Assembly (NCBI GenBank): GCA_963701665.1
Contig: OY969622.1
Span: 160,001 to 224,000, forward strand
DNA: 64,000 nt
Source: Candidatus Babeliales bacterium
GTDB taxonomy: Bacteria > Babelota > Babeliae > Babelales > JANWKD01
Reading direction: 5' to 3'
Part shown: in pieces, positions 1 through 64,000 of the stretch
Position numbering within the stretch: position 1 is the first letter of the stretch
How the letters are laid out: every line of letters starts with the position of its first letter
Notes under the pieces: generated by a model
Database searches by the model: none
The model's input: the letters and a program-made list of their open reading frames with translations, nothing else
What the model was told of the DNA's origin: nothing
Program-made: the position numbers and the translations under genes

Positions 1-117
1 CATGCGATGCAGCAGTTGTTCATCAGTGCATCGAATAGTATCGCCACTTGAATATGATGGTAGCTGATTTTCGTGATGCCAAAAAAAGGCAAAAATATGG
101 TTGTCTTGTGTTCGCAT
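1..117 (-). CDS. 5' fragment of a gene running off the window edge, possibly RsmE-like 16S rRNA methyltransferase
   Basis: Manual translation MRTQDNHIFAFFWHHENQLPSYSSGDTIRCTDEQLLHRM, open to the window edge and starting just after the 120..455 stop; only weak resemblance to RsmE N-termini. Confidence 0.3.
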   Translation of the reverse strand, partial: MRTQDNHIFAFFWHHENQLPSYSSGDTIRCTDEQLLHRM

Positions 118-119
118 GA

Positions 120-455
120 TTATTTTCGTGCAATTTTTTCTTTTACTGAGTGCCACGAATTGGCCAGATATTCCTTTAACGAATAATAATGCATAATGGT
201 AGTTAGCGCTAGTGCGATTGCCCAATCAGTAACGGGAGATGAGAAGGTCTGTACATCATCACAATCGAGCTGTTCACAAATGGTATCTAATTCATCATGA
301 TGACTATCGTGGGCATAGTCAGCTTTTGTGGTATCCAAGTTTTCTGATAAACAATGTGTTTGCTCATAATATTCTTGTATATCCTGTGCTTTTGCCATTT
401 TCACGCTTAACGGTGCGCCAATAACAACGCTATATAAAACAATTTTTTTGTTCAT
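120..455 (-). CDS. hypothetical protein with signal-peptide-like N-terminus
   Basis: 111-aa ORF, MNKKIVL start with upstream AAGGA. Confidence 0.6.
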   Translation of the reverse strand: MNKKIVLYSVVIGAPLSVKMAKAQDIQEYYEQTHCLSENLDTTKADYAHDSHHDELDTICEQLDCDDVQTFSSPVTDWAIALALTTIMHYYSLKEYLANSWHSVKEKIARK

Positions 456-551
456 GTTAATTTCCTTTACAAACTATTTCTAGAGAAGAATACTAATATA
501 CACCATTTTTTTTCAAACAAATGCATTTTTTTTGTAAAGGAAAGAGTAAAT

Positions 552-2075
552 ATGGCCTCTTCAACACAACCTACCATGCTCATAGTGCTTGATGGATTTG
601 GCTACCGTGAACAAAAAAAATATAATGCTATTGCCCTTGCAAAGACACCAGTTTTAGATCTTCTCTTAAAAGAATATCCGCATGCGTTGTTGGCAGCGTC
701 AGGCCAAGCAGTTGGATTGCCACACGGCTCTAACGGCAACTCAGAAGTAGGTCATGTAACGCTAGGCGCTGGACGGATTATTCGTCAAGATGCAACGATT
801 ATATCCGATGCTATAAAAAACGGACAATTTTTTTCAAATCCTGTATTGCTCGAACAGCTAAACGAGTGCGAAAAAAAATCTAGTCGCGTGCATATTTTGG
901 GGTTACTTTCTGATGGTGGCGTGCATAGTGATATTTCCCACGCGATCGCTTTCTTGCAAGCAGCAAAAAAAGCTGGCATCAAACACGCGTTTGTCCATGC
1001 CATTCTTGATGGGCGCGACGTTGCACCACGATCCGCGCGCGTTTACTTAGAGCAGCTTGAACGTGCGTTTGAAACGTTGAACTATGGAACACTCGGCTCA
1101 TTGCATGGACGTTTTTATTCAATGGACCGTGATAAAAATTGGGAACGCACGGCACTCAGTTATTGTTGTTTAACGCAGGCACAAGAGATTAGGTTTGATT
1201 CGTGGCGTTCTGCGATCACCTATTATTATAACGATCAGATCTTTGATGAGTTTATACCGCCTACGCAACTTCATAATGATTCACTTATTAAAGATGGGGA
1301 CGCCGTTATCTTTTTTAACTTTCGCCCCGATCGCGCACGTCAATTAACGGCACCGTTTGTTGTGCCACATTTTAACGAATTTGAAGGTAAACATGTTAAG
1401 CTCCAATTTTTTATGACGCCCGTTTCTTTTGACGAGCGTTTTAAGAATGTTGTGCTATTTAAAAAAGAGCCCGTCAAAAATACGTTGATGGACGTTCTGG
1501 AGGCACAGCATAAAACTATGTTTGCCATTGCAGAAACAGAAAAATATGCACACGTTACCTACTTTTTTAATGCGGGTAATGAACGAGTGCATGCCAATGA
1601 AACGCGCGTGTTGATTCCTTCAGTTCCGGTAGAAAGTTATGCAACATTGCCCCAGATGTCTGCTGCACAGATTACGAGCGCGGTTATCGATTCACTCAAA
1701 AAAGATCCAAAAGATTTTTATCTTATTAATTATGCGAACGCAGATATGGTTGGCCATTCTGGTAATTTAGAAGCAACCATCAAAGCGGTTGAATGTTTGG
1801 ATGAGCAACTTGGTATTGTCTATAAGCAGGTTGTTCTGACAATGAATGGCACTTTATACATTACCGCCGATCATGGCAATGCTGAAGAAATGTTTGATGA
1901 AACAACGCACCAGCCAAAAACCTCGCATACAACTAATCCCGTGATTTTTTTAGTCGTTAAAAAAGATCTAGCAGGTCAAAAATTGCCGTGTCCTTCTATG
2001 AAAGGGCTTTCAGATGTCGCACCCTGTATTCTACATATGATGCAGCTTCCAATTCCAGATGAAATGAAGAAATAA
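552..2075 (+). CDS. gpmI: 2,3-bisphosphoglycerate-independent phosphoglycerate mutase
   Basis: LDGFG, GNSEVGH, DGGVHS, DGRD, ETEKYAHVTYFFN, NADMVGH, TADHGN motifs; 507 aa. Confidence 0.97.
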   Translation: MASSTQPTMLIVLDGFGYREQKKYNAIALAKTPVLDLLLKEYPHALLAASGQAVGLPHGSNGNSEVGHVTLGAGRIIRQDATIISDAIKNGQFFSNPVLLEQLNECEKKSSRVHILGLLSDGGVHSDISHAIAFLQAAKKAGIKHAFVHAILDGRDVAPRSARVYLEQLERAFETLNYGTLGSLHGRFYSMDRDKNWERTALSYCCLTQAQEIRFDSWRSAITYYYNDQIFDEFIPPTQLHNDSLIKDGDAVIFFNFRPDRARQLTAPFVVPHFNEFEGKHVKLQFFMTPVSFDERFKNVVLFKKEPVKNTLMDVLEAQHKTMFAIAETEKYAHVTYFFNAGNERVHANETRVLIPSVPVESYATLPQMSAAQITSAVIDSLKKDPKDFYLINYANADMVGHSGNLEATIKAVECLDEQLGIVYKQVVLTMNGTLYITADHGNAEEMFDETTHQPKTSHTTNPVIFLVVKKDLAGQKLPCPSMKGLSDVAPCILHMMQLPIPDEMKK

Positions 2076-2144
2076 ATAAGATAGTTTTTTCGATGGTATG
2101 TTCGCTATACTGAAAAAAAAATCTAATTAAAAAAGGAGCATAAC

Positions 2145-2570
2145 ATGTTAGAACTTTCAAAGCTTTTGTCCGCGCGTTTACATCTTTCTTATTATTCGCT
2201 CAAAATTATATATGGCATTATTGCGCTCGTTGCAGGATTTGATAAATTTTTTCACTTTTTTAGCAGTAACGCAGAACAGTTTGTGAGCCCCTATATAACA
2301 ACAGTTATTCCGTTATCAGCAACGCATATTATATATGGCATAGCTATTCTTGAGATCATTATTGGTGTTCTTATTTTATCGAAATTTACCAAATGGGGTG
2401 CCTATGCAATGATGATATGGTATGCCATCATCATTGTAGATTTAATGACCTTGTCGGGGTTTGCGGTGCTTGCTTTGAGTAATGCTGGTCACGCAATAGC
2501 GAATTTTACGCTGGCGCAGTTAGCCACCTTTGTTGAAAAATATACCAAGCATGAAAACGCCGTGCTTTAA
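2145..2570 (+). CDS. DoxX-like membrane protein
   Basis: Four hydrophobic segments, AGFDKF and EIIIG motifs, AAGGAG RBS. Confidence 0.6.
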   Translation: MLELSKLLSARLHLSYYSLKIIYGIIALVAGFDKFFHFFSSNAEQFVSPYITTVIPLSATHIIYGIAILEIIIGVLILSKFTKWGAYAMMIWYAIIIVDLMTLSGFAVLALSNAGHAIANFTLAQLATFVEKYTKHENAVL

Positions 2571-3151
2571 TGAGGAACATCATAGGTGAATTTGACAAAT
2601 CCTTCATCCTGTCCTTTTTCTTGAAACCCTAATTTTCTATATAATGCTTGTGCTGCAGCATTATCGGTGCGCGTAACGAGTTCGACTTGTGAAACACCAT
2701 GATTAATAAGATCACGGAGTGCGTATTTTACGAATTTCACGCCCCATCCTTTTGAACGGTAAGCAGGTAACACGTCAACAAATAATATTTTGCCTAGATA
2801 AAATTTCTTTACGTAATACGCCAAAAAACCGGCTGGTTGATCGCCTTGATAGCCAACTTTCATGGTCAAAATATGTTTAGGTGGTAAGGTAAGAGAGTTG
2901 GAGCGATATTTAAGTACGTAATCAACATATGCTTGTGCCGTCTCATCAAAAGTATCTGAAATACCAGCGACAAGCCAATACCAATCATCATGAAATAACT
3001 GTTTTATGAATGCAGAATCTCGTTGTTGGCTATATTCATAAATTCCTTCAGCAAAATAAGAGTGATATAGAAAGTATGAACCTGTCCCTAGAAAAATAGA
3101 TAGTGCACATCCAATAATGCTTATTTTAATGGCTTTTTTGCTGAGATTCAT
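2567..3151 (-). CDS. GNAT-family acetyltransferase with N-terminal membrane anchor
   Basis: V.PAYRSKGWG acetyl-CoA motif and NAAAQALYRKLGF. Confidence 0.88.
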   Translation of the reverse strand: MNLSKKAIKISIIGCALSIFLGTGSYFLYHSYFAEGIYEYSQQRDSAFIKQLFHDDWYWLVAGISDTFDETAQAYVDYVLKYRSNSLTLPPKHILTMKVGYQGDQPAGFLAYYVKKFYLGKILFVDVLPAYRSKGWGVKFVKYALRDLINHGVSQVELVTRTDNAAAQALYRKLGFQEKGQDEGFVKFTYDVPH

Positions 3152-3423
3152 GAATATAAACCTTTATAGCTTGTGAAAACATACGCAAATTAGAATAAAT
3201 GGTTGTGAATAAGAAGACTAGAAAATCATGCTTTTTTTTATGGCAAAAGCCCAAAAACCCCTAAATTCCGTAAAACAGGCGTCCAGAACGTCTGAACCTG
3301 CCTTTCCCTGGGGAATACCTATAAAACATTACAAATGAGAAATAAATGTACAAAAGTGCTTTTTTTATATATACTATTAAAAAATATAAATCATGTAATT
3401 ATTGGTATTAATGGGGGAAAATA

Positions 3424-5595
3424 ATGAACTTTTTACGTAATTTTTTAATCGCATTTGTGCTCTGTATGGGTAGTGCAGGTTTAAGCTCTATGGAGGTATC
3501 CAAGGGGCAAAAAAGCTCTTTACCTTCGCTTACAAGGCTAGCAGCAGAACAAGTACTTAAAAATGCCAGGGAGCGCGAGAGTATAGAAGAGACGCGTCAA
3601 GACATGGAACGATTACCAGAAGAAGTGCGTTTTTATGTGAGGGCATGCCACGAGGCTAGACCCCAGAGACGTAGTTTTCTACACGAGGCAACCTCAATCA
3701 GAGAAGTTATGCAATTAGTTGAAGGAATAGGGGTTAATCCAGTCTCGAAAACACGTACAGATGAAACGCCTCTTATGACGTTATTGCGTTCAGGCAAACG
3801 TGATGAAGCGTATGCATTGCTTAATTTCATGAATGCAAACAAACTCCCCTGTGATCAAAAAGATATGCATGGGCAAACTGCATTGAGTATTGCTAAACGG
3901 TTTGAAGATGAAGAAATGATCGCTCTGTTAAAAAATGAAAGGCCTAACGTTAAGCCTATTAAGCAAGAAACTATCGCAGAAGATCCAACAAACAAAATTG
4001 TAAGAAAAAAACTGAAAAAATTATTGAGCTTTCAATCATATGCAAAGGCAGAAGAATTTCTTAGAAAGTTACCTGAATCAGTTTCCTTAAGTAGTATTGC
4101 TCTCGAAGCACAAAAGCAAGATAAGTATACAGGATTAACAGCACTGCATACCGTTAATCATCCTGAACAAGTAAAGATTTTGATGCAGCTCGGTGTAGAT
4201 TTTAATATATCATCAAACGAAGGGCAAAAGCCACTTCATGTTTATATAAAAACAGGCAACTTTGATGTTGCATTAGAACTTCTTAAAATACATGATGAAT
4301 CATTGTGCATTGATGTGCGCGATCATTTGGGATGTACTCCTATTTCCTATGCAATTATTGGGAAACATAATGAACTCATTGCTATGCTTATTGCAAGAAA
4401 AGCTAATACGCGTAGCAAGATCAAGGCATGGGGAAATAGTACGTCACCGCTAGAACTTTTTTTAGATCGCCGTTTTTACAATGCTGAATTGGTGCCGCTG
4501 CTTTTTTCTCAGGATGTTCTTGCAGAATTAAGTATTCCAACGAAAATGCGGTTATTGCAACGTGCTGTTTGTTGTGATTTTGATCCTGTAAAGGAAATCC
4601 TGCTTGGTGATGAAACTTTTGAAACATTAACAGATAGCAATGGCATGAATTTTATTATGTATCTGGTGCAGAATAATCATAATGAAACGCTCAAAAAAGT
4701 ATTAAAGACTTTCAAAGATCCTGCAACACTTAAAGCTGTCTTGGAAAGAACAGATCACCGATCTCAAACAGCACTTTTTTATGCCATCTTTAAAGGGTCA
4801 AGAACATTAAAAACATTGTTAGAGCATAACGTCAATATTAATCACCAAAATAACCGTGGACATACGGTGCTTTACTTCGCTCAAGAATATAAATCACTTT
4901 TAAAACAGTTATTAAAAAAGAACCCTAACGTCAACCTTGCTTCTGTATTCGGTAGTACACCTTTACATGAAGCAGTAAAAAAAGAACATAGTGAGTGTGC
5001 TGAACTATTGCTGCAATACGGTGCAGATGTTAATGCTCAAAGCAATAACGGTGTAACACCGTTGCATGTTGCAGCTATAAAACAACCAGTATTAGTTGAT
5101 ACACTGCTTAATTATTATCCTTTAATTGATATATGCGCGCAGAGCGGAAGAACTCCTTTTATGACCACATTAGTATGTAATAATGTGGAATCAGCAAAAC
5201 TATTATTGGCAGCAGGAGCGAATCCTCTTGCAACTGATAATGATGGGAGAACAATACTCCACAACATGGTTCAGAAGCATCCTGAGAATTTCTATACTTT
5301 TGTAAAAGAAATAATATCCGTTCTTAAAACCAAAGACTCAAAGGGAAAAACAGTATCATATTTATTGAATGCTAAAGATAAAGATGGTCAAACTGTATTA
5401 CATTATGCTGCAAATAAAAAAGATTTCGGAACAGTTAAAAATCTCATTGATTTAGGTGCTGACGTTAATAGCCAAGATGATCTGGGAAGAACGCCTCTTA
5501 TGCTTGCATTAGAGAATAAGTGTGAAGGAGCAGTCAGATGCTTGCTTAAAAATCATGCGGATCAAACTATCAAAGATAGTAATGGTAATACGTAA
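3424..5595 (+). CDS. secreted ankyrin-repeat protein
   Basis: Many G.TPLH/TALH..A repeats; signal peptide ending GLSS-M. Confidence 0.92.
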   Translation: MNFLRNFLIAFVLCMGSAGLSSMEVSKGQKSSLPSLTRLAAEQVLKNARERESIEETRQDMERLPEEVRFYVRACHEARPQRRSFLHEATSIREVMQLVEGIGVNPVSKTRTDETPLMTLLRSGKRDEAYALLNFMNANKLPCDQKDMHGQTALSIAKRFEDEEMIALLKNERPNVKPIKQETIAEDPTNKIVRKKLKKLLSFQSYAKAEEFLRKLPESVSLSSIALEAQKQDKYTGLTALHTVNHPEQVKILMQLGVDFNISSNEGQKPLHVYIKTGNFDVALELLKIHDESLCIDVRDHLGCTPISYAIIGKHNELIAMLIARKANTRSKIKAWGNSTSPLELFLDRRFYNAELVPLLFSQDVLAELSIPTKMRLLQRAVCCDFDPVKEILLGDETFETLTDSNGMNFIMYLVQNNHNETLKKVLKTFKDPATLKAVLERTDHRSQTALFYAIFKGSRTLKTLLEHNVNINHQNNRGHTVLYFAQEYKSLLKQLLKKNPNVNLASVFGSTPLHEAVKKEHSECAELLLQYGADVNAQSNNGVTPLHVAAIKQPVLVDTLLNYYPLIDICAQSGRTPFMTTLVCNNVESAKLLLAAGANPLATDNDGRTILHNMVQKHPENFYTFVKEIISVLKTKDSKGKTVSYLLNAKDKDGQTVLHYAANKKDFGTVKNLIDLGADVNSQDDLGRTPLMLALENKCEGAVRCLLKNHADQTIKDSNGNT

Positions 5596-5686
5596 GGTTT
5601 ATATACAGTGTGATGAATCAGCTTCCGATTATTTAAGTATTTTGCACGAATACAAGAAATAATTCTTTAAAGGCGCAAATAGACGG

Positions 5687-6379
5687 TTAGTTTTCCCAAC
5701 CTGTTGCGTCATAAGGTGCGAATTGGCTAGTATTACGTGTATCTTCGACAATTATTTCAATATCGTGTAATTGTTTTTTTAATAATTTGCGCCTGTGACG
5801 AAGAAATTTCTTGTACTCTTTTGGCTCGGAAGGTCTGCTTTGGTAGGTATACTTTTTGCCAAAAAGCGTACGTTCTATATCATTGAGCCGGTCGTTTACT
5901 AAATCACCCGGTGATCCAGCATGATAAAAAAGAGCTCTCTTAACTTTTCCTGTGATATTTGTCGTTAATAGATTGTAGGTATTTTGATGATGATCACCTA
6001 GGCCATTATTGCCCGCGAATAGACTAGAGTACTCTCCATCTTTTTCATTTTGGAGGTTACATAATATTTCATTCCAAGAGGTATCAAAACCGCCATACGC
6101 TATTGCGGCAGTAACTAGATGGTTGTTTGCTAATTCGTCTTTTAAATCATTAATGCGAACATTTTTTTGATGATGTCGCCATTCGTTTGAAAAAACATAT
6201 AAGCTCGTTACTCCAATACCACCAATAATCAATGTTTTTTGTAGCGTATCCGCCTTACTCCAAAATTCTTGTATGCTATCTTTCAGTTGTCTAAAATACT
6301 CCATGCCAAAACATGAGTTAATATTGATAGAGAGAAGCACGATTAACAGGTATTTTTGAATTGTATTTTTATATTTCAT
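5687..6379 (-). CDS. secreted hypothetical protein
   Basis: ORF track gives 5687..6448; likely start MKYKN at 6379 after AAGGA; signal peptide ending CFG-M. Confidence 0.65.
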   Translation of the reverse strand: MKYKNTIQKYLLIVLLSININSCFGMEYFRQLKDSIQEFWSKADTLQKTLIIGGIGVTSLYVFSNEWRHHQKNVRINDLKDELANNHLVTAAIAYGGFDTSWNEILCNLQNEKDGEYSSLFAGNNGLGDHHQNTYNLLTTNITGKVKRALFYHAGSPGDLVNDRLNDIERTLFGKKYTYQSRPSEPKEYKKFLRHRRKLLKKQLHDIEIIVEDTRNTSQFAPYDATGWEN

Positions 6380-6476
6380 GTTGTCCTTAAAAATAATTTG
6401 AATTTTATCAAAATATATTAAAACTAATTTGATACGGATGATAAACAATTTATAAGATAGCTAAAATAATCGCAGT

Positions 6477-6881
6477 TGTCATTGCGAGCCGACATTGTCG
6501 GCGTGGCAACCCAGCTTATAAAATTTTATTTATTTTTCCTTTGAGTTGCTCATATAAATCAAACCAAGAGGGATTTATTGACTCAATAAGTTTTAATTTT
6601 TTTGTTCGTGAACCGGATTTTATTTGTTTTTCTCGAGCAATTGCTTTTAACATGTCATCGTAAAGTTCATAGTATACAAGTAAATTACAACCATGTTGCT
6701 TTGTAAATCCTTCGATCATATTATTTTTGTGTTGATACATTCTTTGCGCCAAATTAGAAGTTACCCCTGTATAAAGGGTTCCATTTCTTTTGTTAGTTAC
6801 GATGTATACTGCGGGTTGTTTCATAAGGATCTCATAATAGAATTTTATAAGCTGGGTTGCCACGCTACGCTCGCAATGACA
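6477..6881. mobile_element. REP-like inverted-repeat unit enclosing a GIY-YIG nuclease gene
   Basis: 6477-6525 and 6841-6881 are inverted copies of TGTCATTGCGAGC-loop-GCGTGGCAACCCAGCTTATAAAATT, differing only in the loop. Confidence 0.75.
6516..6824 (-). CDS. small stand-alone GIY-YIG nuclease family protein
   Basis: AVYIVTN..NGTLYTGVTSNL..R..QHK, GFT, LVYYE, AIAREKQIK, NPSW.DLY; probable start MKQPAV at 6824 because the longer track start lies inside the repeat. Confidence 0.92.
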   Translation of the reverse strand: MKQPAVYIVTNKRNGTLYTGVTSNLAQRMYQHKNNMIEGFTKQHGCNLLVYYELYDDMLKAIAREKQIKSGSRTKKLKLIESINPSWFDLYEQLKGKINKIL

Positions 6882-6932
6882 TTCTGATTATTGTGCTTGT
6901 CTTATAAATTGTTTATCACTTTAAAAAACATG

Positions 6933-7676
6933 TTAATTATTTTTATACTCAATCTCGTGCAATACAAGCCCGTGCGCGGGTGCATTTGGGAGCGCGTGAT
7001 TAGGATTTTTTGATGCCAAAACGCGTGCAACATGCTCGCGCGTTGTACGTCCGCACGCGACTTGAAGACACGCGCCAACAATGCGTCGAATCATACAATG
7101 CAAAAAACTTCTCCCTCGAACAATAATGCGATGCGCGTGCAATGGTGCATTAAAATCGCGTGAAATAGATTCGATCGCGCGTATTGAACTCTTACCCTCG
7201 ACATCCGAAGCGAATGCGCGAAAATCATGCTTACCAACAAAAAGTGTTAAAGCATGATCTAATTGCTCAAAGTCGAGTGGCTTTTTTATAAAATATCCCC
7301 AATTATTATGGGGGGGAAGTGGTTGTTCACAAAAAAAATGATACCAATAGGTTTTTTGCGCAACGTCAAAACGCGCATTGAACGCTGATGGCACTTCTTC
7401 TAACGAACGAATAACAATATCAGATGGCAGGATATTATTCCAGGCAAATAACATTTTTTGCGGATCAAATTCTTGATCAAGCACAAAAGTGGCAACTTGG
7501 CCGTATGCATGAACGCCAGCATCGGTGCGAGAAGCACCGATGAGGATAATTTTTTTTTTGAATACTAAAAAGAATGTATGTTGGAGAGTATTGGCGATTG
7601 CTGCCTGATTAGGCTGCGATTGCCATCCGGCGTATGCAGTGCCTTGATAGGCAACCACAATTTTATACGTTTTCAC
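6933..7676 (-). CDS. truA: tRNA pseudouridine(38-40) synthase
   Basis: Y.GT.YAGWQ, SRTDAGVHA.GQ, G.HDF.AF, SFLH.MIRRIVG, APAHGL. Confidence 0.96.
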   Translation of the reverse strand: MKTYKIVVAYQGTAYAGWQSQPNQAAIANTLQHTFFLVFKKKIILIGASRTDAGVHAYGQVATFVLDQEFDPQKMLFAWNNILPSDIVIRSLEEVPSAFNARFDVAQKTYWYHFFCEQPLPPHNNWGYFIKKPLDFEQLDHALTLFVGKHDFRAFASDVEGKSSIRAIESISRDFNAPLHAHRIIVRGRSFLHCMIRRIVGACLQVACGRTTREHVARVLASKNPNHALPNAPAHGLVLHEIEYKNN

Positions 7677-7679
7677 GTT

Positions 7680-9480
7680 TTATTTTCTGAGATTTGCCTT
7701 AAGAATTTTTTTGCGTAAACGAATATGCTGTGGTGTCACTTCAATAAGTTCGTCAGGCATGATCCATTCCATGCATGTTTCAAGTTCCATGGGGCGTGGT
7801 GGCGTTAATTTAATCATTTCATCAGTGCCGGAAGCGCGCATATTGGTGAGCTTTTTTTGTTTGCATGGATTAACGTCCATATCGCCTTCACGACTATTTT
7901 CACCAATAATCATGCCTTCATAAACCGGTTCACCAGGACTAACGAACAAGGTTCCACGCTCTTGTAAATTGTCGAGTGCAAATCCTGTTGCGGCGCCTGC
8001 TTCCATAGAAACGAGTGCACCTTTTGTACGGGTAGGAATGTCACCTTTATATGGCTGATAGCCATGGAACCTAAAATTAGCAAGTCCGGTGCCGCGCGTA
8101 TCAGTCAAGAATTGACTTCTAAAACCAAGAAGCCCGCGTGACGGAACTTCGAATTCTAAGCGCATGCGCCCGTTTTCATAATGGTGTATATTTTTCATTT
8201 CTGCTTTTTTTCTGCCAAGTTTTTCCATGACAACACCTTGATGTTCATCCATGATATCAACGACCAAATATTCAATTGGTTCGTATTTTGCGCCATTGAT
8301 AGTTTTATAAATAACTTCTGGCGCAGAAAGTTGTAATTCAAATCCTTCGCGACGCATATTTTCAACCAAGATACCTAAATGTAATTGTCCGCGCCCAGAA
8401 ACTTTGAACTTTTCAGATGACTCAGTCGGCTCAACGCGCAAAGCGACGTTCGTTTTTAATTCTTTTTCTAAGCGATCTTTAATTTGACGTGAAGTGAGCA
8501 ATTTGCCATCGCGTCCGCTAAATGGCGAATCATTCACAGAAAAATAAATCGAGAGTGTCGGTTCATCAATTGTAACATAGGGGTAAGGCAGAGGATGACC
8601 AACTTCACAGATGGTGGTGCCAATGGTAACCGGTTCAGAAATCCGGTCATGGCAATAATATCACCAAATTCAACCTTTGGTGTTTCAATTTTTGTAATCC
8701 TTGGAACGTGTATAATTTAGTTACTCTCATAGGTTTGCTGACAGCATCATCTTTGCAGCAAATAAATTGTTGGCCAAGGTCGAGTGAACCGCTAAAAACA
8801 CGGCCAATTGCAATAGGTCCTAAGAAATCTGAATGATCCAAACTGGTGACAAGCACTTGTAAATGATCGCTTTTATTGACGGGCGCTGGAATTGTTTTGA
8901 TAATCGTTTCAAATAACGGTTTCATATCGCCAGACATGAGGCTTGGATCAAAATTAGCAAATCCTAATTTTGATGAACCATATAAAATAGGAAATTCAAG
9001 TTGACTTTCGTTCTGCGCAAGATCAAGAAACAGATCATGAATTAAACGCTCAGTTCCTGCAATATCAGCATCTTTACGATCAATTTTATTAATGAGAACA
9101 ATCGGCTTTAAATTAAGCTCGAGTGCTTTTCGTAATACAAAACGAGTGCCTGGCAAAACGCCTTCGGCAGCATCAACTAAGAGAAGAAAACCCTCGACCA
9201 TTTGGAGCGTACGTTCAACTTCACCGCCAAAATCACTGTGGCCCGGAGTATCAACGATATTAATAATATAATCGCCGTAGGTGATACCAGTATTTTTTGC
9301 CAAAATGGTAATACCGCGCTCTTTTTCAAGGGCGTTGGAATCCATAACACGCTCGGTTACATCACTGATGGTGCCAGATTGACGCAATAATTTATCAACG
9401 AGCGTCGTTTTGCCATGGTCAACGTGAGCGATAATAGCAATATTGCGAAGATTAGATCGTTCTTGGGCTTTCATAGTCAT
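7680..9480 (-). CDS. typA: translational GTPase TypA/BipA, split by two apparent single-base homopolymer deletions
   Basis: N-half NIAIIAHVDHGKTT, ERGITI, DTPGHSDF, NKID; C-half GRGQLHL, RREGFE, KKLTNMRASG; intervening residues recoverable in shifted frames. Confidence 0.93.
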
Positions 9481-9598
9481 TTCGTTTATACACCGTTTTC
9501 TAAAGTTAATAAGGGTTTATATAGTAATTTTTTGGATAAAAAAAGAAGCTCATTTGTTATAGTATATTCTAATTTGCAAAAAAAATCAGCAAAAAAGA

Positions 9599-9628
9599 GG
9601 GTGAGTTTTTCATGTAAAAAACTCACCC
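9599..9628 (-). terminator. intrinsic terminator after rpsR
   Basis: GGGTGAGTTTTT/AAAAACTCACCC hairpin followed by a T-tract on the minus strand. Confidence 0.75.
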
Positions 9629-9651
9629 ATTAATTTTAGGTGTTTTTCAGG

Positions 9652-9945
9652 TTACATCAAAGGTGAACAGTAGGGAAGTAATGCCATCACGCGTGATTTT
9701 TTAATCATGTGAGAAACAATACGTTGATGACGATTACAGGTTCCTGAAATACGTGAAGGAAGGATCTTCCCTCGTTCTGTCAAAAAGCTTTTTAACAGGA
9801 AAACATTTTTGTAATCGAGTGCACTAAGTTGATCTTTGCTACCGCAAAAACGACACTGCTTTGGAGCGCTGAGCGCACTGCGGCGGCGGCTTTTCTTTTT
9901 GAGTAACCGTGAACTAATACGTAATTTTGTCATTTTTTTTGTCAT
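9652..9945 (-). CDS. rpsR: 30S ribosomal protein S18
   Basis: [32 protein letters not shown]. Confidence 0.97.
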
Positions 9946-9959
9946 GCCATAATCCTTAT

Positions 9960-10439
9960 TTATTGTTCATCTGAATCGTGCTCATCGCTCTCATCTGATT
10001 CAAATGATGATGCTGCGGGGGCACTATGTTCTTTTGAGAGTAATCCTTCCATTTTATGTTCGCGCAAGAATGAATCAACATCGCGTGAAGGACTATCTTC
10101 AAGAGATTCAGGTTTTTGATATGCCAAGGATTGGTGTGGATCCAAATGAGTTGTCATGTTTCGCATGATAACATCGGCTTTTTTGAAGGCAAAAAGTTCA
10201 TCAATGTCTTTGACTAATGTTTTTGCTTGGGTATCTTCAACTTCATACCTGGTCAAGAAATAAACGCCATAATCGTTTTTTCTGACTGGGTAAGCTAAAC
10301 GATATTTGCCCCAACGCTCAAAGGATATTACGGAGCCTTTTGATTTTTTAATAACACTGCCAACCTGATTTTCCAAGGATGACATTTCATCTTTGGTGAT
10401 TTCAGGAACAGCAAGTATTAATGTTTCGTAACGTACCAT
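9960..10439 (-). CDS. rpsF: 30S ribosomal protein S6 with long acidic C-terminal extension
   Basis: [18 protein letters not shown]; directly upstream of rpsR. Confidence 0.95.
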
Positions 10440-10561
10440 ATGCGGTATGCCCTTTTATAATAACGACTAACTGGAAGTATTTCACGAGGAAACACTATAA
10501 AACAATACTGAGAGGTGTTTTATTTAGTACAGGAGAGCACTAACGTCGACAAATTCTACTA

Positions 10562-10597
10562 TACCAGAAAAGCTAAAAAAGAATAGCTTTTCTGGTA
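10562..10597. terminator. hairpin downstream of the repressor gene
   Basis: TACCAGAAAAGCTA/TAGCTTTTCTGGTA perfect 14-bp inverted repeat. Confidence 0.55.
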
Positions 10598-10628
10598 CCT
10601 TTTTTTCTAATAGTTTATGGAGTAAAAA

Positions 10629-11303
10629 TTATACAAAACGTTGGTGGCGTTGAATAACGCGGCCAATGATTCTGAAATGGTCTTTGCCGCGCACTAAAGC
10701 AATTGGCGGGTTCTTATGATTTACTGCTTCTAATACGATGAAATCTTCAGTATAGGTTATTTGCATAATAGCCTTTACTGGGGCATCATTGCCATATTCT
10801 ACAGCAGCGATATCACCTGAACGTGTCCACACTTCAGGAGATATAATAACAATATCACCTTTGATGAAGGTTGGAGACATTAAGTTGTTATCAATAGCGA
10901 CGGCAAACATAGCTGAATCAGTGGTATTTAATACCGGAATGAACTCATCTTTGTGGCCACTAGTAATTTGCATTAATTGGTTGTTGTAAGGGGAAGGGTT
11001 TGAAGGAATTTCACCCACAACAGGGATAATTTGTACCTTCAATTCTACTTCTGATTTTTCTGGCAGGCTGACGTTGCTATCGATATTATCAGTACGTTTA
11101 CGGCGTTGTGCGAATAAATCAATAGGGCTGATTTCAAAGGCGTTTGCCAATTTGCGTAATGAATCCTCGTTCCAACGGCGGGTACCATTCTTAATATGGG
11201 TTAAATAGCTTTCAGACATGCCTGTTTTTTCGGCTAAAATCTTGGTTGTCCAGCCTTTTTCTCTTAAAAGCTCCTTAACGCGTAGTTCTGTCATAGAAGA
11301 CAT
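10629..11303 (-). CDS. XRE/CI-like HTH regulator with S24 (LexA-type) C-terminal domain
   Basis: N-terminal HTH (LAEKTGMSESYLTHIKNG), IPVVGEI linker, M.P.F.KGDIVII, IIGRVI end. Confidence 0.88.
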   Translation of the reverse strand: MSSMTELRVKELLREKGWTTKILAEKTGMSESYLTHIKNGTRRWNEDSLRKLANAFEISPIDLFAQRRKRTDNIDSNVSLPEKSEVELKVQIIPVVGEIPSNPSPYNNQLMQITSGHKDEFIPVLNTTDSAMFAVAIDNNLMSPTFIKGDIVIISPEVWTRSGDIAAVEYGNDAPVKAIMQITYTEDFIVLEAVNHKNPPIALVRGKDHFRIIGRVIQRHQRFV

Positions 11304-11529
11304 GGTTTAAACTCCTTTGTAATGTTAGATAGAAATGTGATAGTATGGTTATAATCCTGTATTATTTCTAATTGTACTGGGTTTCCTGTTTTTGTCAAAT
11401 GGAAACTTTTTAAGCCCTTTTTGAAGGCCTGGCCGTATTTTTAGGCTAAAAATAGGGGAAAATGGGCCTAAGAGGCCTTAATCTTCTGATTCTAAGGGAA
11501 ATATTAATCTTGCATATAATACCCCCTAT

Positions 11530-11640
11530 TGTCCATTCTGACCCTACTTCGCTCTTCGAGCTTCGAAGGGCCGTGGGAACCTGTTCTACGAAGCCTTGGC
11601 GAAGTAGAATCCAGAACTTTAATAAAAATCCTTTTTAAGG
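11530..11640. repeat. partial REP-like doublet with two nested palindromic insertions
   Basis: Shares CCGTGGGA..ATCCAGAACTTTAATA with the copies at 40894 and 43826; nested CTACTTCGC..GCTTCG units. Confidence 0.7.
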
Positions 11641-11673
11641 TGTTTTTCCCATAAAAGCCACTAATATTTCTAT

Positions 11674-11702
11674 TTGACAAATTAATTCATTTCTGGCATT
11701 AT
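11674..11702 (+). promoter_or_regulatory. putative sigma70 promoter of the peptidase array
   Basis: TTGACA-17 bp-CATTAT with TG-n extended -10. Confidence 0.5.
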
Positions 11703-11708
11703 ATTCCT

Positions 11709-12623
11709 ATGATTAAAATTGATTATCTGAATGGAAATGAGAAGACAATGCTTACAGGAAATCGCATAAAATTTATCACCACTTTATCTCTAGTATTTTT
11801 GCTTATACCGCAGAAAACTTATTCTATGGACGTAGCAAAGAATATAGAAGAAAAGATTGACCCTCTTGTCGAAAGATTTGTCAGGGATCAATTGTCTAAA
11901 TGTGGCTTTAAGGATCGAGAATCAGTAGGTTTGAGAAAAACTAAAGGCGATCGCTGGTGTGCCTCTACAGTCGACGGGCGGCCAACGATATTTATTGCAG
12001 GCCACGATGTCTTACAATACTATCTAGAGAAAAAATACTCACGCCCAAATTCCCCACTAGCAAAACTGTCTTTAAAAGATTCTTTACAAGAGAAAGTAGT
12101 TTTTCAAGGTGAAGATGGAAAAATTGTTACCAGATCCATCGATGACTATTTAAAGCAAAGAGCTGCATGTGTGCACCATGAAGGTGGCCATATTCTTAAT
12201 AAAGATTTTAGTTTGTGGACAGACAGTCTCAACTCATATTACTTTGGATTTGCATGTGGGGCTTTATTAAGTCCTCTCGCTTTTTTATGTAAATCAAAAA
12301 AGATTTCACTGCCGCTTTTCAGCGCAACTTTTATAGTTCCTTCATATCTCGGTCAAAAGCTTCTTTATCGATATTCTCAATATAGAGAAGCACGCGCTGA
12401 CGAAACAATTGCAGATAATATTCATCTTTTACGTGCCTATAAGCAATGTCTAAAGGATAATTTATTTTTATTTCCCAAATTATGGGAAAATCATAAAATA
12501 CATCCTCATCCTACAGTTAGTAGCAAAAGACTCAAAGAACGCATTAGAAAGATCAAAGAAAAAGGTGATCCAAAGGCATTTGAAGATCCTTTGGTGTTTA
12601 AAGAAGAATCAGAAATAAAATAA
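11709..12623 (+). CDS. secreted M48-like Zn metallopeptidase (array gene 1)
   Basis: HEGGH, EARAD, HPHP; likely start 11748. Confidence 0.8.
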   Translation: MIKIDYLNGNEKTMLTGNRIKFITTLSLVFLLIPQKTYSMDVAKNIEEKIDPLVERFVRDQLSKCGFKDRESVGLRKTKGDRWCASTVDGRPTIFIAGHDVLQYYLEKKYSRPNSPLAKLSLKDSLQEKVVFQGEDGKIVTRSIDDYLKQRAACVHHEGGHILNKDFSLWTDSLNSYYFGFACGALLSPLAFLCKSKKISLPLFSATFIVPSYLGQKLLYRYSQYREARADETIADNIHLLRAYKQCLKDNLFLFPKLWENHKIHPHPTVSSKRLKERIRKIKEKGDPKAFEDPLVFKEESEIK

Positions 12624-13601
12624 ATGGAGTTATGTATGAAAAAGTTAACATGTCTGAGTTATTTTCTGTTAATAATATTTTGTGTGGGTTTTTACGAAAA
12701 ATCATTGGGTATGAATGCAGCTTTTCCCGTGGTGGTTTCGTCTGATTTTAGACCACAAGAAATTTGTCAGACGAATATAGCAAAAACTCCGGAAGAGGAG
12801 ATTGATCCTCGTGTAGAAAAATTTGTAAAAGGCCAATTGTCTCGATGCGGCTTTAAAGATCAAAAATCATTGTGCATGATAAAAAGCAATAACTGGGCTG
12901 TTGGGTTTGCTTATGATGGAAGGCCATATGATAGAAGACCAGTAGTTTTTATCGCGCGTCATGACCTTCTAAAACATTGTCTAAAGGAAAAGTACTCATT
13001 CCGAAACTATGTATTGGAAAAACTGTTTTTAAAAAATTATCTACAAAGAAAACTGGTTTTTCAAAGAAACGATGGAAAAACGCTTTCCAGATCTGTTGAT
13101 GAATATTTAAAACAAGAAGCTGCTGTAGTGCAACATGAAGGTGGCCATCTTATGGATAATTTGCCTGCGCTATGGAATGATTATAATGATCCTACAAGAG
13201 AAGTATGTACCTATGGATCTGCATGCGGGGCACTGTTAAGCCCATTTGCCTTTCTATGTAAATCAAAAAAAATTGCACTGCCGCTTTTTGGCGCAATGGT
13301 TATAGCGCCTTCATATTTAGGTCAAAAATTGATTTACCGCTATATGCAATATAGAGAGTTTCGAGCTGATGATAACGTTCAAGATAATATTCATCTTTTA
13401 CGTGCTTTGAAGCAGCATTTAAAAGATCATTTATTTATAGATCACGCATATTTTCGGGAGAATCCAAAGGATACTACCCATCCTCATCCAAGAATTCGCA
13501 TCAGACGAATCAAAGAACGCATTAGAAAGATCAAAGAAAAAGGTGATCCAAAAGCATTTGAAGATCCTTTGACAGTCAAAGAAGATGCTGAAATGAAATA
13601 A
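12624..13601 (+). CDS. secreted M48-like Zn metallopeptidase (array gene 2)
   Basis: HEGGH, EFRAD, THPHP; likely start 12636 after GGAG. Confidence 0.8.
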   Translation: MELCMKKLTCLSYFLLIIFCVGFYEKSLGMNAAFPVVVSSDFRPQEICQTNIAKTPEEEIDPRVEKFVKGQLSRCGFKDQKSLCMIKSNNWAVGFAYDGRPYDRRPVVFIARHDLLKHCLKEKYSFRNYVLEKLFLKNYLQRKLVFQRNDGKTLSRSVDEYLKQEAAVVQHEGGHLMDNLPALWNDYNDPTREVCTYGSACGALLSPFAFLCKSKKIALPLFGAMVIAPSYLGQKLIYRYMQYREFRADDNVQDNIHLLRALKQHLKDHLFIDHAYFRENPKDTTHPHPRIRIRRIKERIRKIKEKGDPKAFEDPLTVKEDAEMK

Positions 13602-14534
13602 ATGGAGTTATGTATGAAAAAGTTAACATGTCTGAGTTATTTTCTGTTAATAATATTTTGCCTGGGTTTTTACGAAAAATCATTGGGTATGAATGCAGCT
13701 TTTCCCGTGGTAATTTCATCTGATTCTAGATTAAAAGAAATTTATCAGACGAATATAGCAGAAAGTCCAAAAGAGGAAATCGATCCTCTTGTAGAAAAAT
13801 TTGTAAGAAGCCAACTATCTCAAGGCGGCTTTAAAGATCAAGAATCATTGCATATGAGAAGAGCTAAGGACAATAAATGGTCCGCTGGATTTGAACATGA
13901 TAAAAGTCCAAGAATATGGATCGCAGATCACGATGTTTTAAAATATTGTCTAACAAGAAAGTTCTCGTCGCAAGATTATTCTCAAGAAAAAGTAATTAAA
14001 AAAAATATAGATTTACACAGTAGAACTATTAATAGATCTATTGATGAATATTTAGAGCAAGCAGCTGCAGCGGTGCAACACGAAGGGGGACATATCATTA
14101 ATAAAGATACTCACATGTGGCATGCTGCTGCCTATGGATTTGCAGGTGGCGCTTTATTTAGCCCATTTGCTTTTTTATGTAAATTGAAAAAAATTTCGCT
14201 GCCACTTTTTTGCGGCATAACATTTATAGTTCCGACATGTCTAAGTCAAAATATTGTTTATCGATATTCGCGCTATACAGAACTCCGGGCAGATGGTGCA
14301 ATTCAAGATAATATTCATCTTTTACGTGCTTTTAAACAGTATATAAAAGATCATGTATTTTTAAACGCCGAATATTATATTGAAAATCAAGAAAATAATA
14401 CTCATAATACTCATCCTCACCCAGAAATTCGTATCAAACGATTGAAAAAACGAATTAAAGCACTCAAAGAAAAAGGTGATCACAGAGCATTTGAAGATCC
14501 TTTGGCAATCAAAGAAAATGCTGAAATGAAATAA
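13602..14534 (+). CDS. secreted M48-like Zn metallopeptidase (array gene 3)
   Basis: HEGGH, ELRAD, THPHP; likely start 13614. Confidence 0.8.
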   Translation: MELCMKKLTCLSYFLLIIFCLGFYEKSLGMNAAFPVVISSDSRLKEIYQTNIAESPKEEIDPLVEKFVRSQLSQGGFKDQESLHMRRAKDNKWSAGFEHDKSPRIWIADHDVLKYCLTRKFSSQDYSQEKVIKKNIDLHSRTINRSIDEYLEQAAAAVQHEGGHIINKDTHMWHAAAYGFAGGALFSPFAFLCKLKKISLPLFCGITFIVPTCLSQNIVYRYSRYTELRADGAIQDNIHLLRAFKQYIKDHVFLNAEYYIENQENNTHNTHPHPEIRIKRLKKRIKALKEKGDHRAFEDPLAIKENAEMK

Positions 14535-14545
14535 ATGGGGAAATT

Positions 14546-15592
14546 ATGATCGCTAAAAATTACATGAAGTTTTTTGTCCTTATAATGTGTCTTGGCATCT
14601 TAGCGCCTGGCAAAGCATATGGTATGAATACTTTTAAGCATCATTATCAAACTTTCAAACAAAATTTTACATGGAAAAAAACAGCTATAGCTGGGATTAC
14701 TGGGTCATGTACCTTGGCCAATTATTTAATTGCAGGATCGATCTATAAAGAGTTTGTTCCAATAGAAGAGTGCTTAAATGATTATGAAACTAAGAAATAT
14801 TATGAAAAACAGTTTGAACAACTGCCAAACGTGAGTCCCGAAGTTGAATTTTTTATAAAAAAATATTTGAAAGAAAGTGGTGTAAAAGATTGCGGTCAAA
14901 TAAAAGTAAAACGAATCAACGGGGGAAATAAAGCTTCATGGGGCGTAGTATGTACATCAAAGTCAACGTGGTTCTTAGTCCCTGCTAACGAGGCAAGAAC
15001 TTTGGAACTGGCATTCGATATGCAGCGTGTTGGATTAATGAAATGGATGGAGGAACATGAACGCAAGATTACCGAGCAAGAGCATATTAATCTTTTTACG
15101 GAAACTATAGCAATCGTTAATCATGAAGCTGCTCATATTATAAATGGGGATCAGGGAAGACTTAAATATGCAGCAATGCTTGCTCCTTTAGCAGGTGCAA
15201 CATGTGGCATTATAATAAGAAAAAATTTCATTCCAAAAAATTGGTACTGGTCCACTAATTTAAATAAAATTTTTAATGGATTTATATTAGGAACATATAG
15301 TCCGTATGCTTATTACAAATATAAACGATTTAGAGAACTGAAGGCGGACGATAATACACAAGATAATGTTCACATCCTAAGGGCAGCAATCAAGTTTCAC
15401 AAAAGAAACCTAGAGCAGAATAAAGAAATTTATGAAAAAGAAAATTGCTGGCCTAACAAATTTCTTAGTGCTCATCCTCATCCAAAAACTCGCATCAAGC
15501 GACTCAAAGAACGCATTAGAAAGATCAAAGAAAAAGGTGATCCAAAAGCATTTGAAGATCCTCTGACAATCAAAGAGTCTGAAATAAAATAA
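14546..15592 (+). CDS. secreted M48-like Zn metallopeptidase (array gene 4)
   Basis: HEAAH, ELKAD, AHPHP. Confidence 0.8.
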   Translation: MIAKNYMKFFVLIMCLGILAPGKAYGMNTFKHHYQTFKQNFTWKKTAIAGITGSCTLANYLIAGSIYKEFVPIEECLNDYETKKYYEKQFEQLPNVSPEVEFFIKKYLKESGVKDCGQIKVKRINGGNKASWGVVCTSKSTWFLVPANEARTLELAFDMQRVGLMKWMEEHERKITEQEHINLFTETIAIVNHEAAHIINGDQGRLKYAAMLAPLAGATCGIIIRKNFIPKNWYWSTNLNKIFNGFILGTYSPYAYYKYKRFRELKADDNTQDNVHILRAAIKFHKRNLEQNKEIYEKENCWPNKFLSAHPHPKTRIKRLKERIRKIKEKGDPKAFEDPLTIKESEIK

Positions 15593-16609
15593 ATGGAGTT
15601 ATGTATGAAAAAGTTAACCTGCCTTAGTTATTTTCTGTTAATAATTTTTTGCCTAGGTGTTTATGAAAAATCATTTGGCATGAACGCTTTCAAACAAAAT
15701 TTTACCTGGAAAAAAGCAGCTCTTGTGGGAATTGCAGGAGGATGCACCGTAGGAGAATATGCGCTAGGAGCCTCAGATTACTTTACTTTGGTTAGGCCGC
15801 AAAGTAATTTTCATGATTTAGAAGAAAAGCTATTAAAATCGGATGATGTTGATCCGATTGTTGAATCTTTTGTAAGAAAACATTTGATAAGAAATGGCAT
15901 TGCTGATCAAAGCAGCTTGAAAGTAAAACAAGTAGATTGGATAAATGACTGGGCAGCTACAGTAACGAATAATTATAAATGGATACTGGTAAAACCAGAT
16001 CGAGCAAATGCCCTTGCGGTGATTTTAAATATTCCTGATTCTCGATGTGATTCAAACGCGATAGAAAAAACCCTTGGACATGGTTATATGGTGAGAATGT
16101 CTCTTAATGACTTTAAAAAAGAAACTATAGCAATTTTGCATCATGAGGCTGGACATATTAAAAATGAAGATGTGAAAAAAGGAAAGTATGCCGTGATAGG
16201 CATTCCCTTAAGCGTTGCAACAATGAGTTATGCGCTGAGGAAAAAAGTAATAGCGCCTCAATACTTTTGGACGAACAATATTACTAAATTATTAAGCGGT
16301 CTTTGTATTGGCAACTTGAGCGCCATTGGGTATTATCAATTTACTAAACATAGAGAATTAAAAGCAGACGATAATGTTGCTGATAATATTCATTTGTTGC
16401 AAGCAAAAAAACAAGAAATGAAATGTTATGTCTTGAATGATCAGCAAAATGATCAACAGCCTTCATTGTATCAACAACTTTTAGAAAAACATCCTCGTCA
16501 TAAAGTACGCCTTAAACGACTCAAAAAGCGTATTAAGGTGATCAAAGAAAAAGGTGATCCAAAAGCATTTGAAGACCCTTTGGCAATCAAAGAGTCTGAA
16601 ATAAAATAA
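15593..16609 (+). CDS. secreted M48-like Zn metallopeptidase (array gene 5)
   Basis: HEAGH, ELKAD, KHP; likely start 15605. Confidence 0.8.
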   Translation: MELCMKKLTCLSYFLLIIFCLGVYEKSFGMNAFKQNFTWKKAALVGIAGGCTVGEYALGASDYFTLVRPQSNFHDLEEKLLKSDDVDPIVESFVRKHLIRNGIADQSSLKVKQVDWINDWAATVTNNYKWILVKPDRANALAVILNIPDSRCDSNAIEKTLGHGYMVRMSLNDFKKETIAILHHEAGHIKNEDVKKGKYAVIGIPLSVATMSYALRKKVIAPQYFWTNNITKLLSGLCIGNLSAIGYYQFTKHRELKADDNVADNIHLLQAKKQEMKCYVLNDQQNDQQPSLYQQLLEKHPRHKVRLKRLKKRIKVIKEKGDPKAFEDPLAIKESEIK

Positions 16610-16631
16610 ATGGAATTAATGGAGGTTATTC

Positions 16632-17621
16632 GTGAAAACATTAAAAACATATGGTTATTTTTTAGCTACAATTCTTTGTTTGCTTTGTTTTTCTGAAGCA
16701 TATAGCATGAGTGCCTTTAAGCAACGCTTTAATACGTTCACGCAAAATTTTTCTTGGAAAAAAGCAGCGGCAGTTGGTTTTGCGGGTCTATGCTCACTCG
16801 AGCATGTTAGGTTAGCCACTAGAAAAATATCGCCTACGATATTTTTAGATGATCATGAGAGTAACAAGTTAAGGGATGAGGAATTTGAGAAACTTCCTGA
16901 TGTACTTCCCGAAATTGAAGTTTTTGTTAAAGAACATTTAAAGAATTGTGGCGTAACAGAGTTAAAGAATTTAAAAATCAAAGAATATATAGAATGGGGT
17001 ACGGAAACTACTAAAAATCATACATGGTTTTTTGTACCAGCATCTAATAAATTGCAACTTTCACTTGATATGCCAAAGAAAATTGATGATGAAATAAAAA
17101 AATATTTAAAAGATCTTGAAAGAGAAGCGATAGCGAGTGTTTATCATGAAGGTGGTCATATCAAAAATAAGGATAATGAAAAGCTACCAGCAATTACTCT
17201 AGGATGTCTAGCCGCAAATGCTGCAATTAGTTTTGGTGTAAGAAAAAAATTCATCCCAAAAAACAATTATTGGTTTCATAACCTTGCCAAGATTATTAGT
17301 GGTATGACTATCAGTAATGCTAATTTGTTTGAATATTATCAATTTAAAAAATATTGTGAATTAAAAGCTGATGATAATGTTCAAAATAATGTTCATATAT
17401 TGAAGGCTGCAAAAAATATATTTGAAAGGGATTTGAGGAAAAAGATTCTCTATGGAAACTACTACGGTAAATTTTCTTCTAAAAATTTTTATTCAAAGCA
17501 TCCACATCCAGAAACTCGTATTAAGCGATTCAAAAAACGCATAAAAGCACTCAAAGTAAAGAGTGATCCAAAAGCATTTGAAGATCCTTTGGCGGTCAAG
17601 GAAGAGGCGCAGCTAAAATAG
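16632..17621 (+). CDS. secreted M48-like Zn metallopeptidase (array gene 6)
   Basis: HEGGH, ELKAD, KHPHP. Confidence 0.8.
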   Translation: MKTLKTYGYFLATILCLLCFSEAYSMSAFKQRFNTFTQNFSWKKAAAVGFAGLCSLEHVRLATRKISPTIFLDDHESNKLRDEEFEKLPDVLPEIEVFVKEHLKNCGVTELKNLKIKEYIEWGTETTKNHTWFFVPASNKLQLSLDMPKKIDDEIKKYLKDLEREAIASVYHEGGHIKNKDNEKLPAITLGCLAANAAISFGVRKKFIPKNNYWFHNLAKIISGMTISNANLFEYYQFKKYCELKADDNVQNNVHILKAAKNIFERDLRKKILYGNYYGKFSSKNFYSKHPHPETRIKRFKKRIKALKVKSDPKAFEDPLAVKEEAQLK

Positions 17622-18306
17622 CTAATTTAAGCAAAAAAATGGTTTCATTTTTAAGATTGGCTTTAGCCCAAGCTTTTTGTTTTGCATCTAAAAGTTCCCC
17701 TATGCCTGAAAGAATATTACGATTACTCATCTCTTCTAACTCATAAATACATATTTGCAAAAAATCTTGGTACTTCATACGAGTTCTTTGTTCAACAATA
17801 TGCTTATTAATTGGCCAATTATTGCTTAAAAAATACCACACATCAAAAATATCACGATTTGCTTCTCCTATTCTTTCATGCATTGCAACAAGTTTATGAG
17901 CAGCCATATCTTCTTGCTTCATTACTTTCATTGATATGCCAAGATATTCTTTGATTTCATAGTGCGAGCCAAAACCTCTTTTGTTGATTTCGATTTTAAT
18001 ATTTTGCCCATCTTTTGCTTTTTGATCATAAGAAAGCAAAAAAAATAGAGTATGTCTTTTCTTGGTAGCTTTTTTTATGGTGCCATATTTTTCTAAAATC
18101 TTTTTAAGTTCGTCAATAACAGAATCTTCTTTGCTTATATCTAAAAGATCAAAATCCAAATCTACTGAAAAGCGATTTAATCCGTAAAACAACATGGCAG
18201 CGGTGCCACCTTTAAAGCCCATTACAGGTCCAATATTAGGATTTGTAAAGACATCTTTGAGTATTTTGATGAGGATATTTTTATGTTGCGCATGATCGAG
18301 TGTCAT
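17596..18306 (-). CDS. AbiEii-family nucleotidyltransferase toxin (type IV TA)
   Basis: FKGGTA, RFSVDLDF, AHKL.A, RDIFD motifs. Confidence 0.92.
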   Translation of the reverse strand: MTLDHAQHKNILIKILKDVFTNPNIGPVMGFKGGTAAMLFYGLNRFSVDLDFDLLDISKEDSVIDELKKILEKYGTIKKATKKRHTLFFLLSYDQKAKDGQNIKIEINKRGFGSHYEIKEYLGISMKVMKQEDMAAHKLVAMHERIGEANRDIFDVWYFLSNNWPINKHIVEQRTRMKYQDFLQICIYELEEMSNRNILSGIGELLDAKQKAWAKANLKNETIFLLKLAILAAPLP

Positions 18307-18920
18307 ATATTTTCTCCTACATTCGCTTTATGGGCATTACGATGTATTTCTACTGCCTTTTTCATGCGGTTGTTTTTATAAATGGGTAAAATATCATACA
18401 CCTTATCCCAATTTAAACTCGAGAGATTATCAAAGTGATAATTCTTATGCAAATAAAGAATGTCCAAAAACGCTCTTTCAGGACTGGCAATAGAGTAATT
18501 CTCTTTGATTTCGATGCCCTTTGCATTGGTGAGAATAACTGATTTAATTGAACGAAATGTGTATGTTTGTCCATTACAGGTGATACTTCTTGTTTTGTAC
18601 GAAGCAACAAAAATTTGATTGTAATATTGGAAAATTACCCCAGCCTGCGATAACACTGTTTCAAAACTAATATAAGAAGGCGTTAAAATCTTCGTGGCTA
18701 ATTCAAGGTGGTCGTAATTTTTATCTTTTGCATAATAACCGCGCCTAATATGATAAAGATCGCCATGTTTTACGTAATAATTTACGCGAGATTTTATGGT
18801 GGCGACGTCTACATTTACCCATAACAGATACAAATCTTTAAACGAAAATACCGTCTTTTTCGATTTAAATAATTCTTTTATAAAGCCTCTTGTTATATTC
18901 TTTTTCATTGTATCTTTCAT
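18303..18920 (-). CDS. AbiEi-family antitoxin / regulator
   Basis: wHTH with IRRGYY, PSYISFET.L, ASPERAFLD.LY; ATGA overlap with the toxin. Confidence 0.9.
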   Translation of the reverse strand: MKDTMKKNITRGFIKELFKSKKTVFSFKDLYLLWVNVDVATIKSRVNYYVKHGDLYHIRRGYYAKDKNYDHLELATKILTPSYISFETVLSQAGVIFQYYNQIFVASYKTRSITCNGQTYTFRSIKSVILTNAKGIEIKENYSIASPERAFLDILYLHKNYHFDNLSSLNWDKVYDILPIYKNNRMKKAVEIHRNAHKANVGENI

Positions 18921-18928
18921 ATGAAATA

Positions 18929-18965
18929 AGACCTAAAGGTAAGAATAATCCTTACCTTTAGGTCT
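18929..18965. promoter_or_regulatory. putative AbiEi autoregulatory operator
   Basis: Perfect 15-bp inverted repeat AGACCTAAAGGTAAG-7-CTTACCTTTAGGTCT between a minus-strand TTGCAA..CATACT promoter and the start codon. Confidence 0.7.
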
Positions 18966-19039
18966 AGTATGAATGAATTCAGGAATTATTTGCAAGAATT
19001 ATAATCGTTTTTTCTTAAGGTTAGTTTAATTGCAGAGGT

Positions 19040-19456
19040 CTAATGGTGTTTGCCATGATGGCGGCGGTGATGCCCTTTGCCTTTGTGATGGGTTTGTCTA
19101 AATCTGCATGCTCTTTTGCCACACTCTGCATTAAATGTTGTTGGGTTTTCAGATTGTGCGGCTTGCGTGTTTTCAATGGCAGCAAGTAGTTGACGTTTTT
19201 TATGTCCCATTTTCCTTCTATGTCCTTGGCCTTTGATCCAGCAGCGTCGGTTTTTGCAACGTACTTTGTAGTTTTTTGTGCGTTTTCCTAGTTGTGGACC
19301 TGTGGCTGGTTGTAACGATAGTTGTACCGTGTTAAGTGCTAAGATAAGTTCCCCAAGATTGGTTTTAAGAGCATCTTCAGGATTTGCCATCGCATGCATA
19401 TAATATGGCATATGGAGTATGCCTAACAAAACAAGCGTTATTCTATTTTTTATCAT
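19040..19456 (-). CDS. secreted cationic Cys-containing hypothetical protein
   Basis: Signal peptide ending MHA-M; Cx4C pairs; paralog at 57976. Confidence 0.75.
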   Translation of the reverse strand: MIKNRITLVLLGILHMPYYMHAMANPEDALKTNLGELILALNTVQLSLQPATGPQLGKRTKNYKVRCKNRRCWIKGQGHRRKMGHKKRQLLAAIENTQAAQSENPTTFNAECGKRACRFRQTHHKGKGHHRRHHGKHH

Positions 19457-19472
19457 GAACTATCTCCTTTTT

Positions 19473-20834
19473 TTAAACTTTTTTTACTGCTGGTGGTAAC
19501 CATTTGCCATCCAAAACATCTTTTTTTGGCCAATATAAGCGCATGCTCAAATTAAATGGTCCTAGTGGCGCGGGTAGCCAATTAGATTCTTTTTCCTTGC
19601 CAGGATTTGTATGTTGAATAAAAATATCAAGTGAGCCATCTTTATTGAATTGCAAAGGATCGCGATCGCCCAGGCCGTAACGTTTGAGTTCATTGCCGAC
19701 GAGAAAACTTCTATCATCATATAAAGTAACTGACCAAAATGCGTTCACCGGCGGAATCTCACTCGCTTTAAAATGAAGAACGTACGCATGGTGGCCATCC
19801 AAAAGATTGCCCTCGTTATCAACAAAGGTTGTTGGGTATATCGCATCATCAGGAAGATTTGCGCCAATGCCAACATACGCAACAACAGCGCGCGTCAGAT
19901 AATCAGTGCCGTACGTTCCAATGCCATACAGCAATCGCCACCCGTTTTTTATCTTCCCAAAATTTTTCGACGCAGTTTCTATTTCTTTTTGTGCTGCGCG
20001 CATCCCTTCTTCAAGGCATGTTTGCTCTTCAGATGAAACGCGTACAGCATCAAAATCGTTGCCCGGTTCAATGCCGAGGTTTTTTAGCGTGTTCATCATA
20101 TCCCCATCAGCATACGAGGGCGGATTTGTTTTTAACGCGTGCGCAAAGGTTTGAAAAAAAGTTTTTGCATCCATTGCCGCAACGATATCGACGGGTGCTT
20201 TTTGTAAGCGTACGTTTGATGACGGCGCGTACGTTTTTTGCACGCGTGGCTTTTTACGCCACTCGTTCAACGGTGTGAGCGTGTATCCTTTTTGTAGCGA
20301 GTGCACATAATCATAATCTTTTTTGCCGTTCGTTTGCGTTCTTCCTAAAATCCACACGGTGTTTGTTGGTGCTTGAATTTTTTGTAATGAATCGGGGACC
20401 GTGCCTTTCCATGAAGGGCCCACCAATAAAAATTGTTGCTGGCGCGTGCCGGTTGTTCGTTTACCGACTGAAGCAAATACATTTGTCCATGCATCAAGCA
20501 TCTCAAGAAGATAATAACGTCCGCGCGTATCGGGCACCGTAAGGACAACAGGTTCTTTTTCCAGATCTAACCACGCGTTTGAATAAAGCGTGTCGACATT
20601 GGGGCGTACGATTGCGGTGAAACGCTCGTCAGGAAAAGCTGCGAGATGTGCAAATTGATTAATCGGCGCATAGGCTGATGTCATACTATTTTTTGTGACC
20701 TCAACAAGCACAAGGGGATAGGCAAAAATGTAGGCACCTTTTGCTGTGTTTAATAATTCAGGTGAGCATGATGCATAAGTTTGTGAGAACGGTAAGCAGA
20801 AAAATCCAAGCATTAGCCAATAATTTTGTTTCAT
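19473..20834 (-). CDS. DUF1254/DUF1214-type periplasmic protein
   Basis: AYPLV, RPNVDTLYS.AWLDL, GRYYL, PPVNAFWSVTLY, SNWLPAP, MRLYWP. Confidence 0.9.
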   Translation of the reverse strand: MKQNYWLMLGFFCLPFSQTYASCSPELLNTAKGAYIFAYPLVLVEVTKNSMTSAYAPINQFAHLAAFPDERFTAIVRPNVDTLYSNAWLDLEKEPVVLTVPDTRGRYYLLEMLDAWTNVFASVGKRTTGTRQQQFLLVGPSWKGTVPDSLQKIQAPTNTVWILGRTQTNGKKDYDYVHSLQKGYTLTPLNEWRKKPRVQKTYAPSSNVRLQKAPVDIVAAMDAKTFFQTFAHALKTNPPSYADGDMMNTLKNLGIEPGNDFDAVRVSSEEQTCLEEGMRAAQKEIETASKNFGKIKNGWRLLYGIGTYGTDYLTRAVVAYVGIGANLPDDAIYPTTFVDNEGNLLDGHHAYVLHFKASEIPPVNAFWSVTLYDDRSFLVGNELKRYGLGDRDPLQFNKDGSLDIFIQHTNPGKEKESNWLPAPLGPFNLSMRLYWPKKDVLDGKWLPPAVKKV

Positions 20835-20851
20835 GTGTCCCCTCCTAAGGT

Positions 20852-22282
20852 TTATTGATTTGCTTTTGCTTCTTCAAGCAGTTTATGAATTTCTGGATCA
20901 TCTTCCGTTAACGCTAAATCTTGTTCTGAAATTGGGCTGCCACGTTCAATGAAAAGTTTAATAACTTCCACTTTTTTTTCTAAAGGCGTTTCTTCAAAAA
21001 TATTTATAAATTGTGTCAATGGAGATTCTTCATTGCTTTCTTGATTTTGAACATTGGTTCTGGGATCTTTAAGTAGCGCAATTAAGATGTCAATGGTTAC
21101 AGGACTACTCGCAAAGTCCATTTCTTCATCAGATAATATGGCGATCCTTAGAGGACTTTCGGTATGGTCGCCTTTATTTGGATTTGCGCCACGGGCAAGA
21201 AGAAATTGTACGAGCTCAAGATGCACATGCTTGATGGCGTTATACAACATGGTGCCATCTTGTTCACTGCCAAAATCTATTGGGAATCCTGCTTGCAATA
21301 ATCTTGAGATAATATTGATATTTCCTGATTTTCCTGCCATACGGGCAAGAGTTGTTTGTCCTTCAGGGTTATTGGGATCAAAGAATATCTCTTCTAATTT
21401 GGGTTTATAGTTGAGCAATTCATTAACAGCGGCCTCATTACCTGCCTCAACAGCGTACATTAAAGCTGTCCAGCCGTGTCTATCGGTTACATCTACAGAA
21501 TAACCGTAGTCAAGTAATATCTTGATGGCATCAGGATAATCTTTTTTTGCAGCAATAATGAGCAGGTGTGTAAATGTATCAAAATTGTAATAGGGTAATA
21601 GTGGAGACAACCATTGAGGTGAATTCGCCATGATCAATAAAAAGGCATTTTGCTTACTCTTGTTCTTCTGGGCAAGATGTTTTACCATATCAAACCCTTC
21701 AATTTTAAGTAAGCGATTGAAGATTGTGATAAAAATTTTATAATCCCCTGTTTTGATTGCATTAATAAGAGGTGTTGAACCAAATATATCTCCAGTATCT
21801 AAATCCAATGGCATGAGAGCATTTTCTAAAAGTGATTGAGCTGCATCAGTTTTACGCAGAGCAAGGTAATAATTCAAAACTGTTTGACCATCATCGTTTG
21901 TAAGATTAGGATCAGCGCCATTATCAAGTAAAAACTTTATATCATCAACATCATGAATCTGATGCAGAATTGTATTGCCAAAAAAAAGACGATCATTAAA
22001 AATAGCAGCCAAAACTTCTACAGGAATTTTTTCAGTTAATGTGCGTATGCTTTCCTTCTCATTTAGTAATTTTTGTACACGATGTCTTAAGTGGGGTAGC
22101 GTAATTTTGAACAAGCTTGGAACTCTGCTTTCTTCAAGCTTTTCTCGTTTAATTTCAGGTTGTTCCTGGATTTGTTCAGATGGTTCTTCTTCTCGTTTTC
22201 TTTTTTTTTCTTCCATAGAAAAGATTGGGCATACTGAGCATATGAGAGCTAATTCTAGTCCCATAAGAATATAAAGTTTCAT
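20852..22282 (-). CDS. secreted ankyrin-repeat protein with NLS-like motif
   Basis: Ankyrin repeats; signal peptide IFS-M followed by EEKKRKR. Confidence 0.9.
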   Translation of the reverse strand: MKLYILMGLELALICSVCPIFSMEEKKRKREEEPSEQIQEQPEIKREKLEESRVPSLFKITLPHLRHRVQKLLNEKESIRTLTEKIPVEVLAAIFNDRLFFGNTILHQIHDVDDIKFLLDNGADPNLTNDDGQTVLNYYLALRKTDAAQSLLENALMPLDLDTGDIFGSTPLINAIKTGDYKIFITIFNRLLKIEGFDMVKHLAQKNKSKQNAFLLIMANSPQWLSPLLPYYNFDTFTHLLIIAAKKDYPDAIKILLDYGYSVDVTDRHGWTALMYAVEAGNEAAVNELLNYKPKLEEIFFDPNNPEGQTTLARMAGKSGNINIISRLLQAGFPIDFGSEQDGTMLYNAIKHVHLELVQFLLARGANPNKGDHTESPLRIAILSDEEMDFASSPVTIDILIALLKDPRTNVQNQESNEESPLTQFINIFEETPLEKKVEVIKLFIERGSPISEQDLALTEDDPEIHKLLEEAKANQ

Positions 22283-22386
22283 TTCTCGATTCTCCTTTTT
22301 AATTCAGGCGAACATTGAACTCTTGCTGTGTGTGTTGGTATGAGAACGCAGAAAAATGCGGCGAATATCAAAATTTTCTGTTTCAT
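22279..22386 (-). pseudogene. 35-aa remnant resembling the DUF1254 gene N-terminus
   Basis: MKQKILIFAAFFCVLIPTHTARVQCSPEL vs MKQNYWLMLGFFCLPFSQTYASCSPEL. Confidence 0.5.
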
Positions 22387-22416
22387 AGAAACCTTCCATA
22401 TTTGAAAGAAGATGAG

Positions 22417-23847
22417 TTATTGATTTTCTTGTGATTCTTTAAGAAATTTATAAATTTCTTGATAATCTTGGTCTTGGGCGGCCTCCAATGCATCTTTGGG
22501 TATAGGGATGCCATGCGCAATGAATAGTTTAACTATCTCTATTTGTGCCTCATGGGATATTTTATCTATGAGCCTTTCCGTCATGAATTCATAAATAAGC
22601 TTGCCTTTTTTTATATTGAATTGTGGACTTTCTATTAAGGCAGTTATGATTTCAAGAATTAAAGAAATATTGTTGAAATCGCCGCGATATCTCTTGAAGA
22701 ATCCATGTAACAATGAGTTGTCTTTAAAGGTATGGCGATTCGGATTTGCACCATGTGCAAGAAGAAACTTTACTAATTGCAGATGGCCTGAAATAGCTGC
22801 ATTATAGAGCATAGTTCCTGAGTAGTTCGTTTGGTTGTCTATGTCCAATCCTGCTTTTAATAGTTTTGAGGCAATACTAATGCTGCCTGTTTGGCCTGCT
22901 ATGCTTGCAATAGTTTTTTCAGGTTTGAATTTAACATAAACTTTTTTTAAATCTGGTTTATATTTTAATAATTCATCTATGGCTGCTTCATTACCTGCCC
23001 CAACAGCATATGCAAAAGCATCAAGTCCATGTGAATCAACCAAGTCAATCGGATAATCGTTTTTAAGTAGGATCTTGATACTTTTAACATAATTATTTTT
23101 TGTTGCCACGATAAGCAAATGCTCATCTTCAAGATTAATATAGGGAAGCAAGAGTGGTAATAATTCAGGTGCATAGATGGTTGCCAAAATACAAGGTGTT
23201 TGGTTGATAGTATTGCCTTGCAAAATGTAAGAATGTATATCTATTTCTGGATTTCCCAAGGCTCGATTCATAATGCTTTCAACAATATCATAATCACCTG
23301 TTTTAATAGCGTTGAGTAATGGCGTTGAACCAAAACGATCAGGAGTGCTAACATCGAGGCTATCCGGAGCTAATTCTAAAAGTTTTTGCGCAAGCTCAAT
23401 TTTGTGCTGAGCAAGATAATAATTCAAAACTGTTTGTCCATCAAAATTCTGTATATTAGGATTTGCACCGCGTTCCAAAAGACTTTGAACATCATTGCTA
23501 TCACTTATGAGGTGAAACATCGTATTGCCAAAAAAAAGAGGATCATTAAAGATTTTACTAAATACTTCAATGGGAATAGGTTGATCTGGAGAAATGCTGA
23601 GGCTTTTCTTTCGGTTTAATAACTCTAGCGCATACTGCCTTAAGTAGGGTAAGGTAAGCTGGAATAGGCTAGGAACGTTGCTTTTTTCTTCTTCAAGCTT
23701 TTCTCGTTTAATTTCAGGTTGTTCCTCAAGTTGTTTGGCGGGTTCTTCTTCTCGTTTTCTTTTTTTTTCTTCCATAGAAAAGATTGGGCATATCGATGAG
23801 CAGATGAGAAGAACTAATTCTAATCCAATAAGAATATGTAGTTTCAT
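22417..23847 (-). CDS. secreted ankyrin-repeat protein, tandem paralog of 20852..22282
   Basis: Near-identical N-terminus, same 476-aa length. Confidence 0.9.
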   Translation of the reverse strand: MKLHILIGLELVLLICSSICPIFSMEEKKRKREEEPAKQLEEQPEIKREKLEEEKSNVPSLFQLTLPYLRQYALELLNRKKSLSISPDQPIPIEVFSKIFNDPLFFGNTMFHLISDSNDVQSLLERGANPNIQNFDGQTVLNYYLAQHKIELAQKLLELAPDSLDVSTPDRFGSTPLLNAIKTGDYDIVESIMNRALGNPEIDIHSYILQGNTINQTPCILATIYAPELLPLLLPYINLEDEHLLIVATKNNYVKSIKILLKNDYPIDLVDSHGLDAFAYAVGAGNEAAIDELLKYKPDLKKVYVKFKPEKTIASIAGQTGSISIASKLLKAGLDIDNQTNYSGTMLYNAAISGHLQLVKFLLAHGANPNRHTFKDNSLLHGFFKRYRGDFNNISLILEIITALIESPQFNIKKGKLIYEFMTERLIDKISHEAQIEIVKLFIAHGIPIPKDALEAAQDQDYQEIYKFLKESQENQ

Positions 23848-23977
23848 TCTTTCCCCCCTTTACTTTTCTAGAAAATATATCTGTTTTTTAGCATAAATAG
23901 TTCTATTTGAAAAAATCTACAAATTGATTGTTTTTGTAAATTCACAAGGAAAGGTGTTTGATGTATACTAAAAAATA

Positions 23978-25525
23978 ATGGATCTATTAAAGGAGTTTAT
24001 GAATCGTAACGTCGTTGTGCTATTTTTGGCATTGTTTTTTATCCCGTCTATGTTGGCTTTCAATTTTTTAACACGCTATCTTCCACGGTATGAAGAGCGA
24101 TGGTCATGGCATGAGCTAGGGACTGTTTCTCTGAAGTTTCCTGGAAATTTTTTCTTTGGAACCGCTGATTCGGCGTTCCAAGTTGAAGGGGCTATCGGTG
24201 TTAACGGTAAAATTACCCAAAATAGTTGGATGTGTTGGGAAGAAAAAAGAAATATTCCTTTTGAAGAAAGAGCCGGGAATGCTTGTGAGCGGTGGACGCA
24301 TATACATGAAGATGTACACTTTATGAAACATATAGGCATCAAAGCTCATCGTTTCTCAATAGAATGGAGCAAGGTTGAACCCGAAAAAGGAATTTTTGAT
24401 CATGAGGCAATGCAGCATTATATAGAATACATACGAGAAATGATCAACCATGGCATTACTCCCATCCCCACGCTTTTCCATCACACATGGCCGCTATGGT
24501 TTGAATATCCAGAAGAAACCAAACAAGGAACGCGTGGCATGGCATTTGAGGACGCGCGCAATATAGCTGATTTTGTTGAGTTTGCCTTATATGTGATACG
24601 CGCGCTTGAAAAAGCAGGATTGCTTAATGAGGTGCGTATGTGGCTCACCTTTAATGAACCAATTACTTTTGCCTTATCTGGCTACGTGCATGGCTCTATG
24701 CCACCAGGCAAAAAGGCAGATTTCAAAACGGCAGGCGTCGTTGCAAAAAATATGCTTGATGCGCATATAAAAATTTATGACGAATTCAAAAAAATTGATC
24801 CTAGTTTACAGATTAGCTTTGCGCATGCGGTTATTCCTTTTTATCCTTATAATCCCTGGAACCCAATCGAACGGTATGCTGCTAAATTTATAGATTATCT
24901 GACGAATGATGTTGCCTTAGAATATTTCAAGACGGGTGTTTTCCGATGGTTTACCAAAGATATCTCTTGGTTAAAGATTTTTACGGGGAATGTTAGAGCT
25001 GGAATTTTCACTGAACAGTATAATGCTAACGCGTGCCACAAATTGGATTTTATTGGTCTCAATTATTATTCCAATATTTTACTCAAGATGATTTCTTTTG
25101 AAAAATCTGGTGTGAAATGGTTTAAACAAAAAGCGCGGCCTTTTGAAAAACTTGCCGATGGTTATGACGTTCCTAAAGTACGAGCATTATATGCCGAGGG
25201 TTTATACCATTCAATTAAACGAGTGTCATCCCTTGGTGTTCCCATCATAATTACAGAAAATGGTTTTGCTGCTAAAACCGATGCACTTCGTGATGAATAT
25301 ATTAAAAAACATCTCTATGCTGTGCATAAAGCAATTCAAGATGGCTATGATGTTCGTGGGTATCTCTTTTGGACACTCATGGATTGTTTTGGATGGGACA
25401 GTAAGCACAGTCATCACGGTATCTATGCAGTAGATTTTACGACGCAGATGCGAACATTAAAGCCAAACGCTCAATTTCTTGTCGACGTCATGAACAACCA
25501 TGTTCAACAGATTGCTTTCCAATAA
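23978..25525 (+). CDS. glycoside hydrolase family 1 (beta-glucosidase-like), secreted
   Basis: TADSAFQVEG, RFSIEWS, TFNEP acid/base, ITENG nucleophile; likely start 23999. Confidence 0.93.
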   Translation: MDLLKEFMNRNVVVLFLALFFIPSMLAFNFLTRYLPRYEERWSWHELGTVSLKFPGNFFFGTADSAFQVEGAIGVNGKITQNSWMCWEEKRNIPFEERAGNACERWTHIHEDVHFMKHIGIKAHRFSIEWSKVEPEKGIFDHEAMQHYIEYIREMINHGITPIPTLFHHTWPLWFEYPEETKQGTRGMAFEDARNIADFVEFALYVIRALEKAGLLNEVRMWLTFNEPITFALSGYVHGSMPPGKKADFKTAGVVAKNMLDAHIKIYDEFKKIDPSLQISFAHAVIPFYPYNPWNPIERYAAKFIDYLTNDVALEYFKTGVFRWFTKDISWLKIFTGNVRAGIFTEQYNANACHKLDFIGLNYYSNILLKMISFEKSGVKWFKQKARPFEKLADGYDVPKVRALYAEGLYHSIKRVSSLGVPIIITENGFAAKTDALRDEYIKKHLYAVHKAIQDGYDVRGYLFWTLMDCFGWDSKHSHHGIYAVDFTTQMRTLKPNAQFLVDVMNNHVQQIAFQ

Positions 25526-25593
25526 TACTTGACCTCAGTTCCTAGAAATAGTGTACGCTCGAGTCTGAACATCTCACTATTGAAAGTTAAACT

Positions 25594-26139
25594 ATGACTT
25601 TAGAGACGAGTGCACATATGCAAGCACAAGCTGCGTTTGCAGGAGGCTGTTTTTGGTGTATGCAACAGCCGTATGATACGTTGCCTGGCGTGCAGCAAGT
25701 TGTTGTCGGGTATATGGGCGGCAGTAATCAAAATCCAACGTATGAAAATTTCGCGCGTTATGGACATAGAGAAGTTGCGCATATTCTTTTTGATCCAGAA
25801 AAAACCTCGTATCGAGACTTACTTGCGGTTTTTTGGAAAAATATTGATCCCACTGATGCGAGTGGCCAGTTTGCAGATCGAGGGAATCAATATAAAACAG
25901 CCATTTTTTATTACAACGATGAACAAAAACGGCAATCCGAGCGTTCAAAAAAAGATCTCGAGGCATCGGGAAAATTTTCGCAACCAATCATGACGGAAAT
26001 TCTTAAAGCCTCAGAATTTTATCCTGCCGAAGAATATCACCAAGCATATTACCAAAAAAATCCTGAACAGTATGCTTCATATAAATATCGCTCGGGCCGT
26101 GAGCCTTTTTTGAAAAAAACATGGAAAGATAATGAATAA
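25594..26139 (+). CDS. msrA: peptide methionine sulfoxide reductase A
   Basis: [26 protein letters not shown]. Confidence 0.96.
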
Positions 26140-26578
26140 TTTCAAAAAACCCTCAACTGAAGAATTAAAGAAAAAATTAACACCACTGCAATATAAAGTC
26201 ACACAAGAGAATGGCACGGAGCAGCCATTTGCCAATGAGTATGTGAACAACAAAAAAGATGGGATCTATGTTGATATTGTTTCTGGTGAGCCGTTATTTA
26301 GCTCGCGAGATAAGTATGATTCAGGCTGCGGCTGGCCAAGTTTCACACAACCACTTGCGTCAGAAAATGTGCAAGAAAAAAAAGATCTTAGCCTTGGTAT
26401 GGTGCGTACGGAAATTCGGAGTATTCACGCTGATTCTCATTTAGGGCATCTATTTCCTGATGGGCCGAAACCAACAGGATTGCGCTATTGTATAAATTCT
26501 GCGGCACTTCGTTTTATTCCGGTTGAAGATTTAGAAAAAGAAGGCTATGGGGCATATCTCAAATATTTTTCTCAATGA
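26132..26578 (+). CDS. msrB: peptide methionine sulfoxide reductase B
   Basis: [27 protein letters not shown]. Confidence 0.96.
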
Positions 26579-26814
26579 TTGTGTATATCTTAATCCAAGA
26601 TAGGATATTTCTTCTCTCCAGGTTCATCTTGTGCAAATTAGCATTTTGATTGCAAAATTACACGACTCTTCCCTGTTTTTTACATTTTAAGAATTATTGA
26701 ATTTCCTCAGTACCACAACACTTTTTAAAAATGATTTGAAAAAAGCTTTGTAAATTACAAAGCTTTACTATTAAGCGAGAGCTAAAACATGATGATAATT
26801 CAATAATATGTTGC

Positions 26815-27081
26815 TTAAAATAAATCACTATGTGTCCCCATTCTAAGCAAAACTATTGCAGTTGTAGTTTTTTCATATATTAACAGCCAATCAGGCTCTA
26901 TGTGACATTCCCAGCAATCTTTAAATTCACCCAATAATTTATGATTACGATTTTTGGCAGGCAAAGGTTTTTCTGTGACTAATAAATCAACAATGTCAGA
27001 AAGCTTTTTCATATTTTTGCCACGTTTTTTTAATTTTTCCAAATCTTTGTCAAAACGCCCATGATAGAAAAGCTGTAACAT
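26815..27081 (-). CDS. YafQ-family mRNA interferase toxin
   Basis: RNH.L.G, ECHIEPDWLLIY, R.GTHSDLF. Confidence 0.93.
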   Translation of the reverse strand: MLQLFYHGRFDKDLEKLKKRGKNMKKLSDIVDLLVTEKPLPAKNRNHKLLGEFKDCWECHIEPDWLLIYEKTTTAIVLLRMGTHSDLF

Positions 27082-27345
27082 TTAGAGTCCTAATTTTTTT
27101 TTGAAAGCTTTTAAATCTTGTACTTCAAAAATATTTTTACCTTTTTTAGCACTTTCAATTGTTTTCAATGTTGTCTTATTAGGATAATGATCACTATTCA
27201 AACATTCTTCCGTTGCTTCTAATGATTCCAAAATAATATCTTTCATGCTCTTTCCAAGCATTGCTGCTCGCATTTTAAGCCTTTTATGTTGCTCTTTTGG
27301 CATTTCAATAATTATTCTAGAAATTTCATTTCTTGGAGAAGCCAT
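27082..27345 (-). CDS. ribbon-helix-helix antitoxin partner of the YafQ-type toxin
   Basis: SRIIIEMP..QHKRLK..AA..GKSMKDII plus DinJ-like PN.TT...IE tail; likely start 27345 after AGGAG. Confidence 0.8.
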   Translation of the reverse strand: MASPRNEISRIIIEMPKEQHKRLKMRAAMLGKSMKDIILESLEATEECLNSDHYPNKTTLKTIESAKKGKNIFEVQDLKAFKKKLGL

Positions 27346-27441
27346 ATAAAAACTCCTAAAAAAACCTCTGTTTTTAATAAATATATAAATATATATTAAC
27401 ATAAATATAATAAAATGTATGCTTTTTTACATTTTTAAAAG

Positions 27442-27801
27442 TTATTGGATGGTACATCTTTTCTTAGATTTTGGCTTACGCTCATCAATTTTTTTAAAAG
27501 TTTCTATAATATTTAAAAATTCCTTAATTTCATAGTCACTTGCTTGGTATCCTGGACCGGTCAAGATTACTTTCTTACGTAAAGGTGCAATTATTGCCTG
27601 AATGGAAGAACTTTCATCAGATAAAATTATGATGGCATCTTCATTTTTCTTCTGTGATCTCAGAATAGATTTTATAAGCTTGTTTTCGTTTCCTTTGCAA
27701 TATTCGAGTAACGCTACTTTATAGCTTTCTTCACGTCCCATCGATTGTATAGCAATGAACCATATGCTGAGGCCCAGCATACATAGTTTTTGTATTTTCA
27801 T
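27442..27801 (-). CDS. secreted hypothetical protein with C-terminal polybasic CaaX motif
   Basis: Signal peptide IQS-M; ends KPKSKKRCTIQ. Confidence 0.7.
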   Translation of the reverse strand: MKIQKLCMLGLSIWFIAIQSMGREESYKVALLEYCKGNENKLIKSILRSQKKNEDAIIILSDESSSIQAIIAPLRKKVILTGPGYQASDYEIKEFLNIIETFKKIDERKPKSKKRCTIQ

Positions 27802-27893
27802 AGTCTTAAAGATTTTTATAAAATTTTATTGATTGGTTATTTTTTTTACTTTTGATACTTTAAAAAAAGTACATTACAAAGGAGTTTTTATCC

Positions 27894-29609
27894 ATGCGCT
27901 TTTTTCTCCTTATGTTAACAGCATGCCTGCTAACTGGCCTAAATGCAATACTGCCGCCATTTTTACAGCATAAAAATATATGGGCGGAGCAAATGTTAAA
28001 ATCAATGACGCTTCAAGAAAAAATAGGGCAACTCTTTGTTGTTGCTGCGGTGTCAGATTTCGAGCAACCTAATGAAATTCTTGCAAGTTCTTTGATGGCA
28101 TCGCCGTATATAATGGATGAAGAACATGTCGCTACGCTCATTGAAAAATATCATGTTGGCGGTGTTATTTTTTTATATAAAAGTACGCCGCAAAAACAAT
28201 TAGCACTTACTGCAACATTTCAAAAGCTCTCAAAAATTCCTTTGTTGATTGTTCAAGATGCAGAATGGGGATTGAGCATGCGCTTGGATAAAGATCCCTC
28301 TACCGTTGTACGCTATCCTAGAAATATGACCCTGGGTGCACTCGCTGATGAAAAACTTATGTATAGCTATGGGTACGAAGTTGGACAACAATGTGCTGCT
28401 CTGGGAGTACATTTAAATTGTGCTCCCGTCGTTGATGTTAATTGTAACCGCAACAATCCTGTTATTCATGATCGTTCTTTTGGCGATGATCCTCACCATG
28501 TTGCACAATATGGAGAGCTTTTTGCACGGGGGTTACATGATGCAAGAGTGCTTGCATGCGCAAAACATTGTCCTGGTCATGGAGATACCTTTATTGATTC
28601 GCATTTGGCTTTGCCTACCATTGATCATGATCGTGAACGACTTGACGCCGTTGAGCTTGTATCATTTAAAAAATTAATCCACGAAGGTGTTGCGAGCATT
28701 ATGATGGGACATCTTTCAGTCCCTGCGCTTGATGAAACATGTCAGCCCGCAAGTGTGTCTCATACAATCGTTACTGATTTTTTGAAACATGAACTTGGCT
28801 TTGAAGGTTTGGTGATTACCGATGGACTTGGCATGAAAGCCCTCACCAACTACTATCAACCCGGGGATTTGGAATTAGCGGCTTTTTTAGCTGGCAATGA
28901 TATTTTGTTGTGTCCGCTTGATGTCCCTGGTGCCATCGCGCGTATTGAAGAGGCCATTAGAACGCGCGTTGTTTCTGAGCAAGATCTTGATGAACGCGTG
29001 CTTAAAATTTTACAAGCCAAAGCGTGGGTATTTGAAAAGCAAAAACAATTTCATGAAACGCGCGTGGAAAGTGTTGAAGATTTTTTAGTGCGTCCGGATG
29101 CGCGTGCATTACAAGAAACATTATACCGCAATGCGCTTACCTTTGTTAAAAAAGACGAAACTATGCAATTTGGCCCCGAGTTATTGAATAATGCTTGTCT
29201 CATTTCCTTTGGGAGTTCATCGCCAGCAACATTGTTAGAAAAACTTAAAGAACACGGTGCAACTTTTTTGAACTATCCATTAGCATGTGATGCTGATATC
29301 ATCAATGAAATTATGGAAAAAACGCAGAGTGTGCCGGATGTTATTATTACACTCGCCAGCCTAACTAGGAATGTTGATCAAAATTTTGGTATTCCTTCTG
29401 AGCTGAGAAATCTTATTGCAGCTTTAAAAAGTGCTGGTAAGCGAGTGCATAGTATTGTTTTTGGTACGCCCTATAGTGTACCGCTCCTCGATAATGGCGA
29501 TACATTGCTCGTTGCCTACGAGGAAACTGAGGCAGCACAAGATGCAGTTGGTGATGTGTTACTCGGTGCTTACCAACCAACGGGCAAACTACCTGTCAAT
29601 CCATATTAG
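27894..29609 (+). CDS. glycoside hydrolase family 3 (beta-N-acetylhexosaminidase-like)
   Basis: DAEWG, APVVD, RSFG, KHCPGHGDT..DSH, ITDGL.M, PTGKLP. Confidence 0.93.
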   Translation: MRFFLLMLTACLLTGLNAILPPFLQHKNIWAEQMLKSMTLQEKIGQLFVVAAVSDFEQPNEILASSLMASPYIMDEEHVATLIEKYHVGGVIFLYKSTPQKQLALTATFQKLSKIPLLIVQDAEWGLSMRLDKDPSTVVRYPRNMTLGALADEKLMYSYGYEVGQQCAALGVHLNCAPVVDVNCNRNNPVIHDRSFGDDPHHVAQYGELFARGLHDARVLACAKHCPGHGDTFIDSHLALPTIDHDRERLDAVELVSFKKLIHEGVASIMMGHLSVPALDETCQPASVSHTIVTDFLKHELGFEGLVITDGLGMKALTNYYQPGDLELAAFLAGNDILLCPLDVPGAIARIEEAIRTRVVSEQDLDERVLKILQAKAWVFEKQKQFHETRVESVEDFLVRPDARALQETLYRNALTFVKKDETMQFGPELLNNACLISFGSSSPATLLEKLKEHGATFLNYPLACDADIINEIMEKTQSVPDVIITLASLTRNVDQNFGIPSELRNLIAALKSAGKRVHSIVFGTPYSVPLLDNGDTLLVAYEETEAAQDAVGDVLLGAYQPTGKLPVNPY

Positions 29610-30745
29610 TTCATCATTGTCTGCACTATCTGTTTTATTTTAGTGCCAAAGTGCAGTTTTTCATAGTTAGCTAAGTTTTTTCGGATGGTATTTGCATATG
29701 CCGTTTGTGTGAGAATGCGCTCAACTGACTCTCGTAATTCTTTATAATTTCTTACTACTTCACCAAAGCCATGATGTTCTACAAATGAATGATTAAACTT
29801 TTCCCAAAGTGGTGGTGTTGAAATGGCATCTATAATCATGGGGACTTGTTTATAGAGCGTTTCGCACAAGCTGACAGTGCCCGATTTTGTTATACACAGT
29901 GAAGCAATACTCATTAAATCTGCAATACGATCGGTTTGACTGATAATGGAACAAGAGATATGTGATGGCAGGGGAAAAGGTTCAAGATATTTTCTGAGTG
30001 ATTCATTGCTGCCTAAACAAGTGAGAATATGAACTGCAATAGGAATTTTTACTAATTCCTGCACTATGCTTATCATGCTTTGTGAACCAACAGCGCCCAT
30101 TAATAAAAGAATGACAGGCTTATTTTCCGGCACACCAAAATCTTGCTTTATACATGATATTTCCTGCGGAGCAAAAAACGATGGCTTTATCGGAAATCCA
30201 GTTAAGTAGATTTTTCTTTTGGAAATATTTGCACCTGAAAATGATTCTAAGATCAATGAGTCATTAAAGGTAAGCGCGATTTTTACTTTTTCATCATGAG
30301 TATGTTTCATTGCATGGATAAAGGTTCTAACATCAAGGTCAGTAGGAATAACTAAAAAAGAGATTCCTGTTTTTTGGCAACTGGATTCAATGAGGCCATT
30401 AACGAGTGGCACCACGGAAATCACCATATCAGGATTTTTCTGTGCGATGAAATTATTCACTAATGTTTCAAAAAATGGACAACGAAAAAGGTGATGCGCG
30501 GCATAAGTAAGGATATTTATGAGCCATGTCCAACGTTTGCGCAGACATGAATTATAAAATGCTTCACCAGTATAACGTCCTTTACTCAGTATTTTAAAAG
30601 GATCAAGTACCCCAAGCACATCATCAAAAATATACGCAGTTTCTAAATCATAGTCTTGGCAAAGATATGCACTGATGGCTGCAGTTGCTGACAGATGACC
30701 GCCACCACCTTTGCTTGAAAAAATGAGAATCTTTTTGCGTTTCAA
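29606..30745 (-). CDS. MGDG-synthase/UgtP-like glycosyltransferase (GT28)
   Basis: GGGGH, PTD, GFPI..SF, MGAVG, ITKSG.S..E, WE..N. Confidence 0.85.
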   Translation of the reverse strand: MKRKKILIFSSKGGGGHLSATAAISAYLCQDYDLETAYIFDDVLGVLDPFKILSKGRYTGEAFYNSCLRKRWTWLINILTYAAHHLFRCPFFETLVNNFIAQKNPDMVISVVPLVNGLIESSCQKTGISFLVIPTDLDVRTFIHAMKHTHDEKVKIALTFNDSLILESFSGANISKRKIYLTGFPIKPSFFAPQEISCIKQDFGVPENKPVILLLMGAVGSQSMISIVQELVKIPIAVHILTCLGSNESLRKYLEPFPLPSHISCSIISQTDRIADLMSIASLCITKSGTVSLCETLYKQVPMIIDAISTPPLWEKFNHSFVEHHGFGEVVRNYKELRESVERILTQTAYANTIRKNLANYEKLHFGTKIKQIVQTMMN

Positions 30746-30899
30746 GAGTTAATCTCCTGTTTTCTATCAGTAGTACTAAGTTCTGCAAAAAATAAAAAGA
30801 TTTCCGATGAAAAGGTTGAGAAATGGTAATTGACAATGAGTTCTTTGCGTGCCTATAGTAATATCGTTTTTAAAAAATAATTAAAAAACGGTTATAGTA

Positions 30900-32357
30900 A
30901 TGAACGCATCATGTGCTCGCGTAGCACAACGTATTCTTTTCTTTATAGTAATGTTCCCTTTGTATGCTATTGAAGAGCGCTGGAATTGGAACGCCATTAA
31001 TTGGAAAAGAACTATCACATTTCCTGCTAATTTTTTGTGGGGCACGGCCGATTCTGCATTCCAAGTCGAGGGCATTATTTCAGCTGATGGGAGCATGATT
31101 CAAAATTCTTGGACCGTTTGGGAAAAGCAATTGGTACATCGCGACGGGCGCTATGAACCGCGCTTTCATCCTGATAAACGAGCGGGTATCGCATGCGATC
31201 GCTGGAATTTATATAAGCAAGACGTACAGCTTATGAAAGAAATTGGCATTCAAGCACATCGATTCTCAATCGAGTGGACCAAAATCGAACCGCAACGAGG
31301 TGTTTTTGATGAAGCTGCAATGCAACATTATATCGATTACATTCAAGAACTTATTGATAATGATATTGAACCCGTTCCAACATTTTTCCATCATTTATGG
31401 CCATTGTGGTTTGAATATCCAGAAGAAGTTAAACGGGGAACGAGGGGCATGGCGTTTGAAGACGCGCGCAATATAGCAGATTTTGTTGCATTTGCCGCGT
31501 ACGTTTTCGCAACCATTTATAAACGCGTGCGAAATTCGCATAAAATTCGCTACTGGCTTACCTTTAACGAGCCGCTGGGCGAGGCACTCGCAGCCTATGT
31601 CTATCCGCTGTATCCACCGGGAAAAAGATACAGAATTCGGCAATGCGGGATCGTTGCAAAAAATATGCTCGATGCACATATCGCCATTTATGACGCGTGC
31701 AAAAAAATTAATCCTAACGCGCAAATTGGTTTTGCGCACTTGATGCACCCGCTGCATCCTTATCATCCTTGGAATCCACTCGATTGGATACCCGCAAAAA
31801 TATTTAATTATTTAATGAATCTTGCAGCAATTCGCTATTTTAAAACTGGTTATTTTCATTGGATGTGGCTCTACCGAGGGTATAATCCCGATGCGCCGAA
31901 GAAGCTCGATTTCATTGGGGTGAATTATTATACGCATGGCATTATAAAAATGTTTAAAGAGGTAGTTCGGCCAGACGAAATATTAGCCGATGGCCCGGAC
32001 GGTAAACATGGAAAACCTTTTTATCCTGAAGGGTTGTATTATTCACTCAAACAAGTTGCTCAATTAGGGATTCCTATCTTAGTTACAGAAAACGGGTGCG
32101 CCACCGATGATCCTGCTCTGCGGGAAGAGTATATAAAAAAACATTTGTATGTTATCGATCGATGTCGACGCGAGGGCATGGATATTCGAGGGTATTTTTT
32201 CTGGACGCTTATGGATTGTTTTGGCTTTAATAGTGGCCAACATCGCAAACATGGCATTTACGAAGTAAATTTTGAAACACAAGAAAGAACACTACGGCCT
32301 AGTTCTCAATATTTGCTTGATGTTATACAACGGCACAACGTGCTTTATAAAAAATAA
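30900..32357 (+). CDS. glycoside hydrolase family 1, paralog of 23978..25525
   Basis: TFNEP and VTENG catalytic motifs. Confidence 0.93.
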   Translation: MNASCARVAQRILFFIVMFPLYAIEERWNWNAINWKRTITFPANFLWGTADSAFQVEGIISADGSMIQNSWTVWEKQLVHRDGRYEPRFHPDKRAGIACDRWNLYKQDVQLMKEIGIQAHRFSIEWTKIEPQRGVFDEAAMQHYIDYIQELIDNDIEPVPTFFHHLWPLWFEYPEEVKRGTRGMAFEDARNIADFVAFAAYVFATIYKRVRNSHKIRYWLTFNEPLGEALAAYVYPLYPPGKRYRIRQCGIVAKNMLDAHIAIYDACKKINPNAQIGFAHLMHPLHPYHPWNPLDWIPAKIFNYLMNLAAIRYFKTGYFHWMWLYRGYNPDAPKKLDFIGVNYYTHGIIKMFKEVVRPDEILADGPDGKHGKPFYPEGLYYSLKQVAQLGIPILVTENGCATDDPALREEYIKKHLYVIDRCRREGMDIRGYFFWTLMDCFGFNSGQHRKHGIYEVNFETQERTLRPSSQYLLDVIQRHNVLYKK

Positions 32358-32358
32358 A

Positions 32359-32390
32359 AAAAGCCCCAGGAATTTTTTCCTGGGGCTTTT
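32359..32390. terminator. bidirectional intrinsic terminator
   Basis: AAAAGCCCCAGGAA/TTCCTGGGGCTTTT between convergent genes. Confidence 0.85.
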
Positions 32391-32409
32391 AACAATTAAA
32401 GTTCAAAAA

Positions 32410-33243
32410 TTATAATGCTTTGAGGTATGCAATTCGTTGATCCATGGTTGGATGAGTACCGTACAATTCGCCTAATTTTGTGAAAGGCATCCAGAGCAGT
32501 TTACTTATCTTTGCTATGAATCGTTTAACAAAAAAACGAGAATCTGGATCTTCGGTGTGATCTTTAAAATTGACAAACAAATCGATTATGCCCTGCTTAT
32601 CTTTCATCGTTTTCGCAGCTTGAACATCCGCCTCTTTTTCGCAGAACTGTGAAAATTGAGCATTAGCAAGTACAAAGCCACCAATGGCAGCGATATAACT
32701 TGCAAATGCAGCTACTTTTCTATTATCCGCAGGATTATCCATGACGTTCGAAGACCAATTACAAATTGGTAATGTCAGTGCAACGGTGAGGAGGAAAAAG
32801 AGAACTTTTTTGGGAACATGATTACATTTGATATGCATAAGTTCGTGGCGAACGAGACCTTGTTTTTCTCCATCTGATAAAGATCCAAGCCATTCTTCGC
32901 TTATAAAGAGCCAAGCGTGTGATTTGCCACCAAAAATAGATGGCACAACAAAGGCATTCATACGTCCCATAGCGTGTTGTGCCATGTTACTCATGCCGCG
33001 CATTTCAATACAATAATCATCCATGCCTAATTCATGTATGATGGCATTAATGTACGTTTGCGTACTTTCTTTCAGGGCGTGAAATCCATACGATTCCCAT
33101 CCCAAAAAATCGTAAACTTCTCTCATGGAGTCTTCATAATCCGTCAATGGTTTGCTTGGAACGGCTTCAGGGCGATTGGGATTTTTAGCAGCATGGGTTA
33201 GTGAAAAAAGGCAAAGGCCAATAATAAGAAAAATTTTTTTCAT
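32410..33243 (-). CDS. M48-family Zn metallopeptidase
   Basis: NAF, HELMH, EKEAD, THP....RI. Confidence 0.88.
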   Translation of the reverse strand: MKKIFLIIGLCLFSLTHAAKNPNRPEAVPSKPLTDYEDSMREVYDFLGWESYGFHALKESTQTYINAIIHELGMDDYCIEMRGMSNMAQHAMGRMNAFVVPSIFGGKSHAWLFISEEWLGSLSDGEKQGLVRHELMHIKCNHVPKKVLFFLLTVALTLPICNWSSNVMDNPADNRKVAAFASYIAAIGGFVLANAQFSQFCEKEADVQAAKTMKDKQGIIDLFVNFKDHTEDPDSRFFVKRFIAKISKLLWMPFTKLGELYGTHPTMDQRIAYLKAL

Positions 33244-33345
33244 GAAAAACTCCTGTTAGAAATTTGATGGTAATTTCTTCTATGGTACCAGAAATTATAA
33301 AAGAGTAAACAGGAGAAAATGGTATTTTTTTATTTGACCAGGAAT

Positions 33346-33546
33346 TTATAGCCTTGACGCCCACCAGAGTAAAAGGGCAGTTATTACGGCATTAATAATA
33401 ATAGCCCAAAAGTTTAGTTGTTGGGTCCACGTTATGGAGAACAATTTTATAGGCAGTATATGCAAGTAGCCAATTAAAATGTGACTTATGGTATGAAATG
33501 CTTCAGCACCAGCGAAAAAAATAACAAGCTCTTTTGTGGTAAACAT
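33346..33546 (-). CDS. small membrane protein
   Basis: 66 aa, two hydrophobic helices, AAGGAG RBS. Confidence 0.65.
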   Translation of the reverse strand: MFTTKELVIFFAGAEAFHTISHILIGYLHILPIKLFSITWTQQLNFWAIIINAVITALLLWWASRL

Positions 33547-33564
33547 TACGCTACTCCTTTAATA

Positions 33565-33598
33565 AAAAAGGCGGGTTCTTTTTTTGAAGTCCGCCTTC
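33565..33598 (-). terminator. intrinsic terminator
   Basis: AAGGCGG..CCGCCTT hairpin with T-tract on the minus strand. Confidence 0.6.
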
Positions 33599-33614
33599 TA
33601 GTTTTGAAAAAAAG

Positions 33615-33821
33615 TTATTTTTTCTTTTTTCTGAGCATTGGCAAACCAGTACGTTGGTTTTCCATTACTTCATATCCGGCAGGCAATGCATCAAGTGAAC
33701 CTTTGCCAGCTTCGCCAGCAAAATAATATATTTTTTGTAAGCGACCGCCGGCCAATTTAACTTCTTTGGTATGCAAATGATACATCTTGCCACTTTTTTT
33801 AGATTTAACGCTATAAGCCAT
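33615..33821 (-). CDS. small basic conserved hypothetical protein
   Basis: 68 aa; GGR.Q.IYYF, LP.GYEV.EN.RTGLP.L; GAGGAG RBS. Confidence 0.8.
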   Translation of the reverse strand: MAYSVKSKKSGKMYHLHTKEVKLAGGRLQKIYYFAGEAGKGSLDALPAGYEVMENQRTGLPMLRKKKK

Positions 33822-34038
33822 GTTCGTTTATAACTCCTCTGCTATGAACTGGTATATGGTTTTTGATGAGTATATCATAAAAAAGAAATTAATAGATTGC
33901 TTCAGAAAAAGCTAGATATTGAATAAAAAAAATTGCTTTATAAGTTTTCTTTCTTACAAAAATTGGTTTTAAAACTTGAGTTAATGCTTTATCAGACCGT
34001 ATACTAGTGACCACATTATTTTTAGCAAGGAGTATGCA

Positions 34039-34248
34039 GTGAATAGTGATATGTTAGGTCTTTTATGTATTATCATTGGGGTTGCATTATTGGTTGTTGG
34101 ATCTCCGTTTTTATGGCACATACTCATTGTGCTTTTGGCGCTATGGCTTATCCATTATGGTATGGTATTGCGTGGAGGTCCGGGGCTTGTAGTGTGGGTT
34201 GCGCGTGCTACTGATGAAATTAAATCTTTATTCAAGTCTAGAAAATGA
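34039..34248 (+). CDS. small membrane protein
   Basis: AAGGAG RBS, hydrophobic 69 aa. Confidence 0.65.
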   Translation: MNSDMLGLLCIIIGVALLVVGSPFLWHILIVLLALWLIHYGMVLRGGPGLVVWVARATDEIKSLFKSRK

Positions 34249-34301
34249 GGTATAGTAAACGGGTAATGATATCTTTTCTATAATTGAAAGTTGCTACACA
34301 T

Positions 34302-35039
34302 ATGGCTAATAATAAATTTTCAGTGACGGCTGCAGTAAAATATGGCCTCTATACGGCAGTTGAAAAAATTCTATTTTTTCTTGGTGTTGATCTTTTACTT
34401 TTTGCTTTGTTTGTAGCTAGTGCGCTGCTGTTTTTTTTCATTTTCATAGGTTTTTTGGCCGAAACATCTTCTTTGACAATACTTACACAGCTTAGTATTT
34501 CTCCTTCTGCTCAACAAGAAATTATTAATAGGTTAAGAGATATTTTTAATCAGGTTGCCTTGGGGCCTGTTCTTTTAATGGCATGTTTGGTGCTCAGTGG
34601 TGCGCTTACTTCCTTTATATCTGATTACCTGCTCCTCGGTTTTGTGCGTGTTACCCTCGATATTCATGACCATAAGGTAGGTAGTTTCAAGCGCTTATTT
34701 TGTTCAATAGGTATGGGTTTTAAGGCGTTTGTTACGTCAATCTTATATCATTTTCTTATTGGGCTTGGTACTCTTTGCTTAATTGTACCAGGTATTATTA
34801 TTGGTGTTCGTTGTAGTTTGTATAGACAACTTATCGTTGATGAAGATGCCGGCATTATCGAATCGTTAAAAGAAAGCGCACGCATCACAAAAGGCTCATT
34901 TTTTAAACTTTTTGGTATTGGCGTTATTTTTTGGTTGCTTAATTGTTTAATGGTTTTTACGTTTGGGCTTATAGCACTTATTACGTATCCAGCATTTTAT
35001 CTCACCCAAGCGTACGTGTATCGTAAGCTTCTTGATTAA
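34302..35039 (+). CDS. integral membrane protein (DUF975-like)
   Basis: LIVPGII, IVDE..GIIESLKES..ITKG, AYVYRKL; likely ATG at 34302. Confidence 0.75.
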   Translation: MANNKFSVTAAVKYGLYTAVEKILFFLGVDLLLFALFVASALLFFFIFIGFLAETSSLTILTQLSISPSAQQEIINRLRDIFNQVALGPVLLMACLVLSGALTSFISDYLLLGFVRVTLDIHDHKVGSFKRLFCSIGMGFKAFVTSILYHFLIGLGTLCLIVPGIIIGVRCSLYRQLIVDEDAGIIESLKESARITKGSFFKLFGIGVIFWLLNCLMVFTFGLIALITYPAFYLTQAYVYRKLLD

Positions 35040-35044
35040 GTAGT

Positions 35045-36901
35045 TCACATTCGTCGTTTGAACTTCTTTTCTATGTCAGTCAATGGCAAAAACCACGTTG
35101 TTGGCCTGCCGTGAGGGCAACTAAACGCGCGTTCACAGCGATGAAAATCATTGAGAAGTTTTTGAACGAGTGGCTCAGATAATGCATCGCCAGCTTTGAC
35201 GGCGGCTTTGCATGCCATCGTTGCTCTCACTTTATGCGTCAAACTTTCTAGATGTGAAGTTGAATCATTCATCGATTCTTCTTTCATTATTTCAAGAACA
35301 TCTTTGAAAAAATTACGCCATGAAACCATTTTGAGCGGAATTGGCGTTGCCTGCACAATGAGCTGCGTGTCGCCAAAAGGTTCAACACGAATGCCATGGT
35401 TCTCAAATAGTGGTAGATGGGCAATAAGTAGTTTGAAATCTTCTAACAAAAAAGAAATAACTTCAGGAAAAAGTAACTGCGTTGATTCATGTTCGTGCGC
35501 GTGTTGTGAAAGTTGCTCATATAAGATTCGCTCGTGCGCAGCATGTTGATCGACCATTAAAATACCATCTGCTTGCGCAATCATGATATAGGTGTTATGA
35601 AAAATGCCAATAACATCGTACGTTATTGATTCCTGTTGCGTCTCGGTAGATGCAGGCGAACTGAGCGGCATCTGCTTTTCGATTATTTTAGGCGCGCGTT
35701 CTTGCGCGCGCGCGTTTTGCGTTTCAAATTCACGCTGTGCGATGTGCGCACTCGAGGGCAATTCAAACGAGGGCGCATCTTGTTTTAGTGTTGGGAATGC
35801 GCGCGGTTCTTGATGCGAACGTAGTGCTAATTGGGGCGGCAGTGATGCGCGTGCAGGTAAAACTGATGTATCAAGCGATTTGGTTAAGGTAGTTTCTAAT
35901 GTTTTTTGTACCGCATTAACTATTGCTTTTTCAATACGTGTCGGATGAATAAAAGCGACCTCTTCTTTGCGCGGGTGAATATTAATATCAACCTCATCTG
36001 ATGGCACTTCAAGAAAGAGAAAAGCAACGGGAAACCTTCCTTGTTGCAAGGTGGGCGCATATCCTTTCAGCAATGCTTGTGCAATCTGATAATTTTTTAC
36101 CCAACGTTTATTGACAAAAAAGAACATATGATTGCGATTATAGCGCGTGAGTTGTTGATTTGAAATAAGTCCCGTTATTTTGGCTTCCTCAGAGTTATTT
36201 TCTGCTAATGTAACTAAATGATGTGCAAGCGTGTGATCCCAAATTTGTGCAACGCGGCTGCTGAGCATTGCTGTTTTTGGGCAGTTAAGAATGAGCGCGT
36301 GTTGGGTATGTAATTGAAAATGAACGTGCGTGTGCGTCAGTGCAAATGCGTGCATGAGTGTCGTGATCGCGCGCATTTCTGTTTCATCTTTTTTTAAAAA
36401 CTTTTTGCGTACGGGAACATTATAAAATAACGAGTGTATTGAAATATCAGTGCCGCGCGTACATGCTGTTGTTTTTTTTGTAAAACCGTCCTGCGCATTA
36501 CCGGTGAGACAAATACCTTGCGCGTCTTGCTCTTGTTTTGTAAGCAACGTGATGGTACTTACGGCCGCAATGCTTGCGAGTGCTTCACCGCGAAACCCGT
36601 AGGTATTCAACTGTGCAACGTCATCAAAACAACGAATTTTGCTGGTAGCATGATGTTCAAAACATTTGAGCGCATCATCTTGCGACATACCGTGACCGTT
36701 ATCAACAACTTGTATGAGGGTTTGTCCTGCATCATGAATGGTAACGCTAATACTTGTAGCGTTGGCATCGAGCGCATTTTCAACGAGTTCTTTTACGACA
36801 TTTGCCGGCCGATCTACAACTTGGCCAGCGGCAATTTTGCGTGCTTCATGTGGTGGTAAGGTAATAATTTTTTGCATAACAATAGGTGATTGATGTACCA
36901 C
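35045..36901 (-). CDS. mutL: DNA mismatch repair endonuclease MutL
   Basis: KELVENALDA, HATSKI, GFRGEALASI, DINIHP.K, DQHAAHERILYE, ACK, CPHGRP. Confidence 0.97.
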   Translation of the reverse strand: MVHQSPIVMQKIITLPPHEARKIAAGQVVDRPANVVKELVENALDANATSISVTIHDAGQTLIQVVDNGHGMSQDDALKCFEHHATSKIRCFDDVAQLNTYGFRGEALASIAAVSTITLLTKQEQDAQGICLTGNAQDGFTKKTTACTRGTDISIHSLFYNVPVRKKFLKKDETEMRAITTLMHAFALTHTHVHFQLHTQHALILNCPKTAMLSSRVAQIWDHTLAHHLVTLAENNSEEAKITGLISNQQLTRYNRNHMFFFVNKRWVKNYQIAQALLKGYAPTLQQGRFPVAFLFLEVPSDEVDINIHPRKEEVAFIHPTRIEKAIVNAVQKTLETTLTKSLDTSVLPARASLPPQLALRSHQEPRAFPTLKQDAPSFELPSSAHIAQREFETQNARAQERAPKIIEKQMPLSSPASTETQQESITYDVIGIFHNTYIMIAQADGILMVDQHAAHERILYEQLSQHAHEHESTQLLFPEVISFLLEDFKLLIAHLPLFENHGIRVEPFGDTQLIVQATPIPLKMVSWRNFFKDVLEIMKEESMNDSTSHLESLTHKVRATMACKAAVKAGDALSEPLVQKLLNDFHRCERAFSCPHGRPTTWFLPLTDIEKKFKRRM

Positions 36902-36913
36902 ATGGGTGGTTTT

Positions 36914-37117
36914 TTATGATTGTACTAATGTTATTTCGTCTGCTTCATTGCGTGTTGTTTCATCGTCAGAAGGAAGTTCATCTTCTTGGTAGTTTAGCAC
37001 AGATCTGAAAAAAGAATGTTTTCTTTTTTCAGGTTGTTCTTTAGGCGGGCCTTTACTTTCAAGTGAACTGCCTGGGAGTGCCCAGAGAAGGGTGAAAAAG
37101 AGTATTTTTTTATTCAT
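36914..37117 (-). CDS. short secreted hypothetical protein or gene remnant
   Basis: MNKKILFF signal peptide after AAGGA; short acidic body. Confidence 0.45.
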   Translation of the reverse strand: MNKKILFFTLLWALPGSSLESKGPPKEQPEKRKHSFFRSVLNYQEDELPSDDETTRNEADEITLVQS

Positions 37118-37170
37118 AGATATCCTTATATATATAAGGATAGCAAAAATGAACATTCAAGTTCAATAGT

Positions 37171-38154
37171 TTACTTTAAGTGGAAGGTCCATGCAATATT
37201 AGCAGCTAGAAAATAACTGGTCTTATTTTGTATGCCATTCAGTTTTTGAAAAAAAGGTGCTCCAACGCCAAGTTGCAGAATGAGGTGATTTGATGAAATC
37301 CATAATGAAGGTGCAATAAAGACAGTATTGCCGCCACTGTTTGGGTTAACCTGATTGCTAATCACATCTTTCCAGCTACGAATCCCAAAGACTTCAATAA
37401 GCCAGGCAAATAGCCACTTTTTTTCATCGAGGGTGCCAATGACTCCTTCAACGCCGCATTGATACAGAAATGAGCTGCCAAAACGCGCACCATTTTTTTT
37501 TGTAGTTTTTTGCCCACCAAATGATGTGAATACATACAAAAATTGTGCTTGATACATTGCTGTTGTACCAACGAAAAAGGCTGGAGATCCATTCCCCGTC
37601 GGCGGATTTTTTTTAGCTGATCCCGTGGGAAAAAAAATGGCGCCAACAAGAGTACATTGGCATTCAGTGGTGAGAGTTTTTTTATCAAAATAAGCATACT
37701 CAACTTGTAAAAACATATCCTCAAAGCCGGATGATTTTGCAATAGATGGTGTTGATGTAGTATTTTTAAAAAAACGTGACTTAGTGGTACTTTCATTAGA
37801 GATTTCCGTTTTATTTATGGCAACAGGAAAGGCTAAAAAGACTGATAAATAGTCGGTAAAGGCATAAATCGGATAAATAAGCAGTTCACTAAAATGAAAA
37901 TTATGACCTCCTAATTTATTTGGCGATACAAAAGTTTGTAAATCTTTTGCATCAAGAATGTTTTGTCCAAAACCAAAAAGAGGACCAATCTGTTGCGAGG
38001 TTGGTACAATAAAATTACCAATTTCAAGTGGTTCAACTTTGTCCTCTTTTTCCGGTTTTTCATCCCGTTCTTCAACAGCGACTACTTTCGGGTATATTGC
38101 AGGAGTATAGATAACTATGAAAAGAAAAAGTAAAAATAAACGAATGTGCTTCAA
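37171..38154 (-). CDS. putative outer-membrane beta-barrel (transporter-like) protein
   Basis: Signal peptide, SSGFED, FPTG, NSGGN..FIAP, alternating aromatic C-terminal strand. Confidence 0.65.
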   Translation of the reverse strand: MKHIRLFLLFLFIVIYTPAIYPKVVAVEERDEKPEKEDKVEPLEIGNFIVPTSQQIGPLFGFGQNILDAKDLQTFVSPNKLGGHNFHFSELLIYPIYAFTDYLSVFLAFPVAINKTEISNESTTKSRFFKNTTSTPSIAKSSGFEDMFLQVEYAYFDKKTLTTECQCTLVGAIFFPTGSAKKNPPTGNGSPAFFVGTTAMYQAQFLYVFTSFGGQKTTKKNGARFGSSFLYQCGVEGVIGTLDEKKWLFAWLIEVFGIRSWKDVISNQVNPNSGGNTVFIAPSLWISSNHLILQLGVGAPFFQKLNGIQNKTSYFLAANIAWTFHLK

Positions 38155-38316
38155 ACGTTTCTCACCTTGTTAGAGTTGTTTAGATTAATGTACTAAAAAA
38201 GAATGGTTTTTTTAAGAGCTTATTTGAAAATTACAACAATATTAACTTGTAAAATTAACATTTTAAACAGAGGTGTCATCCTGAGTGATTGTGTTAAAAG
38301 TCAAATATTTTTATAG

Positions 38317-39258
38317 TCAAGCTCTACATAACTCGCCCCTTTTTAATAGAGCATTGGCAATTATAATGAGCTTATGCATAATAGCAACGATAGCTACTTT
38401 AAAAGGTTTTTTAGCATCCATTAATCGCTGGTAAAATTCCCTTAAAGGAAGATGGTGCTTTACCGTGGTCAATGCACACATATAAAGTGCTTTACGAGGA
38501 ATATGCCTGCCATGCTTAATAAATTTTTTGCCTTTGTAATTGCCGCTTTCATTGTCATAAGGACAGACACCAATTAGAGCGGATATTTTTTTGTCGCTTA
38601 ACTGCCCAAGCTCAGGGACAAAAGAAAGTAATGTTGCAGCTGTAGCTTTACCGATTCCTGGGATTGATTCCAAAATGTTTGATTTTGTATGTAACTCTTC
38701 ATCATCTTTGACTAAATCCTGTATTCGAGACTCAATTGATTTAATTTCACTTTCTAAGAGTGCAATAAATCTTTTTATATCAGGAACATATAATACGTGA
38801 GAAGGATGTTTAAGTCGTGTTTTCTCAGCAGCTAAAAATTTTACTAAATCATTTTTACGGTTAACTAGAGCTTGTAGTTTATGCTGATTCTCACTTTTGT
38901 TAACAATCTCGTAACTAGGAGAATTTTTAGAAGCGAATTCAGCAATTTTTTTAGCATCAATTTTATCGGTTTTACTTTTACAGCCAGTAGCTATAATAAA
39001 AGCTTTTATCCTTCGTGGATCAACGATCCAAAGTGAATATCGGTTCTTTTTGAGTAATTGGGCAAGTAATTGTTCATAGCCACCTGTTGCTTCACAGGCA
39101 ATTTGTGTAACTTGATAGTGAGCTAATTCCTTGATTATGTTCTGTATGCCAACTTCTGAGTTAGCTACTTTAAAGAATTTTCCTATAGGATACACATAAA
39201 TATCGAGATTATTTTTTGAAATATCGACACCTACATATACTTCTGCTATGTTTTTCAT
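38317..39258 (-). CDS. IS110-family DEDD recombinase/transposase
   Basis: GVDISK, CEATG, KTDKIDA, SIPGIG, NESG (candidate catalytic Ser), AIMHKL. Confidence 0.96.
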   Translation of the reverse strand: MKNIAEVYVGVDISKNNLDIYVYPIGKFFKVANSEVGIQNIIKELAHYQVTQIACEATGGYEQLLAQLLKKNRYSLWIVDPRRIKAFIIATGCKSKTDKIDAKKIAEFASKNSPSYEIVNKSENQHKLQALVNRKNDLVKFLAAEKTRLKHPSHVLYVPDIKRFIALLESEIKSIESRIQDLVKDDEELHTKSNILESIPGIGKATAATLLSFVPELGQLSDKKISALIGVCPYDNESGNYKGKKFIKHGRHIPRKALYMCALTTVKHHLPLREFYQRLMDAKKPFKVAIVAIMHKLIIIANALLKRGELCRA

Positions 39259-39261
39259 AAA

Positions 39262-39470
39262 TACCTCAGCCTTGTAAACATACGAGATCGTATACCTAAT
39301 ACGTCTCTAGTGATTGTTCGAGGTAATTTTGTGTAAGCTGATAGTCTCAAACTCAGGAACGGTTCTTCTAAACCAGGAGCGTGACGAGATCTATCAGCTT
39401 TTCTCAAACAACCGATATTAAACAATATTTCATTCTTAAATTATCACAATTTACTCTTAAATGCTTTTTG
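39262..39470 (-). ncRNA. bridge RNA (target-binding and donor-binding loops)
   Basis: Guides CACGCTCCT/TCCTGAG match the target and ACAATCACT/TACAAG match the donor; each pair lies within a closing stem; 5' end approximate. Confidence 0.87.
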
Positions 39471-39642
39471 TTTTAACATACAAGGAGCATAGCGACGTAG
39501 GGATCCAGTCTTTAAAATGAAAAACCTTATCAGACTGGATTCCTACGACAACTTCGTTGTCTCAGAATGACGTCTTTTCTCTAGGCATATTTTTCTCGTG
39601 TGTTGAATGTTTATTGAATTTTAGGAATAGATCTAAGCAAAA

Positions 39643-40188
39643 TTAAGAGTTTCTTTGCAAGAAAAAATGAACGCATACTTGACCAGATGCCATGGTAACT
39701 GGATGCATGCTCGTAAGATGCAAAGAAGCAGTCGATGTATGTTTTTGTAGCTCTTGTAAAAAATGTGTTAAGGAAGAAAATGATAATGCTTGTCCATGAA
39801 GTTCGCCTATCGTTTCATGGGCGTATTCAAAATTAGTTATGCAGATGTCCGCTGGCAACGTTCGTATAAGCTTATCAAAATCTGTTAAGAAAACTGCTTT
39901 TTTAGCAGTGAGCGCCGTAAGGTCATGTATTTTATGTTCAAGTTCAGCGCATCTTTTTTCATGTTCAATGAGTGTATGATCATCGATCATCGTGCACACA
40001 GGATGTAAGACGATATACTGATTTTTGAGCAAGCTCATCTGCCAATACCAATATGCGGTATAAGCTCCTAACGCAGTTATGAGACAACCAGTAAGTATTA
40101 AAGAATAGGTATACCATCTCATGCACGCGTTAAATTCATGTGGCTGCATTGGATTAATGAGGGTGGCTGCGTTACTGCGAATTTTCAT
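39643..40188 (-). CDS. PilN-like protein
   Basis: One TM helix, coiled coil, LPADI.IT.F, L.GQA.S...L..F...L. Confidence 0.6.
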   Translation of the reverse strand: MKIRSNAATLINPMQPHEFNACMRWYTYSLILTGCLITALGAYTAYWYWQMSLLKNQYIVLHPVCTMIDDHTLIEHEKRCAELEHKIHDLTALTAKKAVFLTDFDKLIRTLPADICITNFEYAHETIGELHGQALSFSSLTHFLQELQKHTSTASLHLTSMHPVTMASGQVCVHFFLQRNS

Positions 40189-40849
40189 AACTATGTTTTC
40201 CTAGTAAAAAAAGACCGACATGTCCTGCATTTATTTCTTTTTTCTCATGATTCAAAAGATGTATGCCCGATTGATGGGTTAGATACTGTTCAAGCGCGTG
40301 ACTTCGATAGGTGTTTAATGAAGATAACGCCGTTGGCCATTCTTGTGTAGCACTATTGAGTGCGGTGATGGCACCATTGATTGAACTTACCAAACAACAG
40401 GAAAATGATGTTTGCAGGGCGAGTAATTGATACTGCATCAAATGCTCTCGTCTCATGCCAAAAAGATACACGTGCGCGTGCTCATGCGCGTGTGTTGGCA
40501 TAACGATCGCGTTCCATACCAATGATGATGGTAAATACTGTGCACCATCAAAAGAAGCGAGTGCATCGCGCCCAATAGGAACTATACGTTCGTGCACAGC
40601 TGCGCCCTCAATGCCGATTGCAACATAGCATGAGCCTGCTGCGTGGTGGGTTAAAAATGATGCAATATATTTTTTTAGTGCAGAACTATTAAAAATAATT
40701 CCTTGGTGAAACTCGGAACGTGCGAGTACTACGGTTTTACATACTTTTTGATAGGCTGATACGCCAAATTCAAACATGCTCATGCTGAGTATTGTATCGC
40801 TGAGCAGAAGCGTGATTAATTTTTTAGGTTTTGAAAACAGATGCCACAC
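40172..40849 (-). CDS. divergent PilM-like protein
   Basis: GIIFN, VAI.I.G..V.ER.V pattern; upstream of and overlapping the PilN-like gene. Confidence 0.45.
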   Translation of the reverse strand: MWHLFSKPKKLITLLLSDTILSMSMFEFGVSAYQKVCKTVVLARSEFHQGIIFNSSALKKYIASFLTHHAAGSCYVAIGIEGAAVHERIVPIGRDALASFDGAQYLPSSLVWNAIVMPTHAHEHAHVYLFGMRREHLMQYQLLALQTSFSCCLVSSINGAITALNSATQEWPTALSSLNTYRSHALEQYLTHQSGIHLLNHEKKEINAGHVGLFLLGKHSYENSQ

Positions 40850-40893
40850 ACACTAACCTTATTTTATTTTTTGGTATTACCGTCAGCCAAAAA

Positions 40894-41059
40894 TGTCTTC
40901 CCGAGGCTTTAGCCCTTCTTCGCTGAAGCTTCGCAGGGTTCAGAACCGTGGGGACCTGTTCTTCGAAGTTTTAACGAAGGAGAATCCAAACTTTAATAAC
41001 TTCCTTAAAAATGAATTGATTTTATAAGCTGGGTTGCCACGCATTCGCTCGCAATGACA
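40894..41059. repeat. REP-like doublet with two nested palindromic insertions
   Basis: Matches the reverse complement of 43826-43931 apart from insertions at about 40913-40938 and 40955-40984. Confidence 0.85.
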
Positions 41060-41172
41060 ATTCTCGTTTCAATATGCATTTCCTTTGGCAAAGTTACCAT
41101 CAAATTCGCGCTTTTATTACTATTATTACTGTAAGCACATTCAAAGCTTGGTTGCAAGAGAATATACAGCTG

Positions 41173-42063
41173 TTATTTATAAAATCCACAAACAACGCGA
41201 TCGCGTCCGGCTAGATCGGTGATGATTCGAACATTTTCATAGCCGTACTGTTTAAAAAGTTGCTGTACTGCATTACCTTGTGCATAGCCGATTTCGCAAT
41301 AAAGATTGCCTAAACGCGCGTTTTCTAATGTTTGATTATCGGTTAAACGCGCGCGAGCATCTTGAACGAGCGCTTGTATGATAGCTAGGCCATTATCGTG
41401 CGCAACGAGTGCTGTTCGATCTTCCCACTGCGTTACGGAGGCTTCGAGGTGAGCATATTCTTGCTCACTAATATACGGCGGATTGCTCACAATCAGATCA
41501 AAAGTAAGATCCGAGGGTAGTTGCGCAAAAAGATCCGAGTGCACAAAAATGACATTGCGTATGGTATTGTGACGCGCGTTTTCTTGTGCGAGCTCAAGCG
41601 CTTGTTCTTGTATGTCGACGGCATATATTGTTGCATGCGGCAACGCGTGAGCGAGTGCTAATGCGATGGCGCCAGAACCGGTGCACATATCAAGAATACA
41701 TAATTTTTTTTCTGAAAGTTTTTTAAGCTGTTGCGCAAGATGCATGACCCATTCTTCTGTTTCAGGACGTGGAATCAAAATGGGCGGTTTGATAAGAATT
41801 TCAAGTTCACCAAAAGGAACTGAACCCAGCATGTAGGCGAGTGGTTTGTCTTCATCACGATGTTGTTTGATGAGAGCAACAAGTTGCTCTAATTGTTCGC
41901 GTGTGAGTTGTAATGTCGGAGATGCAATGAGGCGCGTGCGTTCAATACCCGTGACCTTTTGCAGTAAAAGCAACGCAACGCTATATTGCTCATCGGGAGT
42001 ATGATAGAGGGAAGCCAATTCTTGGCACATTTTTTGAAGAATATCTGCATACGAATTTTTCAT
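41173..42063 (-). CDS. prmC: release factor glutamine methyltransferase
   Basis: PLAYMLG, LIPRPETE, LDMCTGSGAIA, SNPPYI, EIGYAQ. Confidence 0.95.
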   Translation of the reverse strand: MKNSYADILQKMCQELASLYHTPDEQYSVALLLLQKVTGIERTRLIASPTLQLTREQLEQLVALIKQHRDEDKPLAYMLGSVPFGELEILIKPPILIPRPETEEWVMHLAQQLKKLSEKKLCILDMCTGSGAIALALAHALPHATIYAVDIQEQALELAQENARHNTIRNVIFVHSDLFAQLPSDLTFDLIVSNPPYISEQEYAHLEASVTQWEDRTALVAHDNGLAIIQALVQDARARLTDNQTLENARLGNLYCEIGYAQGNAVQQLFKQYGYENVRIITDLAGRDRVVCGFYK

Positions 42064-42079
42064 GATGTTTTAGTATAAC

Positions 42080-42113
42080 AAAAAAAGCCCACACCGTTAA
42101 TGTGAGCTTTTTT
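42080..42113 (-). terminator. intrinsic terminator
   Basis: AAAAAAGCCCACA/TGTGAGCTTTTTT hairpin. Confidence 0.6.
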
Positions 42114-42132
42114 CAAGATCGTTAACAAAAAT

Positions 42133-42657
42133 TTATTTTTTGAACAAATGGTTGAGTGTGGCATAGGTTGCTATGCTTAAGGTGCTAAAGAATAAAGCAG
42201 ATTTTATCGGGTTTCGTTGCAGTATTGACATCTTGCTTTCGTATTCTTTAATAGCATTATGTGCTGCACTCTGTTCTATAATTTCTTTTTCACTCATGTT
42301 AAGCAACTTTGTATAAGGAAGTGTATGTAGATCATTGGATGTAATTAAAATATATGCTTTGCCTTCGTTTTCATCTGTGAAATAATTTGTGTTACGGTCT
42401 AAGGTCAATTCATGTACATATGCATAACTTACCTCATCATCAGGGGCTTCCGCTGGAGCTAATCGCGCAAAAAGAATTTTTTGTGTATCTAATTTTACTT
42501 TTTTTTGTCGCGGTTTAAGGGATTGTTCTTCATCTTGCATACCATGTGTTGTTTGTGCGACTTGCATACAATGAGTTGACTGTGCAATAAAAGTGCCAAC
42601 AAAAAATACCATACATAAGTTCATTATTTTCATTGCTATCTCCTTAGTTAAAGACAA
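42133..42657 (-). CDS. secreted hypothetical protein with C-terminal hydrophobic tail
   Basis: Signal peptide THC-M; PRQKKVK motif; terminal TM segment. Confidence 0.7.
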   Translation of the reverse strand: MSLTKEIAMKIMNLCMVFFVGTFIAQSTHCMQVAQTTHGMQDEEQSLKPRQKKVKLDTQKILFARLAPAEAPDDEVSYAYVHELTLDRNTNYFTDENEGKAYILITSNDLHTLPYTKLLNMSEKEIIEQSAAHNAIKEYESKMSILQRNPIKSALFFSTLSIATYATLNHLFKK

Positions 42658-42714
42658 AAATATCGTGAAGAAATACTACCTTGAGCAGCTTTATAAGTTC
42701 AATATTTTGGTAAT

Positions 42715-43731
42715 TTAAGCATTTTCATCTGCAGCTAATGGCTGTATGATTTTTAAATTCCCTGTAAGTCTTGCTTGTGCTTTAAGAGCAGCTTGCTCCG
42801 ATAATGTATCTTCTAAAATAGTGGGTAAAGGCCGCGGTGAACCATTTTCTTCATCGGTGGTAGGGTCATCAAGATTTACATATCCTCCTACGCGGGGTGT
42901 GCCAGTTTGAGGCCGGGAAAGAGCGTTTCTGAATGATCCCTTTTTTCTTTTTTTCTTGTGCTTTTTCTCTTTTGTTATTTTTTCTTTGCCTTTGTTTCTT
43001 GACTCTTTTTCTTGCTCTTTTTCTTTAAAAAAATCTCTAGGTGAAGCAAGCTCTAGTGAATGTCTTTTGCGTGGGGAAATTTCTACTTGATTAAATGCAT
43101 CCATAAGAGAATCAAGTTTTTTATTAATATTATGTGAGTGATCATCCCTAGTATCGATACTCTTTACCACCGTTAATAGTAGTAGTCTGGTTTGCTTTAC
43201 GAATTCATCATTTTTTCTAAATTTTTCATTGATCCTTTTGATTGCTTTTTTTAACGATTCGCCCTCGAGTTCTTCATCCATAAAAGTTTCAACGACGAGT
43301 AATTCTGCATGCAAATCATTGATCTTGCGGTTATCAGGATTCAATGCTTGTAGTTCGCCTATAGAAAGCGCATTTGCTACAATTCTTTCATCCTGTTCCT
43401 GTAATCTTGCGTTAACTTTATGGCTCAATTGATTTAGATTAATTACATCATCGCGGATAGGTACAATTTCGGCTTTTGTCGCCGTCTTTTTGCCAAATAA
43501 CCATGATCGAATGCCGATATATGTTTCAATAAAACAACAGGTGCCAACTAAAAATGCTGGTATTTTTATTGCCAAGTGTGCTTCATCAAATTTTTTAATA
43601 CAATCCTGCCAGACTTGCGTAATCTGTTCACTTGAAAACGAATCCTTTAGGGTATCAAAAAACTGCATTCCTTGCAGTGATGATGCATATGAGAAAATGA
43701 TAAAAAACGATGCGATTAGAAATTTTTTCAT
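42715..43731 (-). CDS. secreted coiled-coil protein with Lys-rich segment
   Basis: Signal peptide LQG-M; one TM segment; KEKKHKKKRKK. Confidence 0.75.
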   Translation of the reverse strand: MKKFLIASFFIIFSYASSLQGMQFFDTLKDSFSSEQITQVWQDCIKKFDEAHLAIKIPAFLVGTCCFIETYIGIRSWLFGKKTATKAEIVPIRDDVINLNQLSHKVNARLQEQDERIVANALSIGELQALNPDNRKINDLHAELLVVETFMDEELEGESLKKAIKRINEKFRKNDEFVKQTRLLLLTVVKSIDTRDDHSHNINKKLDSLMDAFNQVEISPRKRHSLELASPRDFFKEKEQEKESRNKGKEKITKEKKHKKKRKKGSFRNALSRPQTGTPRVGGYVNLDDPTTDEENGSPRPLPTILEDTLSEQAALKAQARLTGNLKIIQPLAADENA

Positions 43732-43825
43732 TGACGTGCCTCATTAAGTGTCTCTTTCTTTCATCCTTTTTTAACAGGATGCTTAATAAAAAGCAAATTT
43801 TTTATGATAAGCACCGTTAGAAAAT

Positions 43826-43931
43826 TGTCATTGCGAGCGAATGCGTGGCAATCCAGATAATAAAATTAATTCCTTAAAGGAATCTATTAAAGTTCTGGAT
43901 CTCCCACGGCGCTCTGCGCCTCGGGATGACA
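43826..43931. repeat. REP-like doublet
   Basis: TGTCATTGCGAGC..CGTGGCAATCCAG-spacer-CTGGATCTCCCACGG..CCTCGGGATGACA. Confidence 0.88.
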
Positions 43932-43952
43932 TGGTGAATATGATAAGAACCG

Positions 43953-44834
43953 TTAAAAAAGGTTTTTTATAAAAGAGGCTGCATCAAATTGTTCAAAATC
44001 TCCAAGCGTTTCGCCATGAGAAATATATCTGACCGGCACCTGGAGTTCATGCATGATAGAAAAAATAATACCGCCTTTAGCAGTTCCATCCATTTTAGTC
44101 AGTATAATGCCATCAAGGGTTGTGCTCTCATTAAAGAGGCGTGCTTGTTCAAAAGAATTTTGCCCTAGGAGTGCATCAACGGTGAGCAATGTGGTAATCG
44201 GGTGATTAGGTAGCTGGGCAGTAATAATGCGGCGCATCTTCTCAAGTTCTTTCATGAGATTCACTTTTGTTTGCAGACGGCCGGCAGTATCAATAATAAG
44301 AATATCAGCAGCGTTATTTTTGAATTGTTGGCACGCGGTAAAAACGACTGATGCCGGATCTTGCCCTTCTTTGCCCGTAACAATGTCTGCATGCGTACGT
44401 GTTGCCCATGTTTGTAGTTGTGCTGTTGCGGCAGCACGGAAAGTATCAGCAGCTGCAAGAAGTACCTTTTTGCCTTGTGCGGCATAGAGATGTGCTAATT
44501 TGCCTGCGCACGTTGTTTTTCCACTCCCATTAATGCCCACGAGCAAAAATACCTGCGAGGGTTGCCAAGGTGAGGTTTTGAGAGAACGCGCGAGTTCTTG
44601 TTCAACAATTTTTTTTACCTCAGCGCCCGATAACGAGGTTCCACTTTTGTGAACCGCACGTACCGCATCAATGATCGAGCGTGTTGTTGGAACACCAACA
44701 TCTGCACGTATCAGGAGATGTTCAAGCTCTTTTATGGCTTCTTCATCGATGGTTGCCTGAGAAAAAATGCCAGTTATTTTTGCGCTAAACGAAGAATAAA
44801 AGGTGGAAAGGGTATCTTTTATAAAATTAAACAC
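43953..44834 (-). CDS. ftsY: SRP receptor FtsY
   Basis: GINGSGKTT, DTFRAAA, DTAGRLQT, TKMDGTAKGG; likely GTG start at 44834. Confidence 0.96.
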   Translation of the reverse strand: MFNFIKDTLSTFYSSFSAKITGIFSQATIDEEAIKELEHLLIRADVGVPTTRSIIDAVRAVHKSGTSLSGAEVKKIVEQELARSLKTSPWQPSQVFLLVGINGSGKTTCAGKLAHLYAAQGKKVLLAAADTFRAAATAQLQTWATRTHADIVTGKEGQDPASVVFTACQQFKNNAADILIIDTAGRLQTKVNLMKELEKMRRIITAQLPNHPITTLLTVDALLGQNSFEQARLFNESTTLDGIILTKMDGTAKGGIIFSIMHELQVPVRYISHGETLGDFEQFDAASFIKNLF

Positions 44835-44934
44835 GGGGAAACAACTTGATTTTAAAGTATGACTTGTACTCTTAGTATACACTTTTTTATACTAAAGGTA
44901 AAAATTACCTAAAAAAGGGCAATAGGGGGGCATT

Positions 44935-46173
44935 ATGAAATTCATAGTATCTTTGGTGTGTACGTTATTAATAACAGCATCGCTTTTCTCCGAACCTTTA
45001 GAAGATTCCTTGGGAAACTTGATTAGTTCTTTAAAAATGCTAGAAAACGGTATGCAAATTCAAAGACCGGAGGCATACGCAGTTGGGGGATTTAATCAAC
45101 CTGCTATGGTTCAGCAATTTACTGGCCCTTCGCGTGAAACATGTGGCACTCGTTATTTTGCTGGCGGCACGATTATTATAAATAGAACTAAAAAGGATAA
45201 AATTCTTTGTGTATTGCGAGGGTATAGAGATTTTTATTTTGGCAAATGGGATAAAGAAGATGAAAATCTTCTGCATGAATTGGCCGGCGAACAATCTTTG
45301 GATGATGTTAATATGTATGAAGTTTTTACGGATGTTTCCTGGTCACATTTTAAAGGAGGAAACGTGAATGTTAATATCTATTCTTCCCGAAAACCAAGCT
45401 ATCTTCTTGTGTGGTCAAAAGACAACTCTAGCGTTCAACGAAAGATAAAAGAGCTTCTTTTTGTAGTGCTGGGGAACAAACCGCTCAACAAATATTTAGT
45501 TCAGCATCTGCTTGGGTATAATGATGAAGATATAAAGAAAGCGTATGAAATAAAATATCCACTCGATCAACAAAAATTTACTACCGATAGAAGTCTTGCT
45601 CAAAGAGCACACGAAGACTTCATGGCAAACGACTATTCTCTGGAGAAAGTTATCAAGCAGGGTATTTTATTAAAACCAGTTTTCAACGAACCCTACACGC
45701 CATTTAGTGGATTTCCCTTCACTTCAGGAATGCAGCAGTCTTCTACGGGTTTTTCGGTACAGTACATGCTCCCACAAACACAATCACAATTAGAGTGTGC
45801 TGTGAGTACAGAAGAACGAGGAGGATACATGCAAGATGTGTTTTTAGGCAAAATGAAACTTTATTTTGGATATTATCCCGAGGATAAAACGATTTTTCAG
45901 GAGCTTAAAAAGCAATATCCAGCAACATCATTAAATATTATTATTCAAAACGATCAGCTTATTTTTTATAACGTGGGTGATGTAGCAGCACACAATGCCG
46001 CGCAGATGCTCTTAAAGGCTCTTAAAAATAACGTAATCAATGATTACTTGTATAGAAAATTGCAGGGACTTAGTGAATCGTCTATTAAGAGTTTGTATCA
46101 AAGATGTAATTTTAGTGCTAGAAAGTTCCAGGACGATAAAAAAGCAGCTCATGAATTCATGCAAAGAAAATAG
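44935..46173 (+). CDS. secreted hypothetical protein with internally duplicated domain
   Basis: Signal peptide; two copies of N.YL...L.G.....IK..Y.......KF..D..(n)AHE(D)FM. Confidence 0.75.
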   Translation: MKFIVSLVCTLLITASLFSEPLEDSLGNLISSLKMLENGMQIQRPEAYAVGGFNQPAMVQQFTGPSRETCGTRYFAGGTIIINRTKKDKILCVLRGYRDFYFGKWDKEDENLLHELAGEQSLDDVNMYEVFTDVSWSHFKGGNVNVNIYSSRKPSYLLVWSKDNSSVQRKIKELLFVVLGNKPLNKYLVQHLLGYNDEDIKKAYEIKYPLDQQKFTTDRSLAQRAHEDFMANDYSLEKVIKQGILLKPVFNEPYTPFSGFPFTSGMQQSSTGFSVQYMLPQTQSQLECAVSTEERGGYMQDVFLGKMKLYFGYYPEDKTIFQELKKQYPATSLNIIIQNDQLIFYNVGDVAAHNAAQMLLKALKNNVINDYLYRKLQGLSESSIKSLYQRCNFSARKFQDDKKAAHEFMQRK

Positions 46174-46177
46174 TAGT

Positions 46178-46867
46178 TTATTGGCGAGATTGCCACAAGG
46201 AATGGGCGAACCAACCGGATGCGACGCCCGCAACGCCCACAGAGCATGCGACTAAAGGGGTTTGATACCTCTTAAACCAGTTTTCCTTAGGCTTAATAGG
46301 TTCTGCTTGCAGTTGTTTACAACGCGAACATGATGTGGGCTCAGGTTCTTTGACTTCGAAACTTCGTAGGGGAGGATAATTGTTGTCATCTTCTTCTTCA
46401 GACGTTTCATCTTTGCGTGGTGGTAAAAGTCCCTTATACGTTACATACTGTGTTTTCATTTTTTTTTCTCTCTTTTTGCGAATCTTTTCTTGCTTCATTG
46501 CATGCTGAACTGCTCTTTTTTCCAACCGACGAATATCCCATTCTATGGTGGGTTCTTCAAGAGAATTGTTGAAATTTAGCCTGGGAAGAAATTGATCTAA
46601 GGTGCTATGTTCTTCAATAGGCGTTTGAGAAACAACTTTGATGGTTATAGTGCATTTATCGAGATGTTTAAACACTAAATCTACCGTTGTATCTTGGTGA
46701 GCAGCAATTTCTTGTACTTTGCCATATAAAAAATCTGAACAAAATGGAAAAAAATAAGCAGCTGTTTTAGGATTTAAGCGTGCGATATATTTTTTATTTG
46801 TTTGCATTGGCAATAGTGTACATGAGAAGAGAAGCGCGATTAATAATAAAAGCATTTTCTTTTTCAT
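46178..46867 (-). CDS. secreted protein with C-terminal hydrophobic tail
   Basis: Signal peptide LLP-M; terminal TM segment. Confidence 0.75.
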   Translation of the reverse strand: MKKKMLLLLIALLFSCTLLPMQTNKKYIARLNPKTAAYFFPFCSDFLYGKVQEIAAHQDTTVDLVFKHLDKCTITIKVVSQTPIEEHSTLDQFLPRLNFNNSLEEPTIEWDIRRLEKRAVQHAMKQEKIRKKREKKMKTQYVTYKGLLPPRKDETSEEEDDNNYPPLRSFEVKEPEPTSCSRCKQLQAEPIKPKENWFKRYQTPLVACSVGVAGVASGWFAHSLWQSRQ

Positions 46868-46878
46868 GTTAGCCTTTC

Positions 46879-47322
46879 TTATTGTTTGTTGTTTTCAAAC
46901 CAATAAACGAGTGCAGCAGCCGTAAAAGCTCCTGTCGCAAAAGCTACCGCAGCGGTCGTACGGGGATATTTATCGATGTATGGCACTTCAAGAATGTATC
47001 TCTCATTGTCATTATCTATCTTGAGTTCTTGATGGCGCCAGCCAATTTGCATCATATATTTCCACACGCGGGTTAATTCTTTATCACGCAAACTGACATA
47101 CCACGTAGATCCTTGTGTAGTTGAAATGCGCTTAAAATTTTCTTGTTCAACCGGGAGCCAAATAGTTTCGTTGCCAAGACACGTTGAGCATAGAGCAATC
47201 TGAGTAGGATAAACTTCTGTTGGGGCAGCAGACTTTTTTTTGAACCAACTCATGGCTGAAGTATGGATAGGCGCAAGCAAAAATAAACTAAATAGTATGC
47301 ATAAAAATTGATTTTTCATCAC
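46879..47322 (-). CDS. secreted protein with C-terminal hydrophobic tail
   Basis: Signal peptide TSA-M; KYP then TM segment. Confidence 0.75.
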   Translation of the reverse strand: MMKNQFLCILFSLFLLAPIHTSAMSWFKKKSAAPTEVYPTQIALCSTCLGNETIWLPVEQENFKRISTTQGSTWYVSLRDKELTRVWKYMMQIGWRHQELKIDNDNERYILEVPYIDKYPRTTAAVAFATGAFTAAALVYWFENNKQ

Positions 47323-47367
47323 GATGCCTTTTTATAGTTACTAGTGTACTTAAACTTTATGCTAGAA

Positions 47368-47400
47368 AAAAGAGCTTGCTCAAAATGAACAAGCTCTTTT
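47368..47400 (-). terminator. intrinsic terminator, duplicated at about 49311-49346
   Basis: AAAAGAGCTTG..CAAGCTCTTTT hairpin. Confidence 0.7.
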
Positions 47401-47425
47401 AGTAAAAAATTGTGATGTTTTTTAA

Positions 47426-48343
47426 TTACTGTTTACTGCCAAAATAACCAGCAGCAGTGCAAACAACTGCGGTAGTAAGCACCGCGCTTGCAAGAATTGT
47501 TTTTGGATGTCGAACAATGAGAGATTGTGTTTCGCGCATCTCCTGGTGGCCAATTATTATGCCTGCGCCAAAATACAGCAAATTGTTTTCATCTAAATCC
47601 CTTTTAATTTCCAGTGGCGGAATAATTCGCGTTTTTTCTTGCCCCATATGAAGCTCATCGGCAATTTGTTGTTGCTTGAATATACGAGCTAAGGCTGGTG
47701 CTAGTTCATCGATATTGAGAGCAACGTGCGTGTTATCTTTATTTTTAATATTTTTTCTATAATGTTTTACTCCTAAATCAACAGAATGCAATTCTACTTC
47801 GTTGCCATCGTGTCCCGGGGAATAGACTGAGATGGCGGTTGGTATTTCTTGCTGCCCTTTTAAAAATCCTGCGTGATGATACATCTTATTATTCAAGGAT
47901 ATAATCGTCTCAATTTCTTCTGGAATATTACATTGATTGTTGTTTTGTTGTGGATTTAATGCTTTGTCTTGCAATGTTGTAAAAAGGCGTTCAAAAAGGG
48001 GTCCTAATGTATTGATATCAAGTAAAATTTCAATTTCGCCACCGCCTTGGAGAAAAGCTTCACGGTTTAACTGAATACGATCCCAATTTTTTAATTCATG
48101 CTCTTGCGAATATATTTGGATACTTATTGAAGATACTTTTGGTTTTTTTTCATAACCAGGTTCATCATTGTTGACTGCTTTAATATCGTCTGGGGTGAAA
48201 ACCCAACTTGAGAATCCTCCCGTTGACATACGTAAATCACTTTCAGGAGCGACTTCTCCAACTGCTTCATCCATTGCGTCTAGGGTTGTAAAAGCGTTTG
48301 CAAACAAACCCCCCGCTATCACGATGAAAAAAAGTTTTTTCAT
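47426..48343 (-). CDS. secreted paralog-family protein with C-terminal hydrophobic tail
   Basis: Signal peptide LDA-M; IKAVNNDEPGY shared with 48356; RHPK then TM segment. Confidence 0.8.
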   Translation of the reverse strand: MKKLFFIVIAGGLFANAFTTLDAMDEAVGEVAPESDLRMSTGGFSSWVFTPDDIKAVNNDEPGYEKKPKVSSISIQIYSQEHELKNWDRIQLNREAFLQGGGEIEILLDINTLGPLFERLFTTLQDKALNPQQNNNQCNIPEEIETIISLNNKMYHHAGFLKGQQEIPTAISVYSPGHDGNEVELHSVDLGVKHYRKNIKNKDNTHVALNIDELAPALARIFKQQQIADELHMGQEKTRIIPPLEIKRDLDENNLLYFGAGIIIGHQEMRETQSLIVRHPKTILASAVLTTAVVCTAAGYFGSKQ

Positions 48344-48355
48344 TACTTGGTTCTC

Positions 48356-48760
48356 CTATTTTTTTCCAGCGAGACCACGAATATAAAAATCGCGACTGAA
48401 GTCCTCAAATGTTTCTCGCAGTGCAACAGGAATTTTATTTGATTTTGCACTATTTGGCGTGTAGGATTCTTCTCGATATGCGTCGCAAAGCTTAGCAAAA
48501 ATTGGCAGTACCAGCTCAAGAGGAAGCTTGATGTGTTCTTGTCCCTGTTCTACGGAAAAATGTTTCTCATCTAAGGGGATACTAAGCGATGGATATTCAA
48601 CAATAGTAATAATCTTTTTAGGATTACTATCATAACCTGGTTCATCATTGTTAATGGCTTTAATGTTTGGACGGGCATTTTTTGTTTCCATCGCATCTAT
48701 TTTTGCAAAAACAGTTATCAATAAACTACCTAATGTGAAAATAAAGAAAAATTTTTTCAC
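48356..48760 (-). CDS. secreted paralog-family protein (single domain)
   Basis: Signal peptide IDA-M; IKAINNDEPGY. Confidence 0.75.
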   Translation of the reverse strand: MKKFFFIFTLGSLLITVFAKIDAMETKNARPNIKAINNDEPGYDSNPKKIITIVEYPSLSIPLDEKHFSVEQGQEHIKLPLELVLPIFAKLCDAYREESYTPNSAKSNKIPVALRETFEDFSRDFYIRGLAGKK

Positions 48761-48841
48761 GTATACCTCATGTGTTAAAAATGATTATGTCACAGAAAGT
48801 ATAGGAAACTTTATTGATAAATCAAATAAGAAATAGCTTGC

Positions 48842-49291
48842 TCAATGATGAACCAAAATTGCGAATTTTTTGAGGTTAATGTTTATGTCAAAATAGCGCA
48901 TTGCTATCGCGCCGCCAGTGAATCCGAGTACGAGAGCAGTTGCAATAAATTTTTTTGAATGTTTCTCAAAAATTGAGCGTTGTTTTTTCATGCCTGATTC
49001 GGTCCATCCAGCGTCTTTAAAAGCTGTTATAACGGAATCTACTTTTAACACAATTTCTTCTTTTCCTCGTAAGCTTTTATTGGGATCTTGATTACTTATT
49101 ATCGAAAAATCCTCTGTGTCTAATGGCATAAGCATACAACCATAATCAAAGCATTTTGATTGGAATTTAATTCTGCAAGGAAGGCCTACTTTATTATGGT
49201 CTTTTGTGTGATCATTATCAGATGCACATATATGTAAAGGAGCATTGATTAAAAGTCCGCTTAATGTCAAAAGAAAAAAAAGTTTCTTCAT
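48842..49291 (-). CDS. secreted paralog-family protein
   Basis: Likely start MKKLFF at 49291; KH.KK-TM-AMRYFD shared with 49370. Confidence 0.75.
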   Translation of the reverse strand: MKKLFFLLTLSGLLINAPLHICASDNDHTKDHNKVGLPCRIKFQSKCFDYGCMLMPLDTEDFSIISNQDPNKSLRGKEEIVLKVDSVITAFKDAGWTESGMKKQRSIFEKHSKKFIATALVLGFTGGAIAMRYFDININLKKFAILVHH

Positions 49292-49369
49292 GCAAATTTC
49301 TTCTCGTTTAAAAAGAGCTTGCTCAATGATGAACAAGCTTCTTTTTGCAAAATTGCGAATCGTTTAAGG

Positions 49370-50491
49370 TTAATGTTTGTTGTCAAAGTAGCGCATAGCT
49401 ACAGCACAACCAAGTATTCCCGTTCCGAGAGTAAATGCCATCCATTTTTTTGGATGCTTTGCAAAAGTCGATTGTTCTTGTGCGGCAAGCTTGCGCCCTT
49501 CCGTGATACCGGCTTTCTTACCGTTGTCAAAGTGTGTTCTAAATGCACGTTCCGCATTGTTTTCGATGGACCATCCTCTTTTTCTTAACTCAACAAACAA
49601 TGGGGTTAACTCATCAACTTCTAGTTGCACTTCTTCTTGCCCATGTGCATCTTTATCTTGTTCATCCTCATCAATCACACCAAAATCTTCTTGTTTTAAT
49701 GTGATGCTCATAAGACGAACACCCGGTTCAAATATGCTGAGTCTGTAAGGGCGACGTACCACATCCGGATGTCTCGCTAACTCGTCCGATTTGGGTTTTA
49801 TAACTAAGTTTCCTTCTTCTCTCAGAGCCTCCAAAAAAGCCTCGATTTCTTCATCATCGAACCGGATTTCTTTGCGGCCGCGTGCGTTTTTATTTATATC
49901 TTCATCACTAATGTTCTGATAATGACGTGATTTTAATGTGACAAAATGCCAACAATCGCCTTCGCCACTCTTTCTGAAATAGTGCGAGCCAAATCTAATT
50001 CTGTAAGGCATTTTTGTTTCACTTTGACGTTCTGCGCCCTCATCGAATCCTTTTGTATGGCCCGCATGAAAAATTATATTATTATGGTCTGTTAATAGTT
50101 CGTTGATAGATTTAGGAATTATGGGTGATGCTTGGTCGAAAACTTCATCTTTGTTTTGAGTAAGAAGTGCCTCGAGCGTTGGTTTTAGTTCCACTGCACT
50201 AATTCTTATTTCTATTGTTTTATGCTCATCATGAGTTACTTCATGAAAATGTTTCTTGTTTAAAGCGATTGTGGCGCCGTTCAGCAATCCTTCAGTTTCG
50301 CCTGCATGATGAACAAAAAAAGAAATAGCAGTGGGAAGAAGATTGGGCACATCTTGTTCAGGTTGTCTATCTCTGAGCTCAGAGAGTGATGAGTCTGATG
50401 GCGATTTGTGCATTGCATTAATGCCATGAGGAATGTGAAATATGCCACCGAGTAACACGAGATTCAATACTTTTTTCATGGGATGTCTCAC
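49370..50491 (-). CDS. secreted paralog-family protein with three repeated domains and C-terminal tail
   Basis: Signal peptide INA-M; repeated P..I...L....F......G..E(I/V) units; KHPKK-TM. Confidence 0.8.
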   Translation of the reverse strand: MRHPMKKVLNLVLLGGIFHIPHGINAMHKSPSDSSLSELRDRQPEQDVPNLLPTAISFFVHHAGETEGLLNGATIALNKKHFHEVTHDEHKTIEIRISAVELKPTLEALLTQNKDEVFDQASPIIPKSINELLTDHNNIIFHAGHTKGFDEGAERQSETKMPYRIRFGSHYFRKSGEGDCWHFVTLKSRHYQNISDEDINKNARGRKEIRFDDEEIEAFLEALREEGNLVIKPKSDELARHPDVVRRPYRLSIFEPGVRLMSITLKQEDFGVIDEDEQDKDAHGQEEVQLEVDELTPLFVELRKRGWSIENNAERAFRTHFDNGKKAGITEGRKLAAQEQSTFAKHPKKWMAFTLGTGILGCAVAMRYFDNKH

Positions 50492-50574
50492 TAAATAGTA
50501 TGATAAAGTAGATGGATTTCAGCAGAAAGTATAAGAAACTTTATTGATAAATCAAATAAAAAAGAACGTGCGCA

Positions 50575-51180
50575 TTATATATTCTCAAAAAACACATGCG
50601 CTCGTTGCAAAAATAATTTCATGCGCCGGTAATCATTGCCAGTCAACAATGAAAAGGTCTCTAAAAATTTCTCTGTTGAGCGTTCTGTGATGCAGTTCAT
50701 CGCGCGCATTGTTTTCAATAGCGCCAACAAGAGCTCATCAAGATTATTAATAGTGCTTGATATGTTAAAGAGTACGTGCAAATACTGTTCATGCGCAAAA
50801 AAATGTTTGTATTGCATCGCAGATGCGTGAGCAACAAATGAATGAATGCGAGGGGGTTCAGGGGGCAATTGATAAAAGATTTTTCCCTTTTCTTGGTAGC
50901 CGACTAACACACATGAGAAGGTAGTTTTTAAAAATTCAAAAATCTGAGGCTGTTCTCGTAACAGCTCTTCTTCTGTTTTTTGATAGGCAAAGGGATAACG
51001 AACAGGATCCATCGAACCAGTTTGAATATGATGCACAATGCCAAACAAAGTATATGATGCATGTTCAACAACGACCAAAGAGCCGAATGCCGGCGTTGTT
51101 CTCCAATCCCAACTTTGGGAAATCCATGTCGCAAGTGAACTTTCAATAATTTCGGCACACGGTTTTTGTGTAGGTTCCAT
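50575..51180 (-). CDS. HAS-barrel domain protein
   Basis: P.FGSLV, GIV..I.T.S.DP.R, EQPQIFE.L.T.F, LPP.PP.IH. Confidence 0.7.
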   Translation of the reverse strand: MEPTQKPCAEIIESSLATWISQSWDWRTTPAFGSLVVVEHASYTLFGIVHHIQTGSMDPVRYPFAYQKTEEELLREQPQIFEFLKTTFSCVLVGYQEKGKIFYQLPPEPPRIHSFVAHASAMQYKHFFAHEQYLHVLFNISSTINNLDELLLALLKTMRAMNCITERSTEKFLETFSLLTGNDYRRMKLFLQRAHVFFENI

Positions 51181-51192
51181 GAACGCTCGCTT

Positions 51193-51882
51193 TTAAAACA
51201 TTGTTTGTTGTTCAGAAAATTCATCAGAATCTTGGTTGAACCACGCGCCTTGCAAGAAATTCATGCGATGAATAATCGAGTGACCAAGTTCTTGAACGCG
51301 CGTGCGATGTTGTGGCGTTGCATATCCTTTGTGTGCGCCCAAAAAATAACCGGGAAGCGCGGTTTCAAAATGAGGCATTAAACGATCGCGCGTTACTTTT
51401 GCGATAATTGATGCTGCGGCAATAGAACTTGATTTTCGTTCGCCAAAAGGAAAATGGAGAACATCAATGTCGTGGTATGCCGTTGCGTGTAGTTGCAGAG
51501 GCATTGCATCAACAATAATTTTTGAGGGCGGTGGACAACCCTGCGCCATAAGCTGCAAAAAAGCGCGCTTCATAGCTTTCAATGTTGCATGATAAATATT
51601 GTGTTGATCAATAGCCCGATGATGCACCGAAGCAATGCCATACCAGCTATTGTTGATGATCCAAGAAAATGCTTTTTCCCGTTCTTCAACAGTCATTATT
51701 TTTGAATCTTTAATAAGCCGATGATTTTTTTTGTGATGCAATATAACGGCTGCGACAACAACAGGACCTGCCAAACACCCTCGCCCAACTTCATCAATGC
51801 CACATACGAGTGCATTCTCTGCCCATGCCGAGTGTTCAAAATAATTTTTGTTGAAGCGTTCTTGATAGCGAATGGTAGCCAT
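51193..51882 (-). CDS. rnhB: ribonuclease HII (bacterial type)
   Basis: GIDEVGRGCLAGPV, DSK, IAAASIIAKVTRD, HKGY.T..H. Confidence 0.96.
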   Translation of the reverse strand: MATIRYQERFNKNYFEHSAWAENALVCGIDEVGRGCLAGPVVVAAVILHHKKNHRLIKDSKIMTVEEREKAFSWIINNSWYGIASVHHRAIDQHNIYHATLKAMKRAFLQLMAQGCPPPSKIIVDAMPLQLHATAYHDIDVLHFPFGERKSSSIAAASIIAKVTRDRLMPHFETALPGYFLGAHKGYATPQHRTRVQELGHSIIHRMNFLQGAWFNQDSDEFSEQQTMF

Positions 51883-51950
51883 GTGAAGATCGTAATTGAA
51901 GTGTGAAATTTTTGTTAGTATACGCTACTTTTGAAACAAAGAAAAGAATG

Positions 51951-52562
51951 TTATTTCTGTAGAATTTTGGTAAAGAAATACTGCCAACAAAAAAATACTA
52001 TGCCGAGTGCTAGAGGTATTAAAAACAATGCAGTGATTCTTGTGTACCACGATGGCACCGTAAGTCCTGCAACTATCCATTGCGCAAGCGTTATGGCAGC
52101 AAATATGTTCCCTGTTATGAAACTGACCGTTCTGATGAAGAATGGTATTGGATGATATGCTGTTAATGCAAGAGCAAGAAAAAATAGGGCAAAGTATACT
52201 ATGATGCAAAATGGAATTAACATATCGCCACACTTAAACGTATCGCTGCGGGCAACAAAAGACAAAAGATTATCCTTCCAATTGCGTTTGTAGAGCGATA
52301 AGGCATCTTTGGCTTCTTCGATCTGTGCAGATAGTATGCGTACGCGTTCATCATGATCTACCGATTCTGGTGTGTGCGATAGTTCTTCTAATTCTTTTTC
52401 AAGTGCTTTTCTGCACTGTTCAATTTCGTACTGTTTGTTCAGTACTTTTGCAAAAGCAAAAGGCGACATAGGTAAAAAGAAACTTGCAATTCCAATAATT
52501 ACGCAAGGAATTGCTATGGACCAAAATAATATTCTAGTAAATGATGTTTTGATGGTAAGCAT
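51951..52562 (-). CDS. hypothetical membrane protein
   Basis: N-terminal TM, coiled coil, three C-terminal TMs. Confidence 0.7.
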   Translation of the reverse strand: MLTIKTSFTRILFWSIAIPCVIIGIASFFLPMSPFAFAKVLNKQYEIEQCRKALEKELEELSHTPESVDHDERVRILSAQIEEAKDALSLYKRNWKDNLLSFVARSDTFKCGDMLIPFCIIVYFALFFLALALTAYHPIPFFIRTVSFITGNIFAAITLAQWIVAGLTVPSWYTRITALFLIPLALGIVFFCWQYFFTKILQK

Positions 52563-52580
52563 AACGATTCTCAGTTGCTG

Positions 52581-52916
52581 TTAAGCGTAATTTTCTAAAT
52601 GAAACTGCATTTCTTTTATCTCAAGTTCGCAGCCGTATTCGGCAAGAAGTTCTTGGAGTTCTTCAGCTTGTCTATGATCCCACGTCATTAAAATGGGAAG
52701 ATGTGCGTCAATACATGCTTCAATAACATCAGGGTCAGTATGTGTTTGCTCTGATAAGATTGTGTATACTTTGCTTCTATTCCAGAATTTCCAGAAGGGC
52801 ATTGATTGTACATAACAGCCATAGAAGCCTGTTTTATCATGAATGAAGGTAAACGGCTCATCAGCATAACTAGTGCATATCAATAGTAAGATTAAAGAAA
52901 TTATTTTTTTCATGGC
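52581..52916 (-). CDS. secreted hypothetical protein
   Basis: MKKIIS signal peptide; C-terminal AEELQELLAEYGCELEIK. Confidence 0.65.
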   Translation of the reverse strand, partial: AMKKIISLILLLICTSYADEPFTFIHDKTGFYGCYVQSMPFWKFWNRSKVYTILSEQTHTDPDVIEACIDAHLPILMTWDHRQAEELQELLAEYGCELEIKEMQFHLENYA

Positions 52917-53063
52917 ATCCCGACTCAAAAATTTATATCTGAAATAAGTTAAAAAATATAATAAAGCTAGAAATAATATTTAGTATGTAGCATTGGTGGA
53001 AAAAATCAATGCCTGAGCTGTTTTAGATTGGCTTATAGGGAGTTTATAGAGTATTCACTCGTT

Positions 53064-53375
53064 TTAATCCCTCTTGCGTTTAAGGATAGCATCGGTTTCT
53101 CTGCGTTTATTGTTTAGATAGGTAGCTGCGCAAAAAGTAACTGTGCCAAGTATCCACGGGACAAGTTCATTATCGGGACAACAAATTTTTCCTATGATAC
53201 CTGATGCAATACAAGGACCGCAGGTGTTGATCATATCTTCGCAGGAGGGGCCTTCATCATTGTCTGAGAAAATTTTGATTGGACTATAATGACATTTTTT
53301 TGTTGATTCGTGCATACCATGCAGTGTGCTGCTCAAAAATAGTAGTAAGAACAAGATCAATAAAAGAATATTCAT
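53064..53375 (-). CDS. small secreted Cys-rich membrane protein
   Basis: Signal peptide LHG-M; ends KRKRD. Confidence 0.7.
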   Translation of the reverse strand: MNILLLILFLLLFLSSTLHGMHESTKKCHYSPIKIFSDNDEGPSCEDMINTCGPCIASGIIGKICCPDNELVPWILGTVTFCAATYLNNKRRETDAILKRKRD

Positions 53376-53384
53376 GCTGAAGCC

Positions 53385-55049
53385 TTAATAAATCAGATAT
53401 GCTGTTGCAATTATAATCAATAAAAAGACGGTAGGCCAGTAGCACAACTTGAATATTAAATTGTTTTGATACATAAAGAATTGAAGATCACCACGTACGG
53501 CAAACACAATACTGTTAATAACAACGCCGATGATAATAAAGTAGCTGATAAGATAAATGTATTCTAAGTAGACGAGCCCTTCAGTCATTAAGAGCTGGCG
53601 TAAATTTATTTCGCTCGTGATTAAGACAAATAATAATGCGCTGCATACGCCAATAACGCTCAAGGTTGAAAAGCCTACAATATCGATCAATGTTTCTTGC
53701 TTTAAGAATGCCATTAACAGAATAAATAGGGTAGTGAAGACAACGAATAATAGAACAAAATGCATAATAAAACCGCCGCCAGGTCTTCGTTGCGCATCAA
53801 TAATAAATTGGAGATAGGGCATATTGTTATAAGAAAATTCTGGGAATCCTAACGTTGTCTTAAAATTATGGAGCTCATAATTAAAATAGCTTTTTATAAG
53901 ATGCCAATGCGTAAGAAGTGCAATTTTTGATGAAATACCTGGTAACAAAATCGAGTTAATGACCTTATAAGAACTTAAATCAGGTACGAGTGCAATATTT
54001 TTTTCAAAATTCTTATGTAATAGATTGAGGACAATATGGCGATGATCAAAAGGATAAAGCCGCGCGTTAAAAGTTTCATAAAGGTTACAAGAAAACGACC
54101 AGCACACCGTTTCTTCATCCTTATTAGTTTGACGATATAATTCTTGTTTAGTAGAGGTATAAGCATTAGGGAAAATGACATCACGATCGAGACCTGCATG
54201 TTCTTTAGCGTTATATTTTTGCCAAATATATCCTCTTAAAAAGACGCCTGGATGAATGTCAGCACCTTGTTGCGTGAATTGTGCATGTTCTACAAAAACT
54301 CCTGTTGGCACCGTCGTAAATTTTTGGTTTGTTTTTTGCTGTAATTTTTTGAAAAAATATAATTCCTGACCTTTTGAAAGAATCGGCATTGTTTTTAAAT
54401 TTTCTTGAAATCCAACAGAATGATGTAATGACCAAAGATAACGTATCTCTGTCAGCATCGCAAATGAGATTAGTATTACGATATACCACCATAATACTGG
54501 ATTAATAAAAAAGAATATGCCGAATATGAGTATCAAACAGCAGACCCCTAAAAGAATAGTTAAACTCAGCAAAATAAGGATATGCCGTTCTTCAACGACA
54601 ACAAATTTTTTTAGTTCATCGGGGAAAAAAATGAGACCATGGACCGTAGTATCTGCGTTTAACAGAAATAGTTCTACAGAGTTTCCTTGTAGATCTTTAA
54701 GATTGTGGATGAGCAGTTCTTTTTGGGTCTTGAGATCTGTTAAAATCGTAGCTATTCTGCTTTGTTCAGATGCATCGAACAGTTCACTCAATTTTTTTTC
54801 TGGCATCTCATTCAATAAAGGATGAGATACTAAGGTGCCATCTAAAGAGCCGGTGAAAGAATAACCAAGCTCAGGATATTCGCGCGCTATTTCTTGTTTG
54901 AGGATTGTTATTAATTTTTTATTGAGTGCAATGCGTTGTAGATATAAATAACTTGCAAGTACTACGCTTATAATAACAAGACAGCTGAGCACAGCTATAA
55001 TAATTTTTTTCATACAAAAGTCGCCCTTAATTTGTTTAGGTAACACCAT
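53385..55049 (-). CDS. membrane protein with pentameric ligand-gated ion channel-like C-terminal region
   Basis: GYIWQ, LYPFD loop, R followed by four TM helices; extra N-terminal TM/periplasmic region. Confidence 0.65.
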   Translation of the reverse strand: MVLPKQIKGDFCMKKIIIAVLSCLVIISVVLASYLYLQRIALNKKLITILKQEIAREYPELGYSFTGSLDGTLVSHPLLNEMPEKKLSELFDASEQSRIATILTDLKTQKELLIHNLKDLQGNSVELFLLNADTTVHGLIFFPDELKKFVVVEERHILILLSLTILLGVCCLILIFGIFFFINPVLWWYIVILISFAMLTEIRYLWSLHHSVGFQENLKTMPILSKGQELYFFKKLQQKTNQKFTTVPTGVFVEHAQFTQQGADIHPGVFLRGYIWQKYNAKEHAGLDRDVIFPNAYTSTKQELYRQTNKDEETVCWSFSCNLYETFNARLYPFDHRHIVLNLLHKNFEKNIALVPDLSSYKVINSILLPGISSKIALLTHWHLIKSYFNYELHNFKTTLGFPEFSYNNMPYLQFIIDAQRRPGGGFIMHFVLLFVVFTTLFILLMAFLKQETLIDIVGFSTLSVIGVCSALLFVLITSEINLRQLLMTEGLVYLEYIYLISYFIIIGVVINSIVFAVRGDLQFFMYQNNLIFKLCYWPTVFLLIIIATAYLIY

Positions 55050-55185
55050 AGTATATGGTACTTACTATAAAAGACGAAAAATTGATAAGGCAATACTACT
55101 AATGATTTTACGTTTTAGTATTGCAAAGTAGCGGCTGCTTCGATTATGGTAGATGCATACGTTTGTCTTTTTAAAAAGGGGAATT

Positions 55186-56013
55186 ATGCCAGAAATCCCA
55201 GAACTTGAAGCATTCAAATATGTTGTCAAAACACATTGCTTACATAAAAAAATTAAGAATGTTGAATCTTCAAATAAAAAATTAATAAAAATCTCTTTCC
55301 CGAAATTTAAAAAAGAACTTGTTGGCCACCCTTTTGATGCTACTGAAAGAAAAGGGAAATATCTTCTCATATACACATCCGATAGAATTCTTGTTATGCA
55401 TTTTGCGCTGACGGGGTTTCTTGTGTATGCCAAAAATCCCGACGAAAAAGTTAGGTTTACGAGTGTTAAGTTTATCTTTAGCGATGATTCTGTTCTTCAT
55501 TGGATAAGCATCAGACAATTTGAAAAAATATGGTTGGTAAAAAATATAGATGAAATCAAAGGGCTGAGCACATTAGGCGTTGATGCATTAAAAATTTCAA
55601 AAAAAGAATTTCTAGAGCTCGCGCAAAAGTACTCAACAAAAAATGTCAAAGCGTTCTTGATGGATCAAACAATTTTAGCTGGCATTGGTAATGAATATTC
55701 TGATGAGATTTTATTCCAATCAAGTATTGATCCACATCATAAAATTAAAGATCTTTCAAAAAGCGCGTGCGCAAAAATGTATACGCAGATGAAAAAAATA
55801 TTGAAGTATGCGATAACATTGCGCATTAAAGATATAAAAAAAATGCCAGAACAAAACTTTCTTTCAAATAAAGATCGAGAGACATTTAAATCCTCCTATT
55901 TGCAAGCCCACAGGCATACCGATATGATGTGTCCCAAAAATAAAAATCATAGATTAAAAAAGGTCACTATTGCTGGCAGATCTACCTATTATTGTCCAAT
56001 AGATCAAAAGTAA
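55186..56013 (+). CDS. Fpg/Nei-family DNA glycosylase
   Basis: N-terminal M-PEIPE, RKGKYL, MHF.LTG, LMDQ..LAGIGNEYSDEIL, GRSTYYCP..Q. Confidence 0.93.
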   Translation: MPEIPELEAFKYVVKTHCLHKKIKNVESSNKKLIKISFPKFKKELVGHPFDATERKGKYLLIYTSDRILVMHFALTGFLVYAKNPDEKVRFTSVKFIFSDDSVLHWISIRQFEKIWLVKNIDEIKGLSTLGVDALKISKKEFLELAQKYSTKNVKAFLMDQTILAGIGNEYSDEILFQSSIDPHHKIKDLSKSACAKMYTQMKKILKYAITLRIKDIKKMPEQNFLSNKDRETFKSSYLQAHRHTDMMCPKNKNHRLKKVTIAGRSTYYCPIDQK

Positions 56014-56029
56014 TACCTGGTTTATTTCC

Positions 56030-56592
56030 ATGACAGAAAACCCCAGGGTTTTAAACCTGGGGATGAATGTCATCAAATGCGCGAGTAAAGCAAAAATGTA
56101 AATTTTTGCGAAGCGAGGTTCGTTTTGTCATACTAATGGTATGGCAAAGAAATATTGGCACGGAGCGCATACAACACATAGGCACATGTATCATATAGTT
56201 TGGTTACCGAAATATAGAAAAAAAGTATTAGAAGGAAACGTTAAGAGTAGGTTAGGAGAACTCTTGCGAGAATGTGCAGAAATTAATGCATGGGAAATTC
56301 AGGAATTAAATATTCAGATAGACCATGTACATCTTGTAATACAGTTACCACCAAGTATAAGTGTGAGCAAGGCCGTTCAACTACTCAAAGGCATTTCAAG
56401 TAAAATGCTTAGAACTGAATTGCCTGAAATAAAGAAATTTTTGTGGGGTAATGATTTTTGGGCGGATGGATATTTCTCCGAAACATTTGGACATTGTTCG
56501 GAAGAGACAATTCTCAATTATGTTAGAAATCAATAAAAAGCTTTCATCTCGTGCTTCTAAATCCACGGCTTTTAAGCCGTGTGTTGTTTAAT
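56030..56592 (+). mobile_element. IS200/IS605-family element carrying tnpA only
   Basis: Subterminal hairpins CCCCAGG..CCTGGGG (56041-56062) and CACGGCTT..AAGCCGTG (56564-56581); exact ends uncertain. Confidence 0.8.
56141..56536 (+). CDS. tnpA: IS200/IS605 Y1 HUH transposase
   Basis: HIVWLPKYRK, DHVHL, LW...FW..GYF, YVRNQ. Confidence 0.95.
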   Translation: MAKKYWHGAHTTHRHMYHIVWLPKYRKKVLEGNVKSRLGELLRECAEINAWEIQELNIQIDHVHLVIQLPPSISVSKAVQLLKGISSKMLRTELPEIKKFLWGNDFWADGYFSETFGHCSEETILNYVRNQ

Positions 56593-56711
56593 AATATTTA
56601 TCCTATAATCCCATTTGTCTATTTTTGATCAAAATAGTATCCTTGGTATTAGATTAACGCAAATTCGATACATTGAATTTTGCTTCACAAAGATAACCTT
56701 GAAAACAAAAT

Positions 56712-56815
56712 TGTCATTGCGAGCGAAGCGTGGCAACCCAGCTTATAAAATTAGCTCCTTTTAAGGAATTATTAAAGTTCTGGGTCACCACGTTACTACG
56801 TTCCTCGTGATGACA
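56712..56815. repeat. REP-like doublet
   Basis: Left arm nearly identical to the GIY-YIG-flanking repeats; spacer similar to the 43826 copy. Confidence 0.88.
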
Positions 56816-56896
56816 TTTCGAGATATTTTTATTCAGTGATAAGTCGATAATTTTTTTTATCGAATTTACGTTGGATAACCATTAGGGACCTATTCC

Positions 56897-57646
56897 ATGT
56901 CAGATCTTATTAATACAAATATTGCCGGTATCGATGATACTACTAAGTGCCCTTGCATAGGGAGTATTTTTATTGCTGGTGTCATAGCTGATAGCACTAC
57001 TCTAGAAATGTGGCAGAGACTAGGGGTGAAAGATAGTAAATTAGTAGCGGCAAAAAAACGAGAAACACTCGCCAAGATCATTAAAGAAACTGCTCAAGGA
57101 ATTGTCTTGATGGAAATTACCCCAGCCATGATCGATGACAAGAGTTTAAACTTAAATGATTGGGAAATGCTCACCGTTTTAACTATCGTTAAAAAACTAC
57201 AAAAAAAAGCACCTTTTAAAAAAGTATATATTGATAACTGGGAAACCACTCAAAAAGGATTCCATGAAAGATTTTTGGCATTGACGGATGTCTCTCGTAA
57301 AGAATTGTTATTGCAAAAGGGCTTTCGCTTACATAGAAAAAAAATTAATACCCTCGAATTAATCCCAGAGCATTATGCTGATGAAAACCATATTGTTGTT
57401 GGTGCTGCATCAATAGTAGCTAAGGTTGCTTCTGACGCACAATATAGAAAATACAAACGACAATACGGTAATTTTGGTAGTGGTAGCCCAGGTGATCCAC
57501 GCACGCGTTTGTTTGTTTGGCAACATCGCAATAATCCTCTTCCCATTATCCGTACCAGCTGGAATACTTTTAAAACATTATCAGTGTTGGATTCTATTGA
57601 AGATGATCCCCTCTATGGCCGCCTAAAAAATAAGCCTGTTTTATAA
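56897..57646 (+). CDS. divergent RNase HII-fold protein (archaeal/eukaryotic-like features)
   Basis: GIDD, GVKDSK, YID, AD...VVGAASIVAKV, GSG.PGDP.T, IRTSW.T. Confidence 0.85.
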   Translation: MSDLINTNIAGIDDTTKCPCIGSIFIAGVIADSTTLEMWQRLGVKDSKLVAAKKRETLAKIIKETAQGIVLMEITPAMIDDKSLNLNDWEMLTVLTIVKKLQKKAPFKKVYIDNWETTQKGFHERFLALTDVSRKELLLQKGFRLHRKKINTLELIPEHYADENHIVVGAASIVAKVASDAQYRKYKRQYGNFGSGSPGDPRTRLFVWQHRNNPLPIIRTSWNTFKTLSVLDSIEDDPLYGRLKNKPVL

Positions 57647-57704
57647 GGTTATTTACCTCTAAAATAAACATTCAACTTAAGTGAAAATATGCCTAGAGAA
57701 ATGA

Positions 57705-57803
57705 TGTCATTCTGAGGCGCCTTGGTGCCGTAGGAATCCAATCTGATAAGGATTTTCATTTTAAAGACTGGATCACTACGTCGCTTTGCTCCTCATGATG
57801 ACA
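57705..57803. repeat. REP-like doublet, intact homolog of the IS110 target
   Basis: TGTCATTCTGAGG..CCGTAGGAATCCA-spacer-CTGGATCACTACGTCGCTTTGCTCCTCATGATGACA. Confidence 0.88.
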
Positions 57804-57975
57804 CTGTTGTTTATAATGTTCATTTCCTAATCTTTCTTCAGAATGATTCTAATTCTTTCTTTTAAATAACGCACAAATCAGCCAATTATACATATATTTT
57901 ATAATACTCTAGATTATTCATATATTATTTTTTTAAACTAAAATTACTATAAGTAATAATTGATAGTATAAGGGG

Positions 57976-58641
57976 TTGGGTATGAAGCATATTCTTGAGA
58001 ATAGTAAAAAAATAGCATTGTTACTGCTTTGTTTTCTTTCTTTTTCCGTGGTTGCCATGGACGTTGAGCCTGTAGTTGAAGAACCTCAAGAACTGCAAGA
58101 AGTTCCTGCGCAAGCAGAACAAAAAGAGGCTGCCGCAACAGGAAAAAAACCAAGAGGACAAAGAAGAGGCTACAAAATTCGTTGCCGAGGGCGTAGATGT
58201 TGGATAAAAGGGAAAAAGGGAGCGACAGTTCCGCCTCAGATTAAAAAAGTAGCTGATAACCTTGAAAAAACAGAAGCAGCAAAATCTGATAAGCCTGCTA
58301 CCTTTAAATTTGTATGTGATAAGAAAAAATGTGGCGTAAAACGCAAAGGGTTACGTAGAGGTAAGGGGAAAATTCGTTGCAAGGGTGGTTATTGTAGAAT
58401 CAAAGGAAAAGGCCGAGGAAAATGGAGTGCCAGAAGAAAACAACGGCTTGAATCATATCGTAAACGGCTTGAAGCTACGAAAAAAGGAAAACAAACTGGT
58501 CCAGCCACCTATAAACTTAACTGTGATGGCGAGAAATGTGACGTAAAACAAAAAACTGCTGGAAAAAAATGGGGTGGACGCCGTCGTGGTCGTCATGGTC
58601 GTGGCCGTCGCCGAGGATATGGGCGCGCAAGAACCGCATAA
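57976..58641 (+). CDS. secreted highly basic protein with two Cys-pair domains
   Basis: Signal peptide VVA-M; two copies of KIRCx4C.IKG...AT(F/Y)K..Cx4C; R/G-rich tail. Confidence 0.8.
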   Translation: MGMKHILENSKKIALLLLCFLSFSVVAMDVEPVVEEPQELQEVPAQAEQKEAAATGKKPRGQRRGYKIRCRGRRCWIKGKKGATVPPQIKKVADNLEKTEAAKSDKPATFKFVCDKKKCGVKRKGLRRGKGKIRCKGGYCRIKGKGRGKWSARRKQRLESYRKRLEATKKGKQTGPATYKLNCDGEKCDVKQKTAGKKWGGRRRGRHGRGRRRGYGRARTA

Positions 58642-58659
58642 AAATTCAATCTATGACAC

Positions 58660-58698
58660 AAAAGGGATGGCTTTGTGATGAAAAGCTATCCCTTTTTT
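58660..58698. terminator. bidirectional intrinsic terminator
   Basis: AAAAGGGATGGCTTT..AAAGCTATCCCTTTT between convergent genes. Confidence 0.8.
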
Positions 58699-58711
58699 AT
58701 TTGTATTACTT

Positions 58712-59908
58712 TTATCGAATCGATGTATAACCGTTCAATACACCCGCTTTAGAGAAAACTATCTGCCACAGTTGTATAGCGCGCGCTCTAAATAATCCCG
58801 CGCATGATAATAAATAGTATACCCACATGCGATAAAAACGATCGTCATAGTTGGATTTCAATTGAGGCCAATGTTTTATAAAATTTTCATGCCAAGCCAT
58901 TAATGTTTTTTCGTAATCGGGGCCAAAATTATGCCAATCTTCCATGACAAAAAAATTTTGGCTAGCGTGTGCAATTTGTTCCACGGAAGGAAGCATCCCG
59001 TTAGTAAAAATGTATTTATTAAGCCAAGGATCGCCATGAGTTTGCGAACTATTGCCGCCAATGGTGTGCAGCAACAATAATCCACCATCTTTAAGTAACT
59101 TGTGAGTAATCTTCATGAAGGTGTCATAATTTTTATAACCGACATGTTCAAACATACCAACACTAACAATACGATCAAATGGTTCATCTAGATCGCGATA
59201 ATCCTGTAATCGAATTTCGATAGGATATCCTTTTGTTTTTTCACGTGCGTAGTCTGCTTGTTCTTTAGAAATGGTAACACCAACCACACTTACGCCATAA
59301 TTTTTTGCAGCATGCAATGCCAAGCCGCCCCAGCCACATCCTATATCCAGCACTTTCATGCCGGGTTTTAAATATAATTTCTTACAAATAAGGTCACATT
59401 TGTTTTCTTGAGCTTCATCCAACGTGTGCGCATTATGCCAATAGCCGCATGAATATAACATGTTTTTATCAAGCATTACGTTAAATAAATCGTTGCCAAG
59501 ATCATAATGTTGCTCGCCAACTTGAAATGCGCGTGAAGCTGATTGCATATTCATCAACTTTGCTTGCAAATACAGACAAATGGCTGAAAGATTTTTTGGT
59601 GTTATGTTGTAAACATCAGAACGCGCGATCCGGAAGAAAAAATCATCGAGTGCTTCACAATCCCACCAGCCATCCATATACGATTCGCCAAGGCCGAGTG
59701 ACCCTTCACTCAGAACGCGTGCGTAAAGATGATTATTGCGTACGCATAGATCACAAGGCGCGCGTCCGTTAATGGTGATTCCCGCGTTTGATAAAAGATC
59801 TTGAGCGAATTTGTGATCGGCATTTTGCGAATATAGGCGAGTGCCAAAAAAATAAATGATTCCTATGATGCCAGCTAAACATAAGAAAATTATAGTGGAT
59901 TTTTTCAT
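58712..59908 (-). CDS. cfa: cyclopropane fatty acyl phospholipid synthase
   Basis: LGLGESYMDGWW, HYDLGN, YSCGYW, LDIGCGWG, SVGMFEHVG, RMW.YYL. Confidence 0.95.
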   Translation of the reverse strand: MKKSTIIFLCLAGIIGIIYFFGTRLYSQNADHKFAQDLLSNAGITINGRAPCDLCVRNNHLYARVLSEGSLGLGESYMDGWWDCEALDDFFFRIARSDVYNITPKNLSAICLYLQAKLMNMQSASRAFQVGEQHYDLGNDLFNVMLDKNMLYSCGYWHNAHTLDEAQENKCDLICKKLYLKPGMKVLDIGCGWGGLALHAAKNYGVSVVGVTISKEQADYAREKTKGYPIEIRLQDYRDLDEPFDRIVSVGMFEHVGYKNYDTFMKITHKLLKDGGLLLLHTIGGNSSQTHGDPWLNKYIFTNGMLPSVEQIAHASQNFFVMEDWHNFGPDYEKTLMAWHENFIKHWPQLKSNYDDRFYRMWVYYLLSCAGLFRARAIQLWQIVFSKAGVLNGYTSIR

Positions 59909-59996
59909 TTATACATCCCCCCTACTATTTTTTTTAGTTATTAACTATTATTCAAAAAATCGTAGAGGGATGTAAATAATCTAAGAAATATTGAAG

Positions 59997-60362
59997 CTAA
60001 TCTGCTTTTTCTTTTGCGCTATAGGCATCGTGGGCAGTTTTAATTTTTTTAGCAGCAAATAGCGTTGTTGCGCAAGCGGCAGCTCCAGAAAGACCAGCTA
60101 CAATGGGATCATTAGGCAAAACGATGGTTGCGACTTTACGAGCGATCATGAATGCGTTGTAAGCGCACGCGAGATCCGTGCACGAGGGATCATACTCTTC
60201 ACCATCTTGGAAATGATGTACGGTGTCAGGATGATAGGCTTCTTGTGCTGCATGCGCTATAGCAAAGACCGTTGGTGATTTTCGAACTGCAAGGTCCATA
60301 CCAAAATTTTTCTGGACAATAATCAATGATAAAAATAGTAGGCTTATCTTAAGCTGTTTCAT
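59997..60362 (-). CDS. small secreted membrane protein
   Basis: Signal peptide NFG-M; ends KEKAD. Confidence 0.7.
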   Translation of the reverse strand: MKQLKISLLFLSLIIVQKNFGMDLAVRKSPTVFAIAHAAQEAYHPDTVHHFQDGEEYDPSCTDLACAYNAFMIARKVATIVLPNDPIVAGLSGAAACATTLFAAKKIKTAHDAYSAKEKAD

Positions 60363-60550
60363 GTAAAATAATTCCCTTTGAGATATTTATGAAAAATGGA
60401 AAACAACTATAGTGTACAGAAAAAAATTAATAAGAGAAGCTTTTAATGAGCGCATTGCGCGTGGCACATGATTAAATTTGCACGGTCTATTGACAGTTTA
60501 GGGCTATCTTTTTTTAAGCTGTGCATGAAGGTATGATTGGTACTTAGCAT

Positions 60551-61669
60551 ATGAGTGGGTTCATGATAGAAAAAATGCACAGATATTATTTTTTATTAAT
60601 TCTTTTACTTGCGATGGCGGCATATGGCATTTCATCAAATAGGGTTGTTGCAACCATTAATGTGGGAGTCACTCCTGCGGGCATTGCACTGACGCCCAAT
60701 AATAAGTTTGCCTATGTAGCGAATAATAATAACTATGGAATTATGAATGGCGATAGCGTGAGTGTATTAAACTTGAAAAATAATACTCAGCAACAAATTA
60801 TTAATGATGCAAGTTTTAATCAGCCTTATACCGTAACTATTAACGCAGCAGGTACAAAAGCGTATGTGACCAATAGTAACGGTGCAACAATAACTATTAT
60901 TAATATACCATCGAATACGGTGATAGGTACCATTACAGGGTTTGATGGGCCTTCGGGCATGGTTATAACGCCTGATGGTAATACAGCCTATGTTAATAAT
61001 TATGGTGGGCCTATTGCAGGTAGTGGTTTTGGGACAACAGTCAGTGTTGTTAATTTGAATACAAACACTATTGTTGGTACCATTACCGTGGGGCAAGCAC
61101 CTGCTGCATTGGCAATAACGCCGGATGGTGCATTTGTGTATGTTGCTAATTACATTTTAGGTAACCCCGGTATGGGCACGGTAAGTGTTATACAAACAAG
61201 TAATAATACTGTTATTCAGACGATCCCAGGTTTTTCAGGTCCCTTTGCCATTGAAATAACGCCCAATGGCGAATATGCGTACGTAACTAATTTTGGCAGT
61301 AATAATTTTAATCCAATAGGAACAACGGTCAGTGTTATTGATTTGAGCAGTAATACGATTAGTGAGACGATTAATGTCGGCATCCAGCCATCGGGTATTG
61401 CTATTACGCCAGATGGGTTATATGCCTATGTAACGAATTATGACACGCTGTACACCGATACTACGAAATTTACTGGCTTAACGGCGGGTCAAGGCGTCGT
61501 GAATATTATTGATATCACAACTAACACGGTCATCCCTCCTGTAATTGCCGTTGAACAGTCTCCTGCGAACATTGCGATATCATCAAATGGTAAATATGCC
61601 TATGTTACCAATTTTACATCTAACACGGTGAATGTTCTTAACATTCTTGAAAGAATGTGGTTAAAATAA
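60551..61669 (+). CDS. YVTN-repeat beta-propeller protein
   Basis: Seven repeats of P.GIAITPDG..AYV(T/A)N....TVSVI. Confidence 0.92.
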   Translation: MSGFMIEKMHRYYFLLILLLAMAAYGISSNRVVATINVGVTPAGIALTPNNKFAYVANNNNYGIMNGDSVSVLNLKNNTQQQIINDASFNQPYTVTINAAGTKAYVTNSNGATITIINIPSNTVIGTITGFDGPSGMVITPDGNTAYVNNYGGPIAGSGFGTTVSVVNLNTNTIVGTITVGQAPAALAITPDGAFVYVANYILGNPGMGTVSVIQTSNNTVIQTIPGFSGPFAIEITPNGEYAYVTNFGSNNFNPIGTTVSVIDLSSNTISETINVGIQPSGIAITPDGLYAYVTNYDTLYTDTTKFTGLTAGQGVVNIIDITTNTVIPPVIAVEQSPANIAISSNGKYAYVTNFTSNTVNVLNILERMWLK

Positions 61670-61694
61670 ATTTTTGTACTTAAAAAAGGTATGT

Positions 61695-62273
61695 ATGAAA
61701 AAAAATTTTCTTTTTTTGTTCGTATTATTCTCAGTGGTATGCGCACAATCATGTTATGGGCAAATACTAGGCTGTGATCGGTTTCAGACTGCTTTTACTT
61801 CAGGATATGTCTTTAAACATTCTGATAAGATTTTTAAAAAAGTATATGGTCGTGGTATGGGAAATGTGCTAACAGCGGATCTTTGTTATTTTCCGTGGGA
61901 ATGTTGGGGCATTGGTGGCAAGGCTAGCTACTGGCTTGCGGTTGGTAAAACAAGCTTTTTTAAAAGGCATACAACATTACAGGAGATTCCGTTGACGGTT
62001 TATGTGCGCAGAATGTTTGATTTTGCAAGTGGCTTAGAACTTTACGGTTCATTAGGTGGCGGTGGAGCATGGATTAGTGAGCATAGCTATCGTGGGCGCG
62101 TGCGCACATGGAGAGGCGTCGGGGAAATCGAGGCTGGTCTATTTTATCCTGCATGGTGCCGTCTTGATTTTACGAGCGCTGTGCGTTATGTATTCCCTCG
62201 CCAAAGACATAGTCATATGAAATTTGATGTCGGTGGCTTTGATTTACGAGCTGGTATTGGATTTCCGTTTTAA
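61695..62273 (+). CDS. small outer-membrane beta-barrel protein
   Basis: Signal peptide, amphipathic strands, terminal GIGFPF; likely ATG at 61695. Confidence 0.75.
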   Translation: MKKNFLFLFVLFSVVCAQSCYGQILGCDRFQTAFTSGYVFKHSDKIFKKVYGRGMGNVLTADLCYFPWECWGIGGKASYWLAVGKTSFFKRHTTLQEIPLTVYVRRMFDFASGLELYGSLGGGGAWISEHSYRGRVRTWRGVGEIEAGLFYPAWCRLDFTSAVRYVFPRQRHSHMKFDVGGFDLRAGIGFPF

Positions 62274-62298
62274 TCTTAACACCAGCTCATGAAGATAA

Positions 62299-62619
62299 TT
62301 ATTTAAATTTTTCTTTTTGATGAGACGGCTGAATTTTTTCGATTGAGTTTGGAATAGTCACTGCTCCCCAGGCCAGAAAGGTACCCAAAACACAGAGAGG
62401 AGCAATAGCACAACTCCCAAAAATAGGATAACCCCCAGCTGCCATTCCTGCGCCAGCGCAACCACTTATGCAAAGCTCACTAGCAATCTCAGAATCTTGG
62501 TCTGTGACACCAGAGCAATCCGGTAAGAGTCGTTGAAGCGTGTGAGGGGTATCCTTTTCCATGCAAAACGTTGTATTGATAGTTAACAAGAGGGCTAAAG
62601 CAAATGCTGCTTTCTTCAT
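62299..62619 (-). CDS. small secreted Cys/Gly-rich membrane protein
   Basis: Signal peptide TFC-M; ends KEKFK. Confidence 0.72.
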   Translation of the reverse strand: MKKAAFALALLLTINTTFCMEKDTPHTLQRLLPDCSGVTDQDSEIASELCISGCAGAGMAAGGYPIFGSCAIAPLCVLGTFLAWGAVTIPNSIEKIQPSHQKEKFK

Positions 62620-62771
62620 AGCTGTTCCTTAGAGGTAATGGATACGTGAAAGAGAAACATTTGTAGTGTACCGAAAAAAATTAATAAGAGAAGCTTTTAA
62701 TCAGCAAATTGCGCGTGCTGAATGATCAAATTTTATCGGCTTTTCGTTTTAATGAAACGCGCGCGTGATCA

Positions 62772-63116
62772 TTAGTCAGTTTTTTCTTTTTGATCAAACG
62801 AATCGTTTGCTTTGAAAGGTTCTCCTGTGCGTATGCCAAAAACTGTAAACGTACCAATAGTAAACGCAAGTAGAGTTGCCAAAGGATTACCGAAAATGTG
62901 ATGAGCGACACATGCTGCCGATGCGCCTCCGCCGCAACTTGTCGCATAGTCAACTGCTAACTCACAACAAGGATCATTATCATCTTCAATGACATCCGTG
63001 AAAATTGGGAGTAGAACTTTTTGATCGCGTGGGATTCCATTATGCATGCAAAAAGTTGTATTGAGCGTTAACAAAAATATAAAAACGAGCGCCAATTTTT
63101 TCATTATTAGTTCCAT
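62772..63116 (-). CDS. small secreted Cys/Gly-rich membrane protein, paralog of 62299
   Basis: Signal peptide TFC-M; ends KEKTD. Confidence 0.72.
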   Translation of the reverse strand: MELIMKKLALVFIFLLTLNTTFCMHNGIPRDQKVLLPIFTDVIEDDNDPCCELAVDYATSCGGGASAACVAHHIFGNPLATLLAFTIGTFTVFGIRTGEPFKANDSFDQKEKTD

Positions 63117-63289
63117 TGTATTGTATGAATGAACGTAATCACTTAGTAGTACAAAAAAAATAAAAATGAGAAAGCCTGAATTCTAATTCTAGCATTGCTT
63201 GGAAAGGAACTACAAGATGGTTTCAAACAACAAATCTTCACCTAGCGACATATTTTATTATCCCAACCACTTACTTCTACGGGCTTAAT

Positions 63290-63988
63290 TCTCCAAATGA
63301 GCCCATTGTGGAAACTGTTCTGTAACAAGCTGGATGACTAGAGATAGAGGAATTTCTAATCTACAAAATGATTGAGTTATTTGTAATGTTTCCCAAAACA
63401 TTGCAAGTAAGATTGATTTGAGTAAGATGCCTTAATTTTTGCTGAGTGAGCAAGTCACGAATTTTGTCAAATTCTATCGGTAACAGGGAATCGCTTATAA
63501 CTTCAATATTGCAAGTGTTCCCTTTAAAGATGCCATTGTCTTGGTTTTTTATTACACCAGTAATAATATCGCTTGCATATTGTGGTGTGCATAACAGAGG
63601 TAATATAATTGGTCTCATTATGAATCCTTTCAAAAAAAATATTTTTCTCAATCTATAACAAGTTTGAATTAAATTGAAGCTTCTAATTTGGCACCTTTTC
63701 CATAATGATATTAACTGCACAGTTAGCATGAACAATGCCTTCCGGAAAGTTTTTGCTGCGCAGTGCTTGTATGGCTTTATATAAAGATATAGCAATAGGT
63801 TTTCTATGAAAATTAAGAATGCAGGGGATTGGACTATCTAAATTGTTAATATCAATTGTTGTTAAGGGATTTTGAATGTTTGATGATGAATAAAATGTGA
63901 TCTTATTTTCTCGAATATGTATCGCAAGCATAAATTCACCAGCGGGATCAGGCCAATGAACAATAACCTTGTAATATATTAAATTCAT
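63290..63988 (-). pseudogene. fragmented hypothetical gene
   Basis: Overlapping same-strand ORFs 63683..63988 and 63361..63795 in different frames. Confidence 0.35.
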
Positions 63989-64000
63989 ATATTTAAGAGG

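Follow-up and report, generated by a model that had tools for sequence, protein, structure and literature searches.

Why do so many secreted proteins encoded in one stretch of bacterial DNA appear to begin with methionine once their signal peptide is removed? The stretch, 64 kb long and called here the window, comes from the 1.34 Mb genome of a protist parasite of the phylum Babelota (Dependentiae/TM6). The first-pass annotation had counted about 24 proteins with Met directly after the predicted cleavage site, and read them as candidates for delivery to the host.

Methionine at the predicted first mature position

All 24 junctions were present in the sequence, in genes opening with a class I signal peptide (Table 1). 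Cleavage sites are throughout predictions of a purpose-built signal-peptide model, not of SignalP, and this model is blind to Met, scoring neither Met nor the +1 residue. It ranked the Met site best for 19 of the 24, with posteriors of 0.49-0.996. For the other 5 (SLG-MN twice, SFG-MN, LDA-MD and IDA-ME), it favoured a site 4-8 residues upstream, the Met site receiving 0.009-0.21. In three of these, the array genes with SLG-MN (twice) and SFG-MN, we favour the Met site, because the M48-array homologues P0002 and P0003, from outside this genome, keep Met at their top site. The start was M-D/E/N/Q at 17/24 junctions, and MS, MA, MG or MH at 7/24.

Table 1. Met-first candidates and Met-less comparators, with coordinates within the 64-kb window
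Feature	Junction	Gene	Strand	Met codon	Posterior of Met site	Remark
Ankyrin protein	LSS-ME	3424..5595	+	3490-3492	0.79	'LPSL' BC-box-like stretch after
Orphan secreted protein	CFG-ME	5687..6379	-	6302-6304	0.97	
M48-like array gene 1	TYS-MD	11748..12623	+	11826-11828	0.98	
M48-like array gene 2	SLG-MN	12636..13601	+	12711-12713	0.013	upstream site preferred
M48 array gene 3	SLG-MN	13614..14534	+	13689-13691	0.026	upstream site preferred
M48 array gene 4	AYG-MN	14546..15592	+	14624-14626	0.90	Met kept in P0002/P0003
M48 array gene 5	SFG-MN	15605..16609	+	15680-15682	0.13	second-ranked
M48 array gene 6	AYS-MS	16632..17621	+	16707-16709	0.49	
Orphan secreted protein	MHA-MA	19040..19456	-	19388-19390	0.74	
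Ankyrin protein	IFS-ME	20852..22282	-	22214-22216	0.95	then basic NLS-like cluster
Ankyrin paralogue	IFS-ME	22417..23847	-	23773-23775	0.91	then basic NLS-like cluster
Orphan secreted protein	IQS-MG	27442..27801	-	27739-27741	0.52	
Orphan secreted protein	THC-MQ	42133..42633	-	42565-42567	0.86	
Orphan secreted protein	LQG-MQ	42715..43731	-	43666-43668	0.94	
Orphan secreted protein	LLP-MQ	46178..46867	-	46805-46807	0.75	
Orphan secreted protein	TSA-MS	46879..47319	-	47251-47253	0.51	
Orphan secreted protein	LDA-MD	47426..48343	-	48272-48274	0.21	second-ranked
Orphan secreted protein	IDA-ME	48356..48760	-	48689-48691	0.009	upstream site preferred
Orphan secreted protein	INA-MH	49370..50479	-	50411-50413	0.93	
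Small orphan secreted protein	LHG-MH	53064..53375	-	53313-53315	0.996	
Orphan secreted protein	VVA-MD	57982..58641	+	58057-58059	0.98	
Small orphan secreted protein	NFG-MD	59997..60362	-	60297-60299	0.98	
Small orphan secreted protein	TFC-ME	62299..62619	-	62560-62562	0.98	
Small orphan secreted paralogue	TFC-MH	62772..63104	-	63045-63047	0.97	
DUF1254/DUF1214 protein	TYA-SC	19473..20834	-			comparator without Met
GH1	MLA-FN	23999..25525	+			comparator without Met
GH3	LNA-IL	27894..29609	+			comparator without Met
Membrane M48 peptidase	THA-AK	32410..33243	-			comparator without Met

Over the whole genome, the Met-blind model gave 173 of the 478 exported proteins (36%) a Met at +1, as against 32 with Ala, 26 with Gln and 23 with Ser. 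Met was found in 1-15 of the 478 at each neighbouring offset from -3 to +4, and makes up 1.9% of the proteome. Dropping the mature-side term from the model left 169/478. In a model-free count, Met following A/G/S/C at positions 16-32 was enriched 2.6-fold, all other residues staying at or below 1.22. The identical model yielded 0/45 in E. coli and 0/37 in Fusobacterium. We conclude that the +1 Met pattern is real and genome-wide; literature searches found no paper on such a rule.

The Met-class proteins fit substrates of Sec and signal peptidase I, with a basic n-region, a hydrophobic h-region and small residues at -1 (A 49, G 20, S 20, C 8 and P 3 per cent) and at -3. The pattern L/S/T/V/A - x - A/G/S/C from -3 to -1 is common to the Met and non-Met classes. 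Two other signal types were rejected: type IV prepilin (class III; G-|M/F, Glu at +5), as the hydrophobic segment precedes Met in all cases and true prepilins are separate genes, and lipoprotein (signal peptidase II), as +1 is Met and a lipobox-like match occurs in only 6/478.

The rule extends to +2, where 139 of the 173 Met-class proteins have D/E/N/Q, i.e. the start of a NatB substrate, with Glu alone in 85; the remainder includes M-K (9), M-H (6) and small residues (14). With no mature-side term, D/E/N/Q followed Met in 136/169, as against 114/276 otherwise, while small residues that permit methionine aminopeptidase cleavage (13/169 vs 98/276) and bulky hydrophobic ones (4/169 vs 38/276) were rarer after Met. 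The background of D/E/N/Q at +2 was 21/45 in E. coli and 16/37 in Fusobacterium. Further on, the stretch from +3 to +25 had a more disorder-promoting composition in Met-class proteins than in the others (0.50 vs 0.42, p 1e-9). NLS-like motifs (11/173 vs 4/276; second pattern, 12 vs 9) and F-box-like motifs (5 vs 4) were weakly or not enriched.

Carriers of the rule in this genome and in other Babelota

The enrichment expected by the first-pass annotation was borne out genome-wide: +1 Met was found in 36/51 eukaryote-like proteins, as against 2/25 envelope proteins and 2/66 other Pfam enzymes (4/91 together, p 2.5e-17), so that it is far from equally common in the two groups. Exported proteins without a Pfam match had it in 116/304. 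Its carriers are thus mostly eukaryote-like and orphan exported proteins, and the rule provides a new criterion for picking out candidate effectors.

That ordinary envelope proteins lack the residue held in the window for both GH1, GH3, DUF1254, the YVTN propeller, the proteins at 37171 and 61695, and the M48 at 32410. It is not absolute outside it, where TolB breaks the class contrast (HA-MQ, posterior 0.91), as do one GH1 (QS-MH, 0.88) and possibly BamA (VS-MQ, 0.52). Conversely, 15/51 eukaryote-like proteins have no +1 Met, among them a ubiquitin hydrolase (K-P), a RING protein (G-T-C) and a MavL-like protein (H-L), which should act in the host.

Of 38 other Babelota samples, 22 also had +1 Met (range over samples, 0/25 to 5/5), and 47/69 of these proteins started M-D/E/N/Q. 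Among signal-peptide proteins from the top ankyrin loci of an initial, unbiased set, only 5/16 had +1 Met. Met-less ankyrin proteins mostly had small residues or X-Pro first, some of the X-Pro starts being possibly mis-placed cuts, and one genome had A-Q-E/D/K on 11 of its 16 ankyrin proteins. Degron-type starts were found in 18/95 signal-peptide ankyrin proteins vs 136/306 other exported proteins (p 6e-6), and in 14/61 vs 134/271 with Met starts excluded (p 2e-4); the 'other exported' sets include signal anchors and false positives, which inflate their degron counts, and the ankyrin regions were chosen by ankyrin matches, with paralogues and kin that are non-independent. With one protein per cluster, the counts were 9/50 for ankyrin proteins vs 17/30 for TolB orthologues; 2 of the 28 TolB orthologues scored had Met. 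An ATAD3-like protein, whose closest named relatives are eukaryotic, keeps Met at the top site in this genome and in 4/6 copies from other genomes, at 29-36% identity, the fifth copy having it at the second site (0.19).

Secretion genes and a possible escape from host N-degron ligases

Sec export of Met-first chains concentrated on eukaryote-like proteins is thereby supported. The second secretion step, which the annotation had called uncharacterised, need not be so, as the genome has a full set of type II secretion genes: gspC, D (two), E, F, G-K, L and M, the best NCBIfam models for gspC, gspD and gspE matching below their curated cut-offs. It is the only large secretion system found, and no TolC-family match was found. 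Chlamydia CPAF is a host-directed protein exported by Sec and type II secretion. A secretin was found in 120/121 Babelota, and two secretins are conserved across the phylum (cf. PMC4776705). Type II secretion was proposed for effector export in the Babelota isolate Babela massiliensis by Pagnier 2015 (PMC4378268), and the Legionella type II substrates ProA and ChiA are described as reaching the host cytosol (PMC5478897).

Our best explanation, held with middling confidence, is that the Met-first proteins are effectors, probably released by type II secretion into the protist host, and selected to escape N-degron ubiquitin ligases. They would be exported by Sec through their signal peptide, cut by signal peptidase I just before Met, and passed through the type II secretin to reach the host cytosol, where the Arg/N-degron pathway would be the selective agent. 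Ordinary Sec products often start with D, E, Q, N, K, L or F, which would be N-degrons in eukaryotes, and a signal peptide would deny an effector both a start at the initiator Met and acetylation on host ribosomes. An M-[D/E/N/Q] start would be spared trimming by methionine aminopeptidase, would form no Met-hydrophobic degron and would avoid UBR4/UBR2 even unacetylated, so that NatB acetylation would not be required; Ala/Ser or X-Pro starts in other Babelota would achieve the same end. According to PMC10611716, an ME peptide captures UBR4/KCMF1/UBR2 poorly when it is unacetylated, a Met-hydrophobic start acts as a degron, and NatA-type starts left unacetylated may be recognised by ZER1/ZYG11B. 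Two observations sit badly with degron avoidance. Met-less eukaryote-like proteins of this genome are no safer than enzymes (degron-type starts in 8/15 vs 55/87, p 0.57), which is a point against it, and by itself it leaves the strong excess of Met over Ala and Ser (173 vs 32 and 23) unexplained.

Other readings and known systems

A second reading, which we regard as possible and advance tentatively, is that the mature N-terminus (Met/Ala, then E/D/Q, then an acidic flexible stretch) is a linear, PEXEL-like sorting signal, which either the type II machine with its two secretins or a vacuole-membrane translocon would recognise, the same start also shielding from N-degron ligases. It would suit the very strong Met-Glu preference, the disorder-promoting stretch that follows, the A-Q-E/D/K starts, which keep an amide or acidic residue at +2/+3, and the phylum-wide pair of secretins; in Plasmodium, signal-peptidase cleavage giving the right mature N-terminus is described as sufficient for export (10.1101/2023.05.17.541120). 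However, a sufficient tag would mis-sort TolB, possibly BamA, and the two TolB orthologues with Met; the machine is near-universal, yet the Met fraction varies widely among samples; and nearly a third of the eukaryote-like proteins have no Met. We know of no linear N-terminal feature of type II substrates. Their code is a long-standing open question, and such a signal, if true, would be both a bacterial counterpart of the malaria PEXEL and a sequence-defined type II secretion signal.

It is unlikely that the effectors are host NatB substrates that become acetylated after delivery and depend on this modification for stability, for mimicry or for binding to membranes. The +2 set E, D, Q and N corresponds exactly to the 'acidic or amidic' specificity given for NatB in PMC10611716, but the M-K, M-H and small +2 starts do not, and the same source describes NatA-E as ribosome-associated, co-translational enzymes; acetylation is therefore doubtful for an imported protein, which arrives finished. 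A search for a conserved secreted acetyltransferase of the bacterium itself found none, giving generic GNAT matches and weak matches in 6/60 other genomes. Of the annotation's interpretation, then, the stabilising, eukaryote-like N-terminus fits best, NatB acetylation is in doubt, and a strict sorting tag is weakened, because TolB carries M-Q and ankyrin proteins of other Babelota start with A-Q-E, A/S or X-Pro.

We hold it quite improbable that the tandem signal peptidases differ, one of them favouring Met at P1' and serving the effector class, or that M-E resists aminopeptidases of the periplasm or vacuole in the way that pyroglutamate does under the Bacteroidetes Q-rule. In this genome LepB is encoded by an intact tandem pair of genes with Ser/Lys motifs. 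Under the Q-rule (PMC5837995, PMC10653852), signal peptidase I substrates carry at +1 a Gln that cyclises to pyroglutamate, and the rule is reported to act via protein stability (PMC10653852). But the -3 to -1 profiles of the Met and non-Met classes are nearly identical (Leu at -3 in 36% of both), many Babelota, including samples with Met starts, have a single LepB match (although the search can merge tandem copies), and periplasmic residents mostly lack the tag, unlike under the Q-rule.

Finally, that Met is a relic or alternative start codon (whole genes fused to a mobile cassette that encodes a signal peptide, or translation of a cytoplasmic isoform) or a prediction artefact is very improbable and largely refuted: some J-domain proteins have Met about where a stand-alone DnaJ would begin, and tandem paralogues share signal peptides, but a Shine-Dalgarno precedes the +1 ATG in 0/173 cases (signal-peptide start, 111/173; internal Met codons, 307/5950), E is second in only 9/265 cytoplasmic starts, Met occurs in 121/357 sequence families and 93/306 singletons, signal peptides compared between unrelated Met families show no greater similarity than non-Met ones (0.15 in both), and the two control species gave 0/82.

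Returning to escape from N-degron ligases, the eukaryotic NatB/N-degron system shares the M-D/E/N/Q class, a start poorly bound by UBR4/UBR2 according to PMC10611716; co-translational acetylation cannot be assumed here, because a bacterial signal peptidase, and not translation initiation, gives rise to the N-terminus. Host-directed secretion by Sec and type II in Babela, Legionella and Chlamydia is alike in its two-step export of signal-peptide proteins, many of them ankyrin proteins, and differs in that the available portions of PMC4378268, PMC4776705 and PMC6561590 make no mention of a +1 residue rule, 'methionine' occurring 0 times in each.

Plasmodium PEXEL offers a parallel, in that the N-terminus left by cleavage, with E/Q/D second, sets apart the effectors of a parasite living inside cells. 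The PEXEL motif reads RxLxE/Q/D, and the Babelota proteins have no RxL motif; PEXEL export uses a eukaryotic ER, plasmepsin V and PTEX, where the Babelota proteins would depend on bacterial Sec and LepB and on a type II secretin. A sorting role has a counter-example in TolB. The Q-rule is likewise a phylum-level bias for one residue right after the signal peptidase I site, tied to the stability of exported proteins. Here Met takes the place of Gln, which was found in only 26/478, and position +2 follows a strong rule as well; a search for acetyltransferases gave no modifying enzyme; and the rule marks a subset, eukaryote-like and orphan proteins rather than the envelope (2/25), in contrast to the Q-rule, which is described as not confined to one compartment, the selective agent here being likely the host's.

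Methionine at the predicted mature N-terminus

All 24 junctions between a signal peptide and Met that the first-pass annotation had claimed, and proposed as an effector tag, were found in the window sequence; Met directly follows the top-ranked predicted signal peptidase I cut (position +1) in 19 of them, and a lower-ranked one in the other 5. Genome-wide, 1225 genes were called on a single Babelota (Dependentiae/TM6) contig of 1,337,192 bases with 37% G+C (genome 93.6% complete), bases 160001-224000 of which form the window, and scored with our own signal-peptide model. This model, trained on the same genome, covers the n, h and c regions, positions −3 to −1 before the cut and mature positions +2 to +10; Met was scored zero in all states and the +1 residue was left unscored. 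Scores were bimodal, with 556 of the 1225 proteins above 3, meaning that near half of the proteome is predicted to be exported orphans; PMC6561590 gives 44% for one Babelota isolate. The core exported set, which includes some signal anchors and false positives (e.g. PBPs, Band 7, a dehydrogenase), consists of the 478 of these 556 without a later transmembrane segment.

Met occupied +1 in 173 of the 478, versus 1 to 15 at offsets −3 to +4, and makes up 1.9% of the proteome (an earlier, cruder model, now superseded, had given 88-98 of 386). With the mature-side term taken out, 169 of 478 were still found, and a count free of any cleavage model showed Met enriched 2.6 fold after A, G, S or C at positions 16 to 32, every other residue being at 1.22 or less. 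Exported proteins with later transmembrane segments had +1 Met in 12 of 78 cases. The same model found none among 45 proteins of E. coli K-12 (500 kb) and none among 37 of an AT-rich Fusobacterium (350 kb), which, with the persistence of the signal when the mature term is removed, rules out AT-richness and model bias.

The residue that follows this Met is also constrained: E 85, D 22, Q 20, N 12, K 9, H 6, S 5, G 4 and others 10. D, E, N or Q was at +2 in 139/173 Met proteins, versus 118/276 non-Met proteins, 21/45 in E. coli and 16/37 in Fusobacterium. In the model without mature term, small +2 residues were depleted in the Met class (13/169 vs 98/276), as were bulky hydrophobic ones (4/169 vs 38/276), the latter effect not being significant in the strictest subset (4/82 vs 14/117, p 0.13). 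In both classes, 36% of the signal peptides carry Leu at −3 and about 35% carry Phe or Tyr at −2, which is unusual for signal peptidase I.

Several trivial causes were rejected. An internal translation start is excluded, since matches to the Shine-Dalgarno sequence lie upstream of the +1 ATG in 0/173 cases, versus 111/173 at the signal-peptide start and 307/5950 at ordinary internal Met codons. Nor is the Met a relic start codon of captured genes (E is second in only 9 of 265 cytoplasmic proteins), a product of paralogue expansion (121 of 357 families and 93 of 306 singletons have it), or part of a shared signal-peptide cassette: identity among unrelated Met families was 0.15, the same as among non-Met families, and only 3 of 14,440 signal-peptide pairs, all near neighbours, reached at least 70% DNA identity. 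Prepilin-type and lipoprotein signals were rejected, a dedicated signal peptidase for the Met class is unsupported, and an N-acetyltransferase secreted by the bacterium itself was dismissed, the two signal-peptide GNATs being generic-looking and unconserved.

Protein classes and features of the genome

Classes were assigned from Pfam matches (E ≤1e-5, first 480 mature residues) for 446 exported proteins outside the window, and 38 window proteins were scanned separately. The eukaryote-like class (ankyrin, WD40, J-domain, ATAD3-like, MavL-like, ubiquitin hydrolase, RING) had +1 Met in 36/51 proteins, among them WD40 6/6, plain J-domain 6/6 and ankyrin 23/34. Envelope housekeeping proteins had it in 2/25 and other Pfam enzymes in 2/66 (4/91 pooled; p 2.5e-17 against the eukaryote-like class); proteins without Pfam match had it in 116/304. 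The contrast with ordinary envelope proteins drawn in the first-pass annotation was therefore upheld as a class difference, but not as an absolute one. One GH1 starts M-H; the protein with the 'PD40' label was identified as TolB (TIGR02800, E 1e-49) and starts M-Q, with a posterior (the model's probability for a cleavage site) of 0.91; BamA is ambiguous (posterior 0.52), and two other BamA orthologues lack +1 Met. Since only 2 of 28 scored TolB orthologues (3/30 in all) have it, Met at TolB is tolerated, not kept. We conclude that the exported proteins of Babelota follow a real, selected, class-specific rule at their mature N-terminus.

Ankyrin proteins without Met tended to be shorter, 7/12 having fewer than 260 residues, versus 0/23 of those with Met. 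In several ankyrin proteins the first 50 mature residues include short stretches that resemble a BC-box ('VPSL/LPSL') or an F-box ('LPDE'); the former was enriched in the Met class (6/173 vs 1/276), and no significant enrichment of the latter was seen among the same 173 and 276 exported proteins. In all six tandem M48-like metallopeptidase genes, an array with only 6 database relatives, Met lies at the predicted cut or close to it, unlike in three further M48 proteins encoded by this genome. There are seven signal-peptide J-domain (DnaJ) proteins, four of them in tandem and six starting M-E. Secreted J-domain proteins would depend on a partner Hsp70, a requirement that points to the host as their place of action; when DnaJ orthologues were looked for, only housekeeping DnaJ was recovered. 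A ubiquitin C-terminal hydrolase (K-P start) and a RING-finger protein (G-T-C start), both with signal peptides and encoded close to each other, are without +1 Met.

Many normally cytoplasmic enzymes have signal peptides and no +1 Met (glutamine synthetase, GDP-mannose dehydratase, sulfotransferases), likewise glycosyltransferases, STELLO and FkbM methyltransferases; these may be a glycan-building set outside the cytoplasm. In the window, the two TypA/BipA-like ORFs, some 110 bases apart, could come from a disrupted gene or from an error in the sequence.

Features of the window and of the single contig of the genome (G000:C1); L handles are individual loci
Feature	Coordinates	Strand	Remarks
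TypA/BipA-like GTPase, two ORFs	window 7680-8537 and 8647-9480	minus	sequence reading
IS110-like transposase	window 38317-39258		putative, sequence reading
IS200-like transposase	window 56141-56536		putative, sequence reading
GIY-YIG nuclease	window 6516-6824		putative, sequence reading
M48-like metallopeptidase array	window 11748-17621
BC-box-/F-box-like ankyrin proteins	window 3424-5595, 20852-22282, 22417-23847; G000:C1 50683, 51883, 999970, 1021812, 1022752
J-domain signal-peptide genes	G000:C1:245707-255000, 541124, 545568, 1061302
Signal-peptide ubiquitin C-terminal hydrolase and RING-finger protein	G000:C1:1246729 and 1250580
Signal-peptide 'cytoplasmic' enzymes	G000:C1 43037, 113673-114612, 377350-379941, 1121776-1125885, 1135054-1139116
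ATAD3_N + AAA signal-peptide protein	G000:C1:1049952-1051646 (L084:1-1695)	minus	relatives L121, L299, L301-L303
Second GspE/PilB-type ATPase, 183- and 393-residue ORFs	G000:C1:907400-913409

Distribution across Babelota

Cross-genome counts rest on 65 loci: 45 not picked for effectors (40 from 24 Babelota samples, plus five MutL loci) and 20 ankyrin-rich regions, in all 401 proteins from 38 samples. In the 45 loci, +1 Met was found in 34 of 249 proteins, versus 1 to 8 at neighbouring offsets, and overall it was seen in 22 of the 38 samples. Ankyrin proteins with a signal peptide had it in 34/95 cases versus 35/306 for the others, and D, E, N or Q was at +2 in 47/69 Met versus 113/332 non-Met proteins, comparisons whose p-values overstate the significance because kin and paralogues are not independent. 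Genome samples ranged from Met-rich (G002 5/5, G072 5/5, G048 6/6, G079 6/11) to Met-poor (G040 1/16, mostly A-Q-E/D; G036 0/4, A or S; G041 2/22, many X-Pro). Of the 30 best-scoring ankyrin loci, 7 were cut off and 7 had no signal peptide; Met was present in 5 of the 16 that had one.

The genome encodes four TLC nucleotide transporters; metagenome loci around nucleotide transporters, without taxon assignment, gave +1 Met in 3/39. In a mixed-taxon set of 32 ankyrin proteins with signal peptides, Met was seen once, in a 70%-identical relative. Plasmid searches returned nothing useful, and the ESM Atlas no usable match and one sub-threshold match.

ATAD3 is a mitochondrial membrane ATPase, and Babelota are reported to remodel host mitochondria. 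The ATAD3_N + AAA protein, present in at least 5 Babelota genomes and with eukaryotic ATAD3 as its named relatives, has Met at the top site here; four other genomes supplied 6 copies, 4 of which also have it at the top site and a fifth at the second. It is a candidate mitochondrion-targeting effector.

Export, host N-degrons and sorting

Babelota are widespread parasites of protists, and no genetics is known for them; that isolates parasitise protists is documented in PMC6561590 and PMC4378268. The latter predicts type II as the sole secretion system of Babela, and signal peptides on 79 of its 126 ankyrin proteins. In our genome, gspC, gspD, gspL-like, gspM-like and a second gspD gene cluster together, gspE lies at 92.6 kb, and gspF with five pseudopilin-type genes at 1162.7-1167.4 kb. 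Elsewhere are a pilin gene, a prepilin-peptidase-like gene (by sequence reading) and the split second GspE/PilB-type ATPase, which some 2.5 kb separate from a tandem pair of intact signal peptidase I genes. Secretins were found in 120/121 Babelota, mostly two or three each. Rickettsia RARP-1 uses a TolC route, which we rejected here, no TolC-family (OEP) match being found in the 93.6%-complete genome. PMC4776705 reports two gspD copies, one possibly replacing PilQ, and PMC5478897 reports type II substrates able to reach the host cytosol in another vacuolar bacterium. We infer that effectors pass through the type II machine.

Our best reading, to which we give about an even chance, is that effectors would be exported by Sec, cut by signal peptidase I so as to expose M-[E/D/Q/N], released into the host by type II secretion, and would survive there since this start is not an N-degron. 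D, E, N and Q themselves are secondary and tertiary degrons, and Pro at position 2 blocks degron recognition. Starts were counted as degron-type if R/K/H/F/L/W/Y/I, D/E/N/Q or Met-hydrophobic, and as safe if another Met start, a small residue or X-Pro (PMC10611716 describes the type 1 and type 2 classes and the Met-hydrophobic one). According to that paper, an unacetylated ME peptide is poor at capturing UBR4, KCMF1 and UBR2, NatA-E are ribosome-associated, and unacetylated NatA-type starts may be recognised by ZER1/ZYG11B; these data are from human cells, and protist hosts are an extrapolation. The UBR4/KCMF1/UBR2 and ZER1/ZYG11B observations would account for a preference for M-E rather than A or S without invoking NatB.

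In the other Babelota, degron-type starts were found in 18/95 ankyrin versus 136/306 other exported proteins, in 14/61 versus 134/271 with Met starts set aside, and, taking one per cluster, in 9/50 ankyrin versus 17/30 TolB proteins. The letters vary and the outcome is the same, which fits host-degron selection better than a single fixed tag. A sorting role of the mature start is a possible but less likely alternative. Within this genome, 8/51 eukaryote-like versus 55/91 envelope proteins and enzymes have degron-type starts; among Met-less proteins alone there was no difference (8/15 vs 55/87), and this null speaks against degron selection.

If selection by the host N-degron system is the true cause, that system shapes bacterial signal-peptide cleavage sites, and the constraint should hold for any Sec-exported effector of intracellular bacteria, which is checkable in other lineages by SignalP alone. 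If the start is a sorting signal, type II secretion would gain a linear signal that can be put to the test. The two-residue rule (36/51 vs 4/91) in any case nominates 116 orphans of one genome as candidate effectors. Our search of the openly accessible literature found no report of a +1 Met, whether for Babelota or for secreted effectors, and the word 'methionine' is absent from the accessible main text of PMC6561590, PMC4378268, PMC4776705 and PMC5837995; the signal-peptide tables of PMC4378268 could bear on novelty. Compared to known systems, the Babelota Met rule resembles the Q-rule in form, but is not a member of it, and like PEXEL it marks effectors, but is not a PEXEL either.

Follow-up and report, generated by a model that had tools for sequence, protein, structure and literature searches.

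A gene for a small nuclease that lies between two inverted hairpin repeats, copies of which recur elsewhere in gene-free pairs, raises the question of what the nuclease does to the hairpins and what spread them. The locus is part of the window, i.e., the whole 64,000-nucleotide stretch of Candidatus Babeliales bacterium DNA that was analysed, and the home genome (G000) is a single contig of 1.34 Mb. An earlier note on this DNA had proposed a candidate autonomous element, the nuclease of which recognises or nicks the hairpins and spreads or maintains them. As detailed below, the gene-plus-hairpin unit is already known, and the variant anatomy found here points to an IS982 transposase, and not to the nuclease, as the likely mover.

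The ssn cassette and its nuclease

The locus reads as it had been described, with inverted arms at 6477-6525 (plus strand) and 6841-6881 (minus strand) around a GIY-YIG gene of about 102 amino acids, the TAA stop codon of which (6516-6518) falls within the left repeat. The features are as follows.

6421-6434, plus strand: candidate decayed IS982-type terminal repeat, identical at 8 of 14 positions to the intact end of the G001 (congener) cassette; alone not significant
6439-6471, plus strand: outer flank, repeating 6886-6918 in inverted orientation and homologous to that of the G001 cassette
6477-6525, plus strand: downstream arm, consisting of a GTC-tagged bulged hairpin (6478-6511) and an inner flank with the stop codon
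6516-6824, minus strand: ssn gene, 102 amino acids, single-domain GIY-YIG nuclease
6841-6881, minus strand: upstream arm, consisting of a GTC-tagged bulged hairpin (6855-6880) and an inner flank
6886-6918, minus strand: outer flank, inverted copy of 6439-6471
6933-7676, minus strand: truA-like pseudouridine synthase, co-oriented with ssn and upstream of it

Both arms are of type A, their loops differ, and the upstream arm alone folds weakly (z +0.4). The inverted symmetry of the cassette reaches about 40 nt beyond the tags (85% between 6439-6471 and 6886-6918). Promoter-like sites at 6442-6470 (plus) and 6887-6915 (minus), called by consensus and matching it at 9 of 12 positions, are mirror images that point inward.

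Several other features of the window may be recorded here. Next to truA, a GTPase gene, which resembles typA/bipA, is split in two ORFs (7680-9480, minus strand); its G001 orthologue and the truA gene there are likewise interrupted, possibly by assembly indels. A 723-residue ankyrin-repeat protein is encoded at 3424-5595 (plus strand), and the region 12000-17700 holds a tandem array of six paralogous genes, each about 1 kb long, the repeat sequence of which reads as containing an HExxH-like motif. Six 43-nt coding repeats spaced by about 150 nt (60683-61613) suggest a beta-propeller fold.

By its sequence, the focal 102-residue protein is an Ssn-family single-strand DNA nuclease. GIY-YIG was the sole Pfam family that it matched (E 2.2e-17). 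It was identical at 50 of 89 positions (56%; E 3e-34) to a 94-residue Neisseria gonorrhoeae protein, 89 residues of which were aligned, where similarity had been defined as E<1e-10 with no less than 75% of the query covered. The gonococcal orthologue, the gene of which matches both published ssnA primers exactly, served as stand-in for N. meningitidis SsnA, and in the alignment the catalytic residues Y7, Y18 and E65 of the focal protein correspond to Y6, Y17 and E64 of SsnA. Compared with the published oligonucleotide list, the focal arms have the Ssn layout: the GTC-tagged hairpins are oriented, and both the essential G and the post-stem C are present. The dN/dS of the focal gene was 0.08-0.20 against five homologues, and 0.08-0.28 over the 15 pairs of six ssn genes; its closest homologue loci were labelled Babeliales. 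Other searches returned at most a weak UPF0213 match in the PDB (E 0.006) and a sub-threshold intron-endonuclease match in NCBIfam for the protein; for the window, Rfam yielded no match.

The published degenerate SRM string matched the right focal arm with one mismatch and the left with more than two, and in G000 it occurred once, i.e., at chance level (0-1 in three Markov controls). It was also unusable as a detector for the bulged hairpins, with the two sides flagged together at just 5 of the 80 homologue loci. However, this mismatch does not exclude Ssn membership, because only 42% of the published Ssn homologues are flanked by SRM on both sides (PMC11893778, accessible text).

There are four ssn paralogues in G000 (100, 78, 69 and 60% identity), each between inverted arms, and the one at G000:974631 has the A+B layout of the gene-free doublets; a direct copy of its upstream arm and leader, without the gene, was seen 503 bp downstream (G000:C1:975070). 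Close homologues occupy non-orthologous loci in G000, G001, G003 and G004. In the best 80 of 245 confirmed homologue loci, of which 2 are close Babeliales copies, arms detected by a pairing rule faced inward on both sides at 41 loci, compared with 1 among 72 distal windows and none in 50 shuffles; at least one inward arm was present at 66 of the 80, and outward arms on both sides at 19. A previous detector with an energy cut-off had been insensitive and noisy (both sides at 14 of 80 loci; 10 of 72 distal windows per side) and was replaced. The repeat was also present in 5 of 40 relatives, all five of which carry a homologue at E<1e-15, these relatives being kin and statistically not independent. 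Four further relatives have a homologue at E<1e-15 with straight hairpins or none of the bulged pattern. The gene and the hairpins are, in short, linked, and the palindrome enrichment around homologues, which the earlier note had suggested looking for, was found.

Two side observations concern other loci. At L007 and L008 (G027 and G015), the ssn ORFs run through the downstream hairpin and acquire long C-terminal tails. More distant small GIY-YIG genes at G000:C1:499338-499560 and 350380-350640 are flanked by another, GC-rich hairpin family, pieces of which are nested within some arms, e.g., at window position 40895.

A quickly built tree of 114 proteins, for which the motif columns had been retained, separated 79 bulged-hairpin proteins from 26 straight-hairpin proteins by a branch with support 99; the Neisseria protein fell on the straight side, and 9 proteins were unlabelled. 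Coinciding with this split, the residues after the catalytic Glu read xSRxKK in the bulged and WxRxWK in the straight group. Since the split is a single change, the agreement of protein and hairpin is a clade-level match and not repeated co-evolution. The substrates in the oligonucleotide list of PMC11893778, as far as accessible, are straight hairpins. The bulged-hairpin subclade, which is large and overlooked by the published motif, may be a source of new ssDNA-cutting specificities.

Dispersed hairpins and their outer ends

A hairpin pattern built from the arms had 101 matches in G000 versus 0 for the reversed control, and a looser scan kept 184 of 191 candidate arms, in 110 sites. These make up 68 inverted pairs and 48 singletons, the partner often being degenerate. 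The stems covary strictly around an unpaired G, such that 182 of the 184 arms, in nine stem types, pair perfectly at four stem positions, although this perfection is partly a product of the filter. None of the 62 gene-free pairs shorter than 200 bp had same-type arms, i.e., all are heterodimers, with spacers mostly of 42-44 nt. By a crude ORF call, 101 of the 110 sites are intergenic, and 87 have tandem or convergent ORFs on their two sides; the predicted fold of whole doublets is strong (z -4.3 and -4.8). The copies in the window are listed below.

56657-56871, no strand: 215-bp MITE, an A+D doublet (56713-56814) enclosed by intact IS982-type ends; exact target duplication absent
43827-43930, no strand: gene-free A+B doublet; outer end not significant
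40895-41058, no strand: gene-free doublet with an enlarged partner arm; one IS982-type end at 41098-41111 (minus strand)
57706-57802, no strand: gene-free C-type doublet with a 32-nt spacer
39538-39571, minus strand: C-type arm; partner degenerate

The arm does recur in gene-free doublets, at 56713, 43827 and 41058, as had been noted, but those doublets are heterodimers whereas the focal cassette has two A-type arms. Similarly, the doublet had been taken as the repeated unit, and hairpin pairs do occur far above chance, but the true repeat unit measures about 200 bp and extends beyond the doublet of about 100 bp.

The semi-conserved flank outside the doublets terminates in an IS982-type end motif. 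Among 31 matches to the TAACGCRAAYTCGAT-type motif in G000, 28 lie no more than 90 nt outside an arm, where 0.19 would be expected. A profile for this end, at a 1% shuffle threshold, detected it at 62 of 184 arms in G000, located 20-85 nt outside the hairpins, and at 35 of 75 in G001. Of the 24 well-preserved elements, defined by no more than two mismatches per end, 6 were bordered by exact target duplications of 5-7 bp, compared with 5 of 552 mismatched-pair controls. Thus, part of the doublets carry both transposon-like ends and duplications. It is to be noted that some of the same counts speak against an IS982 mover: 122 of the 184 G000 arms have no significant end, both ends are found at only 22 of 67 inverted-pair sites even with 3 mismatches allowed, and 18 of the 24 well-preserved elements have no exact duplication of at least 5 bp. 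In addition, no significant pair of ends was detected at the four ssn cassettes of G000 or at the second cassette of G001.

A possible source of the ends was found in other Babelota. The end motif of the doublets also bounds a 1014-bp element of G040, which encodes an IS982 transposase (NF033520, E 3.3e-75), and a broken 982-bp copy in G004. IS982 ends are described as 5'-AC(N6)T, with duplications of 2-10 bp (PMC7335449, accessible text); the doublet family, like the G001 cassette, has terminal inverted repeats that start with 5'-AC and are common to an IS982-family element. The one IS982 detected in G000 has other ends, and none was found in G001 (95% complete), so that the spread would be old or the transposase would have been lost. 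The G000 element (G000:C1:26198-27136, approximately) is intact, with an apparent 7-bp duplication, and sits beside a doublet.

Other candidate sources were discarded. IS630 was not found in G000 or G001, and the IS5-type copies of G000 have no matching end motif. IS200-like Y1 transposase ORFs occur in G000 as five identical copies (three in tandem) and one broken copy, at window position 56141-56533 (plus strand) and at G000:C1:79824, 1253004-1254528 and 53104-53495; the window copy is 120 bp from the MITE at 56657. As these multi-copy ORFs are IS200-like and not bracketed by arm pairs, a RAYT was rejected as the mover. Insertion of ssn at the exact doublet centre was likewise rejected, the TAAGGA junction fitting three G000 paralogues but not homologues elsewhere.

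Empty sites, which the earlier note had also suggested looking for, were indeed present in the congener. In a comparison that covered 1.17 of the approximately 1.5 Mb of G001, the two genomes being only about 75% identical, synteny placed 44 of the 110 G000 sites, of which 34 had no arm in G001 and 10 had arms in both. The size difference was 150-260 bp at 23 of the 34 empty sites and 60-149 bp at none; the other 11 fell outside 150-260 bp, and adjacent sites, in two pairs, cannot count as independent. In all 8 cases compared, one of them marginal (46 vs 44), the G001 site was matched more closely after in-silico removal at the outer ends than after a cut at the tags, although this comparison is biased by construction, since larger cuts discard more unalignable DNA.

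The congener also offered a complete cassette of the end-hairpin-ssn-hairpin-end form, 523 bp in length (G001:C3:532870-533392), with strong ends on both sides; the orthologous gap in G000 is 58 bp. Its duplication is of only 2 bp, which counts against an IS982 mover. The focal cassette (6421-6933) can be aligned with it across gene, arm and downstream outer flank as far as the decayed end at 6421-6434, and has this one end by alignment, neither side exceeding the profile threshold. From this alignment, the focal cassette is likely a homologue of the G001 cassette with a decayed end. Behind truA in G001, ssn is absent and one B-type arm is present, such that this is not a clean empty site.

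Deletion derivatives with ssn fragments are present at several G001 loci. Elements with interiors of 47-152 nt preserve the cassette's 5' leader and its 3' end, and ssn coding matches above all 60 shuffles were obtained in 10 of 43 arm-side tests, representing 7 distinct elements; in five of these, coding nucleotides of about 218-253 adjoin the leader, and the remaining two retain different parts of the coding sequence. The deletion junction is common to dispersed loci, which implies that copying followed the deletion. The notion of a parent cassette and its derivatives, as put forward earlier, is therefore sustained by the dispersed G001 elements that keep pieces of ssn. In the short doublets of G000, coding remnants were detected in 1 of 27 tested, likely by chance, and the short spacers were directly seen to resemble the 3' flank of the 974631 paralogue.

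End-bounded hairpin elements are not confined to the focal genus. The end-plus-tag pattern occurred in 19 of 251 Babelota genomes, although several had single matches that may be due to chance; 10 of the 19 have an ssn homologue at E<=1e-15, versus 53 of 251 overall. It also matched 30 metagenome loci, 9 of them with both ends around hairpins; 4 of these 9 have exact duplications of 6-8 bp, and in none of the 9 was ssn found inside. In the 50 genomes of other phyla that were scanned, out of 78 in all and chosen because they carry the Ssn clade of the focal protein, the pattern was at chance level (3 vs 7 in the control); thus, IS982 cannot be the general explanation for the hairpin repeats. 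As side observations, short end-bounded elements with other hairpin types were seen in G015, G028, G033 and G040, and a 990-bp IS982-type end pair (L214:192-1181, G030) surrounds a GIY-YIG gene of another subfamily, with hairpins.

The mover of the cassette and its derivatives

We consider it rather probable that the Ssn nuclease binds and nicks its flanking hairpins, while the cassette and its derivatives have been moved as passengers between IS982-type ends by a transposase acting in trans. The nuclease half has close precedents. According to the accessible text of PMC11893778, SsnA binds the GTC-tagged hairpin as single-stranded DNA only and cuts a few nucleotides upstream, 5 nt 5' of the tag G as derived from a 20-nt product and oligonucleotide NTS75; it spares the reverse strand of its repeat, and hairpin recognition and nicking were demonstrated in vitro for four Ssn homologues. 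The idea that the nuclease recognises or nicks the hairpins was thus right in kind, and the earlier remark that no mechanism had been demonstrated holds for mobilisation but not for recognition and nicking, whereas the accompanying claim of spreading fared poorly. By analogy, the focal Ssn would recognise bulged GTC-tagged hairpins in transient single-stranded DNA and may cleave them, with predicted nicks about 5 nt outside each tag, near 6472/6473 (plus) and 6885/6886 (minus).

As to movement, an ancestral ssn cassette would have been captured between IS982 ends, internal deletions would have turned it into MITEs, and an IS982 DDE transposase would have copied these in trans to AT-rich intergenic sites, cassette, deletion and amplification presumably succeeding one another in this order. 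The focal copy probably arrived by the same route, the cognate transposase having presumably been lost since. The IS982-type ends, target duplications and empty-site sizes make ssn look like a passenger, and they point to ends of the element outside the hairpins, so that the claim of an autonomous element is not supported. Moreover, since gene-less hairpin pairs carry IS982 ends, a borrowed transposase, and not the nuclease, likely spread them. The host may benefit, e.g., by trimming of incoming single-stranded DNA as in Neisseria, where SsnA lowers transformation by hairpin-bearing DNA (PMC11893778, accessible text). A ComEC-domain ORF is present in both G000 and G001, so that, by analogy, such a role on incoming DNA is possible.

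The main competitor, which we regard as unlikely, is that Ssn itself is the mover in the manner of a RAYT, nicking the hairpins for host repair to paste tag-to-tag units, with IS982 ends acquired by one sub-lineage. Such a role would agree with the tight linkage of gene and hairpins across phyla, the one-to-one match of hairpin shape and protein clade, the purifying selection on four paralogues, and the hairpins of other phyla, which occur without IS982-type ends, just as most arms and all four cassettes of G000 have no significant ones. Nonetheless, a tag-to-tag unit predicts a doublet-length difference, which was seen at 0 of 34 empty sites; conservation extends 30-65 nt past the predicted cut, and the target duplications are located at the IS ends. 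GIY-YIG cleavage, in addition, is hydrolytic and is not known to include a strand-transfer step. Finally, although the hypothesis has been published (PMC11893778), SsnA according to the same source, as far as accessible, cleaves one strand orientation only; as the forward strand alone is cut, an inverted pair would receive one cut per strand, which does not amount to excision.

The order of events could also be reversed, in that plain IS982 MITEs came first and hairpin units were placed in them later, through recombination stimulated by Ssn or in some other way. Different hairpins and unrelated interiors do occur in end-bounded elements of other Babelota and of metagenome contigs, and the L214 end pair encloses a different GIY-YIG gene. 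However, no hairpin-free end pair was seen in G000, where 28 of 31 motif matches adjoin an arm, outer flank and arm type are both common within subfamilies, and several G001 derivative loci have a deletion junction in common, all of which make such nesting quite improbable. More remote still, and in our judgement very improbable, is that the repeats persist chiefly in the role of RNA elements (terminators or stabilisers), with gene conversion keeping them uniform and the linkage to the nuclease being historical. The intergenic location of 101 of 110 sites, 87 between tandem or convergent ORFs, and the strong whole-doublet folds (z -4.3 and -4.8) would suit RNA elements, but 34 of 44 syntenic sites are empty in the congener, the window has no Rfam match, and the strict stem covariation around the unpaired G fits read-out by a protein.

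Returning to the preferred combination of a hairpin-nicking nuclease and a transposase in trans, a bolder extension, which we advance tentatively and hold to be somewhat doubtful, is that IS982 and Ssn formed a lasting partnership: a transposase-less cassette delivers the nuclease with its sites, and the derivatives, carried by IS982 transposase, seed the chromosome with about 100 new targets, together constituting an ssDNA restriction system. If true, this partnership would offer one concrete explanation for the dispersal of CGTC repeats, which lack their own transposase; the bulged-hairpin subclade would then represent a candidate Ssn specificity class.

Relation to known systems

Published precedents for the combined system were sought. 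In our literature search, mostly outside subscription journals, IS982 ends were nowhere connected with Ssn hairpins or with ssn as a passenger, and the DNA motifs turned up unrelated primers; a plasmid search returned 33 records, none informative on mobility. Among 12 of the 14 supplementary files of PMC11893778, there is one Babeliae genome, listed without SRM and without ssnA.

The closest relative is the Ssn/SsnA system (Chenal et al. 2025, PMC11893778; accessible text), which has in common with the focal locus a single-domain GIY-YIG protein of about 95-100 residues with Tyr, Tyr and Glu at the same spacing, flanking GTC-tagged hairpins that end in a conserved C, and many dispersed copies. 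In contrast, the focal hairpins are bulged and miss the SRM string, and the tags point outward, not toward the gene as in the Neisseria locus; the protein reads KSGSRTKK in place of the KKWNRAWK of SsnA and belongs to a separate, well-supported subclade, and the IS982-type outer ends go unmentioned in the accessible part of that paper. The CGTC-tagged REPs (Di Nocera et al. 2013, PMC3733652; accessible text) are similar in their TGTC/CGTC tag, the AT at the stem base and the CCA-like tail, and likewise form intergenic inverted dimers, frequently heterodimers; they differ from the present repeats, which have a bulged stem, a linked nuclease gene and IS982-type ends.

With respect to the outer ends, the best parallel is the IS982-derived MITECca01 of Cardinium (PMC9769881; accessible text), also in a host-associated bacterium, with a size of about 180-300 bp, 5'-AC ends in common with an IS982 of about 1 kb, short AT-rich target duplications and intergenic spread. 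The interior here, however, is an Ssn hairpin pair from an ssn cassette and not transposase remnants, a passenger-gene form exists, and the intact parent is absent from the same genome; hairpin cargo is not mentioned in the accessible text of that paper. The RAYT/TnpA(REP) genes and their REPINs also comprise a small nuclease gene between its own palindromes and gene-free doublets genome-wide, but the gene of the focal cassette has no HUH/Y1 domain and lies at different loci in congeners, and target duplications and terminal repeats are present here. The parallel to RAYT/REPIN and IS/MITE pairs, drawn in the earlier note, was in fact already in print as a hypothesis, NTS-ssnA-NTS having been likened to IS and REP/TnpA systems (PMC11893778, accessible text).

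Against these systems, the locus adds a testable route of spread, from an ssn cassette in IS982-type ends, through fragment-bearing derivatives, to short doublets, accompanied by target duplications and empty sites. It bears on the domestication hypothesis of PMC11893778, and on the CGTC repeats, for which no dedicated transposase was found (PMC3733652, accessible text).

Follow-up and report, generated by a model that had tools for sequence, protein, structure and literature searches.

The IS110-family element at 38284–39484 (minus strand) of the window, the 64,000-nt stretch of Babeliales DNA analyzed here, is IS621-like and very probably reaches a CT dinucleotide within a hairpin repeat of its host by RNA-guided recombination, employing a bridge RNA that is predicted in its left end. 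The element spans 1201 bp, counting both AG/CT cores, and has three genomic copies that are identical over 1201 of 1201 bases in the 1.34 Mb, single-contig genome that was searched. Guided targeting is rated as highly likely on the basis of three lines of evidence, namely, the anatomy of the element, the placement of all three copies, and the covariation of guides with targets among relatives. IS110 bridge recombinases, their targeting of REP sequences, and guide–target covariation across orthologues have already been published. What is new is a co-resident sister IS110 that has the same donor and another target loop, and that resides in a second repeat family.

The element encodes a 313-aa recombinase (38317–39258, minus strand) harboring the PF01548 (DEDD, E 8.9e-22) and PF02371 (E 1.1e-17) domains, and it scores 202 bits against NF033542, for which the cut-off is 140. 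In the PDB, its sequence matches only the IS621 and ISCro4 transposases (phmmer E values of 1.5e-35 and 3.3e-37, respectively). Residues D12, E56, D98, D101, and S238 align with the catalytic D11, E60, D102, D105, and S241 of IS621, and at the level of the alignment the catalytic motifs are intact. A fifth, weak tblastn match of the transposase (genome 77918–78136, E 0.003) was rejected as an IS110; judged by eye, it looks like a helix-hairpin-helix glycosylase.

The coding region is bordered by two ends of very different length. The right end (38284–38316, minus strand) has only 33 bp and contains the left-donor half and a CT core (38284–38285), while the left end (39259–39484, minus strand) extends over 226 bp, carrying its CT core at 39483–39484 as well as the predicted bridge RNA. 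A CT at both ends, read in the transposase sense, is found in 3/3 copies and represents a short core, the removal of the element leaving a scarless empty site. The right end harbors a predicted −35 hexamer, TTGACT (38299–38304, minus strand), and the left end a predicted −10 hexamer, TATGTT (39475–39480, minus strand). These hexamers, which are consensus matches only, stand 17 nt apart solely across the circle junction, and they do so in both this element and its sister. A linear promoter scan, which is blind to a junction promoter, returned 6 promoters versus 5.4 expected, i.e., chance level. Rfam at gathering thresholds gave 0 matches within the window.

The two domains, the DEDD and serine residues, the short cores, and the long left end with a predicted bridge RNA place the element in the IS110 (IS621-like) group. 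The long right end with a guide RNA that is characteristic of the IS1111 group is absent, the right end being short and the RNA being predicted in the left end. However, the 8-bp subterminal inverted repeat of the element (38292–38299 in the right end and 39471–39478 in the left end, both on the minus strand and read from the sequence) exceeds the 2–3 bp reported for the IS110 group and falls inside the 7–17 bp range given for IS1111 (PMC11208160, in the sections drawn on here). This repeat flanks the donor, and in the relative L004 it has changed on both sides with its pairing kept, as seen by eye.

All three identical copies lie at one CT of a repeat arm, in the context GCTC-CT-CRGGATGAC, and no identical copy lies elsewhere. 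An earlier, sequence-only reading of the window had proposed a precise IS110 insertion in a REP-like palindrome and had asked whether every insertion falls at GCTC-CT-CRG; both proposals hold for 3/3 copies. The placement is not attributable to chance, since all three share the same site and 53 arms of the family occur in the genome versus none in a reversed-genome control. In the window, the first 10 bases of the split arm (38274–38283, plus strand) provide the TGTC tag and the start of the stem. The remainder of the arm, a spacer, the inverted second arm (ending at 39572), and a shared outer flank follow on the far side of the element (39485–39594, plus strand). When the element is removed together with one core, the repeat is restored in precisely the form given by the sequence-only reading. 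The rejoined site matches the reverse complement of 57684–57802 in 105 of 122 columns, with no gap at the junction and with the outer TTTCTCTAGGCATA flank included, and the two flanks are halves of one repeat.

The copy at 57.7 kb (57684–57803, minus strand, the tag starting at 57803) had been regarded as an empty-site homolog in the same window. It is indeed an intact repeat dimer, but it is a paralog and not the empty allele of the IS locus, and it is also a poor predicted target, with 4 of the 14 target positions differing from the guide (1, 2, 3, and 12). Similarly, the match between the outer flanks is real, but the insertion point that it was thought to fix is instead set by the arm alignment and by the positions of the two remaining IS copies. 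A loose sequence end at 39483 (run X1) was rejected as an empty site, as it matches another arm variant and not the empty site of the IS locus. No sequencing run contained half of the sequence words looked for, and the contigs of 4 of the 12 listed runs yielded short pieces only, with no joints.

The target repeat is multicopy and intergenic, as had been supposed. Run on the genome with the IS copies removed, an iterated profile search yields 53 arms versus 0 in the reversed control, and the midpoints of 48 of these fall outside ORFs of at least 120 aa, although such ORFs cover 86% of the genome. The arms carry a TGTC or CGTC tag (53/53), a CCA tail (51/53), and a stem starting with AT (40/53) or TT (13), and an inverted partner tag is found within 200 nt of 45/53 arms versus a background of 16%. 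Two further intact dimers were located in the window by the profile search, at 43826–43931 and 56712–56815. On the basis of its tag, tail, stem start, inverted dimers, and intergenic location, the repeat belongs to the CGTC-tagged REP superfamily, with which it shares the TGTC/CGTC tag, the CCA tail, and the inverted dimers described in the cited parts of Di Nocera 2013 (PMC3733652). In contrast to families 1–4 of that superfamily, as these are described there, the arms do not form an 8–9 bp stem with a 4–5 nt loop; their stem is longer and interrupted. An isolated arm folds weakly with standard DNA parameters (−1.0 and −0.7 kcal/mol). We infer that a "safe harbour" offered by such repeats may be the selective reason for targeting them.

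A Y1 transposase was considered as the mobilizer of the repeat; it is not proposed as such because the three copies inspected are not flanked by arms, except incidentally downstream. This IS200-type transposase lies at about 55974–56590 (plus strand) of the window, as well as at genome positions 79824 and 1253004–1254495. It has five identical, equal-scoring copies and one broken copy, three of them in tandem with a spacing of 566 bp.

Arms of a related type also accompany small nuclease genes. A single-domain GIY-YIG gene of 102 aa (6516–6824) lies between two inverted TGTCAT-tagged arms (6477–6881, minus strand), and its product matches PF01541 only, apart from a weak structure match to UPF0213. 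Of the eight short GIY-YIG genes in the genome, four are flanked on either side by TGTCAT-tagged arms (6477–6881 of the window and genome positions 955314, 974643, and 261534); the arms flanking the gene at 955314 are of the IS target type. Other hairpin-like repeats are found near the four further genes (350419, 499341, 645313, and 224071), suggesting that at least two nuclease–repeat pairs may be present in the genome. By analogy, the arrangement resembles that of the SsnA nucleases and the Ssn-related motifs (SRMs), in which, according to the sections of PMC11893778 cited here, the repeats likewise flank small single-domain GIY-YIG genes. The resemblance does not extend to the published degenerate SRM pattern, which fits 0/53 arms and has one match in the whole genome versus four in the reversed control, and the repeat was accordingly rejected as an SRM as defined in that source. 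A gene with a PilN domain is located upstream of the split repeat (39643–40849, minus strand). Its neighbor may, we presume, be PilM-like. Because SsnA is linked to transformation, type IV pilus or competence genes at this position would deserve attention.

The 226-bp left end folds with a z-score of −3.39, with 2 of 200 shuffles being equally good. From its sequence, a two-loop bridge RNA is predicted whose target guides fit the occupied sites. The predicted target-binding loop (39337–39398, minus strand), delineated by the fold, the guide match, and the alignment of relatives, would present a left target guide, CACGCTCCT (39375–39383, minus strand), and a right target guide, TCCTGAG (39352–39358, minus strand). 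The predicted donor-binding loop (39261–39327, minus strand), delineated by the fold and the guide match, would present a left donor guide, ACAATCACT (39309–39317, minus strand), which agrees with the donor at 9/9 positions, and a right donor guide predicted at 39271–39279 (minus strand).

The target guides match the three occupied sites at 12, 12, and 11 (plus one U:G wobble) of 14 positions. The sequence-only reading had asked whether the guide best matches the genome-wide repeat consensus. It matches the consensus of the 53 arms at 11/14 positions plus one U:G wobble, but position 1 is a C where 53/53 arms have a T, and no site in the genome is a perfect match; positions 2 and 3 vary among arms. 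Fourteen genomic sites lie within two mismatches of the guide, 10 of them being repeat arms. Three arms with a single mismatch, including the one at position 1317699 of the IS-free genome, are empty, while the occupied arms have two non-wobble mismatches each. All three occupied arms belong to the 20/53 with at most two non-wobble mismatches, a weak association (about 0.05 by hand count). The low mismatch tolerance seen in IS621 screens (PMC11208160, in the portion cited) counts against a guided reading of these sites.

By analogy with IS621, excision of the element would yield a circle whose junction joins the −35 and −10 hexamers at the 17-nt spacing and drives transcription of the RNA. The donor loop would then pair with the circle junction, while the target loop would pair with the repeat arm, with its bottom strand to the left of the core and with its top strand to the right. 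Strand exchange by the recombinase would take place at the CT. In this scheme, guide positions 4–14, which match well, would read that section of the arm which is more conserved, the U at position 11 being able to read either A or G, and the mismatched positions 1–3 would lie over the arm's small loop of three bases.

The sister IS110 (L114, genome 534756–535939) shares 69% protein identity with the window element and has intact motifs. The two elements have the same 14-nt donor and the same left donor guide; the target loop of the sister differs, and its inner hairpin is weakened. The guide of the sister matches its own site at 13/14 positions, which makes this site the best one in the genome for that guide. 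The site lies in a second palindromic repeat family with nine loci. A description of that family as GTAG-tagged was discarded, GTAG occurring at the relevant place in only 5/9 loci. No cross-placed copies between the two sisters were seen among the four insertions (0/4).

A survey of the phylum identified a transposase match at E 1e-40 or better in 19/261 genomes. One relative of the transposase, L031 in genome G218, is labelled Candidatus Babeliales, so that the host probably belongs to this order. Thirty-five loci were parsed, of which L017 is without a target loop and the other 34 yield 20 guide groups; four of these groups (L003, L011, L012, and L019) were dropped for want of a flank or guide, as was L022, the site of which is cut at a contig end. 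For 16 distinct guide pairs and 29 sites, cognate combinations agree on average at 8.73/12 non-core positions versus 3.52 for non-cognate combinations, with register errors of the alignment-anchored parsing at L033 and L113 lowering the cognate score. Permutation of guides and sites equaled this result in 0/100000 trials, a figure that overstates the significance because the elements are kin. The cognate guide is the best one for 14/16, and the scores of four guides on their own sites reach only 7/12. Metagenome loci were kept outside this statistic, and 7/80 of them were inspected by eye.

Among relatives with 59–76% protein identity, guides and sites change together while the scaffold and the donor loop are kept, and the ten closest relatives have nearly the same donor. 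The same-genus genome G110 has nine arms of the repeat type found in the window, versus 0 in four other genomes tried. Its element keeps the donor and the donor loop, yet 4/5 of its copies lie in another repeat and 1/5 (L027) lies outside. That other target motif is multicopy in 5/5 genomes tried, and 3/5 (G173, G252, and G134) have multiple copies of a third motif, which is related to the sites occupied in these three genomes. A quick protein tree recovers a 10-element clade that includes both elements of this genome (SH-aLRT 100), within which the order of retargeting is not resolved. The lineage has likely been re-aimed several times among host repeat families through changes of the target loop alone. 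The retargeted guide postulated by the sequence-only reading is directly supported in that both the same-genome sister and the same-genus element combine a retained donor and donor loop with other target guides and other repeats.

Three further explanations for the choice of site were weighed. The first adds to guided targeting and does not replace it: both the guide and the hairpin structure of the repeat would be needed (a "dual-match" logic, as reported for ISPpu10), with the protein reading the folded arm, so that the guide could tolerate mismatches over the small loop. The mismatches at occupied sites are at positions 1–3, over the three-base loop, and of the 32 sites that match guide positions 4–14, the six located outside arms are all unoccupied. 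A target stem-loop has moreover been described as a specificity determinant for ISPpu10 (bioRxiv 10.64898/2026.03.19.712850, in the part cited). However, the remaining 26 of the 32 sites are arms, such that 3/3 insertions in arms are expected without any role for structure. Over the clade in its entirety, too, no position matches less well than position 1 (0.36 Watson–Crick), and the weak folding of an isolated arm speaks against its recognition as a hairpin. Taken together, this additional requirement is plausible but falls short of an even chance.

Alternatively, the IS may have landed once, the IS and its repeat then being copied together by repeat mobilization or gene conversion. Such a history would suit copies A and B, which share a repeat subfamily and a target 14-mer and whose flanks are nearly identical. 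Nevertheless, A and B show 0/1201 differences in the IS but 9/110 in the repeat flank next to it. Joint copying is largely refuted by copy C, whose repeat belongs to another subfamily and whose target 14-mer and second arm are different; separate insertions into already diverged repeats fit these observations best. Copying would also leave the guide–target covariation across relatives unexplained, and it is considered very unlikely. Even less credible is recognition of the repeat by the protein alone, with an incidental match between RNA and target. The imperfect guide would be in keeping with it, and older work credited the transposases with the choice of REP (PMC1525189, in the sections cited), but the joint switching of guides and sites at 59–76% identity, on a constant scaffold and donor loop, argues against it. 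RNA-guided targeting remains the preferred reading.

A broader reading that joins these observations is offered tentatively and is rather less likely than not to be right as a whole. The Babeliales IS110 lineage would keep one donor and hop among host hairpin families by rewriting its target loop only. The two sisters, with one donor and two guides between them, would then form a natural system in which each RNA could direct the insertion of either element and both repeat families would be open to both. The main target would be the hairpin that serves an Ssn-type single-strand nuclease element for recognition, and the IS would be a guided parasite that splits one hairpin per insertion.

The IS110 gene of Nf1 is probably the integrase acting at dRS3 in Neisseria. 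The Nf1/MDA prophage carries an IS110 transposase and integrates at a CT motif in dRS3 (PMC7058167, in the part cited, where transposase and integrase are named separately), which is the Neisseria CGTC-1 repeat (PMC3733652, likewise). The target is of the same kind as the one described here, a CT motif in a CGTC-tagged repeat; Nf1/MDA differs in being a phage and not a simple IS, and dRS3 has a shorter, perfect stem.

The closest known systems are IS621, for which the cited sections describe the RNA-guided (bridge) mechanism, the junction promoter layout, and insertion into REP sequences (Durrant 2024, PMC11208160; Hiraizumi 2024, PMC11208158), and ISCro4. The window element shares with them the DEDD and serine recombinase, the CT core, a long left end in which target and donor loops are predicted, and a REP-type target, and its two hexamers would give a similar promoter layout at the junction. 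It is distinguished by its Babeliales-like host, a TGTC/CGTC-tagged repeat in place of the E. coli REP, a 7-nt right target guide match, and two non-wobble mismatches at every occupied site. ISPa11, ISPpu9, ISPpu10, and ISRm19 have all of their copies at one REP position, termed "type 1 association" in the cited part of Tobes and Pareja 2006 (PMC1525189), and every copy of the present element likewise occupies one position of a broken REP. As in P. putida, two REP-targeting IS110s reside in one genome; for the pair described here, the two share a 14-nt donor and aim at two repeat families. In a literature search, no pairing of IS110 with Dependentiae, Babeliales, TM6, or Babela was found among the matches listed.

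The elements add a natural series of about sixteen related guides on one scaffold, with two sisters in one small genome. Such a series can be used to test distal mismatch tolerance, the role of the target hairpin, and the cross-mobilization of co-resident elements. Compact recombinases of 313 aa from a phylum that has been little studied are a further gain, and an IS110 target is tied to GIY-YIG-associated hairpins.

Several individual loci of the survey have features of their own. The G110 copy outside the repeat (L027, contig C6, near 254–255 kb) occupies a site with a poor match to the left guide; this site apparently lies in an integrase-core-like reading frame. In L003 (G064:C9), the left end begins with a tandem duplication of its initial 18 bases. 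The right flank of L009 (G029:C1) disagrees with the right target guide and duplicates a stretch present upstream of the element, suggesting a rearrangement after insertion. The three copies in G241 (L006, L023, and L028) have a target that lies beside hairpin repeats and not in an arm, with the guide matching at 11–12 of 12 positions.

Follow-up and report, generated by a model that had tools for sequence, protein, structure and literature searches.

A predicted two-loop bridge RNA at the left end of an IS621-type IS110 element inserted in palindromic repeats of Candidatus Babeliales

Introduction

What does the non-coding left end of an IS110 element in a Candidatus Babeliales genome encode, and how does this element choose the sites at which it is found? 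The locus lies in a window of 64,000 nucleotides (contig OY969622.1, positions 160,001 to 224,000), to which coordinates without prefix refer. IS110 orthologues have been mined by the thousands, 5,511 target pairs being reported in PMC11208160; elsewhere 32,190 mined loci and 72 tested orthologues are reported, and the targeting of REP sequences is described as a known habit of the group. Among the best matches of a literature search, no paper joined bridge RNA or IS110 with Babeliales, Dependentiae, or TM6, and published orthologue supplements may hold this element already.

The region very probably belongs to an intact IS110 element of IS621 type, whose left end encodes a predicted two-loop bridge RNA that would guide the adjacent recombinase in joining the element's own ends to palindromic host repeats. 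The basis of the bridge RNA reading consists of an intact gene, CT ends, three copies, covariation, and promoter-like sequence at the junction. Features that speak against it are a left target guide with two mismatching bases at each of the three occupied sites, the poor left-target matches of several relatives, a best-matching genomic site that is empty, and a full left end that folds best with the donor loop open.

Results

An Intact IS110 Element With CT at Both Ends

The recombinase (Table 1) is matched by PF01548 and PF02371 (Pfam) as well as by NCBIfam NF033542 (202.5 bits versus a cut-off of 140), and both the DEDD RuvC-like domain and the Tnp domain with its catalytic serine are present. 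Its PDB matches are ISCro4, the top match (E 3.3e-37), and IS621 (E 1.5e-35) only. Residues D12, E56, D98, D101, and S238 align with the catalytic residues of IS621 and are invariant in nine of nine aligned proteins. The claim of the initial annotation that an intact IS110 recombinase ortholog is encoded here is borne out by the domain and family matches, the catalytic residues, and the structural matches. The closest named relative is from Candidatus Babeliales (59%), and relatives at E ≤1e-30 are present in 20 of the 261 genomes of the phylum.

A CT core is found at each element end (39483-39484 at the left, 38284-38285 at the right), where the junction sequences read TATGCTC-CT-TGTAT and ACAATCA-CT-CAGGA, respectively. 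In the five copies of genome G110, DNA homology extends to the bounds 38284 and 39484, exactly so in three copies, and at the syntenic G110 site the element is absent and an 85-bp gap is found. The non-coding ends are long on the left (about 225 bp) and short on the right (about 30 bp). Membership in the IS1111 group was rejected, as matches of the RNA model lie upstream of the gene, not downstream, in all four elements of the genome. A PilN-like gene (PF05137) and an unassigned neighbour occupy window positions 39643-40849 upstream of the element, likewise on the minus strand; read-through transcription might reach the left end from here.

Table 1. Features of the element, its predicted bridge RNA, and the interrupted host repeat (window coordinates).
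Feature	Position	Strand	Details
IS110 element, both CT cores counted	38284..39484	-	1201 bp; predicted circle 1199 bp
IS110 (DEDD/Tnp) recombinase gene	38317..39258	-	313 aa; D12, E56, D98, D101, S238
Left-end start	39471..39484	-	CT core, right donor TGTAT, -10 box TATGTT 39475-39480
Right end	38284..38316	-	-35 box TTGACT 38299-38304, left donor ACAATCA 38286-38292, CT core
Sub-terminal repeat arms	39471-39477; 38293-38299	-	GTTAAAA; TTTTAAC
Conserved leader segment, candidate RNA switch	39403..39413	-	complementary to 39312-39322; 11 bp, -15.1 kcal/mol
Target-binding loop, 10-bp closing stem	39335..39400	-	fold, inverted pair, stem covariation
Left target guide CACGCTC-CT	39375..39383	-	CACGCTCCT
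Right target guide TCCTGAG	39352..39358	-	reverse complement of CT-CAGGA; own-site match
Target-loop handshake bases TT	39350..39351	-	first base pairs with A, donor position 7
Donor-binding loop	39262..39325	-	arms TACCTC 39320-39325 / GAGGTA 39262-39267
Left donor guide ACAATCA-CT	39309..39317	-	ACAATCACT; matches 7/7 in each of the 20 elements (seven donor types)
Right donor guide TACAAG	39271..39276	-	4/4 non-core in 19/20 elements
Donor-loop handshake bases GC	39269..39270	-	first base pairs with C, target position 7
Left part of interrupted REP-like palindromic repeat	39485..39571	-	left target TATGCTC 39485-39491
Hairpin arms within left repeat part	39496-39511 / 39532-39547	-	
Right part of repeat	38275..38283	-	CAGGATGAC; right target CAGGA 38279-38283

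Guides and Fold of the Predicted Bridge RNA

All eight segments that the initial annotation had assigned to a bridge RNA can be read in the sequence where it had placed them. The arms closing the target loop, 39391-39400 (AAGCTGATAG) and 39335-39344 (CTATCAGCTT), form a 100% inverted pair. At the three occupied sites, the left target guide matches five of seven non-core bases each time and the right target guide 5/5, 5/5, and 4/5. When the 216-nt left end was shuffled 20,000 times with dinucleotides preserved, the four guide matches arose singly 14, 1454, 177, and 3053 times, three of them together 5 times, and all four together 0 times, and a chance origin of the guide matches was rejected on this count.

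The segment 39255-39410 folds as two looped stems at -43.1 kcal/mol (z -2.9), with none of 200 shuffles folding as well; the proposed two-loop shape is thus recovered for this segment. In the minimum-energy structure of the full left end, the donor loop is opened and pairs with the upstream leader. Ahead of the target loop, at the position of a 5' stem-loop, weak AT-rich hairpins occur, and the leader has diverged among relatives except for one motif. A likely ribosome-binding site, GAGG (39264-39267), sits in the 3' stem arm of the donor loop. At gathering scores, Rfam gave no match in the whole window.

Guides Covary With Flanks Among Relatives

Relatives at no less than 41.5% identity comprise 44 loci, from which four duplicates and L130 were left out to give 39 parsed loci; six more (L094, L095, L106, L123, L124, and L128) were dropped because their flanks were cut, their ends could not be located, or the parser missed them, and the resulting set consists of 33 sites of 20 elements. 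With counts that overstate significance, because parsing anchors were hand-written after the sequences had been viewed, the register of each guide was anchored on its own CT, and kinship is disregarded in the permutation, the left target guide agrees with its own flank at 5.08 of 7 positions versus 2.39 when permuted (0/100,000 permutations; 20 elements), the right target guide at 3.82 of 5 versus 1.59 (0/100,000), and the left donor guide at 7.0 versus 5.96 (0/100,000). Pairing of the handshake bases behaves in the same manner, with 0.95 versus 0.43 for the donor loop (0/100,000; 30 of 33 sites pair) and 0.95 versus 0.54 for the target loop (1/100,000; 32 of 33 sites pair). Within the 12 elements at 58% identity or above, the signals of the two target guides persist (1 and 0 of 100,000).

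The pattern of covariation between guides and flanks is plain in the tabulated sites. A lack of such covariation among homologues had been named by the initial annotation as one of the findings that would speak against its reading; covariation is present in the 20 elements and 33 sites. The stems covary as well, with two-sided changes in 13 of the 23 consensus pairs and 95.6% pairing, compared to 31-48% when slid. The IS621-type reading rests on these results taken together, since all four guides were never matched jointly in 20,000 shuffles, guides and stems covary, and identical copies occupy repeat sites.

The donor ACAATCA/TGTA is common to 11 elements which carry 11 different target programmes. 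The description of the element as "reprogrammable" therefore stands in so far as natural retargeting is concerned. A bridge RNA model matches most of 90 further loci, some of which were used for building it, and does so nearly always directly upstream of the gene.

Left-target matches of 3/7 or less occur at eight of the 33 sites (L112 and L205 with 1/7, L091 with 2/7, and five with 3/7), and L092 has a right-target match of 2/5. The locus L112 (G110:C6:~254017-254955), one of the five G110 copies, matches 1/7 on the left and 4/5 on the right and lies within an open frame that resembles an integrase-type transposase by eye. It looks like an off-target insertion, in line with half-match insertions that have been reported.

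Identical Copies in Palindromic Repeats

Three copies, identical over the element, exist in the genome: the window copy, C1:~438959-440159, and C1:~528783-529983. Their identity points to recent movement. Each is inserted at one and the same CT, close to where a palindromic repeat ends, and an empty near-twin of this repeat (C1:267627-267724) runs through the insertion site unbroken. The repeats that hold sites A and B are 97.7% identical, whereas site C belongs to a different repeat subtype. The element's predicted target is T(A/T)(T/C)GCTC-CT-C(A/G)GGA and its donor ACAATCA-CT-TGTA. By pattern search, 27 empty repeat ends of the target type are found in the genome. The best-matching site (C1:1322485; 11/12) is unoccupied, and no site with 12/12 is present in the genome. 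In screens with IS621, double mismatches are reported to be poorly tolerated, and natural motifs to carry 0-2 (PMC11208160).

Two guide mismatches at each site and the similarity of the repeats at sites A and B would also be expected if the copies were inert, or had spread by recombination between repeats, and the RNA were a relic with a drifted left target guide. We regard this as very unlikely, as the three copies do not differ anywhere within the element, the repeat of site C is of another subtype, and the gene, the promoter boxes, the stems, and the handshake bases have all remained intact.

If the IS621-type reading is correct, target choice might still need the hairpin of the repeat as a second, structural determinant beyond the guides, as in ISPpu10. 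Each of the three occupied sites falls within the repeat though they score only 9-10 of 12, the hairpin with its 16-bp arms stops a few bases short of the left target, and ISPpu10 is reported to set a precedent (10.64898/2026.03.19.712850). However, among empty sites with a non-core guide match of at least 10/12, 8 of 12 lie within the repeat, and among those with at least 9/12, 22 of 60 do so; given the latter fraction, three occupied sites out of three is a weak argument. Survival of intergenic insertions would account for the pattern equally well, and the G241 sites as well as a G110 site within an open reading frame are, by eye, without such a repeat end. A structural determinant is thus conceivable, but not the likely explanation.

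The genome encodes a paralogue, D (L083; C1:534756-535939), with 69% protein identity to the recombinase. Its donor and both donor guides are the same, its target loop is different, and it is inserted in a second repeat family with eight empty copies. The target guides of D match its own site at 7/7 and 4/5, but the site of the window element at 1.7/7 and 1/5, and, conversely, the target guides of the window element match the site of D at 0/7 and 1/5. A genome search with the bridge RNA model, built from 13 relatives, returned the three copies and D and nothing else of weight, and no orphan bridge RNA beyond these four elements was encountered among the 150 of 296 candidates that were scored.

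REP-like repeats are abundant genome-wide, a terminal 11-mer occurring in 111 copies versus about 4 expected, and in the window they are located, for example, at 39485-39571, ~40890-41080, and ~43920; further repeat types near 40890-41080 are common to G108-G110. A Y1_Tnp (IS200-type) gene is found at window positions 56174-56533, and its copies comprise five identical-scoring frames of 144 aa, three of them in tandem at C1:1253004-1254495, and one broken locus. As source of the repeats, a REP-associated transposase was rejected: the two Y1_Tnp copies viewed share flanks, like a mobile IS200-type element, and no link was found. Contigs from four DNA sequencing runs (9-14 of 30 bins covered, depth 2-3) showed no joint, at a coverage too low to bear on circles or expression. 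Their single loose end, at 39483, agrees with the empty paralogous repeat at C1:267714 rather than with the present site in an empty state.

A Promoter-Like Junction and a Sub-Terminal Repeat

When the two ends are joined, a promoter-like arrangement, TTGACT-17-TATGTT, results in the sequence. Among the 20 elements, TTGACT is found in 16 and TATGTT in 17. A consensus scan of the left end detected no internal promoter (six sites in the region versus 5.4 by chance).

The donor is bracketed by a 7-bp inverted repeat, TTTTAAC/GTTAAAA, in the window element and in paralogue D. Sub-terminal inverted repeats of at least 6 bp are present in 10 and of at least 3 bp in 18 of the 20 elements, two-sided changes occur in G173, G252, and L003, and the contiguous length is 4.8 versus 3.7 when permuted (28/100,000). 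Lengths of 2-3 bp for the IS110 and 7-17 bp for the IS1111 group are reported in PMC11208160. The 7-bp repeat is AT-rich and overlaps the promoter, and it is for these reasons considered a minor variant.

Complementarity Between a Conserved Leader Motif and the Donor Loop

The one conserved motif of the leader is complementary to the stem arm of the donor loop together with the left donor guide (39312-39322). It might belong to an RNA switch built into the same element, with a leader-paired mRNA form and a bridge form. The long transcript would first fold its leader onto the 5' strand of the donor loop, by which the donor guide would be masked and the ribosome site freed; binding of recombinase, or 5' trimming, would then flip the RNA to the bridge form and close the ribosome site in a negative feedback. 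In model folds, presence of the leader lowers the unpaired probability of the donor guide from 0.69 to 0.14 and raises that of the GAGGT site from 0.00 to 0.63, and the two constrained folds are 4 kcal/mol apart (-55.3 versus -51.2). The opening of the ribosome site, however, is not predicted in G173, G241, m121, G230, and m122, and the lowest-energy switch fold pairs part of the ribosome site with coding sequence.

The comparison of relatives is similarly divided. The motif is conserved although the rest of the leader has diverged, matching changes occur in G230 and G252, and the mean pairing energy with the donor-loop strand is -9.9 kcal/mol, and the three segments used as controls give -5.4, -5.1, and -6.0. 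A 24-nt stretch directly ahead of the target loop pairs with the donor-loop strand better than its shuffles do in 11 of 13 close relatives, but the motif was found post hoc and this stretch was picked after it had been seen; with shuffles of the whole leader, the 5% level is passed by no more than 4 of the 12 close and 3 of the 8 distant elements. The pairing is weak or absent in paralogue D and G029, and G110 carries a non-compensated change. The switch remains a tentative and rather improbable reading of the leader. It would be with the same reserve that one might say of this Babeliales clade that the bridge RNA doubles as a two-state switch, alternating between a translatable, guide-masked mRNA and an active bridge. 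Among the papers listed by the literature search, none describes a cis switch of this form between leader and donor loop.

The motif also resembles the reverse complement of ACAATC, and single-stranded excision products have been reported; it might therefore repeat the left donor in inverted orientation and pair as DNA within a folded, single-stranded donor molecule. Against this stands the stronger pairing with the RNA donor-loop strand than with the donor copy of the right end, observed for 10 of the 12 close elements (mean -9.9 versus -6.0, RNA energies), and the canonical right donor guide already fits the canonical junction. Owing to this stronger pairing, the fold-back donor is disfavoured, and we consider it very unlikely.

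Discussion

The IS621-type reading follows the model of bridge recombination described for IS621 (PMC11208160, PMC11208158, PMC13626964). The left end would be transcribed into a two-loop bridge RNA from a promoter made by the joined ends, and this RNA would guide the adjacent recombinase to join the element ends, as donor, to palindromic repeats, as target. By analogy to IS621, read-through expression might be followed by circle formation and junction-driven synthesis of the RNA, a tetramer would assemble on the two loops, the top strand would be cleaved after CT by means of the serine, and exchange would be assisted by the handshake bases. Whether such elements are cut out or copied out is a point on which two preprints disagree.

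As judged from its sequence, the element is a new member of the IS621 bridge recombinase group. With IS621 of E. coli (PMC11208160, PMC11208158, PMC13626964; PDB 8wt6-8wt9), as far as described in these sources, it shares PF01548 and PF02371 with aligned catalytic residues, a predicted RNA from the left end in which the target loop precedes the donor loop, the CT core, handshake bases, a junction promoter, and targets of REP type. In contrast, the protein is distant, N84 of IS621 aligning with D80, donor and target are its own, the right target guide pairs with five bases beyond the core, and the sub-terminal repeat is 7 bp long instead of the 2-3 bp reported for the IS621 group. Also, no conserved 5' stem-loop is seen and a leader complementary to the donor loop is present instead. 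This leader and the 7-bp sub-terminal inverted repeat would be the additions to the known scheme. ISCro4/IS622 (10.1101/2025.05.14.653916; PDB 9t56) employs the same guide scheme; it is 88% identical to IS621 and has been tested in human cells, whereas activity of the present element is predicted.

From Pseudomonas putida, ISPpu9 and ISPpu10 (PMC8450116, 10.64898/2026.03.19.712850) are likewise reported as IS110 elements in REP repeats. For ISPpu9, a 5' leader structure is described to control translation of the transposase via antisense small RNAs (PMC8450116), whereas the candidate control in the present element is a leader pairing in cis with the donor loop. ISPpu10 is reported to require a stem-loop at its target (10.64898/2026.03.19.712850). 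The seekRNA pair ISEc21/ISMch6 resembles our element in its upstream non-coding RNA and its junction promoter, and natural retargeting is described between these relatives, which are about 70-72% identical (PMC11187229). They belong, however, to a longer transposase class (345-385 aa), for which no target duplication is reported (PMC11187229), while the enzyme described here is of IS621 length (313 aa) and its element has CT at both ends.

As a distant and compact bridge recombinase with donor, target, and handshake code all read out, the element may be of value as a tool. The 11 target programmes on one unchanged donor provide a natural panel, and the co-residence of the window element and paralogue D, with a shared donor and different repeats, permits a direct test of cross-mobilisation. 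If the switch existed, the level of the enzyme would be coupled to the availability of the guide, removal of the leader would raise recombination, the double use of one transcript as guide and message would be explained, and it would be seen which part engineered systems should trim.

Some relatives deviate in arrangement. In L130, a relative with 43% identity, a degenerate RNA-like hairpin precedes the gene (53-175, 28 bits) and an intact copy resembling a bridge RNA follows it (1177-1330, 88.6 bits). The left guide of the latter agrees with the upstream flank at 6/7; relocation or a tandem copy without gene would describe this arrangement. In L002 and L092, the right flank repeats sequence from upstream of the element and mismatches the right target guide, which suggests a local rearrangement, and in L086 a tandem duplication affects the first ~19 bases of the left end. 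Finally, L096, L109, and L204 (G013) possess a TT core at the right end together with a matching change in the right donor guide, and in this relative the donor handshake base is unpaired.
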